From: Hypanus sabinus
Lineage: Eukaryota
Direction: 5' to 3'
DNA: 64,000 nt
Assembly (NCBI RefSeq): GCF_030144855.1
Contig: NC_082729.1
Coordinates: 23,002,001 to 23,066,000, forward strand
Shown here: in pieces, positions 1 to 64,000 of the stretch
Layout: each line of letters opens with the position of its first letter
Position numbering within the stretch: position 1 is the first letter of the stretch
Translations under genes and position numbers: made by a program
The notes under the pieces: model-generated
The model's database searches: none
Told to the model about the DNA's origin: nothing
What the model saw: only the letters and a program-made list of their open reading frames with translations

Positions 1-285
1 TATCAGACTCCTCAATACCCGAAGCCCAGACTGACACCTTGCTCTACTGTCCTGTTTATTATTTATTGTAATTCCTGCACTGTTTTTGTGCACTTTATCC
101 AACCAGTGTAGGTCTGTAGTCTAGTTTAGCTTTCTCTGTGTTGTGTTTTTTTATTACGTAGTTCGGTCCAGTTTTTTGAACTGCGTCATGTAACACCATG
201 GTCCTGAAAAATGTGTCATTTTTACTATGCACTGTACCGGCAGTTATGGTTGAAATGACAATAAAAGTTGACTTGAGTTGACTTG
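1..285 (+). mobile_element. 3' end of Rex1/Babar-type LINE
   Basis: Near-identical to 56008-56293, the 3' UTR of the RT-bearing copy at 54549-56293; ends AATAAA followed by a GACTTGA-type tandem tail. Confidence 0.7.
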
Positions 286-379
286 ATGTTCATCTGGATT
301 AAAATACATTTGCCATTTATTTGCCCACATTTCCAACATTTCTGTCTGGATGATTGAAATGTGATTTAAATGAAACCTT

Positions 380-610
380 TTGAATATTGAAAGGCCTAGA
401 GAGAATGGACATGGCAAGGATGTTTCCTATAGTGCCGGAGTCTGGGACCAGAGGACACAGCCTCAGAATAGAGGGACATCCCTTTAGAACGGAGGTGAAG
501 ATTAATTTCTTTAGCCAGATGGTGGTGAATCTCTGGAATTCTTTGCCACAGACAGCTGTGGGGGCCAGGTCATTGGATATGTTTAAAGTGGAGATGGATA
601 TGTTCTGGAC
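380..610 (+). mobile_element. CR1 LINE ORF2 C-terminal fragment
   Basis: Translation RMFPIV..TRGHSLRIEG..NFFSQMVVNLWNSLP is the typical CR1 ORF2 end; paralogous pieces at ~56390-56640 (+) and ~50400-50612 (-). Confidence 0.8.
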
Positions 611-974
611 TCGTATGGAGACCAGGGGCGGGAGGAGAAACCGATCGTCACTGTCCATCCCATCCAAGCCCCCATGATTTTATAATCTTCCAGCAGGTCT
701 CCCCTCAGCCCGCGGAGAAGATGATCCAATTTTGCCCACCGTCCCCATACAGATCGATCTCTACCCGCCCCTGATTTTGCTGCAAGTTTTTCCTTGTAAA
801 CCGGGGATCCCATGCTTTTCTGTGCCATGGTCCAATCACACAAGGGGTCTCTCCGGACGCCAGGGTGGGGACCACTGTTGTAAACACAAGAGATTCTGCA
901 GCTCTTGCTAACTCTCCCAGAGCAACACACACAAAACGCTGGAGGGACTAAGAGGAGCGATTGTTGGCTTATTA

Positions 975-1330
975 TGCGCCGCGTCGTATGACGTAGGTGA
1001 TCACGGACTGAGATCAACACTGTTCTTGGCAATTTTCCTACAGATGGGGTTTGCAATTGCCTTCTCCTGGGCAGTGTCTTTACAAGACGGGTGACCCCGG
1101 TCATTATCAATACTCTTCAGAGATTGTCTGCCTGGTGTCAGTGGTCGCATCACCAGGACTTGTGATCTGCACCGGCTGTTCATATGACCACCCACCACCA
1201 GCTCCCACGGTTTCACGTGACCCTGATTGGAGGGTCTGCAACTTGCCCAAGGGTGACCTGCAGGCTGGTGGTGGAAAGGGGCACCTTACATCTCCTTTAG
1301 TAGAGATGTATCTCCACCCCACCACCCTAG
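975..1330 (-). mobile_element. Short interspersed repeat, probably RTE-derived non-autonomous element
   Basis: Minus strand has GAAGGCAAT(T/G)GCAAACC..TTGCCAAGAA, resembling the RTE/Bov-A-type motif; recurs at ~15000-15140, 27840-28115, 33190-33335, 48505-48790 and 58420-58770. Confidence 0.45.
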
Positions 1331-2167
1331 GAACTATGCAAATAGATAAGCAGTCATGTTTATTCATTTCCATAGATGAATAAACATATCTTTGACTCAT
1401 TTTATTAATAATTTATTTCATAATTTTATTTTTAATGAATAAACAATCCTGGTGAAGGCTCTTGGCCCTAAACTTTGGCCACAGCTGGAGTCCAGTGTCC
1501 AGTTCTGGTCTCCATACTACAGGAAGGAGGTGACTGCACTGTAGAGGGTGCAGAGGACGTTGCCCGGAATGGAGCATTTCGGTTACGAGAAGAGAACGGA
1601 GAGGCAGCGTCTGTTCTCCCTGGAGCAGGGGATGCTGAGGTCGGACCTGATGGAGGGGGCAGGTGTGGGGGCAAAAGTCACGACGAGATAGAGCTGTCGT
1701 GTCTGGTCGCCATGGCAATGCGGAAGCCAGGCCCAGGAGGCAGTGAACCAACTTGGCCTGGACTCACGCAGAGGGCCCTTTGAGCCGGGACAAGTTTTTT
1801 TTTTGATCGGACGCTATCTGGCGACTGCGGAGAAATATTCAGTTAGTTGCTCAGCGGTTGAACAGATCACAGGCAAATCGGTGGTGGGGGGCAGGGGTCA
1901 GTGGGTAGCTTCCAGCCGAGGATTTTCGTTCACCAGGCCTTGAACGATGGGCCTTGTAGGATTGGGACAATGGTAGGTAGAGCGGTGGGGGGGTGCGGGT
2001 GCAATAAATGCAGGAGGTGACAGTGGGCAAGATGGAGTAAGAGGTATCAATGGCAGGACGGAGCGAGGAGCCAGCATTGGCGGGACATAGAGGATAAGCC
2101 CTCACACTCTGGCATCCGTACTGGAGATGGTCTTCATGCGAGTCTTGCAAGCTGTCTCGGTCTGCTC

Positions 2168-3139
2168 CTAAGCAAAGGCCAAACGAAGCGAGGTGCACAG
2201 GGAACGTCGGAAAACTTGGCGGAAGTCACGGCCAACAAAGACATAGAGGATGGGGTTCAGGATGCTGTTGAGGGAGACTAGGCCCATGGACAAGTTACCC
2301 CAGAACCAGGACATGGGATGCTTAATGATAATGTGTAGGAGGCCGTAGATGTGGTATGGGAGCCAGCAGAGGATAAAGGCAGCAACTACAACAGCAATGA
2401 GGCGGACAGGCTTCCTGGTCTTGCTGGTCTTGGCGAACTTGCCCCTCTGCAGCTTCTGGCCGATCAGGAGGTAGCAGAATGCCATGATGATGAAGGGCAA
2501 GACGAAGGCAAAGAGGGCCCGTGTCACCTCCACCACCTCCCTGGTCCGGTCTCCGAAATAAGTCCCAGTGTAGTTCAAGGTGCAGTAACTCAAGTTGAAC
2601 TCAGAGTCTATGTACACCGTCCGTATCAGCAGGGTAGGCAGGCTTATGAGGAAGGCGAGGCCCCAGGCCACAAGGCAGGCCACATGCACCCTAGCCAGGG
2701 TCCGGTAAGTCTGGGACCAAATGGGCCTAGTGACGGCCAGGCAGCGGTCGATGCTGATCATGGTCAATAGGAAGACACTGGCGTACATGTTGAGGATGAT
2801 GGCCGAGGGAATGAGCTTACAGAGGACGTTGTCTGTGGGCCAGGAGTTTCCCAGGACAACGTGAGCCATCTGGAAGGGGAGGCTGAGGCAGTAGGTCAGG
2901 TCTGCCACAGCCAGGTTCAGGAACCACACCGTGTTGACGCTCCGTTTCATCTTGAAGCCTGTCACCCAGATGACGGCCCCATTGCCAGGGACACCCAACA
3001 GGAAAGTGAGGGCGTAGACAAAGATGGACAAGATGGAGGCTGCTGGCAGTTGGGTCCCAGAATCCTCAGGTAAGTTCTCATAGGAGTCGTTTCCAAATAA
3101 AGAAATGTTGTCATAGTAATCATCTCCAGAATACATCAT
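2168..3139 (-). CDS. Chemoattractant GPCR, C3aR/C5aR/CMKLR1-like, copy 1 (323 aa; premature stop removes 22-aa tail)
   Basis: 7 hydrophobic helices with GVPGNGAVIW, NLAVADL, DRC, CWLPYH and NPILY. Start MMYSG follows acceptor ccctccAG at 3148-3147. TAG at 2168-2170 replaces the GAG of paralogs; the ancestral stop is at 2102-2104. Confidence 0.9.
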   Translation of the reverse strand: MMYSGDDYYDNISLFGNDSYENLPEDSGTQLPAASILSIFVYALTFLLGVPGNGAVIWVTGFKMKRSVNTVWFLNLAVADLTYCLSLPFQMAHVVLGNSWPTDNVLCKLIPSAIILNMYASVFLLTMISIDRCLAVTRPIWSQTYRTLARVHVACLVAWGLAFLISLPTLLIRTVYIDSEFNLSYCTLNYTGTYFGDRTREVVEVTRALFAFVLPFIIMAFCYLLIGQKLQRGKFAKTSKTRKPVRLIAVVVAAFILCWLPYHIYGLLHIIIKHPMSWFWGNLSMGLVSLNSILNPILYVFVGRDFRQVFRRSLCTSLRLAFA

Positions 3140-3146
3140 GCTGAGC

Positions 3147-4783
3147 CTGGAGGGGAAGACATTGTGGAGGTGAGAGAGGTTGGGATTGGAGGGAGGGGAC
3201 AAGAAGAGGGAAGGAGGGAGATGGGTGTGGGAAAGAGGAAGCAGGGAGAGAGAGGGAGGGAAAAGAGCGAAGATGGGGTCAAAAGGAGAGATGCATGAGA
3301 GTGGAGAGGTAGGTGAAGCTGATGGATGAAAGAGGATCGAAGGGGAAAGGGAGGGGGAGAGGAATGAACAACAGAGGAGCAACTGAAACGGGTGGATGAA
3401 GAGGTGCGGAGGGAGGGGGAGGGTAGAGAGATGGACGGGTAAGGGGAGGATGCTGGGTGCTGAAAGATGGAAGGAGTGGCAGAGGAGACGGGGAAGGGAG
3501 GACAGGTGAAGATTATTTGAAGATAACTAGGGGGGTGAAGAATAAGGAGAGGTGAGAGAAGGGAAGAGGAGAGAAATGGGAGAGGGAGTAGACAAGGTGA
3601 GGTGAGGAGGTGAGGGAAGAAGAGAGAGTGAAGGGTAAGAGGGAAGGGGAAGAAAGAACAGGATGGGGATGAGAGAAGGAGAGGGGGATAAGGAAAGGGG
3701 AAGGGAAGAGGCAGGGGAACATGAGGAGAGAAGGATGAGGAAAGGGGAGGGTGAAGGAGAAGGGGAGGAGGATCAGAAAGAAAGAGGGTCAGGAGGGGAA
3801 GGGAAGAGGAGGAAGAGTAAGAGGAGAAAGGGGAGGGGATGGGTGGACATGAGAGGAAGGAGTGGAGGAGAAAGGGCAGGGAAGGAGGAGGATGTGGGAA
3901 GGGGAGGGTGGGGAAGAAGAGGTAAGGGGTGGAGAAGGGAGGGTGAGGAAAAGGGAGTGGAAGGAGGAGGGAAGGGGAGGAGGAGGAGGAGGAGAAGGGG
4001 AAGATGAAGAGGGAAGGAGAGGAAGAGGACAGAAGGGGAGGAGGAGGAGGGAATGGGAGGAGGAGGGAAGGGGAGGAGGCGGAGGAGGAAAAGGTGGAAG
4101 AATTGTGTAGGAGACGGAAGGGTGAAGGGAAGGCAGGAGGGGTAGAAATGGGGTGTGGGGAAGGGAGGTTCCCCACAGTGGCAGGGACAAGCAAAGAGAA
4201 AGGGGGACGGAGGAAGTGAGGTGAAGTGGGGGGAGGGTTGAATGCAGGTACGGTGGAAAGAATAAGGAGGGCAAGAGGGGAAGGTGAGTGGCAAAGGGTG
4301 GAGGGGGCAGGGGAAGAGATGGAGAGGAGGGAAGAACAAGAAAGAGTGGGGTGAAGGTTTGAAGGGGGTGGGAAGGAGAGGAGCCTGAATGGGGAGAGGA
4401 GGGTTGGAGGAAAATGAAAGAGAGGATGGAGGTCACAACCATCTCCCCCCTCACTGCCCCTCCTGCACCATGGTGCTCACTCCTCAACAGCCCTCACACA
4501 CCGCATTGGTTCTCCTCCCTGACAACCCCGCCCCCCCTCCAGCCCCACAGCAGAGACGGAAAATGGACGGGGATGGGGAAGAAAGTGGCCTTCAGTGTGA
4601 CACTCCCCCCTCACCTCCTCACCCTCAGCACGGCACACCCTCCTGACTGAAATGAACGCAGTGCACTCCGCCATCCTCACCTCCCCCACACCACCCCACC
4701 TCCTCTCCCCGCCATTCATCATCCGCTGTCGGTCCCTAGGGACCCCAGCTCCTGCATTCCTTCCTGGGCCCCCGCCGACTCAC
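3147..4783 (-). other. Intron of copy 1 (GT-AG, pyrimidine-rich on sense strand)
   Basis: Donor CAAG|GTGAGT at 4784/4783; acceptor CCAG|GCTCAGCATG at 3147/3146; both conserved in every copy that retains this region. Confidence 0.75.
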
Positions 4784-5180
4784 CTTGGAGCCTGCTCTCC
4801 CTCTCGATGAAGTTCTGCCTCCCCGGAATCTCTGGCTCACTCCGTCCCCCCGGGCAGCTCGGGAGAGTTGGACTCAGATCCCAAACTGCTGCGACCACAG
4901 CAACCAATGCTGAAGATGAACTGTGCAGAAACGAATGGAAGGGCTGTCCGCAGCCCCGGTAGAGCAGGGAAGGGAGAATAGGACGCTGGTCCGGGAGCAG
5001 TCCGGAGAGTGGAGCGGGTCCCGTCTGAGGCTGAAAAACACATCAGCATGATTTTATCACTTTTTTCCATCTCTGGTATCCGGTTTAACAGCTCAGTTCC
5101 TCACACTGAATCAGATGGGGACGGCAAAGCGTTAAAGAGAAACCACAGGAGTTCCTGAATGAGAGAAAAAAGAGTAAACA
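4784..5180 (-). promoter_or_regulatory. Non-coding 5' exon and putative promoter of copy 1
   Basis: Conserved ~400-bp block upstream of each copy (also 18696-19092, 24727-25122, 42868-43177, 45856-46165, 63201-63597). An in-frame TGA with no later ATG makes the exon non-coding. Contains GAGGAACT (ETS/PU.1-like) and TGTGGTTT (RUNX). TSS not determinable. Confidence 0.55.
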
Positions 5181-6104
5181 TCCCATCACACACTCCCGAG
5201 GTCAGACACAGACTGAAGCTCCCTCCACACCGTCCCATCACACACTCCCGGGGTCAGACACAGAGTGAAGCTCCCTCCACACCGTCCCATCACACACTCC
5301 CGGGGTCAGACACAGAGTGAAGCTCCCTCCACACCGACCCATCTCACACTCCCGGGGTCAGACACAGAGTGAAGCTCCCTCCACACCGTCCCATCACACA
5401 CTCCCGGGGTCAGACACAGAGTGAAGCTCCCTCCACACCGTCCCATCTCACACTCCCGGGGTCAGACACAGAGTGAAGCTCCCTCCACACCGTCCCATCA
5501 CACACTCCCGGGGTCAGACACAGAGTGAAACTCCCTCCACACCGTCCCATCACACACTCCCGGGGTCAGACACAGAGCGAAGCTCCCTCCACACCGTCCC
5601 ATCACACTCTCCCGGGGTCAGACACAGAGTGAAGCTCCCTCCACACCGTCCCATCACACACTCCTGGGGTCAGACACAGAGTGAAGCTCCCTCCACATTC
5701 TCCCATCACACACTCCTGGGGTCAGACACAGAGTGAAGCTCCCTCCACACTCTCCCATCACACACTCCCGGGGTCAGACACAGAGTGAAGCTCCCTCCAC
5801 ACCGTCCCATCACACACTCCCGGGGTCAGACACAGAGTGAAGCTCCCTCCACACCGTCCCATCACACACTCCTGGGGTCAGACACAGAGTGAAGCTCCCT
5901 CCACACTCTCCCATCACACACTCCTGGGGTCAGACACAGAGTGAAGCTCCCTCCACACGGTCCCATCACACACTCCCGGGGTCAGACACAGAGTGAAGCT
6001 CCCTCCACACCGTCCCATCACACTCTCCCGGGGTCAGACACAGAGTGAAGCTCCCTCCACACGGTCACATCACACACTCCCGGGGTCAGACACAGAGTGG
6101 AGCT
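5181..6104 (+). repeat. 52-bp satellite array A1 (~18 units)
   Basis: Unit ACACCGTCCCATCACACACTCCCGGGGTCAGACACAGAGTGAAGCTCCCTCC; period 52 (e.g. 5221 vs 5273). Confidence 0.97.
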
Positions 6105-6627
6105 GTTCTGAATGCGCTGGGAGACATCGAGGAAAAACTGCTGTATGAAGGTCGTGAGTTACTTGGAATTGGTTTGAAACATCTCTTGGACATCTAAGTG
6201 AGCGGCTGCTTTAGAGTGGAAGCTTCGTTTGGAGTTTTTCTGCCAGTTTGGACGGGATTCGTTGACGGCTGCGAACTGCGTAGCACCCGGCTGTGGCCGC
6301 TGGCGACTCGCCAGGAAGCAGGTTCGCTCCCAAAACCGGAGACAAACGCCGTTGTTCCCCCACTGACATCGGGGCAACCTCCTTCCATCTTTATTGTCAT
6401 GACTCACGGTCCATGTAGGAGCCAAAGCATCGCTTGATACGTCTCGACCTCTCACGGCCTAGAAGTTCTGCAGGACTAACGGAGCGTTTCCTGGCGTTGG
6501 AATCTCTGGCACGGAGCCAGCAAGGTGCTGTCGAGTACAAACTTTTCCAGCCAGTTACTCAACTCGCTCCAGGACTTTATAAACAGCACCATCACCGTAT
6601 CATTCTCGATTCGGACACAGAAGCAAA

Positions 6628-7980
6628 ATGCCGGACCGGTCTGCCGGGAGTCGCGGGCCTTCGGGGAGTTATGCAAAGGCGGCTGCCTCTCCAGCCTCGG
6701 ACAACGCCCTGTTTCGGTCGGTGAAAGTTGAACGCGGGGTGCAATGTATTTTGCGAGCTGGAACTACCCTGGAAAAGTGCGCGGAGGCCATGGAGGACTT
6801 GTTGGGGAGAGATGGTGTTTTGGCCGCTGAGAAAGAGTTCGTGAAGGCGGTGTTTTATCTGAGGAATGATGAGTTGGTGCATCGGGCCCTCAGTAGAGGG
6901 AACACGGTGGAGAACATCTTTTTACAGATGGAGCTAGTGACAGCTCCCACACAACGCATCGTCCTCGGTCACGTAAAGCCTTTCATCCCCAACGAGGACC
7001 TGCTTCCCGCACTAACACGCTTGGGGCAAGTACGGTCAGAAATAACTGCCATCGGGCACAAATTCAGGAGACGCACCCTCCGGACCGTAATCTCTTTCCG
7101 GCGACAGGTATTCATGAAACTGGAAAAGGAGGACAAAGTTGAGGGCCGGTTTACCGTCCGGCACGAGGGGGTAGATTATCAGGTGTATTGGAGCTCTGAG
7201 CGCCCACGGTGCCATGCGTGCGGGGAGGTGGGGCACTTTCGGAGGGACTGTCCTAGCGCCCAAAAACTCAGGGAGTCCACTTCGGGAACTAGTGCCCCAG
7301 CTGACTCTGCCCCTGATCCCATTCCTGCTCCTACACCTCTTCCGGACCCTGCTCCTGCCCCTGACCCTGTCTCTAACCCTGTCCCTATTCCTTCGTCTGT
7401 TCCAGTCTCTGCTCCTACCCCTGTGGTTCAGGCGGGTGATCCTGGGGCTACGTGTGGGGAGGTTCAGGCGAGGGACGGGGTGGAGTCCGGGCGGGGCAAG
7501 AAAGCGAGGAAGAAGTCGAAACACATGAAGAAGTCGGCCCCCGAGACCGCAGAGCTCACGCCCATTTGCCCTGAAGTGGAGCGGGAGGCTCGGGGAAGCG
7601 CACAGTCGGACGGGGTGAGGGAAGCGGAGAGTAACGCTCCATCGGTGAATCCCGCACCTGTGTGCTCCTCCGGCTTGAAGAGGAGAAGGGAATGTTCCCC
7701 CAAGAGGGCAGAGAATGTAGATGAGGGGGAGTCCCAGAAAGGGGTGGGGATCCGGGTGGAAGTTGTGTCTAACCCTGAATCCCCAGATGTAGCCACCAGT
7801 CCTGTTGTGGGTGGTGTGGTTGTGCAGGAAGCTAGCGCTGGGCCTGTTTGCACAACTAAAACAGACCTGGAGCCCTCCACCCAGGACTTCGCAGTAAGCG
7901 CCTCCCTGGAGGCAAATGTATTAAACAGTGTGAGCGGAGAGGAGACCACGCTCTCACTGTCAGCATCAGGCTACCGGTGA
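6628..7980 (+). CDS. Tx1-type ORF1 (nucleic-acid-binding, zinc knuckle); probably continues through frameshifts to ~8650
   Basis: RIVLGHVKPFIPNEDL..ISFRRQVFM (Tx1 ORF1-like), CHACGEVGHFRRDC knuckle, then a Pro-rich tract. Confidence 0.8.
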   Translation: MPDRSAGSRGPSGSYAKAAASPASDNALFRSVKVERGVQCILRAGTTLEKCAEAMEDLLGRDGVLAAEKEFVKAVFYLRNDELVHRALSRGNTVENIFLQMELVTAPTQRIVLGHVKPFIPNEDLLPALTRLGQVRSEITAIGHKFRRRTLRTVISFRRQVFMKLEKEDKVEGRFTVRHEGVDYQVYWSSERPRCHACGEVGHFRRDCPSAQKLRESTSGTSAPADSAPDPIPAPTPLPDPAPAPDPVSNPVPIPSSVPVSAPTPVVQAGDPGATCGEVQARDGVESGRGKKARKKSKHMKKSAPETAELTPICPEVEREARGSAQSDGVREAESNAPSVNPAPVCSSGLKRRRECSPKRAENVDEGESQKGVGIRVEVVSNPESPDVATSPVVGGVVVQEASAGPVCTTKTDLEPSTQDFAVSASLEANVLNSVSGEETTLSLSASGYR

Positions 7981-8654
7981 ATCCCTTGGACCAGAGCTGC
8001 TGGGGTCCCCTTCATGCCTGTCTCCTGGGGAGGGTGATGTAACCTGCATGCCGACCCCATCAACTAATGGCCTGCAGGGAGTCGCTGGGTATTTTCCCTC
8101 CATCGTCGCAACTGTGGGTAAGACTGCTGCGACGGTGGAGCGGGAAGGTATGAGGGAGGTACCTGCTGTGTAGTGTGGGTTACAGGGGCAGCGACCTTAT
8201 ACACCACATGAGGAGGACGGTGGGGAATCTGTCTGCAGTGAGGGGTTGGAGGGAGATTCTATTGATAGCGAGACAATGGACATCCTCACCCCTCCTGAGA
8301 AATCCCCATTGATACCTGTAGAGGAGATCAGAGAGTTTATTCACTCCTCTGTGGGTGCAAAGCATCGGCCTAAATTAGCCTCGCTTCGCTGGCCTAGCAT
8401 GCCGAGGCTGGTGAAGTCCCTGAGGGTCATCCTCAGACGGAAGGGGAAGGGGAAGAGGAATGCTGTGTCAGGGAATGACAGACGGCAGCTGAAATCCTTC
8501 CTGGATGACCTGGTGCGGGACATCAGGATGAAAAGCAGCCTCGCTCATTCGGGAGATGGTGGGTCACAGGGTAGCGATGGTAGCAGTCGGGCCCGGAAAG
8601 GAAAGAATGTTCTTGGTTTTCTTCCAGATAGTGCGGCGCCACCGCTCTCAGTGG

Positions 8655-11130
8655 GAAGGTTCCTCCATCACGGACCCCGACGAAATTACCAAAGAAGTCC
8701 TCACTTTCTATCGGTCCTTATTCTCACCGGATCCGTCAAATGCGGGCGGGTCTGGGAAGATTTGCCAAAGGTCAACCCAGAAGACGCAGCGCGTCTGGAC
8801 GCCTCCCTGACTGGGGAGGAGCTGTCTACTGCCCTTCGGCAACTCCGGAGGGGTAAGTCCCCTGGCTTAGATGGTCTGAGTGTGGAGTTTTATCAGGCTT
8901 TTTGGGATGTCCTGGGGGTTGATTACAGCCTTGTTCTAGGGGAGAGACTAGCCACCGGGGAATTGCCCCTCTCATGGCGGAGAGCTGTCGTGGTCCTACT
9001 GCCCAAGAAGGGAGACCTCCGCCTGCTAAAGAACTGGCGCCCGGTCTCCCTCTTGTGCGAGGACTGCAAGATCTTCGCCCGGGCAATGGCCAACCGTCTT
9101 GGTTCAGTACTGAGACAGGTGATTCATCCTGACCAATCTTACACAGTCCCGGGGCGCTCCATCCAGGACAATGTCCACCTAGTACGGGACCTGATCCACC
9201 TGCACCAGGAGACTGGGTCCCCGGCAGCGTTTCTTTCTCTTGACCAGGAGAAGGCGTTTGACCGGGTAGACCACAGTTTCCTGGTGGGCACTCTGCAGGC
9301 CTTTGGGCTCGGACCACACTTTGTGGCCCGAGTTCGGCTCCTCTACTCTGCCGCAGAGTGCCTTGTTAAGGTCAATGGATCACTGGCAGCGCCCATTCCC
9401 TTCAGGAGAGGAGTACGTCAGGGATGCCCCATGTCCGGTCAATTGTACGCGATCTGTGTCGAGCCATTCCTCAGCCTTCTTCGGCGAAGGCTGACAGGTC
9501 TGGTTCTGCGTGAACCGGACATGGAGGTCGTCCTCTCGGCCTACGCCGATGATGTACTCCTCATGATGACAGATCCCAATGACCTGCGGAGGATGAGCGA
9601 GTGCCAAGACGTTTTCTCGGCGGCATCCTCCGCCAGGATCAACTGGGCGAAATGTTCCGGACTCTTAGTGGGTCAGTGGCAGATGGACTCCCGGCCGGAG
9701 GAGATGAGAGCTTTTGAGTGGAGTACTAGGCATCTCCTCTATCTGGGATTCTACCTGAGTCCTTCTGGGGAGACCTGGCTGGCGAACTGGCAGGACCTGG
9801 AGACGAAAGTCATGCTGGGGAGCTGGTCAGGCCTTCTCAGGGTGCTTTCCTATCGAGGCTGGGTGGTGTTCATAAACCAGCTGGTGGCCTCCATGTTGTG
9901 GTATCGGATGATCACCTTGGCCCATCCTGCCCCGTTTGTTGCAAGAATGCAGAGGAAGTTAGTGGACTCCTTCTGGGGCAACAGGAAACACTGGGTCTCT
10001 GCAGCGGTCTTAAGTCTCCCAGTGGGAGAGGGCGGACAGTCGCTGGTGTGCGTCCGAACGCAGCTGGCGGCTCTCCGCCTCAGGACTCTGCAGAGATTCC
10101 TGTACGCCGAGCAGCCTCCCAGGTGGCACGTGTTGGCGACTTTCTTCCTCCGTAGGGGCTGCTGTCTTCACGAAGACATGCGGTTACCACCGGCGGGCGT
10201 CAGCCGTACTGCTTTGCGGAGTCTGCCCGGCTTCTATCAGGACCTACTGAGAGTCTGGAACATGGTCGCCTCAGGCCGGGAATCCCCTCCTCCGGCGGAG
10301 GGCGGGGTCCTGGCCGACCCTTGCCCTACCTCAGTGGCTGTCGGTGCGGCTCAGTTGTGTGGACCGACTCAGGCCGAGCTGCTTGTCGGGCCCAGGCCCC
10401 GCAATCTTCTCCGGGAGCCGTGTCCACACAACTTGAGCCGTCTCTCATCGATACCCACGGTCCCATTCAGGGATGCAAGTAGGAGGTATCTGTATGGGCT
10501 GCTACTCCACACCCTCCACTTCCTTGCCCTTGTCCACCGTCCCGACACGCCATGGCGGTCGGTCCTTCCACCCGGAGGTGAGGAGGGTCCCCACTGGAAG
10601 TCCCTTTATGCCGGGGTTCTTCCCATGCACCTGGGGGATCTCGCCTGGAGGGTGTTGCATAGAGCGGTGCCCTGCAACAAGTTTTTCAGTTTGTACACGG
10701 ATCTCCCACCCTCTCCAGCCACTTCTGCGGGCTGGAGGAGACCGTGTACCACATGTACTTGGAGTGTGAGAGGCTGCTGCCCCTTTTTGCGTATTTACGT
10801 GGGCTGCTTCTCACCTTCTGGCTACATGTTAGCCCCACCCTTTTTATATAGGGTCATCCAGTAAGGAAGGGGGCATGGAGGGATGAGGATGTCCTAGTCA
10901 ACTTGCTCCTGGGGCTGGCGAAATCCGCCATCCAAGGGTCTTGCAAACGGGTGGCGGGAGGATCTCCCCGGGCAGACTGCCTGGCAATGTTTAGGGGGTA
11001 TGTTCATGCCCGGGTAAATATTGAAAAAGAACACGCGCAGTCCACAGCGGCCTTGGAGGAGTTTCGAGACCGTTGGGCTCCGCGGGGTGTAAATGTCATC
11101 GTGGATAGAGATGGCAACATTCTGGTGTAA
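8655..11130 (+). pseudogene. Tx1 ORF2 remnant: RT and C-terminus, APE endonuclease absent, frameshifted
   Basis: GSSITDPDEITKEVLTFYRSLFS linker, KSPGLDG, NWRPVSLL, DQEKAFD, GVRQGCPMS, YADD, HFCGLEETVYHMYLEC; stop at 11128-11130; frameshifts near 8740, 10710 and 10850. Confidence 0.85.
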
Positions 11131-11904
11131 TGTCTATTGTCTATTTGTAGTGCAGTAATTGTGTTTGCCACTGTTTTGTATATATTGTACAGCACCGATT
11201 TTTGTAATAAAGGATTTTGCAAAAAAAAAGGAGTCAGACACAGAGTATAAAAATTGTTTTTACTCTGTCTTCTGTCTGCCTGTTTTGTTCCCCGTCTGGA
11301 TAAAACCTGCCAGCCCCTCTCCTCGCCCTACAGAAATAAACTCATTTTGCAGGATTGGTGGTGAGGAGGGAGGGAGTGCTCCCCCCCCCCCCCCCACCTT
11401 GTCGAGCAGGCGGACGTGGGCTTTCTCCGTGCTCAACAATTCACAATCTAGTACAGTACTCCCGACTGTCCGGGGGGCGGCGGGGGGCAGAAGGAGGAGA
11501 GATAGTGGGGAGAAGACAGGGGAGAGAAATGGCAGTTGAAGTTTAATCCAGATGAACATGAGGCATTTTAAAAAAAAGGATCCAGTGATTTCACAGTGTA
11601 TACGATGAATAAACTCTCCTCGGGCTTCCAGCCGGGCACAGGAATTGATTTTAACTGATGTTTGGATTGCAAACTCTGGATGAAGTCAGGCGTTTAACTT
11701 TGCAGGATGAAAAGTTCGGGGAAAGTATCCAGTAAATGGCAGGAATGTAAGGAGCGCTGATGAACAATAGGAGGATGTTGGGGTCAAGTTCACAGCTCCC
11801 TGAAAGTGGTCACATGAGTAGATAGACTGATAACAGAGAACAGTAGAGCACAGGAATGGGCCATTCGGCCCACAATGCTGTGCTGATCCAGCTAAATCAA
11901 ACCC

Positions 11905-12460
11905 TTCCAAATAAACTAATCCCTTTTACCTTCTCTATGTCTATATCCCTCTCTCTCCTAACATCCACGTGCTTATCCAAACGTTTCTTAAAAGCCTCTA
12001 ATGCATTTGCCACGACCACCAGAACAGGCAGCACATTCCGGGCATCAACCACTCCCTGAGTAAAAAACTTACCCCTCACATCCTCTTTGAACCTATCCCC
12101 TCTCACTTTCAATGCATGCCCTCTGGTAGACATTTCTACCCTGGGAAAAAGATACTCCCTGTCTATTCTATCTATGAGTCTCATAATCTTATAAACCTCA
12201 ATCAAATCTCCCCTGAGCCTCTGCCGCTCCAACGAAAACACTCCACGTTTGTCCAGCTTCTCCCGATAGCACATGCCCTCTAAACCAGGCAGCATCCTGG
12301 TAAAGCTCTTCTGCTCCCTCTCCAAAGCTCAGCATCCTTTGCCGGGTGACCAGGACTGCATGCATTACTCCAGATGTGGCCTAACCTGACTTTTATAAAC
12401 TCGTATCTCAACCTCTTGAACTCAGTCCGCTGTGAACTAAAAGCAAACATCCCATAAGCC
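11905..12460 (-). mobile_element. CR1 LINE 3' fragment
   Basis: FTRMLPGLEG..RLRGDLIEVYKIM..TRGHALK..FFTQ; paralogous copies at ~28322-28545 (-), 51130-51382 (-) and 53600-54160 (+). Confidence 0.85.
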
Positions 12461-12812
12461 ACATTTCTTATCTTCCCAACAATCTGCTGCCTCGACACCC
12501 CGCACTATGGATCTCAATCAATGTAAATTAACGCCGCAATATAGATTCAAACCCAGAGAAACGACCGCGCCTGGCCCCAGTCGGAAGCCCCTCGGACCTT
12601 GAACCGATACGTCTTTCCCTCGCAGTTTATTCATGTGAAGGCAGCATCGGTGGGGCCCCGCACTCCCCACACATCGTGAATCAGCTGAGGATATCCATCA
12701 GCTACACCTTTTTTAATCAACTCATAGAAGCGCTCATAGAATCTGAGCAGCAAAACCGCTTGTTCGTATCGATGCTGTGTGATCAGTTCCCCCGTTATGA
12801 GTCAGTACCATG

Positions 12813-13850
12813 AAAGATTGGTAAGATTGTTGATGACACAAAGGTTGGGGCTGTTGTGGTTAGTCCGGAGGGTTGACAGAGGCTACAGCTCGACATCAAC
12901 AGGATGCAGAACTGGGTTGAGAAGTGGCAAACGGAGTTCAGCCCAGACAAGTGTGAAATGATTCATACCAGTCGGTCAAACTTGAAGAGAGAACATAATA
13001 TTAACAGTAAGTGTGCAGAATCAGTGAGATCTTGGGGTCCATGTCCCTAGGACACTCAAAGCTGCTGTGCGGGTTGACAATGTTGTTCAGAAGGCGTATG
13101 GTGGGTTGGCCTTCATCAACTGTGGAATGAAGATCAACAGCCACAAGGTAATGTTACATCTATATGTAATACTCTGGGAAAGGTTTCACTGCTAATGTAG
13201 TGGTTGTTCTGTAGCAGCAGTGTTTGGGTCATGAGATAGAGATAACAGGAGCTTTTGAATATGCACTACCCGAAGAAGGGAGTGTTTTTTCTTGTTGTGT
13301 GCCTGAGAACAAGGTGATCCGAGTCTTTTGTTTGGCCAAAGATGAAGAGAGAATTTGCCTGAAAGGAGAAGTTGTAGCCAGCAGGATGGAGTGGACTTGG
13401 AGTTGAGAAAGTCCGGGGAGATTGATGGAGGACCAATGGCAGGAAAACCGTGAGCTCCAACTTGTGCACATTAGAGAGTTTCATTAAAATGGGCCGTTTT
13501 CTTTTTGTTTTCTTACTGACCCTTTAGTCAAATTAAGAATTATGAAGCTAACTCGTTTAATTCCATATGGTGTACTGTCAGTTATTTCGTTGTTCTGGCT
13601 CGTAATGGGGTAACGGATCAAACAGCATCCACACCATTTGCTCCTCAGATTCAACCCGTTTGTGGGCCAGGGACTGTCTTCCCTAGGCTAACACCGCCGG
13701 CCGAACCTGAGGGTGACATATATAACACCTTGGTCAGACCCCACTTGGAGTACTGTGCTCAGTTCTGGTCACAGGAAGGTTGTGGTTTCTATAGAGAGAG
13801 TGCAGAGGAGATTCACAAGGATGTTGCCTGGATTGGGGAGCGTGCCTTAC
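12813..13850 (+). mobile_element. CR1 LINE fragment interrupted by a solo LTR
   Basis: Degenerate CR1 RT C-terminal sequence ending ..VMLHLY, resuming after the LTR as NTLVRPHLEYCAQFWS. Confidence 0.8.
13165..13718. mobile_element. Solo LTR (554 bp, TGT...ACA, TATA target duplication)
   Basis: TATA|TGTAAT...GTGACA|TATA; removing it restores the CR1 frame. A 4-bp TSD is compatible with a Gypsy-type or ERV1-type LTR. Orientation unknown. Confidence 0.75.
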
Positions 13851-13966
13851 GGAATGGGGGAGACATCGTAGAGGGATATCTGTGCCGAGCAAACTGCTGA
13901 ATTCAGCTGAATCCTTTCTGTACGTGACCCCTATCCCACCATTCCCTGCACGATCATGTGTCTCCA

Positions 13967-14470
13967 TACACTCAGTGGCAACTTTATTCGATCCCTCCTG
14001 TACTGAATAAACCGGCCACTGAGTGTATGCTTGTGATCTGCTGCTCTGTCCCGTCCACTTCAAGGTTTGACGTGTTGTGGTCTCTGTGGTAACGAGTGGA
14101 TATTGGAGATACTGCCACCTTCCTGACAGCTTTAGCCAGTCTGGCCATTCTCCTCTGATCTCTCTCATTAACAAGGCTTTTTCTCCCACTCAACTCAATG
14201 GGTGTTTTTCATTTGTTTTTGCACCATTCTCTGTAAACTCCACAGACCGATGTGTCTGAAAATCCCAGGAAATCAGCAGTTTCTGTGATACTCAGACCAC
14301 CCCATCTGGCACCAATAATGCATCCTACAGTCAAAGTCACTTCGATCACATTTCCTCCCACATTCCCGTGTTTGGTCTGAACATCTTGACCATGTCTTCG
14401 TGCTTTTATGCACTGGGTTGCTGCCTCGTGATTGGCTGATTAGATACTTGCACTAACGAAGAGTCCACTG
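13967..14470 (-). mobile_element. Tc1-family deletion derivative plus 61-bp TIR hairpin
   Basis: GRKSLVNERDQRRMARL..ISTRY resembles a Tc1 transposase N-terminus; TACACTCAGTGGC...GCCACTGAGTGTA at 13967-14027; copies at ~48945-49317 and 57166-57660. Confidence 0.7.
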
Positions 14471-14489
14471 TGTGTAGAAGTCTCGAGTG

Positions 14490-14745
14490 TCATGGTTAGC
14501 ACATTTCTGGATACCCCGGTTCAATTCTAGCCGCTGCCAGTACGGAGCTTGTACTTTCACCCTGTAACCGTGTGTGTTTCCTCCGGGTGATCCGGTTTCA
14601 TCCCATGATCCAAAGACGTACAGCTTGGTAGGGTAATTGGCTACTATAAACTATCCTGGGATTCGGCAGGTTTAGATCAGGTGATCACTGGGGGGGTGTG
14701 GCACGAAGGACTGGAAGAGTCTAATCTGCTCTGTAACTCAATAAA
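14490..14745 (+). mobile_element. tRNA-derived V-SINE (HE1-like)
   Basis: B-box-like GGTTCAATTC and V-domain-like TTTCCTCCGGGTG.TCCGGTTTC.TCCCA..TCCAAAGAC; copies at ~32680-32935 and 57690-57945. Confidence 0.7.
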
Positions 14746-15945
14746 TTCATTAATTAAACAGGCCGGTGCTTCCACTACCACCTCCACCCATGGCAGCCCA
14801 CTTCTGGCACCCAGCACGTCTCCTTTAAACTTTCCTTCCTCTCCCCCTGAAACGAAGCCCTCTTCCCGGGGGCGGGAGGAGAAACTGATCGTCACTGTCC
14901 ATCCCATCCATGCCCCCATGATTTTATAATCTTCCAGCAGTTCTCCCCTCAGTCCCCGGAGAAGACGATCAAGTTTTGTCCACCCTCCCCATACAGATCA
15001 TATGACCACCCACCACCTGCTCCCACGGTCTCACGTGACCCTGATTGCAGGGTCTGCAACTTGCCCAAGGGTGACCTGCAGGCTGGTGGTGGAAAGGGGA
15101 ACCTTACATCTCCTTTAGTAGAGATGTATCTCCACCCCACCACCCTAGGCACTATGGAAATAGATAAGCAGTCATGTTTATTCATTTGCATAGATGAATA
15201 AAGATATCTTTTACTCATTTTATTAATAATTTTATTTCCTGATTTTATTTTTAATGAATAAACAGTCCTGGTGAAGGGTCCTGTCCAGAAACGTTGTCCA
15301 GCCCACAGCTGCAGTATAGTGTCCAGTTCTGGTCTCCACACTACAGGAAGGAGGTGACTGCACTGGAGAGGGTGCAGAGGAGATTCCCCAGAACGTTGCC
15401 CGGGACGGAGTGTTTCAGTTATGAGGAGAGACTGGAGAGGCAATGTCTGTTCTCCCTGGAGTGGGGCAGGCTGAGGGGGGATCTGATGGAGGGGGCAGGC
15501 GTGGGGGCAAAAGTCACAGTGCGATAGAACTGTCGTGTCTGGTCGCCATGGAAATGAGGAAGCCGGGCCCAGGAGGCAGTGAACCAACTTGGTCTGAACT
15601 CACGCAGAGGGTCCTTTGAGCTGGGGCAAGTTTTTTTCTGATCAGACGCTATCTGGCAACTACGGGGAAATATTCAGTTAGTTGCTCAGGGGTTGAACAG
15701 ATCACAGGCAAATCGGTGGTGGGGGGCGGGGTTCAGTGGGTGGCTTTCAGCCGAGGATTTTGGTTCACTAGGCCTTGAACAGTAGGCCTTGTAGGATTGG
15801 GACAATGGTAGGCAGAGCGCTGGCGGTGGGGGGGGGGGAACGGGTGCTATCATGGTGGGAGGTGACACAGGGCAAGATGGGGTAAGGGGTATCAATGGCA
15901 GGACGGAGCGAGGAGCAGCATTGGCGGGACATAGAGGGAGAGCCT

Positions 15946-16983
15946 TCACACACTGGCATCTATACTGGAGATGGTCTTGATGTGAGTGCTGCCGGCTGAC
16001 TCCGTCCGCTCCTCAACAAAGGCCAAACGGAGCGAGGTGGACAGGGAACGCCGGAAAACCTGGCGGAAGTTGCGGCCGGCAAAGACATAGAGGATGGGGT
16101 TCAGGGCGCTGTTGAAGGAGGCTAGGCCCACGGAGAAGCTATCCCAGACCCAGGCCGCCGGATGTTTGGAGAAAGCCTGAGCTAGGCCGCAGATGTGGTA
16201 TGGGAGCCAGCAGAGGAAAAAGGCGGCAACTACAACAGCAATGAGGCGGACAGGCTTCCTGGTCTTGCTGGACTTGGCGAACTTGCCCCTCTGCAGCTTC
16301 TGGCCAATCAGGAGGTAGCAGAATGCCATGATGAGGAAGGGGAAGATGAAGGCAAAGAGGGCCCGTGTCACCTCCACCACCTCCCTGCTCCGGTCTCCAA
16401 AATAAGTCCCAGTGTAGTTCAAGGTGCAGTAAGTAAAGCCGAACTCAGGGTCTATGTACACCTTCCGTGTCAGCAGAGTGGGCAGGCACATGAGGAAGGC
16501 GAGGCCCCAGGCCACAAGGCAGGCCGCACGCACCCAAGACAGGGACCGGTGAGTCTGGGACCAAACGGGCCTAGTGACGGCCAGGCAGCGGTCAACGCTG
16601 ATCATGGTCAATAGGAAGACACTGGCGTACATGTTGAGGACGATGGCCGAGGGAATGAGCTTACAGAGGACGTTGTCTGTGGGCCAGGAGTTTCCCAGGG
16701 CAACGTTAGCCATCTGGAAGGGGAGGCTGAGGCAGTAGGTCAGGTCTGCCACAGCCAGGTTCAGGAACCACACCGTGTTGACGCTCCGCTTCATCTTGAA
16801 GCCTGTCACCCAGATGACGGCCCCGTTGCCAGGGGCGCCCAACAGGAAAGTGAGGGCGTAGACAAAGATGGACAAGATGGAGGCTGCAGGCTGTTGGGTC
16901 CCAGAATCCTCAGGTAAGTTCTCATAGGTGTAGTTTCCAAATAAAGAAATGTTGTCGTAGTAATCATCTCCAGAATACATCAT
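15946..16983 (-). CDS. Chemoattractant GPCR, C3aR/C5aR/CMKLR1-like, copy 2 (intact, 345 aa)
   Basis: Complete 7TM ORF MMYSGDDYY...TISSIDASV*; intron 16991-18695 has canonical GT-AG. Confidence 0.92.
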   Translation of the reverse strand: MMYSGDDYYDNISLFGNYTYENLPEDSGTQQPAASILSIFVYALTFLLGAPGNGAVIWVTGFKMKRSVNTVWFLNLAVADLTYCLSLPFQMANVALGNSWPTDNVLCKLIPSAIVLNMYASVFLLTMISVDRCLAVTRPVWSQTHRSLSWVRAACLVAWGLAFLMCLPTLLTRKVYIDPEFGFTYCTLNYTGTYFGDRSREVVEVTRALFAFIFPFLIMAFCYLLIGQKLQRGKFAKSSKTRKPVRLIAVVVAAFFLCWLPYHICGLAQAFSKHPAAWVWDSFSVGLASFNSALNPILYVFAGRNFRQVFRRSLSTSLRLAFVEERTESAGSTHIKTISSIDASV

Positions 16984-19092
16984 GCTGAGCCTGGAGGGGA
17001 AGATATTGTGGAGGTAAGAGAGGTTGGGAATGGAGGGAGCGGACAAAAAGAGGGAAGTAGAGAGGTGGGTGAGGGAAAGAGGAAGCAGGGAGAGATAGGG
17101 AGGGAAAAGAGGGAAGATTGGGTCAAAAGGAGAGGAGTGTGGGAGAGGAGACATAGGTGAAGATGATGGAGGAAGAAACCGGAGTGAAGGGAAAAAGGGA
17201 GGGGGAGGGAGTGAACAACAGAGGAGGAACTGAAACTCGGGGATCAGGAGGTGCAAAGGGAAGAGAAATGGATGGGTAAGGGGAGGATGCTGGGTGCTGA
17301 AAAGCGGAAGGAGGGGCCGAGGAGACAGGGAAAGGAGGACAGGTGAAGATTAGTCGAAGATAACTGGTGGATTGAAGAATAAGGACAGGTAGAGAGAAGT
17401 GAAGAGGAGAGAAATGGGAGAGGGAGTAAACAAGGTGAGAGGAGGAGGGAAGGGAAGGGAAGAGGGAGTCTTAAGAGAAATGGTGAACAGGGAAGGGAAT
17501 GGGAAGAGTGAAGGGGAGGGGGAAGAGGAGAGAGGAGAAGGGGAGGGGATGAGGGATGGGGAGGAAGAACATGAAAGAGAGAAGGATGAGTAATGGGGAG
17601 GGTGAAGGAGAGGGAATGAGGAGCAGGAAGAAAGAGGGGAGCAGGGGAAGGGAAGAGGTGGGAAAGGAAGAGGAGAAAGGGGAGGGGATGGGTAGACAAG
17701 AGGAAGGGGTGTAGGAGAAAGGGGAGAGGAGGAGGAGGTGGGAAGGGGAGGATGTGGGAGGAAGAGGGAAAGGGCACAGGAGGGTGGGTAAGAGGGAGGA
17801 AGAGGGAGGGGAATGAGGAGAAGGGGTGGATGAGGAAGGAAGAGGAGGAGGAGGAGGAGGAGGAGGAGGGAGGGGGAGAAGGAGAAAAGGGGAGGAGGAG
17901 GAATGGGAAGGAGAAGGAGAGGAGGAGGGATGGGGAGGGGAGGAGGAGGGATGGGGAGAAGGAGGAGGAGGAAATGTGGAACCATTGTGTAGGAAACGGA
18001 AGGCTGAAGGGAAGGAGGGAGGGGATAGAGATGGGGTGTGAGGAAGGGAGGTTGCAGAACGTGGCAGGGACAAGCAAAGAGAAAGGGGACAGAGGATGTG
18101 AAGTGAAGTGGGGGAAGGGTTGAATGCAGGAACGCTTGAAATAATGAGGGAAAGAGAGGAAGTTGGGTGGCAAAGAGTGGAGGGGGCAGGGGAAGAGATG
18201 GAGAGGAGGGAAGAACAAGAAAGGGTGGGGTGAAGGTTTGAAGGGGGTGGGAAGGAGAGGGGCCTAGATGGAGAGAGGAGGGTTGCAGGGAAAAGAGAGA
18301 GAGGATGGAGGTCACGTCCATCTCCTGCCTCACTGCCCCTCCTGCACCACGGTGCTCACTCCTCACGAGCCCTCACACACCGCATTGGTTCTCCTCCCTG
18401 ACAACCCCGCCCCGCCTCCAGCCCCACAGCAGAGACGGGAAATGGACGGGGAAGGGGAAGAAAGTGGCCTTCAGTGTGACACTCCCTCCTCACCTCCTCA
18501 CCCTCAGCACGGCACTCCCTCCTCACCTCCTCACCCTCAGCACGGCACTCCCTGCTCACTGAAATGAACGCAGTGCACTTCACCATCCTCACCTCCCCCA
18601 CACCACACCACCTCCTCTCCCCGCCATTCATCATCCACTGCCGGCCGCTAGGGACCACAGCTCCTGCATTCCTTCCTGGGCCCCCGCCGACTCACCTTGG
18701 AGCCTGCTCTCCCTCTCGATGAAGTTCAGCCTCCCCGGAATCTCTGGCTCACTCCGTCCCCCCGGGCAGCTCGGGAGAGTTGGACTCAGATCCCAAACTG
18801 CTGCGACCACAGCAACCAATGCTGAAGATGAACTGTGCAGAAACGAACGGAAGGGCTGTCCGCAGCCCCGGTAGAGCAGGGAAGGGAGAATAGGACGCTG
18901 GTCCGGGAGCAGTCCGGAGAGTGGAGCGGGTCCCGTCTGAGGCTGAAAATCACATCAGTATGATTTTATCACTTATTTTCATCTCTGGTGTCCGGTTTAA
19001 CAGCTCAGTTCCTCAAACTGAATCAGATGGGGATGGCAAAGCGTTAAAGAGAAACCACAGGAGTTCCTGAATCAGAGAAAAAAGAGTAAACA

Positions 19093-20188
19093 TCCCATCA
19101 CACACTCCCGAGGTCAGACACAGAGTGAATCTCCCTCCACACCGTCCCATCACACACTCCCGGGGTCAGACACAGAGTGAAGCTCCCTCCACACTGTCCC
19201 ATCACACACTCCCGGGGTCAGACACAGAGTGAAGCTCCCTCCACACCGTCCCATCACACACTCCCGGGGTCAGACACAGAGTGAAACTCCCTCCACACTG
19301 TCCCATCACACACTCCCGGGGTCAGACACAGAGTGAAGCTCCCTCCACACTGTCCCATCACACACTCCCGGGGTCAGACACAGAGTGAAGCTCCCTCCAC
19401 AACGTCCCATCACACACTCCCGGGGTCAGACACAGAGTGAAGCTCCCTCCACACTGTCCCATCACACACTCTCGGGGTCAGACACAGAGTGAAACTCCCT
19501 CCACACCGTCCCATCGCACACTCCCGGGGTCAGACACAGGGTGAAGTTCCCTCCACACCATCCCATCACACACTCCCTGGGTCAGACACAGAGTGAAACT
19601 CCCTCCACACCGTCCCATCACACACTCCCGGGGTCAGACACAGAGTGAAGCTCCCTCCACACCGTCCCATCACACACTCCCGGGGTCAGACACAGAGTGA
19701 AGCTCCCTCCACACTGTCCCATCACACACTCTCGGGGTCAGACACAGAGTGAAACTCCCTCCACACCGTCCCATCGCACACTCCCGGGGTCAGACACAGG
19801 GTGAAGTTCCCTCCACACCATCCCATCACACACTCCCTGGGTCAGACACAGAGTGAAACTCCCTCCACACCGTCCCATCACACACTCCCGGGGTCAGACA
19901 CAGAGTGAAACTCCCTCCACACTGTCCCATCACACACTCCCGGGGTCAGACACAGAGTGAAGCTCCCTCCACACCGTCCCATCACACACTCTCGGGGTCA
20001 GACACAGAGTGAAACTCCCTCCACACCGTCCCATCGCACACTCCCGGGGTCAGACACAGGGTGAAGTTCCCTCCACACCATCCCATCACACACTCCCTGG
20101 GTCAGACACAGAGTGAAGCTCCCTCCACACCGTCCCATCACACACTCCCGGGGTCAGACACAGAGTGAAGCTCCCTCCACACCGTCCC
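19093..20188 (+). repeat. 52-bp satellite array A2 (~21 units)
   Basis: Same unit as A1, directly upstream of copy 2. Confidence 0.97.
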
Positions 20189-20619
20189 GTCACTGTCTTT
20201 GCTCCCACTCCCCACAATCCATCTGCCCTTTCCTGGGCCGTGGGCTTGTTTTCAAAGCGATCGTTTCTCTTTTTTGCCTCCAAAGTGCTCCCGACTTCTG
20301 CTTTAATTTTACTGGTACAGTGTTTGTGGCAAACAATGTTCATAACACAATGTTTATATTAGGATAGAGGATGAAGATGAAATAAATAAAATATAAATTC
20401 AAAAGATTCAAAGTACATTTATCATCAAAGGCTGAATAAATTATAAAACCTGGAGATTTGTTTGCTTCCAGGAAGCTGCAAGGGAAGGAACTCGAAAGAA
20501 CCCAATTAAAATATAAAACCCACCCCCAATGGGCACAGAGAGAAGGGGTGGGGGGGACCTTGCAAACAATGGAAGCGAGCATTCCAAAACAGATTCAATC
20601 CTTGGATCCAAATTCCCGG

Positions 20620-21596
20620 CCACCCGGATGACCCAGAACCCTCCGGATCAGCTGATCATTTCAGCGGGACAAGTTGCCGAGAAGTTCGCCTCCCCCTCCC
20701 TCCCACTCTCCCCTCGCTCTCTCCCTCCCCCTCTCAGCCTGTCTCCCGTCACCCTGACATACCGGCAGCGGCCAGGACAGGAAACACGAGCGGAGGGAGC
20801 TGAAGCTGACAACACTGACGGGAGAGGAATTCACGGTCAGGTGTCTTTGCGGGAAAGCCTGCAGAAACATCAGAGGGCTCAAGATACAGCAGAGCAGGTC
20901 TGGATGTGGATCAGTGTGACCCGAAGTGCAGCGCACGGCCTCAGTATCCGGTGAGACGAAGGGGAATGTCGGCCCGGAAGCCCCCCGCAGAGCTGAAGAT
21001 CTCTCCGCCCTTGAGTCACCTCAGCACCCAACAACAGACCAAGTGAGTTCCCCCTCGGCTACCCCAATCCATTCATCAAGGAAAGGCAGGATCAAACGGC
21101 CGAGATGGTCAGACAACGGCGCCTGGATGCAGCTCGACGCTGATCTGGACGGCATCCTGGAAGAAGCCTTTGCAGGTGAAGTACAGAGAAAGATCGAGAA
21201 ACACGCAGGGCCTTGTTAAGCTTGAGAGATTCCGGTGACGACCTGGTCGAGCAATCGGGCGTTACAACCAGATCTGGACGCAAGTGGGCACCCAGCGCAG
21301 CAGGAGGGCAGGCGGTGTTTTCTCTGAAGCTGCGGGATATCATCGGTAGCCCCCGCGACGGGCGGCAAGGCCTCGGCTCAGTTCACTTCCAGCAGCCGGG
21401 AGACGCAAGCATGAGGAACAGGCGAGACATGGTACAGGCAGGAGTACGGATCCGTGAGGAAGACAAGCGGATGTCAAAGGCAGCGGAACAAGAGTCCCAG
21501 GGTGCTCGGACAAAATGGGATCTGCCCGAGCGCAAGATCTCCTAGGGAGGGTAATAGAGACTGGAGCCCTTCCGTATTTCCTTCCTCTTGCGATCG
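20620..21596 (+). mobile_element. HERO-like (R2 group) non-LTR retrotransposon remnant with RT domain deleted
   Basis: VRCLCGKACRNIRGLKIQQSRSGC (zinc-finger-like) and RIKRPRWSDNGAWMQLDADLDGIL, then a jump at ~21203 to LSLRDSGD..RSGRKW..GRQGLG..QGARTKW..EPFRISFLLRS. These match my recollection of HERO N-terminal and post-RT regions. Confidence 0.65.
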
Positions 21597-21641
21597 GGGC
21601 TTGTTTTCAAAGCGATCGTTTCTCAATTTTGCCCACAAATT

Positions 21642-24600
21642 TTCACGCTGTATCTGACCCCGGGAGTGTGTGATGGGACGGTGTGGAGGGAGATTCACTC
21701 TGTGTCTGACCCCGGGAGTGTGTGATGGGACAGTGTGGAGGGAGATTCACTCTGTGTCTGACCCCGGGAGTCTGTGATGGGACAGTGTGGAGGGAGCTTC
21801 ACTCTGTGTCTGACCCCGGGAGTGTGTGATGGGACGGTGTGGAGGGAGATTCACTCTGTGTCGACCCCGGGAGTGTGTGATGGGACGGTGTGGAGGGAGA
21901 TTCACTCTGTGTATGACCCCGGAAGTGTGAGATGGGACGGTGTGGAGGGAGCTTCACTCTGTGTCTGACCCCGGGAGTGTGTGATGGGACGGTGTGGAGG
22001 GAGCTTCACTCTGTGTCTGATCCCGGGAGTGTGTGATGGGACGGTGTCTGACCCCGGGAGTGTGTGATGGGACGGTGTGGAGGGAGCTTCACTCTGTGTC
22101 TGATCCCGGGAGTGTGTGATGGGACGGTGTCTGACCCCGGGAGTGTGTGATGGGACGGTGTGGAGGGAGCTTCACTCTGTGTCTGATCCCGGGAGTGTGT
22201 GATGGGACGGTGTCTGACCCCGGGAGTGTGTGATGGGACGGTGTGAAGGGAGCTTCACTCTGTGTCTGACCCCGGGAGTGTGTGATGGGACGGTGTGGAG
22301 GGAGCTTCACTCTGTGTCTGACCCCGGGAGTGTGTGATGGGACGGTGTGGAGGGAGCTTCACCCTGTGTCTGACCCCGGGAGTGTGTGATGGGACGGTGT
22401 GGAGGGAGATTCACTCTGTGTCTGACCCCGGGAGTGTGTGATGGGACGGTGTGGAGGGAGATTCACTCTGTGTCTGACCCCGGGAGTGTGTGATGGGACG
22501 GTGTGGAGGGAGCTTCACTCTGTGTCTGATCCCGGGAGTGTGTGATGGGACGGTGTGGAGGGAGCTTCACTCTGTGTCTGACCCCGGGAGTGTGTGATGG
22601 GACGGTGTGGAGGGAGCTTCACTCTGTGTCTGATCCCGGGAGTGTGTGATGGGACGGTGTCTGACCCCGGGAGTGTGTGATGGGACGGTGTGGAGGGAGC
22701 TTCACTCTGTGTCTGACCCCGGGAGTGTGTGATGGGACGGTGTTGAGGGAGCTTCACTCTGTGTCTGATCCCGGGAGAGTGTGATGGGACGGTGTCTGAC
22801 CCCGGGAGTGTGTGATAGGACGGTGTGGAGGGAGCTTCACTCTGTGTCTGACCCCGGGAGTGTGTGATGGGACGGTGTGGAGGGAGCTTCACTCTGTGTC
22901 TGACCCTGGGAGTGTGTGATGGGACGGTGTGGAGGGAGCTTCACTCTGTGTCTGACCCCGGGAGTGTGTGATGGGACGGTGTCTGACCCCGGGAGTGTGT
23001 GATGGGACGGTGTGGAGGGAGCTTCACTCTGTGTCTGACCCCGGGAGTGTGTGATGGGACGGTGTGGAGGGAGCTTCACTCTATGTCTGACCCTGGGAGT
23101 GTGTGATGGGACGGTGTGGAGGGAGCTTCACTCTGTGTCTGACCCCGGGAGTGTGTGATGGGACGGTGTGGAGGGAGATTCACTCTGTGTCTGACCCCGG
23201 GAGTGTGTGATGGGACGGTGTGGAGGAAGATTCACTCTGTGTCTGACCCCGGGAGTGTGTGATGGGACGGTGTGGAGGGAGCTTCACTCTGTGTCTGACC
23301 CCGGGAGTGTGTGATGGGACGGTGTGGAGGGAGCTTCACTCTGTGTCTGATCCCGGGAGTGTGTGATGGGACGGTGTGGAGGGAGCTTCACTCTGTGTCT
23401 GATCCTGGGAGTGTGTGATGGGACGGTGTGGAGGGAGCTTCACTCTGTGTCTGACCCCGGGAGTGTGTGATGGGACGGTGTGGAGGGAGATTCACTCTGT
23501 GTCTGACCCCGGGAGTGTGTGATGGGACGGTGTGGAGGGAGATTCACTCTGTGTCTGACCCCGGGAGTGTGTGATGGGACGGTTTGGAGGGAGCTTCACT
23601 CTGTCTGACCCCGGGAGTGTGTGATGGGACGGTGTGGAGGGAGCTTCACTCTGTGTCTGATCCCGGGAGTGTGTGATGGGACGGTGTCTGACCCCGGGAG
23701 TGTGTGATGGGACGGTGTGGAGGGAGCTTCACTCTGTGTCTGATCCCGGGAGTGTGTGATGGGACGGTGTCTGACCCCGGGAGTGTGTGATGGGACGGTG
23801 TGGAGGGAGCTTCACTCTGTGTCTGACCCCGGGAGTGTGTGATGGGACGGTGTGGAGGGAGATTCACTCTGTGTCTGACCCCGGGAGTGTGTGATGGGAC
23901 GGTGTGGAGGGAGATTCACTCTGTGTCTGACCCCGGGAGTGTGTGATGGGACGGTGTGGAGGGAGCTTCACTCTGTGTCTGACCCCGGGAGTGTGTGATG
24001 GGACGGTGTGGAGGGAGCTTCACTCTGTGTCTGATCCCGGGAGTGTGTGATGGGACGGTGTCTGACCCCGGGAGTGTGTGATGGGACGGTGTGGAGGGAG
24101 CTTCACTCTGTGTCTGACCCCGGGAGTGTGTGATGGGACGGTGTTGAGGGAGCTTCACTCTGTGTCTGATCCCGGAAGTGTGTGATGGGACGGTGTCTGA
24201 CCCCGGGAGTGTGTGATGGGACGGTGTGGAGGGAGCTTCACTCTGTGTCTGACCCCGGCAGTGTGTGATGGGACGGTGTGGAGGGAGCTTCACTCTGTGT
24301 CTGACCCCGGGAGTGTGTGATGGGACGGTGTGGAGGGAGCTTCACTCTGTGTCTGACCCCGGGAGTGTGTGATGGGACGGTGTGGAGGGAGCTTCACTCT
24401 GTGTCTGACCCCGGGAGTGTGTGATGGGACGGTGTGGAGGGAGCTTCACCCTGTGTCTGACCCCGGGAGTGTGTGATGGGACAGTGTGGAGGGAGCTTCA
24501 CTCTGTGTCTGACCCCGGGAGTGTGTGATGGGACGGTGTGGAGGGAGCTGCACTCTGTGTCTGACCCCGGGAGTGTGTGATGGGACGGTGTGGAGGGAGC

Positions 24601-24726
24601 TTCACTCTGTGTGTGATGGGACGGTGTGGAGGGAGTTTCACCCTGTGTCTGACCCCGGGAGTGTGTGATGGGACGGTGTGGAGGGAGTTTCACTCTGTGT
24701 CTGACCCCGGGAAGTGTGTGATGGGA
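21642..24726 (-). repeat. 52-bp satellite array A3 (~3.1 kb, inverted, with 31-bp deletion variants)
   Basis: Reverse complement of the unit; abuts the upstream block of + strand copy 3. Confidence 0.97.
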
Positions 24727-26865
24727 TGTTTACTCTTTTTCGCTGATTCAGGAACTCCTGTGGTTTCTCTTTAACACTTTGCCATCCCCATCTGATTCAG
24801 TTTGAGGAACTGAGCTGTGAAACCGGACACCAGAGATGAAAATAAGTGATAAAATCATACTGATGTGTTTTTCAGCCTCAAACAGGACCCGCTCCACTCT
24901 CCGGACTGCTCCCGGACCAGCGTCCTATTCTCCCTTCCCTGCTCTACCGGGGCTGCGGACAGCCCTTCCGTTCGTTTCTGCACAGTTCATCTTCAGCATT
25001 GGTTGCTGTGGTCGCAGCAGTTTGGGATCTGAGTCCAACTCTCCCGAGCTGCCCGGGGGGACGGAGTGAGCCAGAGATTCCGGGGAGGCTGAACTTCATC
25101 GAGAGGGAGAGCAGGCTCCAAGGTGAGTCGGTGGGGGCCCAGGAAGGAATGCAGGAGCTGGGGTCCCTAGGGGTCGGCAGCGGATGATGAATGGTGGGGA
25201 GGGAGAGGGTGGGGTGGTGTTGGGGAGGTGAGGATGGTGGAGTGCACTGCGTTCATTTCAGTGAGGAGGGAGTGTCGTGCTGAGGGTGAGGAGGTGAGGA
25301 GGGAGTGCCGTGCTGAGGGTGAGGAGGGAGTGACGTGCTGAGGGTGAGGAGGTGAGGAGGGAGTGCCGTGCTGAGGGTGAGGAGGTGAGGGGGGAGTGTC
25401 ACACTGAAGGCCACTTTCTTCCCCTTCCCCGTCCGTTTCTCGTCCCTGCTGTGGGGCTGGAGGGTCTGTCAGGGAGGAGAACCAATGCGGTGTGTGAGGG
25501 CTGGTGAGGAGTGAGCACCATGGTGCAGGAGGGGCAGTGAGGGGGGAGATGGTTGTGACTTCCATCCTCTCTCTCTTTTCCCTCCAACCCTCCTCTCTCC
25601 ATCTAGGCCCCTCTCCTTCCCACCCCCTTCAAATCTTCACCCCACCCTTTCTTGTTCTTCCCTCCTCTCCATCTCTGCCCCTGCCCCTCCACCCTTTGCC
25701 ACTCACCTTCCCCTCTTTCCCTCCTTATTCTTTCCACCGTTCCTGCATTCAACCCTCCCCCCACTTCACCTCACATCCTCCGTCCCCCTTTCTCTTTGCT
25801 TGTCCCTGCCACGTACTGCAACCTCCCTTCCCCACACCCCATTTCTACCCCCTCCCCTTCACCCTTCCCTCCTACGCAATGGTTCCACCTTTCCTCCTCC
25901 TCCTCCCCATCCCTCCTCTTCTCCTCCTCCTTCCCTTTCCTCCTCCACGTTTCACCTCCTCCCCTTCCCTCCTACTCCTCCTCTTTCTCTTCTGTTCTCA
26001 TCATCCCCTTCCCTCTCCTCGTTCCCTCCCTCTTCTTCTTCCTTCTTACCCTCCCTGCTCCACACTTTCCCTCTTCCTCCCCAACCTCCCCTTTCCACCT
26101 CCTCCTCCTTCCCTCCCCTTCCCACCTCCTCTAACCCTAACCCGTTCTCCTCCACCCCTTCCTCTCGTCCACCCATCCCCTCCCTTCTCCTCTTATTTTT
26201 CCTCCTCTTCCCTTTCCCTCCTCCCCTCTTTCTTCCTGCTCCTCATTCCCTCTCCTTCACCCTCCCCATTCCACATCATTCTCTCCTTCATGTTCCCCCT
26301 CCCCATCCCTCATCTCCTACCCTTCCCTCTTCCTCCTCTCCTTCCCTCTTCCCCTCCCCTTCCCTGATTCTCTGAACCCTCCCACTTCCCCTTCCCTCCC
26401 CTCCTTCTTTCACCTTGTCTACTCCCTCTTCCATTTCTCTCCTCTTCCATTCTCTCACCTGTCCTTATTCTTCACCCCCGCTTGGTCATCTTCAACCAAT
26501 CTTCACCAGTCCTCCCTTCCCCATCTCCCTTGCCCGTCCTTCCGCCTTTCAGCACCCAGCATCCTCCCCTTATCCATCCATTTCTCTTCTGTTCGCACCT
26601 CCTGATCCCCCAGTTTCAGTTCCTCCTCTGTTGTTTATTCCCTCCCACTCCCTTTCTCCCTTCAGTCCAGTATCGTCCTCTATCATCTTCACCTACCTCT
26701 CCTCTCCCATGCACCTCTCCTTTTGACCCCATCTTCCCTCTTTTCCCTCCCTATCGCTCCCTGCTTCCTCTTTCCCTAACCCACCTCTCTACTTTCCTCT
26801 TTTTGTACCCTCCCTCCATTCCCAACCTCTCTCACCTCCACAATATCTTCCCCTCCAGGCTCAGC

Positions 26866-27528
26866 ATGATGTATTATGGAGATGATTACTTCTACAACAT
26901 GACTTCCTTTGGAAACTACTCCAATGAGAACGTTCCTGAGGATTCTGGGACCCAACTGCCAACATCTGCCACCTTGCCCATCTTTGTCTACGCCCTCACT
27001 TTCCTGTTGGGTGTCCCTGGCAACGGGGCCGTCATCTGGGTGACAGGCTTCAAGATGAAGCGGAGCGTCAACACGGTGTGGTTCCTGAACCTGGCTGTGG
27101 CAGACCTGACCTACTGCCTCAGCCTCCCCTTCCAGATGGCTAACGTTGCCCTGGGAAACTCCTGGCCCACAGACAACGTCCTCTGTAAGCTCATTCCCTC
27201 GGCCATCGTCCTCAACATGTACGCCAGTGTCTTCCTATTGACCATGATCAGCGTCGACCGCTGCCTGGCCGTCACTAGGCCCATTTGGTCCCAGACTCAC
27301 CGGTCCCTGTCTTGGGTGCATGCGGTCTGCCTTGTGGCCTGGGGCCTCACCTTCCTCATGTGCCTGCCCACTCTGCTGACACGGAAGATGTACATAGTCC
27401 CTGAGTTCAACTTGACTTACTGCACCTTGAACTACACCGGGACTTATTTTGGAGACCGGACCAGGGAGATGGTGGGGGTGACACGGGCCCTCTTTGCCTT
27501 CATCTTCCCCTTCCTCATCATGGCCTAG
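26866..27528 (+). pseudogene. GPCR copy 3, truncated in TM5 by a ~553-bp deletion (220 aa)
   Basis: MMYYGDDYF...FPFLIMA*; CDS fused via GGC to 3' UTR sequence GGCCTAGTGAACCAAAATC; intron 25123-26858 intact. Confidence 0.85.
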
Positions 27529-28545
27529 TGAACCAAAATCTTCAGCTGAAAGCCAACAATTGACCTCTGCCCCCCACCACCTGTTTTCAAGTGATCTGTT
27601 CAACCCCTGAGCAACTAACTGAATATTTCCCTGCAGTCGCCAGATAGCGTCTGATCAAAAAAACCAGCCCTGGCCCAAAGGACCCTCTGCGTGAGTTTAG
27701 GCCAAGTTGGTTCACTGCCTCCTGGGCCCAGTTTCCTCATTGCCATGACGACCAGACACGACAGCTCTATCGTGCCGTGACTTTTGCCCCCAGTCCTGCC
27801 CCCTCCATCAGATCCCTGCTGATCTATTTCCATAGATCCTAGAGTGGTGGGGTGGAGATACATCTCTACTAAAGGAGATGTAAGGTTCCCCTTTCCTCCA
27901 CCAGCCTGCAGGTCACCCTTGGGCAAGTTGCAGACCCTCCAATCAGGGTCACGTGAAACCGTGGGAGCTGGTGGTGGGTGGTCATATGAACAGCCCGTTC
28001 AGATCACAAGTCCTGGTTATGCGACCACTGACACAAGTCAGACAATCTCTGAAGAGTATTAATAATGGCCGGGGTCACCTGTCTTGTAAACACACTACCC
28101 AGAAGAAGGCAATGGAATTGCACCCGGGTCTCCCGTACTGTGCTATCCACGACACTAGAGACTTCTACACACAGTGGACTCTTCGTTAGTGCAAGTATCT
28201 AATCAGCCAATCATGAGGAAGCAACCCAGCACATAAAAGCAGGCAGACATGGTCAAGATGTTCCGACCAAATATGGGAATGGAGGAGGAAATGTGATCGA
28301 AGTGCCTTTGACTGTAGGATGCATTAAAAGCCTCTAATGCATTTGCCACGACCACCATAACAGGCAGCACATTCTGGGCATCAACCACTCCCTGAGTAAA
28401 AAACTTACCCCTCACATCCCCTTTGAATCTACCCCCTCTCTCTTTCAATGCATGCCCTCTGGTAGACATTTCTACCCTGGGAAAAAGATACTCCCTGTCT
28501 ATTCTATCTATGAGTCTCATAATCTTATAAACCTCAATCAAATCT

Positions 28546-30625
28546 CTACCATCGTTGCTGGCAGTGCATTCCACACACCCACCACTCTGTGTGAAAAACT
28601 TACCCCTGACATCCCCTCGGTAATTACTTCCATGCACCTTAAAACTATGTCCCCTCGTGTTAACCACTTCAGCCCTGGAATAAGTGTCAGACTATCTATA
28701 CGATCAATGCCTCTCCTCATCTTATACACCTCTATCAGTTCACCTCTCATCCTCCATCGCTGCAAGGAGAAAAGGCCACATTCACTCAAATGATTCTCAT
28801 AAGGCACGCTCCCCAATCCAGGCAACATCCTTGTGAATCTCCTCTGCACTCTTTCTATAGAAACCACAACCTTCCTGTAGTGAGGTGACCAGAACTGAGC
28901 ACAGTACTCCAAGTGGGGTCTGACCAAGGTGTTATATATGTCACCCTCAGGTTCGGCCGGCGGTGTTAGCCCAGGGAAGACAGTCCCTGGCCCACAAACA
29001 GGTTGAATCTGAGGAACAAAACCGCTTGTTCATGTCGATGCTGTGTGATCGGTTCCCCCATTATGAGTCAGTACCACGAAATAACCGACAGTACACCATA
29101 TGGAATCAAACAATTAAGCTTCATAATTCTTAATTTGACTAAAGGGTCAGTAAAGAAAACAAAAAGAAAACGGCCCATTTTAATGAAACTGTCTAATGTG
29201 CACAAGTTGGAGCTCACAGTTTTCCTGCCGTTGGTCCTCCATCAATCTCCCCGGACTTTCTCAACTCCAAGTCCACTCCATCCTGCTGGCTACAACTTCT
29301 CCTTTCAGGCAAATTCTCTCTTCATCTCTCACCGAACAAAAGACTCGGATCACCTTGTTCTCAGGCACACAACAAGAAAAAACACTCCCTTCTTTGGGTG
29401 GTGCATATTCAAAAGCCCCTGTTATCTCTATCTCATGACCCAAACACTGCTGCTACAGAACAACCACTACATTAGCAGTGAAACCTTTCCCAGGGTATTA
29501 CATATAGATGTAACATTACCTTGTGGCTGTTGATCTTCATTCCACAGTTGATGAAGGCCAACACACTATACACCTTCTGAACAACATTGTCAACCCGCAC
29601 AGCAGCTTTGAGTGTCCTAGGGACATGGACCCCAAGATCTAGCTGATCCTCCACACTTACTGTTAATATTATGTTCTCTCTTCAAATTTGACCTAGCGAT
29701 ATGAATCATTTCACACTTGTCTGGGCTGAACTCCGTTTGCCACTTCTCAGCCCAGTTCTGCATCCTGTTGATGTCGAGCTGTCACCTCTGTCAACCCACC
29801 GGACTATCCACAACACCCCCAACCTTTGTGTCATCAACAACCTTACTAACCCACCTTCCTCTTCCTCATCCAGGTCATTTATAAAAATCACCAAGAGGAG
29901 GGGTCCCAGAACAGATCCCTGAAGAACACCACTGGCCACCGTTCTCCTTGCAGAATACGAACCATCCACAGCCACCCTTTGCCTACTTTGGTCAAACCAA
30001 TTCTGGATCCACAAAGCAAGGCCTCTTTGGATCCCATGCTTCATTACTTCCTGAGTGAGCCTCACATGGAGAACCTGATCAAATCTCGCACTGAAATCCA
30101 TATACACTACATCGACTGCTCCACCGTCATCAATGTGTTTTGTTACATCTCAAAGAAGTCAATCAGGTTCGTAAGGCTTCACCATGCTGACTATCCCAGA
30201 TTAGATAATGTCTCTCCGAATGCTCATAAATCCTGCCTCTCAATCTTCTCCAACAACTTGCCCACCACTGAAGTAAGACTTCCTTGTCTATAACTTCCTG
30301 GGTTACGTCTACTTCCTTCCTGAACAAGGGAATAATGTTTGCAAGCTTCCAATCCTCCGGTACTTCTTCTGTCCCTATTGATGATGCAAAGATCACCGCC
30401 AGAGGCTCAGCAATTTCCTCCCTTGCTTCCCACGGTAGACGTGGGAATATCCCGCCTGGTCCTGTTGACTTAACTAACATAATACCTTTCAAAAGCTCAA
30501 GCACATCCTCTTTCTTGATGTCTACATACTCAAGCATTTCAGTCCACTTTAAGTCATCCCCATAATTGCCAAGGTCCTTTTTACTGGTGAATACTGAAGC
30601 AAAGTATTCATCAATTATCTCGGCT
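28546..30625 (-). mobile_element. Degenerate CR1 LINE ORF2 with nested solo LTR (28939-29502)
   Basis: [65 protein letters not shown]. Confidence 0.85.
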
Positions 30626-30749
30626 ACCTCCTCTCAGGAACTTCTGTCAACCCTCCGGACTATCCACAACACCCCCAACTTTTCTGTCATCAACAATCTT
30701 ACTAACCCATTCTTCTACTTCCTCAACCAGGTCATTTATAAAAATTACA

Positions 30750-32050
30750 GAAGGCTGCTGGATCAGACAACATCCCTGGTAGAGTGCTCAGAGGATGTGC
30801 AGACCAGCTAGCAGATGGTCTCACTGACATCTTCAACATCTCCCTGAGCAGCGCCACTGTTCCAACGTGCTTCAAGGCCGCCACCATCGTCCCCGTGCCA
30901 AAGAAGTCTTGTTTCCTGCCTCAACAACTACCATCCCGTTGCACTCACATCCATCATCATGAAGTGTTTTGAGAGGCTTGTCATGAGGCATATCAAGGCC
31001 CTGTTGCCCCCCTAACTGAACCCCCTGCAGTTTGCGTACCGTCCCAACCACTCAACAGATGACGCAATTGCCATCACCCTCCACTTGGCCCTAACCCACC
31101 CGGACAAAAAAGACACATACGTTCGGATGCTGTTCATAGACTTCAGTTCAGCATTCAACACAATCATCCCTCAGAAACTGATTGGAAAGTTGAGCCTACT
31201 GGGCCTGAACACATCCCTCTGCAACTGGATCCTAGACTTCCTGACTGGGAGACCTCAGTCAGTCCTGATCGGGAGCAGCACCTCCAACACCATCACACTG
31301 AGCACGGGGGCTCCCCAGGGTTGTGTGCTCAGTCCACTGCTGTTCACTCTGCTGACCCACGACTGTGCTGCAACACACAGCTCGAACCACATCATCAAGT
31401 TCGCCCATGAAACAACCGTGGTGGGTCTCATCAGCAAGAACGATGAGACAGCTTACAGAAAGGAGGTGCAGCGGCTAACAGACTGGTGCAGAGCCAACTA
31501 CCTGTCTCTTAATGTGAACAAAACAAAAGAGATGGTTGTTGACTTCAGGAGGGCACGGAGCGACCACTCCCTGCTGAACATTGACGGCTTCTCGGTAGAG
31601 ATCGCAAAGAGCACCAAATTTCTTGGTGTTCACCTGACGGAGAATCTCACCTGGTCCCTCAACACCAGCTCCATAGCCAAGAAAGCCCAGCAGTGTCTCT
31701 ACTTTCTGCGAAGGCTGAGGGAAGTCCATCTCCCACCCCTCATCCTCATCACATTCTACAGGGGTTGTATTGAGAGCATCCTGAGCAGCTGCATCACTGC
31801 CCGGTTCGGAAATTGCACCGTCACGGATCGCAAGACCCTGCAGCAGATAGTGAGGTCCAGCTGAGAAGATCATCGGGGTCTCTCTTCCTGCCATCACGGA
31901 CATTTACACTACACGCTATCAGCAAACAGCATTGTGAAGGACCCCACACACCCCCATACAATCTCTTCTCCCTCCTGCCGTCTGGGAAAAGGCTCCGAAG
32001 CATTCGGGCTCTCATGACCAGACTATGTAACAGTTTCTTCCCCCAAGCTT
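30750..32050 (+). mobile_element. Rex1/Babar-type LINE RT fragment (degenerate)
   Basis: [40 protein letters not shown]; the catalytic DD is mutated. Confidence 0.85.
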
Positions 32051-34110
32051 CCCCCATGTGTATATACACATACATACACACTTACTATGATTCAGTTCTT
32101 TCTCTATTGTTATGTAGTGCAATGCATTGTACACAGTCAATAAATTGCTCAACATCTGCCAGTGATTCTGAATCTGGTTCAATACAATACCTGGGGATTC
32201 TCTTTTATCCCACTCACCAAGGAGACTTTTGGCCACCTTCAACCCCGGCTTGAGTTCTTTCCTGGTACATTTGCCTCTCATTCTCACTGAAGGGTCGTTC
32301 TCTCCACAACGGCTGCGGGATTGGAGCTGGGGATCCACTGTTAAGCCTGTGTGGAGATGCCTTCAGTTTAAACATCTGCTGTTGCAGAACCGGTTTTGGG
32401 CAGCAGGGGGAGACATCGTAGAGGGATCTCTGTGCTGAGCAAACTGCTGAATTCAGCTGAATCCTTTCTGTACGTGACCCGTATCCCACCATTCCCTGCA
32501 CGATCATGTGTCTACATAAACTCAGTGGCACTTTGATCACATTTCCTTCCCCATTCCTGTGTTTGGTCGGAACCTCTTGACCATGTCTTCGTGCTTTTAT
32601 GCACTGGGTTGCTGCCTCGTGATTGGCTGATTAGATACTTGCACTAACGAAGAGTCCACTGTGTGTAGAAGTCTCTAGTGTCATGGTTAGCACATTTCTG
32701 GATACCCCGGTTCAATTCCAGCCGCTGCCAGTACGGAGCTTGTACTTTCACCCTGTAACAGTGTGTGTTTCCTCCGGGTGATCCGGTTTCATCCCACGAT
32801 CCAAAGACATACAGCTTGGTAGGGTAATTGGCTACTATAAACTATCCTGGGATTAGGCAGGTTTAGATCAGGTGATCACTGGGCGGCGTGGCACGAAGGT
32901 CTGGAAGAGTCTAATCTGCTCTGTAACTCAATAAATTCATTAATTAAACAGGCCGGTGCTTCCACTACCACCTCCACCCATGGCAGCCCACTTCTGGCAC
33001 GCAGCACGTCTCCTTTAAACTTTCCTTCCTCTCCCCCTGAAACGAAGCCCTCTTCCCGGGGGCGGGAGGAGAAACTGATCGTCACTGTCCATCCCATCCA
33101 AGCCCCCATGATTTTATAATCTTCCAGCAGGTCTCCCCTCAGCCCCCGGAGAAGACGATCAAGTTTTGTCCACCCTCCCCATACAGATCATATGACCACC
33201 CACCACCAGCTCCCACGGTCTCATGTGACCCTGATTGGAGGGTCTGCAACTTGCCCAAGGGTGACCTGCAGGCTGGTGGTGGAAAGGGGAACCTTACGTT
33301 TCCTTTAGTAGAGATGTATCTCCACCCCAGCACCCTAGGCACTATGGAAATAGATAAGCAGTCATGTTTATTCATTTCCATAGATGAATAAAGATATCTT
33401 TTACTCATTTTATTAATAATTTTATTTCATGATTTTATTTTTACTGAATAAACAGTCCTGGTGAAGGGTCCTGTCCCGAAACGTTGTCCAGCCCACAGCT
33501 GGAGTCCAGTGTCCAGTTCTGGTCTCCACACTACAGGAAGGAGGTGACTGCACTGGAGAGGGTGCAGAGGAGATTCCCCAGGACGTTGCCCGGGACGGAG
33601 TGTTTCGGTTATGAGGAGAGACCGGAGAGGGGCAGGCTGAGGGGGGATCTGATGGAGGGGGCAGGTGTGGGGGCAAAAGTCACAGCATGATAGAGCTGTC
33701 GTGTCTGGTCGCCATGGCAATGCGGAAGCAAGGCCCAGGAGGCAGTGAACCAACTTGGCCTGGACTCACGCAGAGGGTCCTTTGAGCTGGGGCAAGTTTT
33801 TTTTTGATCAGACGCTACCTGGCAACTACGGGGAAATATTCAGTTAGTTGCTCAGGGATTGAACAGCTCACAGGCAAATCGGTGGGCAGGGCAGGGGTCA
33901 GTGGTTGGCTTTCAGCCGAGGATTTTCGTTCACCAGGCCTTGAACGATGGGCCTTGTAGGATTGGGACACTCGTAGGCAGAGTGCTGGCGGAGGGCGGGG
34001 GAAATGGGTGCTATAATAGTGGGAGGTGACACAGGGCAAGATGGAGTAAGGGGTATCAATGGCAGGACGGACCGAGGAGCCAGCATTGGTGGGACATAGA
34101 GGATGAGTCT

Positions 34111-35148
34111 TCACATACTGGCATCTATACTGGAGATGGTCTTCATGCGAGTCTTGCAAGCTGTCTCAGTCTGCTCCTCAGCAAAGGCCAAACGGAGCGA
34201 GGTGGACAGGGAACGCCGGAAAACCTGGCGGAAGTTGCGGCCGGCAAAGACATAGAGGATGGGGTTCAGGGCGCTGTTGAAGGAGGCTAGGCCCATGGAG
34301 AAGCTATCCCAGACCCAGGCCGCCGGATGTTTGGAGAAAGCCTGAGCTAGGCCGCAGATGTGGTATGGGAGCCAGCAGAGGAAAAAGGCGGCAACTACAA
34401 CAGCAATGAGGCGGACAGGCTTCCTGGTCTTGCTGGTCTTGGCGAACTTGCCCCTCTGCAGCTTCTGGCCGATCAGGAGGTAGCAGAATGCCATGATGAG
34501 GAAGGGGAAGATGAAGGCAAAGAGGGCCCGTGTCACCTCCACCACCTCCCTGGTCCGGTCTCCAAAATAAGTCCCAGTGTAGTTCAAGGTGCAGTAAGTA
34601 AAGCCGAACTCAGAGTCGATGTACATCTTCCGTGTCAGCAGAGTGGGCAGGCACATGAGGAAGGCAAGGCCCCAGGCCACAAGGCAGGCCGCACGCACCC
34701 AAGACAGAGACCGGTGAGTCTGGGACCAAATGGGCCTAGTGACAGCCAGGCAGCGGTCGACGCTGATCATGGTCAATAGGAAAACACTGGCGAACATGTT
34801 GAGGACGATGGCCGAGGGAATGAGCTTACAGAGGACATTGTCTGTAGGCCAGGAGTTCCTCAGGGCAACGTTAGCCATCTGGAAGGGGAGGCTGAGGCAG
34901 TAGGTCAGGTCTGCCACAGCCAGGTTCAGGAACCACACCATGTTGACGCTCCGCTTCATCTTGAAGCCTGTCACCCAGATGACGGCCCCGTTGCCAGGGA
35001 CACCCAACAGGAAAGTGAGGGCGTAGACAAAGATGGACAAGATGGCGGATGTTGACAGTTGGGTCCCAGAATCCTCAGGAACGCTCTCATCGGAGTTGTT
35101 TCCAAAGGAAGAGATGTTGTAGAAGTAATCATCTCCATAGTACATCAT
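34111..35148 (-). CDS. Chemoattractant GPCR, C3aR/C5aR/CMKLR1-like, copy 4 (intact, 345 aa)
   Basis: Complete ORF MMYYGDDYF...TISSIDASM*; intron 35156-42867 enlarged by a minisatellite. Confidence 0.92.
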   Translation of the reverse strand: MMYYGDDYFYNISSFGNNSDESVPEDSGTQLSTSAILSIFVYALTFLLGVPGNGAVIWVTGFKMKRSVNMVWFLNLAVADLTYCLSLPFQMANVALRNSWPTDNVLCKLIPSAIVLNMFASVFLLTMISVDRCLAVTRPIWSQTHRSLSWVRAACLVAWGLAFLMCLPTLLTRKMYIDSEFGFTYCTLNYTGTYFGDRTREVVEVTRALFAFIFPFLIMAFCYLLIGQKLQRGKFAKTSKTRKPVRLIAVVVAAFFLCWLPYHICGLAQAFSKHPAAWVWDSFSMGLASFNSALNPILYVFAGRNFRQVFRRSLSTSLRLAFAEEQTETACKTRMKTISSIDASM

Positions 35149-36525
35149 GCTGAGCCTGGAGGGGAAGATATTGTGGAGTTGAGGGTGATTGGGAATGGAA
35201 GGAGGGGGCAAGAAGAGGAAAGGAAGGAGATGGGTGTGGGAAAGAGACAGGGAGAGAGAGGGAGGGAAAAGAGGGAAGATGGGGTCAAAAGGAGAAGAGC
35301 ATGAGAGAGGAGAGGTAGGTGAAAATGATGGAGGATGAAAGAAGATTGAAGGGAGGGGGAGGGTAGAGAGATGGACGGGTAAGGGGAGGAGGCTGGGTGC
35401 TGAAAAACGGAAGGAGGGTCAGATGAGACGGGGAATGGAGGACAGGTGAAGATTGGTTGAAGATAACCGGGGGTGGTGAAGAATAAGGACAGGTAGAGAG
35501 AAGGGAAGAGGAGAGAAATGGGAGAGCGAGTAGGCAACATGAGGGGAGGAGGTGAGGGAAGGAGAACAGGGAGAGTGAAGATGAAAGGGAAAGAGGGAAG
35601 GGGAAGGGAGAACGGGATGGGGATGAGGGAAGGAGAGGGGGAGGAGAAAAGGGGAGGCGAAGAGGGAAGAGGCAGGGGAACATGAGGAGAGAAGGATGAG
35701 GAAAGGGGAGGGTGACAGAGATGGGGAGGAGGAGCAGGAAGAAAGAGGGTGAGAAGGGGAAAGGAAGAGGAGGAAGTGGAGTGGATGGGTGGACATGAGA
35801 GGAAGGGGTGGAGGAGAAAGGGAAGGGAAGGAGGAGGATGTGGGAAGGGGAGGGTGGGGAAGAGGAGGCTGAGGAAAACAGAAGGGATGGAGGAGGGAAG
35901 GGAGGATGAGGAGGGAAGGGGAAGATGAAGAAGGAGAGGAGGAGAAGAGGAGGAGGAGGAGAAGGGGAGGAGGAGGGAAGGGGAAGGGAGGAGGAGTGGA
36001 TAAGGAGGGCGAAGAGGAGGAGGAATAGGTGGAAGCATTGCATAGGAGACGGAAGGGTGACGGGAAGGAGGGAGGGGGTAAAATGGGGTGTGGGGAAGGG
36101 AGGTTGCAGAACGTGGCAGGGACAAGCAAAGAGAAAGGGGGACGGAGGATGTGAGGTGAAGTGGGGGGAGGGTTGAATGCAGGAACGGTGGAAAGAATAA
36201 GGAGGGAAAGGGGAAGGTGAGTGGCAAAGGGTGGAGGAGGCAGGGGAAGAGATGGAGAGGAAGGAAGAAAAGGAAAGAGTGGGGGGAAGCTTTGAAGGGG
36301 GTGGGAAGGAGAGGGGCATAGATAGAGAGAGGAGGGGTGGAGGGAAAAGAGAGAGAGGATGGAAGTCACAACCATCTCCTGCCTCACTGCCCCTCCTGCA
36401 CCACGGTGCTCACTCCTCACGAGCCCTCACACACCGCATTGGTTCTCCTCCCTGACAGACCCTCCAGCCCCACAGCAGAGACGGGAAATGGACGGGGATG
36501 GGGAAGAAAGTGGCCTTCAGTGTGA

Positions 36526-39500
36526 CACTCCCCCCTCACCTCCTCACCCTCAGCACGGCACTCCCTCCTCACCTCCTCACCCTCAGCACGGCACTCCCTC
36601 CTCACCTCCTCACCCGCAGCACGGCACTCCCTCCTCACCTCCTCACCCTCAGCACGGCACGCCCTCCTCACCCTCAGCACGGCACTCCGCCCTCACGTCC
36701 TCATCCGCAGCACGGCACTCACTCCTCACACCCTCACCCTCAGCACGGCACTCCGCCCTCACGTCCTCACCCTCAGCACGACACTCCCTCCTCACCTCCT
36801 CACCCTCAGCACGGCACTCCCCCCTCACCTCCTCACCCTCAGCACGACACTCCCTCCTCACCTCCTCACCCTCAGCACGTCACTCCCTCCTCACCCACTC
36901 ACCCTCAGCCCGGCACTCCCTCCTCACACCCTCAGCACGTCACTCCCTCCTCACCTCCTCACCCTCAGCAAGGCACTCCCTCCTCACCCTCAGCATGTCA
37001 CTCCCTCCTCACCTCCTCACCCTCAGCACGGCACTCCCTCCTCACCCCATCACCCGCAGCACGTCACTCCCTCCTCACCTCCTCACCCGCAGCACGTCAC
37101 TCCCTCCTCACCTCCTCACCCTCAGCACGACACTCCCTCCTCACCTCCTCACCCTCAGCACGGCACTCCCACCTCACCCCCTCACCCTCAGCACGTCACT
37201 CCCTCCTCACCTCCTCACCCTCAGCACGACACTCCCTCCTCACCCCCTCACCCTCAGCACGTCACTCCCTCCTCACCTCCTCACCCTCAGCACGGCACTC
37301 CCTCCTCACCTCCTCACCCTCAGCACGGCACTCCCTCCTCACCTCCTCACCCTCAGCACGGCACTCCCTCCTCACCTCCTCACCCTCAGCATGTCACTCC
37401 CTCCTCACCCACTCACCCTCAGCCCGGCACTCCCTCCTCACACCCTCAGCACGTCACTCCCTCCTCACCCACTCACCCTCAGCCCGGCACTCCCTCCTCA
37501 CACCCTCAGCACGTCACTCCCTCCTCACCTCCTCACCCTCAGCAAGGCACTCCCTCCTCACCCTCAGCATGTCACTCCCTCCTCACCCACTCACCCTCAG
37601 CCCGGCACTCCCTCCTCACACCCTCAGCACGTCACTCCCTCCTCACCCACTCACCCTCAGCCCGGCACTCCCTCCTCACACCCTCAGCACGTCACTCCCT
37701 CCTCACCTCCTCACCCGCAGCACGACACTCCCTCCTCACCTCCTCACCCTCAGCACGACACTCCCTCCTCACCTCCTCACCCTCAGCACGTCACTCCCTC
37801 CTCACCTCCTCACCCTCAGCACGTCACTCCCTCCTCACCTCCTCACCCTCAGCACGACACTCCCTCCTCACCTCCTCACCCTCAGCACGACACTCCCTCC
37901 TCACCTCCTCACCCTCAGCACGTCACTCCCTCCTCACCTCCTCACCCTCAGCACGTCACTCCCTCCTCACCTCCTCACCCTCAGCACGACACTCCCTCCT
38001 CACCCCCTCACCCTCAGCACGTCACTCCCTCCTCACCTCCTCACCCGCAGCACGACACTCCCTCCTCACCTCCTCACCCTCAGCACGACACTCCCTCCTC
38101 ACCTCCTCACCCTCAGCACGTCACTCCCTCCTCACCTCCTCACCCTCAGCACGTCACTCCCTCCTCACCTCCTCACCCTCAGCACGACACTCCCTCCTCA
38201 CCTCCTCACCCTCAGCACGTCACTCCCTCCTCACCTCCTCACCCTCAGCATGTCACTCCCTCCTCACCTCCTCACCCTCAGCACGTCACTCCCTCCTCAC
38301 CTCCTCACCCTCAGCCCGGCACTCCCTCCTCACCTCCTCACCCTCAGCACGATACTCCCTCCTCACACCCTCAGCACGTCACTCCCTCCTCACCTCCTCA
38401 CCCTCAGCACGTCACTCCCTCCTCACCACACCCTCAGAACGGCACTCCCCCCTCACCTCCTCACCCTCAGCCCGGCACTCCCTCCTCACCTCCTCACCCT
38501 CAGCACGACACTCCCTCCTCACACCCTCAGCACGTCACTCCCTCCTCACCTCCTCACCCTCAGCACGTCACTCCCTCCTCACCACACCCTCAGAACGGCA
38601 CTCCCCCCTCACCTCCTCACCCTCAGCACGGCACTCCCTCCTCACCTCCTCACCCTCAGCACGTCACTCCCTCCTCACCTCCTCACCCTCAGCACGACAC
38701 TCCCTCCTCACACCCTCAGCACGTCACTCCCTCCTCACCTCCTCACCCTCAGCACGTCACTCCCTCCTCACCACACCCTCAGAACGGCACTCCCCCCTCA
38801 CCTCCTCACCCTCAGCACGGCACTCCCTCCTCACCCCATCACCCGCAGCACGGCACCCCCACCTCACCACCTCACCCTCAGCACGGCACTCCCTCCTCAC
38901 CTCCTCACGCTCAGCACGGCACTCCCCCCTCACCTCCTCACCCTCAACACGATACTCCCTCCTCACCTCCTCACCCTCAGCACGACACTCCCTCCTCACC
39001 TCCTCACCCTCAGCACGGCACTCCCTCCTCACCTCCTCACCCTCAGCACGGCACTCCCTCCTCACCTCCTCACCCTCAGCACGGCACTCCCCCCTCACCT
39101 CCTCACCCTCAACACGATACTCCCTCCTCACCTCCTCACGCTCAGCACGGCACTCCCTCCTCACCCCATCACCCGCAGCACGGCACTCCCTCCTCACCTC
39201 CTCACCCTCAGCACGGCACTAACTCCTCACCCCCTCACCCTCAGCACGGCACTCCCTCCTCACCTCACCCTCAGCCCGGCACTCCCTCCTCACACCCTCA
39301 GCACGACACTCCCTCCTCACCTCACCCTCAGCCCGGCACTCCCTCCTCACACCCTCAGCACGACACTCCCTCCTCACCTCCTCACCCTCAGCACGTCACT
39401 CCCTCACCACCTCCTCACCCTCAGCACGGCACTCCCTCCTCACCCTCAGCACGTCACTCCCTCCTCACCTCCTCACCCTCAGCACGTCACTCCCTCTTCA

Positions 39501-42500
39501 CCTCCTCACCCTCAGCACGGCACTCCCTCCTCACCCTCAGCACGTCACTCCCTCCTCACCTCCTCACCCTCAGCACGACACTCCCTCCTCACACCCTCAG
39601 CACGTCACTCCCTCCTCACCTCCTCACCCTCAGCACGGCACTCCCTCCTCACCGCCTCACCCTCAGCACGACACTCCCCCATCACCACACCCTCAGAACG
39701 GCACTCCCTCCTCACCTCCTCACCCTCAACACGACACTCCATCCTAACTTCCTCACCCTCAGCACGGCACTCCCTCCTCACCTCACCCTCAGCCCGGCAC
39801 TCCCTCCTCACACCCTCAGCACGACACTCCCTCCTCACCTCACCCTCAGCCCGGCACTCCCTCTTCACACCCTCAGCACGACACTCCCTCCTCACCTCCT
39901 CACCCTCAGCACGTCACTCCCTCTTCACCTCCTCACCCTCAGCACGGCACTCCCTCCTCACCCTCAGCACGTCACTCCCTCCTCACCTCCTCACCCTCAG
40001 CACGTCACTCCCTCTTCACCTCCTCACCCTCAGCACGGCACTCCCTCCTCACCCTCAGCACGTCACTCCCTCTTCACCTCCTCACCCTCAGCACGACACT
40101 CCCTCCTCACACCCTCAGCACGTCACTCCCTCCTCACCTCCTCACCCTCAGCACGTCACTCCCTCCTCACCTCACCCTCAGCACGACACTCCCTCCTCAC
40201 CGCCTCACCCTCAGCACGACACTCCCTCCTCACCACACCCTCAGAACGGCACTCCCCCCTCACCTCCTCACCCTCAGCACGACACTCCCTCCTCACCTCC
40301 TCACCCTCAGCACGGCACTCCCTCCTCACCTCCTCACCCTCAGCACGGCACTCCGCCCTCACGTCCTCACCCGCAGCACGGCACTCCCTCCTCACCTCCT
40401 CACCCTCAGCACGACACTCCCCCCCTCACCACACCCTCAGAACGGCACTCCCTCCTCACCTCCTCACCCTCAGCACGGCACTCCCTCCTCACCTCCTCAC
40501 CCTCAACACGACTCTCCATCCTAACCTCTTCACCCTCAGCACGACACTCCCCCCTCACCACACCCTCAGCACGACACTCCCCCCTCACCTCCTCACCCTC
40601 AGCACGGCACTCTCTCCTCACCCCCTCACCCTCAGCACGGCACTCCCCCCTCACCTCCTCACCCTCAGCGCGGCACTCCCTCCTCACCTCCTCACGCTCA
40701 GCACGGCACTCCCTCCTCACCCTCAGCACGTCACTCCCCACTCACCTCCTCACCCTCAGCACGGCACTCCCTCCTCACCTCCTCACCCTCAGCACGGCAC
40801 TCCCTTCTCACCCTCAGCACGTCACTCCTCACCTCCTCACCCTCAGCACGACACTCCCTCCTCACCTCCTCACCCTCAGCACGGCACTCCCTCCTCACCT
40901 CCTCACCCTCAGCACGGCACTCCGCCCTCACGTCCTCACCCGCAGCACGGCACTCCCTCCTCACCTCCTCACCCTCAGCACGACACTCCCCCCCTCACCA
41001 CACCCTCAGAACGGCACTCCCTCCTCACCTCCTCACCCTCAGCACGGCACTCCCTCCTCACCTCCTCACCCTCAACACGACTCTCCATCCTAACCTCTTC
41101 ACCCTCAGCACGACACTCCCCCCTCACCACACCCTCAGCACGACACTCCCCCCTCACCTCCTCACCCTCAGCACGGCACTCTCTCCTCACCCCCTCACCC
41201 TCAGCACGGCACTCCCCCCTCACCTCCTCACCCTCAGCGCGGCACTCCCTCCTCACCTCCTCACGCTCAGCACGGCACTCCCTCCTCACCCTCAGCACGT
41301 CACTCCCCACTCACCTCCTCACCCTCAGCACGGCACTCCCTCCTCACCTCCTCACCCTCAGCACGGCACTCCCTTCTCACCCTCAGCACGTCACTCCTCA
41401 CCTCCTCACCCTCAGCACGGCACTCCCTCCTCACCTCCTCACCCTCAGCACGACACTCCCTCCTCACCTCCTCACCCTCAGCACGGCACTCCCACCTCAC
41501 CCCCTCACCCTCAGCACGGCACTCCCTCCTCACCTCCTCACCCTCAGCACGGCACTCCCCCCTCACCTCCTCACCCTCAGCACGGCACTCCCTCCTCACC
41601 TCCTCACCCTCATCACGGCACTCCCCCCTCACCTCCTCACCCTCAGCACGGCACTCCCCCCTCACCTCCTCACCCTAAGCATGTCACTCCCCCTCACCTC
41701 CTCACCCTCAGCACGACACTCCCCCCTCACCTCCTCACCCTCAGCACGGCACTCCCCCCTCACCTCCTCACCCTAAGCATGTCACTCCCCCTCACCTCCT
41801 CACCCTCAACACGGCACTCCCCCCTCACCTCCTCACCCTCAGCACGGCACTCCCTCCTCACCTCCTCACCCTCAGCACGGCACTCCCCCCTCACCTCCTC
41901 ACCCTCAACACGGCACTCCCCCCTCACCTCCTCACCCTCAACACGGCACTCCCCCCTCACCTCCTCACCCTAAGCATGTCACTCCCCCTCACCTCCTCAC
42001 CCTCAGCACGACACTCCCTCCTCACCTCCTCACCCTCAGCACGGCACTCCCCCCTCACCTCCTCACCCTCAACACGACACTCCCTCCTCACCTCCTCACC
42101 CTCAGCACGGCACTCCCCCCTCACCTCCTCACGCTCCGCACGGCACTCCCTCCTCACCCTCAGCATGGCACTCCCCCCTCACCTCCTCACCCTCAGCACG
42201 TCACTCCCACCTCACCTCCTCACCCTCAGCATGTCACTCCCCCTCACCTCCTCACCCTCAGCACGTCACTCCCTCCTCACCTCCTCACCCTCAGCACGTC
42301 ACTCCCCCCTCACCTCCTCACCCTCAGCATGTCACTCCCCCCTCACCTCACCCTCAGCACGTCAATCCCCCCTCACCTCCTCACCCTCAGCACGTCACTC
42401 CCCCCTCACCTCACCCTCAGCACGTCAATCCCCCCTCACCTCCTCACCCTCAGCACGGCACTCCCTCCTCACCTCCTCACCCTCAGCACGGCACTCCCTC

Positions 42501-42723
42501 CTCACCTCCTCACCCTCAGCACGGCACTCCCTCCTCACCCTCAGCACGGCACTCCCCCCTCACCTCCTCACCCTCAGCATGTCACTCCCCCTCACCTCCT
42601 CACCCTCAGCACGGCACTCCCCACTCACCTCCTCACCCTCAGCACGGCACTCCCTCCTCACCTCCTCACCCTCAGCACGGCACGCCCTCCTCACCTCCTC
42701 ACCCTCAGCACGGCACTCCCTCC
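36526..42723 (+). repeat. 33-bp minisatellite (~6.2 kb, roughly 200 variant units) in the intron of copy 4
   Basis: Unit CACGGCACTC(CCTCCTCA)2CCCTCAG with 25-33-bp variants; an internal 569-bp higher-order duplication is shown by identical ORFs at 40406 and 40975. Confidence 0.97.
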
Positions 42724-43818
42724 GCACTGAAATGAACGCAGTGCACTCCCCCATCCTCACCTCCCCAACACCACCCCACCTCCTCTCCCTCCCCACCATT
42801 CATCATCTGCTGTGGGCCCCTAGGGACCACAGCTCCTGCATTCCTTCCTGGGCCCCCACCGACTCACCTTGGAGCCTGCTCTCCCTCTCGATGAAGTTCA
42901 GCCTCCCCGGAATCTCTGGCTCACTCCGTCCCCCCGGGCAGCTCGGGAGAGTTGGACTCAGATCCCAAACTGCTGCGACCACAGCAACCAATGCTGAAGA
43001 TGAACTGTGCAGAAACGAACGGAAGGGCTGTCCGCAGTCCTTTATTAACACATTAGTATTTCTTCATCACTTTTTTTTAAATCTCCGGTTTATTAGCTCA
43101 GTTCCTCAAACTGAATCAGATGGGGACGGCAAAGAGAAACCACAGGAGTTCCGGAAAGAGAGAAAAAGGGGTAAATATCCCATCACACACTCCCGGGGTC
43201 AGACACAGAGTGAAGCTCCCTCCACACCGTCCCATCACACACTCCCGGGGTCAGACACAGAGTGAAACTCCCTCCACACCGTCCCATCACACACTCCCGG
43301 GGTCAGACACAGAGTGAAGCTCCCTCCACACCGTCCCATCACACACTCCCGGGGTCAGGCACAGAGTGAAGCTCCCTCCACATCGTCCCATCACACACTC
43401 CCGGGGTCAGACACAGAGTGAAGCTCCCTCCACACCGTCCCATCACACACTCCCGGAGTCAGACACAGAGTGAAGCTCCCTCCACACTGTCCCATCACAC
43501 ACTCCCGGGGTCAGGCACAGAGTGAAGCTCCTTCCACACCGTCCCATCACACACTCCCGGGGTCAGACAAGTGTGAAGCTCCCTCCACACCGTCCCATCA
43601 CACACTCCCGGGGTCAGACACAGAGTGAATCTCCCTCCACACTGTCCCATCACACACTCCCGGGGTCAGGCACAGAGTGAAGCTCCCTCCACACCGTCCC
43701 ATCACACACTCCCGGGGTCAGACACAGAGTGAAGCTCCCTCCACACCGTCCCATCACACACTCCCGGGGGTCAGACACTGAGTGAAGCTCCCTCCACACC
43801 GTCCCATCACACACTCCC

Positions 43819-44143
43819 CTGCGGCTGGCGAAATCCGCCATCCGTGGGTCTTGGAAACGGGTGGCGGGACGATCTCCCCGGGCAGACTGCCTGGCAATGT
43901 TTAGGGGGTATGTTCGTGCCTGGGTAAATATTGAAAAAGAACACGCGCAGTCCACGGCGACCTTAGAGGAGTTTCAAGACCGTTGGGCTCCGCGGGGAGT
44001 AAATGCCATCGTAGATAGGGATGGCAACATTCTGGTGTAATGTCTATTGTCTATTTGTAGTGCAGTAATTGTGTTTGCCACTGTTTTGTATATATTGTAT
44101 AGCACTGATATTTGTAATAAAGGATTTTGTAATTTTAAAAAAA
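43819..44143 (+). mobile_element. 5'-truncated Tx1 copy (~325 bp)
   Basis: Matches 10909-11229; junctions CACACTCCC|...AAAAAAA|GGGTCAGAC. Confidence 0.93.
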
Positions 44144-44660
44144 GGGTCAGACGCAGAGTGAAGCTCCCTCCACACCGTCCCATCACACACTCCCGGGGTC
44201 AGACACAGAGTGAAGCTCCCTCCACACTGTCCCATCACACACTCCCGGGGTCAGACACAGAGTGAAGCTCCCTCCACACTGTCCCATCACACACTCCCGG
44301 GGTCGGACACAGAGTGAAGCTCCCCCCACACTGTCCCATCACACACTCCCGGGGTTAGACACAGAGTGAAACTCCCTCCGCACCGTCCCATCACACACTC
44401 CCGGGGTCAGACACAGAGTGAATCTCCCTCCACACCGTCCCATCACACACTCCCGGGGTCAGACAGAGTGAAGCTCCCTCCACACCGTCCCATCACACAC
44501 TCCCGGGGTCAGACACAGAGTGAATCTCCCTCCACACCGTCCCATCACACACTCCCGGGGTCAGACACAGAGTGAAGCTCCCTCCACACCGTCCCATCAC
44601 TCACTCCGGGGGTCAGACACAGAGTGAATCTCCCTCCACACCGTCCCATCACACACTCCC

Positions 44661-45109
44661 TTTTTGCATATTTGCGTGGGCTGCTTCTCGCCTTCTGGCT
44701 GCATTTTAGTCCCACCCTGTTTATATATGGTCATCCAGTAAGGAAGGGGGCATGGAGGGATGAGGATGTCCTAGTCAACTTGCTCCTGGGGCTGGCGAAA
44801 TCCGCCATCCGTGGGTCTTGGAAACGGGTGGCGGGAGGATCTCCCCGGGCAGACTGCCTGGCAATGTTTAGGGGGTATGTTCGTGCCCGGGTAACTATTG
44901 AAAAGGAACACGCGCAGTCCACAGCAGCCTTGGAGGAGTTTCGAGACCGTTGGGCTCCGCGGGGAGTAAATGCCATCGTAGATAGGGATGGCAACATTCT
45001 GGTGTAATGTCTATTGTCTATTTGTAGTGCAGTAATTGTGTTTGCCACTGTTTTGTATATATTGTATAGCAGCGAAATTTGTAATAAAGGATTTTGTAAT
45101 AAAAAAAAA
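44661..45109 (+). mobile_element. 5'-truncated Tx1 copy (~450 bp)
   Basis: Matches 10784-11229; junctions CACACTCCC|...A9|GGGGTCAGAC; ORF2 C-terminus open to 45007. Confidence 0.93.
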
Positions 45110-45289
45110 GGGGTCAGACACAGAGTGAAGCTCCCTCTACACCGTCCCATCAGACACTCTCGGGGTCAGACACAGAGTGAAGCTCCCTCCACACCGTCCC
45201 ATCACACACTCCCGGGGTCAGACACAGAGTGAAGCTCCCTCCACACCATCCCATCACACACTCCCGGGGTCAGACACAGAGTGAAGCTG

Positions 45290-45444
45290 CCTGGGCCGTG
45301 GGCTTGTTTTCAAAGCGATCGTTCTGGAGTATTCTGGGTCATCCGGGTGCAAACTCTGTACCAGTAAAATTAAAGCAGACGTCGGGAGCGCTTTGGAGGC
45401 AAAAAAGAGAAACGATCGCTTTGAAAACAAGCCCACGGCCCAGG
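45290..45444. repeat. 34-bp perfect inverted repeat at the centre of the copy 4/copy 5 head-to-head inversion
   Basis: CCTGGGCCGTGGGCTTGTTTTCAAAGCGATCGTT (45290-45323) and its reverse complement (45411-45444). Confidence 0.9.
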
Positions 45445-45487
45445 AAAGAGGAGATGGATTGTGGGGAGTGGGAGCAAAGACAGTGAC

Positions 45488-45855
45488 GGGACGGTGTGGA
45501 GGGAGCTTCACTCTGTGTCTGACCCCGGGAGTGTGTGATGGGACGGGTGGAGGGAGCTTCACTCTGTGTCTGACCCCGGGAGTGTGTGATGGGACGGTGT
45601 GGAGGGAGCTTCACTCTGTGTCTGACCCCAGGGAGTGTGTGATGGGACGGTGCGGAGGGAGTTTCACTCTGTGTCTGACCCCGGGAGTGTGAGATGGGAC
45701 GGTGTGGAGGGAGATTCACTCTGTGTCTGACCTCGGGAGTGTGTGATGGGACGGTGTGGAGGGAGATTCACTCTGTGTCTGACTCCGGGAGTGTGTGATG
45801 GGACGGTGTGGAGGGAGTTTCACTCTGTGTCTGACCCCGGGAGTGTGTGTTGGGA
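45488..45855 (-). repeat. 52-bp satellite array A5 (inverted, ~7 units)
   Basis: Reverse-complement units upstream of copy 5. Confidence 0.95.
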
Positions 45856-47786
45856 TATTTACCCCTTTTTCTCTCTTTCCGGAACTCCTGTGGTTTCTCT
45901 TTGCCGTCCCCGTCTGATTCAGTTTGAGGAACTGAGCTAATAAACCGGAGATTTAAAAAAAAGTGATGAAGAAATACTAATGTGTTAATAAAGGACTGCG
46001 GACAGCCCTTCCGTTCGTTTCTGCACAGTTCATCTTCAGCATTGGTTGCTGTGGTCGCAGCAGTTTGGGATCTGAGTCCAACTCTCCCGAGCTGTCCGGG
46101 GGGACGGAGTGAGCCAGAGATTCCGGGGAGGCTGAACTTCATCGAGAGGGAGAGCAGGCTCCAAGGTGAGTCGGTGGGGGCCCAGGAAGGAATGCCGGAG
46201 CTGGGGTCCCTAGGGGCCCACAGCAGATGATGAATGGTGGGGAGGGAGAGGGTGGGGTGGTGTTGTGGAGGTGAGGATGGTGGAGTGCACTGCGTTCATT
46301 TCAGTGAGGAGGGAGTGCCGTGCTGAGGGTGAGGAGGGAGTGCCGTGCTGAGGGTGAGGAGGTGAGGGGGGAGTGTCACACTGAAGGCCACTTTCTTCCC
46401 CTTCCCCGTCCATTTCCCGTCCCTGCTGTGGGGCTGGAGGGTCTGTCAGGGAGGAGAACCAATGCGGTGTGTGAGGGCTGGTGAGGAGTGAGCACCATGG
46501 TGCAGGAGGGGCAGTGAGGGGGGAGATGGTTGTGACTTCCATCCTCTCTCTCTTTTCCCTCCACCCCTCCTCTCTCTATCTACGCCCCTCTCCTTCCCAC
46601 CCCCTTCAAACCTTCACCCCACCCTTTCTTGTTCTTCCCTCCTCTCCATCTCTTCCCCTGCCCCTCCACCCTTTGCCTCTCACCTTCCCCCTTTCCCTCC
46701 TTATTCTTTCCACTGTTCCTGCATTCAACCCTCCCCCCACTTCACCTCACATCCTCCGTCCCCCTTTCTCTTTGCTTGTCCCTGCCACGTACTGCAACCT
46801 CCCTTCCCCACACCCCATTTTACCCCCTCCCTCCTTCCCGTCACCCTTCCGTCTCCTACGCAATACCACCTTTTCCTCCTCCACCTCCTCCCCCCTCCCT
46901 ATCCACTCCTTCTCCCTTCCTCTTCCCTCCTCCTCCCCATCCCCATCACTCCTCCTCCCATTCTCTCCTCCTCCTCCCCTACCCTCCTCTTCCTCTCCTT
47001 CCCTCCTTATCCTCCACCACTCCTCCTTCCCCTCCCTTTTCCTCACCCTACCTACTCCATGCTTCACCTCCTCTTCCCCACCCTTCCCTTCCCACATCAT
47101 CCTCTTTCCCTTTCTCCTCCACCCCTTCCTCTCATATCTTTCCCGCCCCTTTCTCCTCTTACTCTTCCTCCTCTTCCCTTCCCCTCCTCTCCCTCTTTCT
47201 TTCTGTTCCTCCAACCCTTCTCCTTCACCCTCCCCTTTCCTCATCCTTCTCTCCTCATGTTCCCCCGCCTCTTCCCTCTTCCCCTCCCCTTTCCTCTTCC
47301 CCCATCCTTCCCACATCCCCATCCCCTTCCCTCACCACCTCCCCTCACCTTGTCTACTCCCTCTCCCATTTCTCTCCTCTTCCCTTCTCTCTACCTCCTT
47401 ATTCTTCACCCCCCGTTATCTTCAATCAATCTTCACCTGTCCTCACTTCCCCATCTCCTCTGCCCCTCCTTTCGCCTTTCAGCACTCAGCATCCTCCACT
47501 TACCCATCCATCTCTCTACCCTCCCCCTCCCTTCACACCTCTTCATCCACCCATTTCAGTTGTTCATTCCCCTCCCCCCCCTTCAATCCTCTTTCATCCT
47601 CCATCATCTTCACCTACCTCTCCTCTCCCATGCACCTCTCCTTTTGACCCCATCTTCCCTCCTTTCCTTCCCTCTCTCTCCCTGCTTCCTCATTCCCTCA
47701 CCCATCTCCCTCCTTCCCTCATGTTGTCCCCTCCCTCCATTCCCAACCTCCCTCACCTCCACAATATATTCCCCTCCAGGCTCAGC

Positions 47787-47858
47787 ATGATGTATTCTGG
47801 AGATGATTACTATGACAACACGTCTTCCTTTGGAACTCCTCCTATGAGAACATACTAA
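47787..47858 (+). pseudogene. GPCR copy 5: upstream exon and intron (46166-47779) intact, only ~20 N-terminal codons remain
   Basis: CCAG|GCTCAGC ATGATGTATTCTGGA.. then a frameshift and a junction to inverted 3'-flank sequence. Confidence 0.8.
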
Positions 47859-47938
47859 TAATAAATTGTTAATAATTTATTTCATAATTTTATTTTTAAT
47901 GAATAAACAGTCTTGGTGAAGGATCTTGGCCCAAAACT

Positions 47939-48503
47939 TCAAAATAAGTCCCAGTGTAGTTCAAGGTGCAGCAAGTCAAGTTGAACTCAGAGTCGATGTA
48001 CATCTTCCGTGTCAGCAGAGTGGGCAGGCACATGAGGAAGGCGAGGACCCAGGCCCCAAGGCAGGCCGCACGCACCCAAGGCAGGGACCGGTGAGTCTGG
48101 GACCAAACGGGCCTAGTGATGGCCAGGCAGCGGTCAACGCTGATCATGGTCAATAGGAAGACACTGGTGTACATGTTGAAGACGTTGGCCGAGGGAATGA
48201 GCTTACAGAGGACATTGTCTGTAGGCCAGGAGTTCCTCAGGGCAAAGTTAGCCATCTGGAAGGGAAGGCTGAGGCAGTAGGTCAGGTCTGCCACAGCCAG
48301 GTTCAGGAACCACACCGTGTTGACACTCCGCTTCATCTTGAAGCCTGTCACCCAGATGACGGCCCCGTTGCCAGGGACACCCAACAGGAAAGTGAGGGCG
48401 TAGACAAAGATGGACAAGATGGAGGCTGTTAGCAATTGTGAACCAGAATCCTCAGGGAAGTTCTCAGCGGAGTAGTTTGTTACAGAAGTAATCATCTCCA
48501 TAA
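47939..48503 (-). pseudogene. GPCR fragment 6 (N-terminus to ECL2), inverted, lacking start, intron and TM5-7
   Basis: NYSAENFPEDSG...CTLNYTGTYF fused directly to 3'-flank sequence; frameshifting deletion near the N-terminus. Confidence 0.85.
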
Positions 48504-49749
48504 TAACTTGGGCAAGTTGTAGACCCTCCAATCAGGGTCACAAGAAACCGTGGGAGCAGCTGGTGGGTGGTCATATGAACAGCCGGTGCAGATCACAAGT
48601 CCGGGTGATGCGACCACTGACGCCAGGCAGACAATCTCTGAAGAGTATTGATAATGATCGGGGTCACCCGTCTTGTAAAGACACTGCCCAGGAGAAGGCA
48701 ATGGCAAACCCCATCTGTAGGAAAATTTGCCAAGAACAGTGCCAATCTCAGACTGCGATCACCTACGTCATACGACGTGGTGCATAATGAGCCAACAATC
48801 ACTCCTCTGAGTCCCCCCAGCGTTTTGTGCGTGTTGCTCTGGAAGAGTTAGCAAGAGCTGCAGAATCTCTTGTGTTTACAACAGCGGTCCCCACCCTAGT
48901 GTCCGGAGAGACCCCTTGCGTGATTGGACCATGGCACAGCAAAGTGCCTTTGACTGTAGGATGCATTATTGGTGCCAGATGGGGTGGTCTGAGTATCTCA
49001 GAAACTGCTGATCTCCTGGGATTTTCAGACACAGCGGTCTGTGGAGTTTACAGAGAATGGTGCAAAAACAAATGAAAAACACCCATTGAGTTGTGTGGGA
49101 GAAAAAGCCTTGTTAATGAGAGAGATCAGAGGAGAATGGCCAGACTGGCTCAAGCTGTCAGGAAGGTGGCAGTATCTCCAATATCCACTCGTTACTACAG
49201 AGACCACAACACGTCAAACCTTGAAGTGGACGGGACAGAGCAGCAGATCACAAGAATACACTCAGTGGCCGGTTTATTCAGTACAGGAGGGACCGAACAA
49301 AGTTGCCACTGAGTGTATGGAGACACATGATCGTGCAGGGAATGGTGGGATACGGGTCACGTACAGAAAGGATTCAGCTGAATTCAGCAGTTTGCTCAGC
49401 ACAGCGATCCCTCTACGATGTCTCCCCCTGCTGCCCAAAACCGGTTCTGCAACAGCAGATGTTTAAACTGAAGGCATCTCCACACAGGCTTAACAGTGGA
49501 TCCCCGGGTCCAATCCCGCAGCCGTTGTGGAGAGTACGACCCTTCAGTGAGGATGAGAGACAAATGTACCAGGAAAGAACTCAAGCCGGGGTTGAAGGTG
49601 GCCAGAAGTCTGCTTGGTGAGTGGGATAAAAGAGAATCCCCAGGTATTGTATTGAACCAGATTCAGAATCACTGGCAGATGTTGAGCAATTTATTGACTG
49701 TGTACAATGCATTGCACTACATAACAATAGAGAAAAAACTGAATTACAG

Positions 49750-49990
49750 TAAGAATGTATGTAATAGTTAAATTCAATAAGTAGAGCAGAAACAGCAATC
49801 AAAAACCAGGGAGGTAATGTTGATGGGTTCAACGCCTATTCAGAGATCTGATGGCAGATGGGAAGAAGCTGTTCCTGAATCACTGAGTGTGTGACTTCAG
49901 GCTTCTATACCTCCTCCCTGGAGCAATGAGAACAAGGCGCGGCCTGGGTAATGCGGGTCCTAAATGACGGACGCCGCCTTTTTGAGGACT
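49750..49990 (-). mobile_element. Degenerate LINE 3' fragment (Rex1-like)
   Basis: Minus strand reads ..RNSFFPSAIRSLN, like the Rex1 ORF end (NSFFPQAIRLLN at ~55990). Confidence 0.55.
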
Positions 49991-51382
49991 TAAGGGTTGC
50001 ATACGAGAGGGTAGGGAACCGAGGGTGGAGCTTATGTTTGGAGTGACAGAACGTTTATGCTCTGACTAACTTGTGTTGGAATTTAGCGTGGAAAAGGACA
50101 AGAAAGGTAGTGAGTATGGTGTGGGCCTTGCTAATTTGCAAGGGCACGCTGAGAATAAGGAGGTAGTGGTGCTGGGACTCCTGAGAAGCCCCCAGTTAAT
50201 GAAGAGGAGGGATGGAAGCATGGCCTTTTACAGAGCAGGTCATGGCTGACAGGCTTGGCTGATCTTTCTCAGGAGTTGTCGAAGGCGATCGACAAGGGTG
50301 GAGAGTGGCTGTTGTCCACATGGACACTTGACAAGGTCCCTCACGGTAAAACTGTAAACCGTTAACCGTTGATGCTCTGACAAATCCAGAACCGATCCAC
50401 CCCCACTTTAAATATATCCAATGATGTGGCTTCCACAGCTGTCTGTGGCAAAGAATTCCAGTGATTCACCACCATCTGTCGAATGAAATTAATCCTCACT
50501 TCTGTTCTAAAGGGATGTCATTCTATTCTGAGGCTGTGTCCTCTGGTCCCAGACTCCGGCACTATAGGAAACATCCTCACCATGTTGATTCTCTCTCAGC
50601 CTTTCAATATTCAAAAGGTTTCATTTAAATCACATTTCAATCATCCAGACAGCAAAGTTGGAAATGAGGGCAGAGAAAAGGCAGATGAAGTTTAATCCAG
50701 ATGAACATGAGGCATTTTAAAAAAAAGGATCTAATGATTTCCCAGTGTATACGGTGTGTACAGTGTATTTCCCAGTGTAAACTCTCCTCGGGCTTCCAGC
50801 AGGGTTAAGGAATTCATTTTAACTGATGTTTGGATTGCAAACTCTGGATGAAATCAGGCATTTAGCTTTGCAGGATGAAAAGTTCGGGGAAAGTATCCAG
50901 TAAATGGCAGGAATGTAAGGAGCGCTGATGAACAATAGGAGGATGTTGGGGTCCCTGGGGTCCACAGCTCCCTGAAAGTGGTCACACGAGTAGATGGACT
51001 GATAACAGAGAACAGTAGAGCACAGGAATGGGCCATTCGGCCCACAATGTTGTGCTGAACCAGCTAAATCAAACCCCTCCAAATAAACTAATCCCTTTTA
51101 CCTTCTCCATGTCTATATCCCTCTCTCTCCTCACATCCACGTGCTGATCCAAACGTTTCTTAAAAGCCTCTAATGCATTTGCCACGACCACCAGAACAGG
51201 CAGCACATTCCGGGCATCAACCACTCCCTGAGTAAAAAACTTACCCCTCACGTCCCCTTTGAACCTACCCCCTCTCACTTTCAATGCATGCCCTCTGGTA
51301 GACATTTCTACCCTGGGAAAAAGATACTCCCTGTCTATTCTATCTATGAGTCTCATTATCTTATAAACCTCAATCAAATCTC

Positions 51383-53470
51383 TACCATCGTTGCTGGCAG
51401 TGCATTCCACACACCCACCACTCTCTGTGTGAAAAACTTACCCCTGACATCCCCTTGGTAATTACTTCCATGCACCTTAAAACTATGTCCCCTCGTGTTA
51501 ACCACTTCAGCCCTGGAATAAGTGTCAGACTATCTATACGATCAATGCCTCTCCTCATCTTATACACCTCTATCAGTTCACCTCTCATCCTCCATCGCTG
51601 CAAGGAGAAAAGGCCACATTCACTCAAACGATTCTCATAAGGCACGCTCCCCAATCCAGGCAACATCCTTGTGAATCTCCTCTGCACTCTCTCTATAGAA
51701 ACCACAACCTTCCTGTAGTGAGGTGACCAGAACTGAGCACAGTACTCCAAGTGGGGTCTGACCAAGGTGTTATATATGACACCCTCAGGTTCGGCCGGCG
51801 GTGTTAGCCTAGGGAAGACAGTCCCTGGCCGACAAACGGGTTGAATCTGAGAAACAAAACCGCTTGTTCGTGTCGATGCTGTGTGATCGGTTCCCCCGTT
51901 ATGAGTCAGTACCACGAAATAACCGACAGTACACCATATAGAATTAAACAATTAAGCTTTATTATTCTTAATTTGACCAATGGGTCAGTAAAGAAAACAA
52001 AAAGAAAACGGCCCATTTTAATGAAACTCTCTAATGTGAACAAGTTGGAGCTCACGGTTTTCCTGCCGTTGGTCCTCCATCAATCTCCCCGGACTTTCTC
52101 AACTCCAAGTCCACTCCATCCTGCTGGCTACAACTTCTCCTTTCAGGCAAATTCTCTCTTCATCTTTGGCCAAACAAAAGACTCGGATCACCTTGTTCTC
52201 AGGCACACAACAAGAAAAAACACTCCCTTCTTCGGGTAGTGCATATTCGAAAGCCCCTGTTATCTCTATCTCATGACCCAAACACTGCTGCTACAGAACA
52301 ACCACTACATTAGCAGTGAAACCTTTCCCAGGGTATTACATATAGATGTAACATTACCTTGTGGCTGTTGATCTTCATTCCACAGTTGATGAAGGCCAAC
52401 ACACTATACGCCTTCTGAACAACATTGTCAACCCGCACAGCAGCTTTGAGTGTCCTAGGGACATGGACCCCAAGATCTTGTTGATCCTCCACACTTACTG
52501 TTAATATTATGTTCTGTCTTCAAATTTGACCGACTGTTATGAATCATTTCACACTTGTCTGGGCTGAACTCCGTTTGCCACTTCTCAGCCCAGTTCTGCA
52601 TCCTGTTGATGTTGAGCTGCAACCTCTGTCAACCCACCGGACTATCCACAACACCCCCAACCTTTGTGTCATCAACAACCTTACTAACCCACCTTCCTCT
52701 TCCTCATCCAGGTCATTTATAAAAATCACCAAGAGGAGGGGTCCCAGAACAGATCCCTGAACACCACTGGCCACCGTTCTCCATGCAGAATACGAACCAT
52801 CCACAGCCACCCTTTGCCTACTTTGGTCAAACCAATTCTGGATCCACAAAGCAAGGCCTCTTTGGATCCCATGCTTCATTACTTCCTGAGTGAGCCTCAC
52901 ATGGAGAACCTGATCAAATCTCTCACTGAAATCCATATACACTACATCGACTGCTCCACCGTCATCAATGTGTTTTGTTACATCTCAAAGAAGTCAATCA
53001 GGTTCGTAAGGCTTCACCATGCTGACTATCCCAGATTAGATAATGGCTCTGCGAATGCTCATAAATCCTGCCTCTCAATCTTCTCCAACAACTTGCCCAC
53101 CACTGACGTAAGACTTCCTTGTCTATAACTTCCTGGGTTACGTCTACTTCCTTCCTGATCAAGGGAACAATGTTTGCAAGCTTCCAATCCTCCGGTACTT
53201 CTTCTGTCCCTATTGATGATGCAAAGATCACCGCCAGAGGCTCAGCAATTTCCTCCCTTGCTTCCCACAGTAGACGTGGGAATATCTCACCTGGTCCCAG
53301 TGACTTAACTAACATAATACCTTTCCAAAGCTCCAGCACATCCTCTTTCTTGATGTCTACATACTCAAGCATTTCAGTCCGCTTTCAGTCATCCCCACAA
53401 TTGCCAAGGTCCTTTTTACTGGTGAATACTGAAGCAAAGTATTCATCAAGTATCTCGGCTACCTTCTCTC
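51383..53470 (-). mobile_element. Degenerate CR1 with nested solo LTR (51777-52340); duplicate of 28546-30625
   Basis: Near-identical sequence and the same LTR insertion site. Confidence 0.85.
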
Positions 53471-54548
53471 AGGAACTTCTGTCAACCCTCCGGACTATCC
53501 ACAACACCCCCAACTTTTCTGTCATCAACATTCTTACTAACCGATTCTTCTACTACCTCATTCAGGTTATTTATAAAAATTACAAAGAGGAGGGGTCACA
53601 GATCCATGACACCGGCCACACAGATCAATAGGGTGGTTAATAAGGCTTATGGGATGCTTGCTTTTAGTTCACAGCGGACTGAGTTCAAGAGGTTGAGATA
53701 CAAGTTTATAAAAGTCAGGTTAGGCCACATCTGGAGTAATGCATGCAGTCCTGGTCACCCGGCAAAGGATGTTGAGCTTTGGAGAGGGAGCAGAAGAGCT
53801 TTACCAGGATGCTGCCTGGTTTAGAGGGCATGTGCTATCGGGAGAAGCTGGACAAATGTGGAGTGTTTTCGTTGGAGCGGCAGAGGCTCAGAGGAGACTT
53901 GATTGAGGTTTATAAGATAATGATTCTCATAGATAGAATAGACAGGGAGTATCTTTTTCCCAGGGTAGAAATGTCTACCAGAGGGCATGCATTGAAAGAG
54001 AGAGGGGGTAGGTTCAAAGGGGATGTGAGGGGTAAGTTTTTTACTCAGGGAGTGGTTGATGCCCAGAATGTGCTGCCTGTTATGGTGGTCGTGGCAAATG
54101 CATTAGAGGCTTTTAAGAAACGTTTGGATAAGCACGTGGATGTGAGGAGGGAGAGGGATATAGACATGGAGAAGGTAAAGGGGATTAGTTTATTTGGAGG
54201 GGTTTGATTTAGCTGGTTCAGCACAACATTGTGGGCCAAATGGCCCATTCCTGTGCTCTACTGTTCTCTGTTATCAGTCTATCTACTCATGTGACCACTT
54301 TCAGGGAGCTGTGGACCCCAGGGACCCCAACATCCTCCTATTGTTCATCAGCACTCCTTACATTCCTGCCATTTACTGGATACTTTCCCCGAACTTTTCA
54401 TCCTGCAAAGTTAAACACCTGACTTCATCCAGAGTTTGCAATCCAAACATCAGTTGAAATCAATTCCTGAACCCGGCTGGGAGCACGAGAAGAGTTTATT
54501 CATTGTATACACTGGGAAATCACTAGATCCTTTTTTTAAAATGCCTCA

Positions 54549-56293
54549 AGACAGTATCAACTGACTGTGCAGAGGATGCCTCCCTCCCAAATGCGCTGAA
54601 TAACTTCTGCTCCCGGTTTGAGGTGGAAAATGACGTGGTGGCGAGTAAATCCACCCCTCCTGCGAATGACCGGGTGATGTGTCTCTCCGTGGCTGACGTG
54701 AGAAGAACCCTGTGCAGGGTCAACCCACGGAAGGCTGCTGGGCCAGACAACATCCCTGGCAGAGTGCTCAGAGGATGTGCAGACCAGCTAGCAGATGGTC
54801 TCACTGACATCTTCAACAGCTCCCTGAGCAGCGCCACTGTTCCAACGTGCTTCAAGGCCGCCACCATCGTCCCTGTGCCGAAGAAGTCTTGTTTCCTGCC
54901 TCAACAACTACCGTCCCGTTGCACTCACATCCATCATCATGAAGTGTTTTGAGAGGCTCGTCATGAGGCATATCAAGGCCCTGTTGCCCCCCTAACTGAA
55001 CCCCCTGCAGTTTGCGTACCGTCCCAACCGCTCAACAGATGACGCCATTGCCACCACCCTCCACCTGGCCCTAACCCACCTGGACAAAAAAGACACATAC
55101 GTTCGGATGCTGTTCATAGACTTCAGTTCAGCATTCAACACAATCATCCCTCAGAAACTGATTGGAAAGTTGAGCCTATTGGACCTGAACAGCTCCCTCT
55201 GCAACTGGATCCTAGACTTCCTGACTGGGAGACCTCAGTCAGTCCTGATCGGGAGCAGCATCTCCAACACCATCACACTGAGCACGGGGGCTCCCCAGGG
55301 CTGTGTGCTCAGTCCACTGCTGTTCACTCTGCTGACCCACGACTGTGCTGCAACACACAGCTCGAATCATATCATCAAGTTCGCCGATGACATGACCGTG
55401 GTGGGTCTCATCAGCAAGAACGATGAGTCAGCTTACAGAGAGGAGGTGCAGCGGCTAACAGACTGGTGCAGAGCCAACTACCTGTCTCTGAATGTGAACA
55501 AAACAAAAGAGATGGTTGTTGACTTCAGGAGGGCACGGAGTGACCACTCCCCACTGAACATCGATGGCTCCTCGGTAGAGATCGTTAAGAGCACTAAATT
55601 TCTTGGTGACGGAGAATCTCACCTGGTCCCTCAACACCAGCTCCACAGCAAAGAAAGCCCAGCAGCGTCTCTACTTTCTGTGAAGGCTGAGGGAAGTCCA
55701 TCCTCATCACATTCTGCAGGGGTTGTATTGAGAGCATCCTGAGCAGCTGCATCTCTGCCTGGTTCGGAAATTGCACCATCTCGGATCGCAAAACCCTGCA
55801 GCAGATAGTGAGGTCCAGCTGAGAAGATCATCGGGGTCTCTCTTCCTGCCATCACGGACATTTACACTACACGCTATCAGCAAACAGCATTGTGAAGGAC
55901 CCCACACACCCCCATACAATCTCTTCTCCCTCCTGCTGTCTGGGAAAAGGCTCCGAAGCATTTGGGCTCTCACGGCCAGACTATGTAACAGTTTCTTCCC
56001 CCAAGCTATCAGACTCCTCAATACCCGAAGCCCAGACTGACACCTTGCTCTACTGTCCTGTTTATTATTTATTGTAATTCCTGCACTGTTTTGTGCACTT
56101 TATCCAACCAGTGTAGGTCTGTAGTCTAGTGTAGCTTTCTCTGTGTTGTGTTTTTTTATTATGTAGTTCAGTCCAGTTTTTTGTACTGTGTCATGTAAAC
56201 CATGGTCCTGAAAAACGTTGTCTCATTTTCACTATGCACTGTACCAGCAGTTATGGTCGAAATGACAATAAAAGTTGTCTTGAATTGATTTGA
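54549..56293 (+). mobile_element. Rex1/Babar-type LINE, 5'-truncated, with 3' UTR
   Basis: [30 protein letters not shown]; contains stops and frameshifts; AATAAA plus a TTGA-type tail. Confidence 0.88.
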
Positions 56294-59200
56294 TGTTCAT
56301 CTGGATTAAACTTCATCTGCCATTTATCTGCCCACATTTCCAACATTTCTGTCCGGATGATTGAAATGTGATTTAAGTGAATCCTTTTGAATATTGAAAG
56401 CGCTAGAGAGAATGGACATGGCGAGGATGTTTCCTATAGTGCCGGAGTCTAGGACCAGAGGACACAGCCTCAGAATAGAGGGACATCCCTTTAGAACGGA
56501 GGTGAGGATTAATTTCTTTAGCCAGATGGTGGTGAATCTCTGGAATTCTTTGTCACAGACAGCTGTGGGGGCCAGGTGTTTGGATATATTTAAAGTGGAG
56601 GTGGATAGGTTCTGGATTCATCAGAACATAAACGGTTAACGGGGAGAAAGCAGGAGACTGGAGTGGAGAGGGATCATAATCGATGTAAAGGTGAAACAGA
56701 CTCAATGGGCCACATGGCCTATATATACATACATACTTACTGTAATTCAGTTTTTTCTCTATTATTATGTAGTGCAATGGATTGTACACAGTCAATATTA
56801 ATTTCTCAACATTTACCAGTGATTCTGAATCTGGTTCAATACAATACCTGGGGATTCTCTTTTATCCCACTCACCAAGGAGACTTTTGGCCACCTTCAAC
56901 CCCAGCTTGAGTTCTTTCCTGGTACATTTGCCTCTCATTCTCACTGAAGGGTCGTTCTCTCCACAACGGCTGCGGGATTGGACCCGGGGATCCACTGTTA
57001 AGCCTGTGTGGAGATGCCTTCAGTTTAAACATCTGCTGTTGCAGAACCGGTTTTGGGCAGCAGGGGGAGACATCGTAGAGGGATCTCTGTGCCGAGCAAA
57101 CTGCTGAATTCAGCTGAATCCTTTCTGTACGTGACCCGTATTCCCTGCACGATCATGTGTCTCCATACACTCAGTGGCAACTTTATTCGGTCCCTCCTGT
57201 ACTGAATAAACCGGCCACTGAGTGTATTCTTGTGATCTGCTGCTCTGTCCCGTCCACTTCAAGGTTTGACGTGTTGTGGTCTCTGTGGTAACGAGTGGAT
57301 ATTGGAGATACTGCCACCTTCCTGACAGCTTGAGCCAGTCTGGCCATTGTCCACTGATCTCTCTCATTAACAAGGCTTTTTCTCCCACACAACTCAATGG
57401 GTATTTTTCATTTGTTTTTGCACCATTCTCTGTAAACTCCACAGACCGCTGTGTCTGAAAATCCCAGGAAATCAGCAGTTTCTGTGATACTCAGACCACC
57501 ACATCTGGCACCAATAATGCATCCTACAGTCAAAGTCACTTCGGTCACATTTCCTCCCCCATTCCCGTGTTTGGTCTGAACATCTTGACCATGTCTTCGT
57601 GCTTTTATGCACTGGGTTGCTTCCTCATGATTGGCTGATTTTATACTTGCACTAACGAAGAGTCCACTGTGTGTAGAAGTCTCGAGTGTTGCGGTTAGCA
57701 CAATACAGGAGACCGGGGTTCAATTCCGGCCACTGCCAGTAAGGAGTTTGTACATTCACCCGGTGACCGTGTGCGTTTCCTCCGGGTGCTCCGGTTTCAT
57801 CCCACAGTCCAAAGACATACCGGTTGGTAGGGTAATTGGCTATTATAAACTATCCTGGGATTCGGTAGGTTTAGATCAGGCGATCACTGGGCGGTGTGGC
57901 ACGAAGGACTGGAAGAGTCTAATCTGCGCTGTAACTCAATAAATTCATTAATTAAACAGGCCGGTGCTTCCACTACCACCTCCACCCATGGCAGCCCACT
58001 TCTGGCACCCAGCACGTTTCCTTTAAACTTTCCTTCCTCTCCCCCTGAAACGAAGCCCTCTTCCCGGGGGCGGGAGGAGAAACTGATCGTCACTGTCCAT
58101 CCCATCCAAGCCCCCATGATTTTATAATCTTCCAGCAGGTCTCCCCTCAGTCCCCGGAGAAGACGATCCAGTTTTGTCCACCGTCCCCGTACAGATCGAT
58201 CTCTGCCCTCCCCTGGTGTTGCTGCAAGTTTTTCCTTGTAAACCGGGGATCCCACGTTTTTCTGTGCCATGGTCCAATCACGCAAGGGGTCTCTCCGGAC
58301 CCCAGGGTGGGGACCGCTGTTGTAAACACAAGAGATTCTGCAGCTCTTGCTAACTCTCCCAGAGCAACACACACAAAACGCTGAAGGGACTCAGAGGAGC
58401 GATTGTTGGCTTATTATGCGCCGCGTTGTATGACGTAGGTGATCACGAACTGAGATCAACTCTGTTCTTGGCAATTTTCCTACAGAAGGGGTTTGCCATT
58501 GCCTTCTTCTGGGCAGTGTCTTTACAAGACAGGTGACCCCAGCCATTATCAATACTCTTCAGAGATTGTCTGCCTGGCGTCAGTGGTCGCATCACCAGGA
58601 CTTGTGATCTGCACCGGCTGTTCATATGACCACCCACCACCTGCTCCCACAGCTTCACGTGATCCTGATTGGAGGGTCTGCAACTTGCCCAAGGGTGACC
58701 TGCAGGCTGGTGGAGGAAAGGGGAACCTTACGTCTCCTTTAGTAGAGATGTATCTCCACTCACCACCCTGGGATCTATGGAAATAGATCAGCAGTCATGT
58801 TTATTCATTTCCATAGATGAATAAACATATCTTTTACTCATTTTATTTATAATTTTATTTCATGATTTTATTTTTAATGAATAAACAGTCCTGGTGAAGG
58901 GTCCTGTCCCGAAACATTGTCCAGCCCACAGCTGAAGTACAGTGTCCAGTTCTGGTCTCCACACTACAGGAAGGAGGTTACTGCACTGGAGAGGGTGCAG
59001 AGGAGATTCCCCAGGACGTTGCCCGGGACAGAGTGTTTCGATTATGAGGAGAGACCGGAGACATGATGGAGGGGGCAAGGGCGGGGGCAAAAGTCACGGC
59101 GCGATAGAGCTGTCGTGTCTGGTTGCCATGGAAATGAGGAAGCCGGGCCCAGGAGGCAGTGAACCAACTTGGTCTGGACTCACGCAGAGGGTCCTCTGAG

Positions 59201-59517
59201 CTGGGGTAAGTTTTTTTTGATCGGACTCTATCTGGCGACTGCGGGGAAATATTCAGTTAGTTGCTCAGGGGTTGAACAGATCACAGGCAAATCAGTGGTG
59301 GGGGGCAGGGGTCAATGGTTGGCTTTCAGCCGAGGATTTTGGTCACTAGGCCTTGAATAGTAGGCCTTGTAGGATTGGGACAATGGTAGGCAGAGCGCTG
59401 GCAGGGGCGGAACGGGTGCAATAATGGCGGGAGTTGATAGAGGGCAAGATGGAGTAAGGGGTATCAATGGCAAGACAGAGCGAGGAGCAGCATTGGCGGG
59501 ACATAGAGGGAGAGCCC

Positions 59518-60555
59518 TCACACACTGGCATCTGTACTGGAGATGGTCTTGATGCGAGTGCTGCCGGCTGACTCCGTCCGCTCCTCAGCAAAGGCCAAAC
59601 GGAGCGAGGTGGACAGGGAACGCCGGAAAACCTGGCGGAAGTTGCGGCCGGCAAAGACATAGAGGATGGGGTTCAGGGCGCTGTTGAAGGAGGCTAGGCC
59701 CACGGAAAAGCTATCCCAGACCCAGGCCGCCGGATGTTTGGAGAAAGCCTGAGCTAGGCCGCAGATGTGGTATGGGAGCCAGCAGAGGAAAAAGGCGGCA
59801 ACTACAACAGCAATGAGGCGGACAGGCTTCCTGGTCTTGCTGGACTTGGCGAACTTGCCCCTCTGCAGCTTCTGGCCAATCAGGAGGTAGCAGAATGCCA
59901 TGATGAGGAAGGGGAAGATGAAGGCAAAGAGGGCCCGTGTCACCTCCACCACCTCCCTGGTCCGGTCTCCAAAATAAGTCCCAGTGTAGTTCAAGGTGCA
60001 GTAAGTAAAGCCGAACTCAGGGTCTATGTACATCTTCCGTGTCAGCAGAGTAGGCAGGCTCATGAGGAAGGCGAGGCCCCAGGCCACAAGGCAGGCCGCA
60101 CGCACCCAAGACAGGGACCGGTGAGTCTGGCACCAAACAGGCCTAGTGACGGCCAGGCAGCGGTCGATGCTGATCATGGTCAATAGGAAGACACTGGCGT
60201 ACATGTTGAGGACGATGGCCGAGGGAATGAGCTTACAGAGGACGTTGTCTGTGGGCCAGGAGCTTCCCAGGGCAACGTTAGCCATCTGGAAGGGGAGGCT
60301 GAGGCAGTAGGTCAGGTCTGCCACAGCCAGGTTCAGGAACCACACCGTGTTGACGCTCCGCTTCATCTTGAAGCCTGTCACCCAGATGACGGCCCCGTTG
60401 CCAGGGGCGCCCAACAGGAAAGTGAGGGCGTAGACAAAGATGGGCAAGGTGGCGGATGTTGACAGTTGGGTCCCAGAATCCACAGGTAAGTTCTCATAGG
60501 TGTAGTTTCCAAATAAAGAAATGTTGTCGTAGTAATCATCTCCAGAATACATCAT
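59518..60555 (-). CDS. Chemoattractant GPCR, C3aR/C5aR/CMKLR1-like, copy 7 (intact, 345 aa)
   Basis: Complete ORF MMYSGDDYY...TISSTDASV*; intron 60563-63200. Confidence 0.92.
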   Translation of the reverse strand: MMYSGDDYYDNISLFGNYTYENLPVDSGTQLSTSATLPIFVYALTFLLGAPGNGAVIWVTGFKMKRSVNTVWFLNLAVADLTYCLSLPFQMANVALGSSWPTDNVLCKLIPSAIVLNMYASVFLLTMISIDRCLAVTRPVWCQTHRSLSWVRAACLVAWGLAFLMSLPTLLTRKMYIDPEFGFTYCTLNYTGTYFGDRTREVVEVTRALFAFIFPFLIMAFCYLLIGQKLQRGKFAKSSKTRKPVRLIAVVVAAFFLCWLPYHICGLAQAFSKHPAAWVWDSFSVGLASFNSALNPILYVFAGRNFRQVFRRSLSTSLRLAFAEERTESAGSTRIKTISSTDASV

Positions 60556-62089
60556 GCTGAGCCTGGAGGGGAAGACATTGTGGAGGTGAGAGAGGTTGGG
60601 ATTGGAGGGAGGGGACAATAAGAGGGAAGGAGGGAGATGGGTGAGGGAAAGAGGAAGCAGTGAGAGATAAGGAGGGAAAAGAGGGAAGATGGGGTCAAAA
60701 GGAGAGCTGTATCGGAGAGGAGAGGTAGGTGAAGATGATAGAGGATGAAACAGGAGTGAAGGGAAAAAAAGAGGGGGAGGGAATAAACAACAGAGGAGGA
60801 ACTGAAACTGGGGGGTGAGGAGGTGCAAAGGGAAGAGAAATGGATGGGTAAGGGGAGGATGCTGGCAGCTGAAAGGTGGGAGGAGTGACGGGGAAGGGAG
60901 GACAGGTGAAGATTGGTTTAAGATAACCGGGAGTGAAGAATAATGACAGGTGAGAGAAGGGAAGAGGAGAGAAATGGGAGAGGGAGTAGACAAGGCGACG
61001 GGAGGAGGAAAGGGAAGAGGGAGGGTGAAGATGAAAGGGGAGGGTGAAGGAGAGGGGAGGAGGGGAAGGGAAGAGTAGGAAGAGTAAGAGGAGAAAGGGG
61101 AGGGAAGGGGTGGAGGAGGGAGGGTGAGGAAAAGGGAGGAAGGAGGAGGGGAAGGATGAGGGAAGGGATGAGGAGAGAAGGGGTGGAGGAGGGGAGGGGA
61201 GGGGAGGAGGAGGAAAGGTGGAACCATTGTGTAGGAGATGGAAGGGTGAGGGGAAGGCGGGAGGGGGTAGAAATGGGGTGTGGGGAAGGGAGGTTGCAGT
61301 ACGTGGCTGGGACAAGCAAAGAAAAAGGGGGATGGAGGAAGTGAGGTGAAGTGGGGGGAGAGTTGAATGCAGGAACAGTGGAAAGAATAAGGAGGGAAAG
61401 AGGTGAAAGTGAGTAGCAAAGGGTGGAGGGGGCAGGGGCAGAGATGGAGATGAGGGAAGAACAAGAAAGAATGGGGTGAAGGTTTGAAGGGGGTGGGAAG
61501 GAGAGGGGCCTAGATGGAGTTAGGGAGACCAAGAACAACAGAGGTGGGAGGGAGAGAGTGGGACGGAAGAGGGGATGATCGGGAGAGGGAGGGGCAAGGA
61601 AGAAGGAGCGAGGAGAGGAAAGGGAAGAGAGAATGCTGAAGGGCTGGAGGTGGAGGGGAAATGGGTGGATGGAGGTGTGGGGAGGGAACACGGGGAACTG
61701 GTAGGCAAAGAGGGAGGAAAATGATGGAAGAGGGAGGAGATGGGGAAGAGGAGAAAGTGACATAAGAGAGGGGAGATGTGGAAGGAGGAAAGGGGGCAGG
61801 GAGAAGGGGTAAGAATGAGAGGGAAGGGGCAGTGGGGGAGGATGAAGGAAGAGGGCAGTGAAGAGGGGGATGAAGGAGAAAAGAGAGGTAGGGGGAACGA
61901 GGGGGGAAGAAGAGAATGGGGTAAGAGGGAGAAAGAGAGAAAGGGGAAAACGGTGAATGAGGAAGAGGGAAGAAAGGGAAAGATGGAGAGAGGAGGAGAA
62001 TGGGGAAGAGAATGAGGGAGAGGGAGGGGGAAGCGGAAGGAGGAAGGGGAAGAGGGAGGGAAAGAGAGGGAGGGGAAGAGGGGAAAGAG

Positions 62090-62350
62090 GTTGGGGAAAG
62101 AGGGAGGGGAAGGGGAAAGAGTGAGGGGAAGGAAAGAGGGAGGGGAAAGGGAAAGAGGGAGGGGAAGGGGAAAGAGGGAGGGGAAGGGGAAAGAGGGAGG
62201 GGAAGGGGAAAGAGGGAGGGGAAGGGGAAAGAGGGAGGGAAAGGGGGAAAGAGGGAGGGGAAGGGGGAAAGAGGGAGGGGAAGAGGGGGAAAGAAGGAAG
62301 AGGGGGAAAGAGGGAGGAGGAAGGGGGAAAGAGGGAAAGAGGGAGGGGAA
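62090..62350 (+). repeat. Purine-rich ~19-bp tandem repeat (GAGGGAGGGGAAGGGGAAA)n in the copy 7 intron
   Basis: Read directly at 62137-62235, with degenerate flanking units. Confidence 0.8.
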
Positions 62351-63597
62351 GGAGAAGAGGGGGAAGGGAAGGAAAGAGGAAGAAGGAAGAAAATGGCATA
62401 ACAGAGAGGAGAGAAGAGATGAATGGGGAAGAGGGAGGGAAGAAGGGGATGGGACAAGCTGGGAAGAGGAGAGAAGAGGAAGGAAACAGAGTTGGGAAAG
62501 GGAGGGAAATTTGGGGAGAAGGGAAAGGGGAGGGAAGAATATGAGAGGAAGAGGGGGAGCGAGGATGCCAAGTGCAGAAGGGGGAGGAGGGATAAGGGGA
62601 GTGAGCAGGGAGAGAGATTGGGTTTGAGCAAGGGAAAGGGGGGGAGGTGGGAAAAGAATTGGAATGGTAAAGGGAAAGATGGAGAGAGGAGGGTTGGAGG
62701 GAAAAGAGAGAGAGGATGGAAGTCACAACCTTCTCCCCCCTCACTGCCACTCCTGCACCACGGTGCTCACTCCTCACCAGCCCTCACACACCGCATTGGT
62801 TCTCCTCCCTGACAGACCCTCCAGCCCCACAGCAGAGACGGGAAATGGACGGGGAAGGGGAAGAAAGTGGCCTTCAGTGTGACACTCCCTCCTCACCTCC
62901 TCACCCTCAGCACAATACTCCCTCCTCACCTCCTCACCCTCAGCACGGCACTCCCTCCTCACCTCCTCACCCTTCAGTGTGACACTCCCTCCTCACCTCC
63001 TCACCCTCAGCACGGCACTCCCTCCTCACCTCCTCACCCTCAGCCCGGCACTCCCTCCTCACTGAAATGAACGCACTGCACTCCACCATCCTCACCTCCA
63101 CAACACCACCCCACCCTCTCCCTCCCCACCATTCATCATCTGCTGTGGGCCCCTAGGGACCCCAGCTCCTGCATTCCTTCCTGGGCCCCCACCGACTCAC
63201 CTTGGAGCCTGCTCTCCGTCTCGATGAAGTTCAGCCTCCCCGGAATCTCTGGCTCACTCTGTCCCCCCGGGCAGCTCGGGAGAGTTGGACTCAGATCCCA
63301 AACTGCTGCGACCACAGCAACCAATCCTGAAGATAAACTGTGCAGAAACGAATGGAAGGGCTGTCCGCAGCCCCGGTAGAGCAGGGAAGGGAGAATAGGA
63401 CGCTGGTCCGGGAGCAGTCCGGAGAGTGGAGCGGGTCCCGTCTGAGGCTGAAAATCACATCAGTATGATTTTATCACTTTTTTCCATCTCTGGTGTCCGG
63501 TTTAACAGCTCAGTTCCTCAAACTGAATCAGATGGGGACGGCAAAGTGTTAAAGAGAAACCACAGGAGTTCCTGAATCAGAGAAAAAAGAGTAAACA

Positions 63598-64000
63598 TCC
63601 CATCACACACTCCCGGGGTCAGACATAGAGTGAAGCTCCCTCCACACCGTCCCATCACACACTCCCGGGGTCAGACACAGACTGAAACTCCCTCCACACT
63701 GTCCCATCACACACTCCCGGGGGTCAGACACAGAGTGAAGCTCCCTCCACACCGTCCCATCACACACTCCCGGGGACAGACACAGAGTGAAACCCCCTCC
63801 ACACCATCCCATCACACACTCCCGGGGACAGACACAGAGTGAAACTCCCTCCACACCGTCCCATCACACACTCCCGGGGTCAGACACAGAGTGAATCTCC
63901 CTCCACACCATCCCATCACACACTCCCGGGGACAGACACAGAGTGAAACCCCCTCCACAACGTCCCATCACACACTCCCAGGGTCAGACACAGAGTGAAT
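63598..64000 (+). repeat. 52-bp satellite array A6 (runs off window end)
   Basis: Same unit, upstream of copy 7. Confidence 0.97.

Follow-up and report, generated by a model that had tools for sequence, protein, structure and literature searches.

This locus raises the question of whether a LINE of the stingray Hypanus sabinus selects a single position of a 52-bp satellite for insertion, or whether its copies came to lie there in some other way. The window, that is, the whole stretch of 64,000 nucleotides that was analysed, holds 72 satellite units in + and 58 in – orientation, corresponding to about 10.6% of its bases. The following arrays were delimited with TRF:

5181 to 6104, + strand: arm A 52-bp array, target of the long copy (17.8 copies, 96% matches)
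19093 to 20193, + strand: arm B, paralogous 52-bp array without insertion
21642 to 24726, – strand: arm C, paralogous 52-bp array, inverted, without insertion
43178 to 45292, + strand: arm D 52-bp array, interrupted by two short copies
45483 to 45855, – strand: arm D', paralogous 52-bp array, inverted, without insertion
63598 to 63999, + strand: arm E, paralogous 52-bp array without insertion, running off the window

Logan contigs show the satellite to be extremely abundant in the genomes of several rays. Its neighbours in the window are chemoattractant-receptor-like GPCR paralogues and not a mobile element; the presence of these genes in the arms points to gene-cluster duplication. Two candidate origins of the satellite were rejected. 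Against derivation from a small RNA gene, which is what Tx1 elements usually target, stands the lack of any Rfam match with E values up to 1; an origin as an internal transposon repeat, known from Tx1D, was dismissed for the window in view of the GPCR genes in the arms.

The long copy was annotated as follows:

6082 to 6098, + strand: upstream copy of an apparent 17-bp target-site duplication (GGGGTCAGACACAGAGT), which may extend to 6104
6099 to 11229, + strand: long defective Tx1-like LINE copy, 5' end to poly(A), exact 5' end between 6099 and 6105
6628 to 8632, + strand: ORF1 with CCHC zinc knuckle (Pfam zf-CCHC), open part 6628–7980
8632 to 8655, + strand: internal deletion joint, about 394 N-terminal ORF2 residues including the APE endonuclease missing
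8655 to 11130, + strand: ORF2 remnant with linker, reverse transcriptase (RT) and C-terminal domain (Pfam RVT_1, E 6e-39; three-frame translation)
11131 to 11229, + strand: 3' UTR with AATAAA (11206–11211) and A9 tail (11221–11229)
11230 to 11246, + strand: downstream 17 bp of satellite (GGAGTCAGACACAGAGT), non-satellite DNA afterwards

ORF1 is frameshifted near 7955, and its C-terminal part goes on to about 8632. The ORF1-like protein P0121 of Mobula was aligned to 6766–7962 and 7952–8632 with about 70% identity, and comparison with this homologue gives an ORF1 length of about 640 aa. Matches in the ORF1 similarity search came only from ray, hagfish and unnamed sources, and no Xenopus ORF1 was among them. 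The segment 7980–8650 was considered as a novel N terminus of ORF2 replacing the APE domain; this was rejected because the segment is the frameshifted C terminus of ORF1, as seen in the P0121 alignment. When the Xenopus Tx1 ORF2 (P0004) was used in tblastn, positions 8741–11112 of the window were covered; homology to the Tx1 and turtle ORF2 proteins begins only at their residue ~395–398, at window position 8655. A search for the APE domain across the window gave no match anywhere; PF03372 is present in full-length relatives. The ORF2 remnant contains frameshifts near 8750 and 10715 and ends with a stop codon at 11128–11130. The long copy is dead because the endonuclease region is missing and the frames are shifted, and if the deletion occurred before insertion, this copy would have been mobilised in trans.

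As a separate observation, the end of the 17-bp duplication is also the end of the satellite DNA on the 3' side of the long copy (11247–11518 is unique in the window), a coincidence for which targeted insertion does not account.

The element belongs to the Tx1 clade, as the first-pass annotation had proposed. The best named match of ORF2 was YTX2_XENLA (the Xenopus Tx1 149-kDa protein; E 3e-204, 55% identity), and the C-terminal Tx1 residues 1051–1292 align to 10376–11112. A maximum-likelihood RT tree was calculated with Tx1-type sequences only (Tx1L, turtle, sturgeon and teleost); the RT of the window fell into a 100/100 clade together with Tx1L of Xenopus and copies from turtle and sturgeon, and the sampled teleost sequences, which did not include the named Kibi/Koshi families, lay outside this clade. 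Very probably, the element represents a new addition to the site-specific Tx1 elements already known as a class.

Two further copies interrupt arm D:

43819 to 44143, + strand: short copy 1, 5'-truncated, last ~325 bp of the element, tail TTTTGTAATTTT-A7
44661 to 45109, + strand: short copy 2, 5'-truncated, last ~449 bp of the element, tail TTTTGTAAT-A9

Exactly three occurrences of the motif TGTAATAAAGGATTTTG were counted in the window, against a chance expectation of 0.03. After each of them comes a short A-run, which is joined to the identical phase of the satellite unit. The 3' joints are A9|GGAGTCAGAC at 11229/11230 (long copy), A7|GGGTCAGAC at 44143/44144 (short copy 1) and A9|GGGGTCAGAC at 45109/45110 (short copy 2). 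The poly(A) is joined to the satellite at CCC^GGGG in all three copies, which lie on the + strand within units of + orientation; for a non-specific element, the chance of three hits in the satellite with the same phase and orientation is about 1e-6 or less. In both short copies the element starts immediately downstream of CACACTCCC (43818|43819 and 44660|44661); projected onto the long copy, the truncation points lie near 10909 and 10784, respectively. The 5' joints show 1–3 nt of C microhomology, and neither short copy is flanked by a target-site duplication; both joints lie at one and the same CCC| step, an indication that both strands were broken at this place. Around the long copy, 6082–6098 and 11230–11246 match at 16 of 17 positions, and the match on the 5' side could reach 23 bp. 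The target site contains no T-run able to pair with poly(A). The reading of the joints in the first-pass annotation (three copies in the satellite with one orientation and one joint, short copies starting at the same sequence with different truncations and tails, a duplication of at least 17 bp around the long copy, and a target without a T-run) was thereby reproduced throughout.

That the three insertions are independent, also claimed at that stage, is supported by truncation points, tails, flanks, identities and the empty paralogous arrays. The tails (A7–A9) start 9, 12 and 15 nt after AATAAA, which fits separately, post-transcriptionally polyadenylated RNAs. Pairwise identities among the three copies are 94.2, 95.2 and 95.8% in a star-like pattern, a comparison of the 3' flanks of short copies 1 and 2 over 104 bp gave 5 differences (background mean 5.5), and no copy of the element is present in the paralogous arrays B, C, D' and E of the window. 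The spread of one insertion, by which the same tail and the same flank SNPs would be shared, had been named as the outcome that would speak against separate insertions; the tails were found to differ and the flanks to be background-like. In its full form, this alternative holds that the satellite received an ancestral insertion once or a few times, and that the inserted copies were multiplied together with it by unequal crossing-over or segmental duplication and were later trimmed by deletion, so that the joint is inherited. Satellites amplify embedded sequences, contigs containing the joint have multi-copy depth, duplicated arms fill the window, and the short copies have about 6 substitutions relative to the long copy in common, which could mean a subfamily or a common history. 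However, the three truncation points are different, and the upstream flank is intact up to CCC in both short copies, so that nested deletions would need to have ended precisely there on two occasions. The tails differ by whole blocks instead of single substitutions, the flanks resemble each other no more than random units do, the short copies are no closer to each other than to the long copy, and no insertion is common to the paralogous arms. Inheritance of the joint from an ancestral insertion is accordingly regarded as unlikely.

It is likely, in our assessment, that a Tx1-clade family of stingrays and mantas inserts preferentially, and probably specifically, at CACACTCCC^GGGGTCAGAC (CCC/GGGG), in one orientation, within this very abundant 52-bp satellite. 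The APE-type endonuclease of the family would nick the bottom strand at 5'-GACCCC^GGGAGT-3', and the 3'-OH set free would then start reverse transcription at the poly(A) tail, with no base pairing involved. In the truncated copies, the top strand may have been cut opposite the nick, in the centre of the CCCGGG palindrome, the 5' end being joined afterwards via a microhomology of 1–3 nt; for the long copy, a top-strand cut 17 nt downstream may be assumed. The first mode of cleavage would leave the truncated copies without a duplication, and the second would give the 17-bp duplication of the long copy. The endonuclease is missing from the only long copy, so that the nicking at GACCCC^GGGAGT is inferred; the endonuclease would set the site, and the preference would presumably hold genome-wide. 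A more far-reaching version, in which the endonuclease resembles a restriction enzyme and cuts both strands in the middle of CCCGGG to give blunt, duplication-free insertions, and in which element and satellite form a long-lived pair of specialist and niche across stingrays and mantas, is considered rather doubtful.

Targeting could also be real and yet be guided by homology between RNA and DNA: a 3' extension of satellite sequence, generated by read-through, would anneal to nicked satellite, and the joint, including a templated A-run, would be copied from the master element. In R2-type and other site-specific LINEs, target-specific integration is enhanced when elements are co-transcribed or read through (PMC4494074). 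The A-runs are short (7–9), and a templated tail and an added one are indistinguishable from these sequences. This course of events is nevertheless judged quite improbable, as the 5' joints of the truncated copies lie exactly at CCC|, which is expected for a site-specific break and not for priming anywhere, and the three distances between AATAAA and tail fit post-transcriptional polyadenylation. Very improbable, finally, is an endonuclease-independent capture in which the G+C-rich CCCGGG palindrome is fragile or often broken and LINE cDNA patches the double-strand breaks. Insertion at blunt breaks would give short copies without target duplication, as found, and both of these show 5' truncation and a microhomologous 5' joint; endonuclease-independent L1 events, however, are often without tails or 3'-truncated, whereas all three copies have one orientation and complete 3' ends with poly(A). 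The 17-bp duplication at the long copy also argues against capture, as does the finding that no other element type interrupts the 130 satellite units of the window.

Three copies, all of them in the window, were examined directly, and flank, nucleotide and orientation are identical in 3/3; by Kojima's rule, a target-specific LINE has one kind of flank in >20% of its copies. Contigs bridging element tail, poly(A) and satellite were obtained from the runs X1, X15, X16 and X17 (Logan; four organism labels) with depths of 35–165, compared with 2–7 for contigs entering unique flanks. The bridging contig of X16 holds 34.9 of a depth of 44.8 and runs on into a diverged satellite variant, and those of X15, X17 and X1 hold only 1–12% of the tail depth; since Logan contigs (46–450 bp) are interrupted at poly(A) and satellite joints are favoured by a layout that includes 17 bp of satellite, the proportion of satellite flanks cannot be read from these values either way. 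A few Logan contigs lead from the element tail into non-satellite flanks, and these copies are 10–12% diverged from the long copy. No candidates were returned when further genomic copies were sought with a 75-aa C-terminal query, and the 24-nt tail motif had no match in metagenome contigs. The only candidate RNA runs, presumed to be RNA, contained about 0.3 of the sequence words, and no statement on transcription is based on them.

Site-specific LINEs are of interest as selfish elements that persist without gene damage, and as natural sources of endonucleases that nick DNA in a sequence-specific manner. A family of the Tx1L lineage that resides at a single step within a long satellite unit would, if true, show that the target range of Tx1 reaches cartilaginous fishes, provide a clean target for studying the recognition, by an APE-type endonuclease, of a G+C-rich site unable to pair with poly(A), and supply a marker by which satellite turnover in rays could be dated. 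The stingray element leaves the current view of the Tx1 clade unchanged.

Comparison with known systems places the element as follows. The R1-clade LINEs (TRAS1, SART1 and R1; telomere- or rDNA-specific) likewise have a tandem-repeat target and a fixed orientation, but they belong to another clade and have insect hosts and other targets. Their APE-type endonuclease is reported to nick the tandem repeat precisely (Takahashi and Fujiwara 2002, cited in PMC4494074), a role which the stingray endonuclease would presumably share. Many Tx1 families are site-specific, including Tx1L of Xenopus laevis, the target of which is Tx1D, a non-autonomous piggyBac transposon (PMC4494074). Tx1L is the closest named relative of the stingray element (55% identity over RT and C-terminal domain), and both have two ORFs, a poly(A) tail, and one defined site of a repeated sequence that is entered in one orientation; the stingray element differs in its host, a cartilaginous fish, and in its target, a 52-bp tandem satellite instead of a DNA transposon. 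Kibi and Koshi of teleosts and the crocodilian Tx1 families insert into (TC)n, (TTC)n, (TTCC)n or (TTTC)n (PMC4494074) and are thus also Tx1-clade residents of tandem repeats, but phase is nearly meaningless in their 2–4-bp microsatellite targets, whereas the stingray element picks one step of a 52-bp unit. The first-pass annotation knew of no description of a satellite specialist of this kind; this holds for rays, in that a literature search found no description of a satellite-targeting Tx1 element there, but not for the kind of target, as satellites ('Sat') are already given among Tx1-clade targets in the legend to Fig. 3 of Kojima 2015 (PMC4494074). According to this legend, in which families and satellites are unnamed, those elements resemble the stingray element in combining Tx1-clade membership with a satellite as preferred target, and because such targets are already listed, the stingray element is a further member of the group and not a new kind.

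It is likely that a Tx1-like LINE family inserts into the 52-bp satellite with a preference for one site. Three copies of the element lie inside the satellite: the long copy, in the array of arm A (arms A, B, C, D, D' and E are paralogous duplicated blocks, C and D' being inverted), and two short copies, short 1 and short 2, which interrupt the array of arm D. Within the 64 kb of the window, the motif TGTAATAAAGGATTTTG has exactly three occurrences, always on the + strand (0.03 expected), and in 3/3 cases a short A-run comes next, joined to the identical phase of the satellite unit:

11229/11230, + strand: joint of the long copy, A9 followed by GGAGTCAGAC
44143/44144, + strand: joint of short 1, A7 followed by GGGTCAGAC
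45109/45110, + strand: joint of short 2, A9 followed by GGGGTCAGAC

Short 1 (5' start at 43819) and short 2 (44661) begin immediately 3' of CACACTCCC, with a C microhomology of 1-3 nt at these 5' joints, and are truncated at ~10909 and ~10784, respectively, in long-copy coordinates. On its 5' side the long copy is bordered by GGGGTCAGACACAGAGT (6082-6098), and the same 17 bp recur after its tail at 11230-11246, with 16/17 positions matching. Satellite units (72 on the + and 58 on the - strand) make up ~10.6% of the bases of the window, and the chance that a non-specific element would make three satellite insertions in one phase and one orientation is ~1e-6 or less. The first-pass annotation had claimed three same-orientation copies joined to one satellite position, different 5' truncations and tails of the short copies, and a duplication of at least 17 bp around the long copy; the joints, the truncation points, the tails, which differ by blocks (TTTTGC-A9, TTTTGTAAT-A9 and TTTTGTAATTTT-A7), and the flanking 17 bp bear this out.

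The ~6 substitutions that short 1 and short 2 have in common relative to the long copy count against full independence; they fit membership in a common subfamily but may also reflect some shared history of the two. Shared history is opposed by the block-wise tail differences and by the unequal truncation points, the upstream satellite being unbroken as far as CCC at both copies. Moreover, the pairwise identities over the common 311 bp (94.2, 95.2 and 95.8%) show that the neighbouring short copies resemble each other no more than they resemble the distant long copy, their 104-bp 3' flanks show 5 differences (random pairs of units differ at 5.5 sites on average), and no insertion is common to two arms among A, B, C, D, D' and E. 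The poly(A) begins 9, 12 and 15 nt downstream of AATAAA in the three copies, a spread that corresponds to the usual scatter of cleavage sites between separate transcripts.

The long copy was resolved into the following parts:

about 6100-11229, + strand: long copy, Tx1-like LINE
about 530 bp upstream of ORF1: 5' leader
6628 to ~8650 (original end), + strand: ORF1, with a CCHC knuckle
8655 to the stop at 11128-11130, + strand: ORF2 remnant with reverse transcriptase (RT; Pfam RVT_1, E 6e-39) and C-terminal domain
90 bp, + strand: 3' UTR, with AATAAA at 11206-11211

An ORF1-like protein of Mobula birostris (637 aa) aligns to 6766-7962 and then, in another frame, to 7952-8632 (~70% identity), so ORF1 once extended to ~8650 and is now frameshifted. 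The ORF2 remnant, with frameshifts near 8750 and near 10715, has the Xenopus Tx1 149-kDa protein as its top named match (E 3e-204, 55% identity). Xenopus Tx1 ORF2 and the related turtle sequences are matched only from their residue ~395 onward (window 8655); ~394 N-terminal residues, including the whole apurinic/apyrimidinic-type endonuclease, are deleted. In a maximum-likelihood tree, the RT of the window clusters with Xenopus Tx1L, with sea-turtle copies and with one sturgeon copy at 100/100 support, and Tx1-like sequences of teleosts, paddlefish and alligator fall outside this clade. Annotated relatives of ORF1 or ORF2 are present in Hemitrygon akajei, Hypanus sabinus and Mobula birostris.

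Since the poly(A) adjoins GGGG, the primer strand would have ended in ...GACCCC-3', with which the tail could not pair. Given this, a protein would pick the insertion site in the satellite or, less probably, a read-through RNA extension of the transcript would do so. The 5' joints of both truncated copies lie at the same CCC/GGGG step as the 3' joints, which suggests breakage of both strands at the midpoint of the CCCGGG palindrome. Exactly one unit may instead have been duplicated at these copies; in a tandem repeat, the two outcomes look alike. Unlike the short copies, the long copy shows its 17-bp apparent duplication, the end of which is the exact end of the satellite. The next 272 bp (11247-11518) are unique in the window; arm A has neither the remainder of its array nor the centre nor an inverted partner. 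The A-B interval (11518-14998) is a mosaic that matches sequence outside arm D' (50667-54548). The satellite boundary of arm A may have been present before the insertion, may represent the cut site or may have originated later.

Each 52-bp array makes up the inner end of an arm of roughly 5 kb. The arms are 85-95% identical, run from unique DNA through a polypurine tract and a 33-bp satellite to the 52-bp satellite and occur in direct and inverted copies. As every arm carries an intronless GPCR ORF (Pfam 7tm_1; nearest solved structures, C3a/C5a and formyl-peptide receptors), the satellite in the window is part of a duplicated gene cluster, not of a transposon. An Rfam search of the satellite gave no match; its summed word depth in other runs was 1e5-1e6, versus 1e3-1e4 for the element tail. 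The cluster paralogues (2168-3382, -; 15946-17256, -; 26482-27528, +; 34111-35211, -; 59518-61464, -) are rhodopsin-type, with C3a/C5a anaphylatoxin, formyl-peptide and chemerin receptors as structural neighbours, and each has the polypurine tract and both satellites on its 5' side. The 33-bp satellite (CACTCCCTCCTCACCTCCTCACCCTCAGCACGG) reaches ~195 copies (6.2 kb, 36526-42727) in one arm, where it yields spurious ORFs of 1500-1800 aa, and 2-5 copies in the paralogous arms. A palindromic MITE-like piece of ~150 bp (45293-45447; terminal inverted repeats of ~35 bp, CCTGGGCCGTGGGCTTGTTTTCAAAGCGATCG...) is central between the inverted arms D and D', and related fragments at 20233-20330 and 21590-21630 border the 1.4-kb centre that separates arms B and C. 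Array C (21961-24279) contains a higher-order 83-bp variant (one complete 52-bp unit joined to a unit shortened by deletion to 31 bp), and the 98-99% identity of its blocks indicates recent local amplification inside the satellite. RVT_1 ORFs at 31085-31864 (also matching ALKBH8_N) and 55107-55742, in the between-arm mosaic, belong to a different LINE family, unrelated to the Tx1-like element.

Logan contigs of four sequencing runs (X1, X15, X16 and X17; four organism labels) were compared with the joints. Contigs spanning element tail, poly(A) and satellite were found in 4/4 runs: a 158-nt contig in X16 (depth 34.9 of 44.8 at the tail) that runs into a diverged satellite variant (GGGATCAGACACAGAGGAAAACTCC...), two contigs in X1 (depths 20.7 and 23.9), and bridging depths of 58 in X15 and 165 in X17, figures that do not equal proportions of copies because unitigs break at the poly(A) and the layout is biased toward satellite joints. 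Several ray genomes contain the tail-satellite joint in multiple copies. Contigs with other flanks (two in X15, about six in X17, one in X1) had depths of 2-5 and were 10-12% diverged from the long copy; specificity across the wider family is not absolute. The observation of the first-pass annotation is thus confirmed, and its interpretation as a satellite-specialised Tx1 family is supported in part only: the Tx1 affinity and the shared joint speak for it, the diverged copies with other flanks against it, and the satellite targets already listed for the clade against its novelty.

Known targets in the Tx1 clade include the transposon Tx1D (for Tx1L), U2 genes (Keno), microsatellites (Kibi and Koshi) and, for crocodilian families, Mariner, Harbinger, LTR elements or microsatellites (PMC4494074). 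The same work (Kojima 2015), in which a 20% flank rule is the criterion for a target-specific family, also names 'Sat, satellites' among known Tx1 targets in the legend of its Fig. 3 (PMC4494074). The stingray family therefore adds a further case, not a new category. Its standing as an additional satellite-targeting Tx1 member is well supported; in the literature on rays, no paper was found that describes such a family or the 52-bp satellite. Whereas the target of Tx1L lies inside a transposon, that of the stingray element is a satellite located, within the window, in a duplicated GPCR gene cluster.
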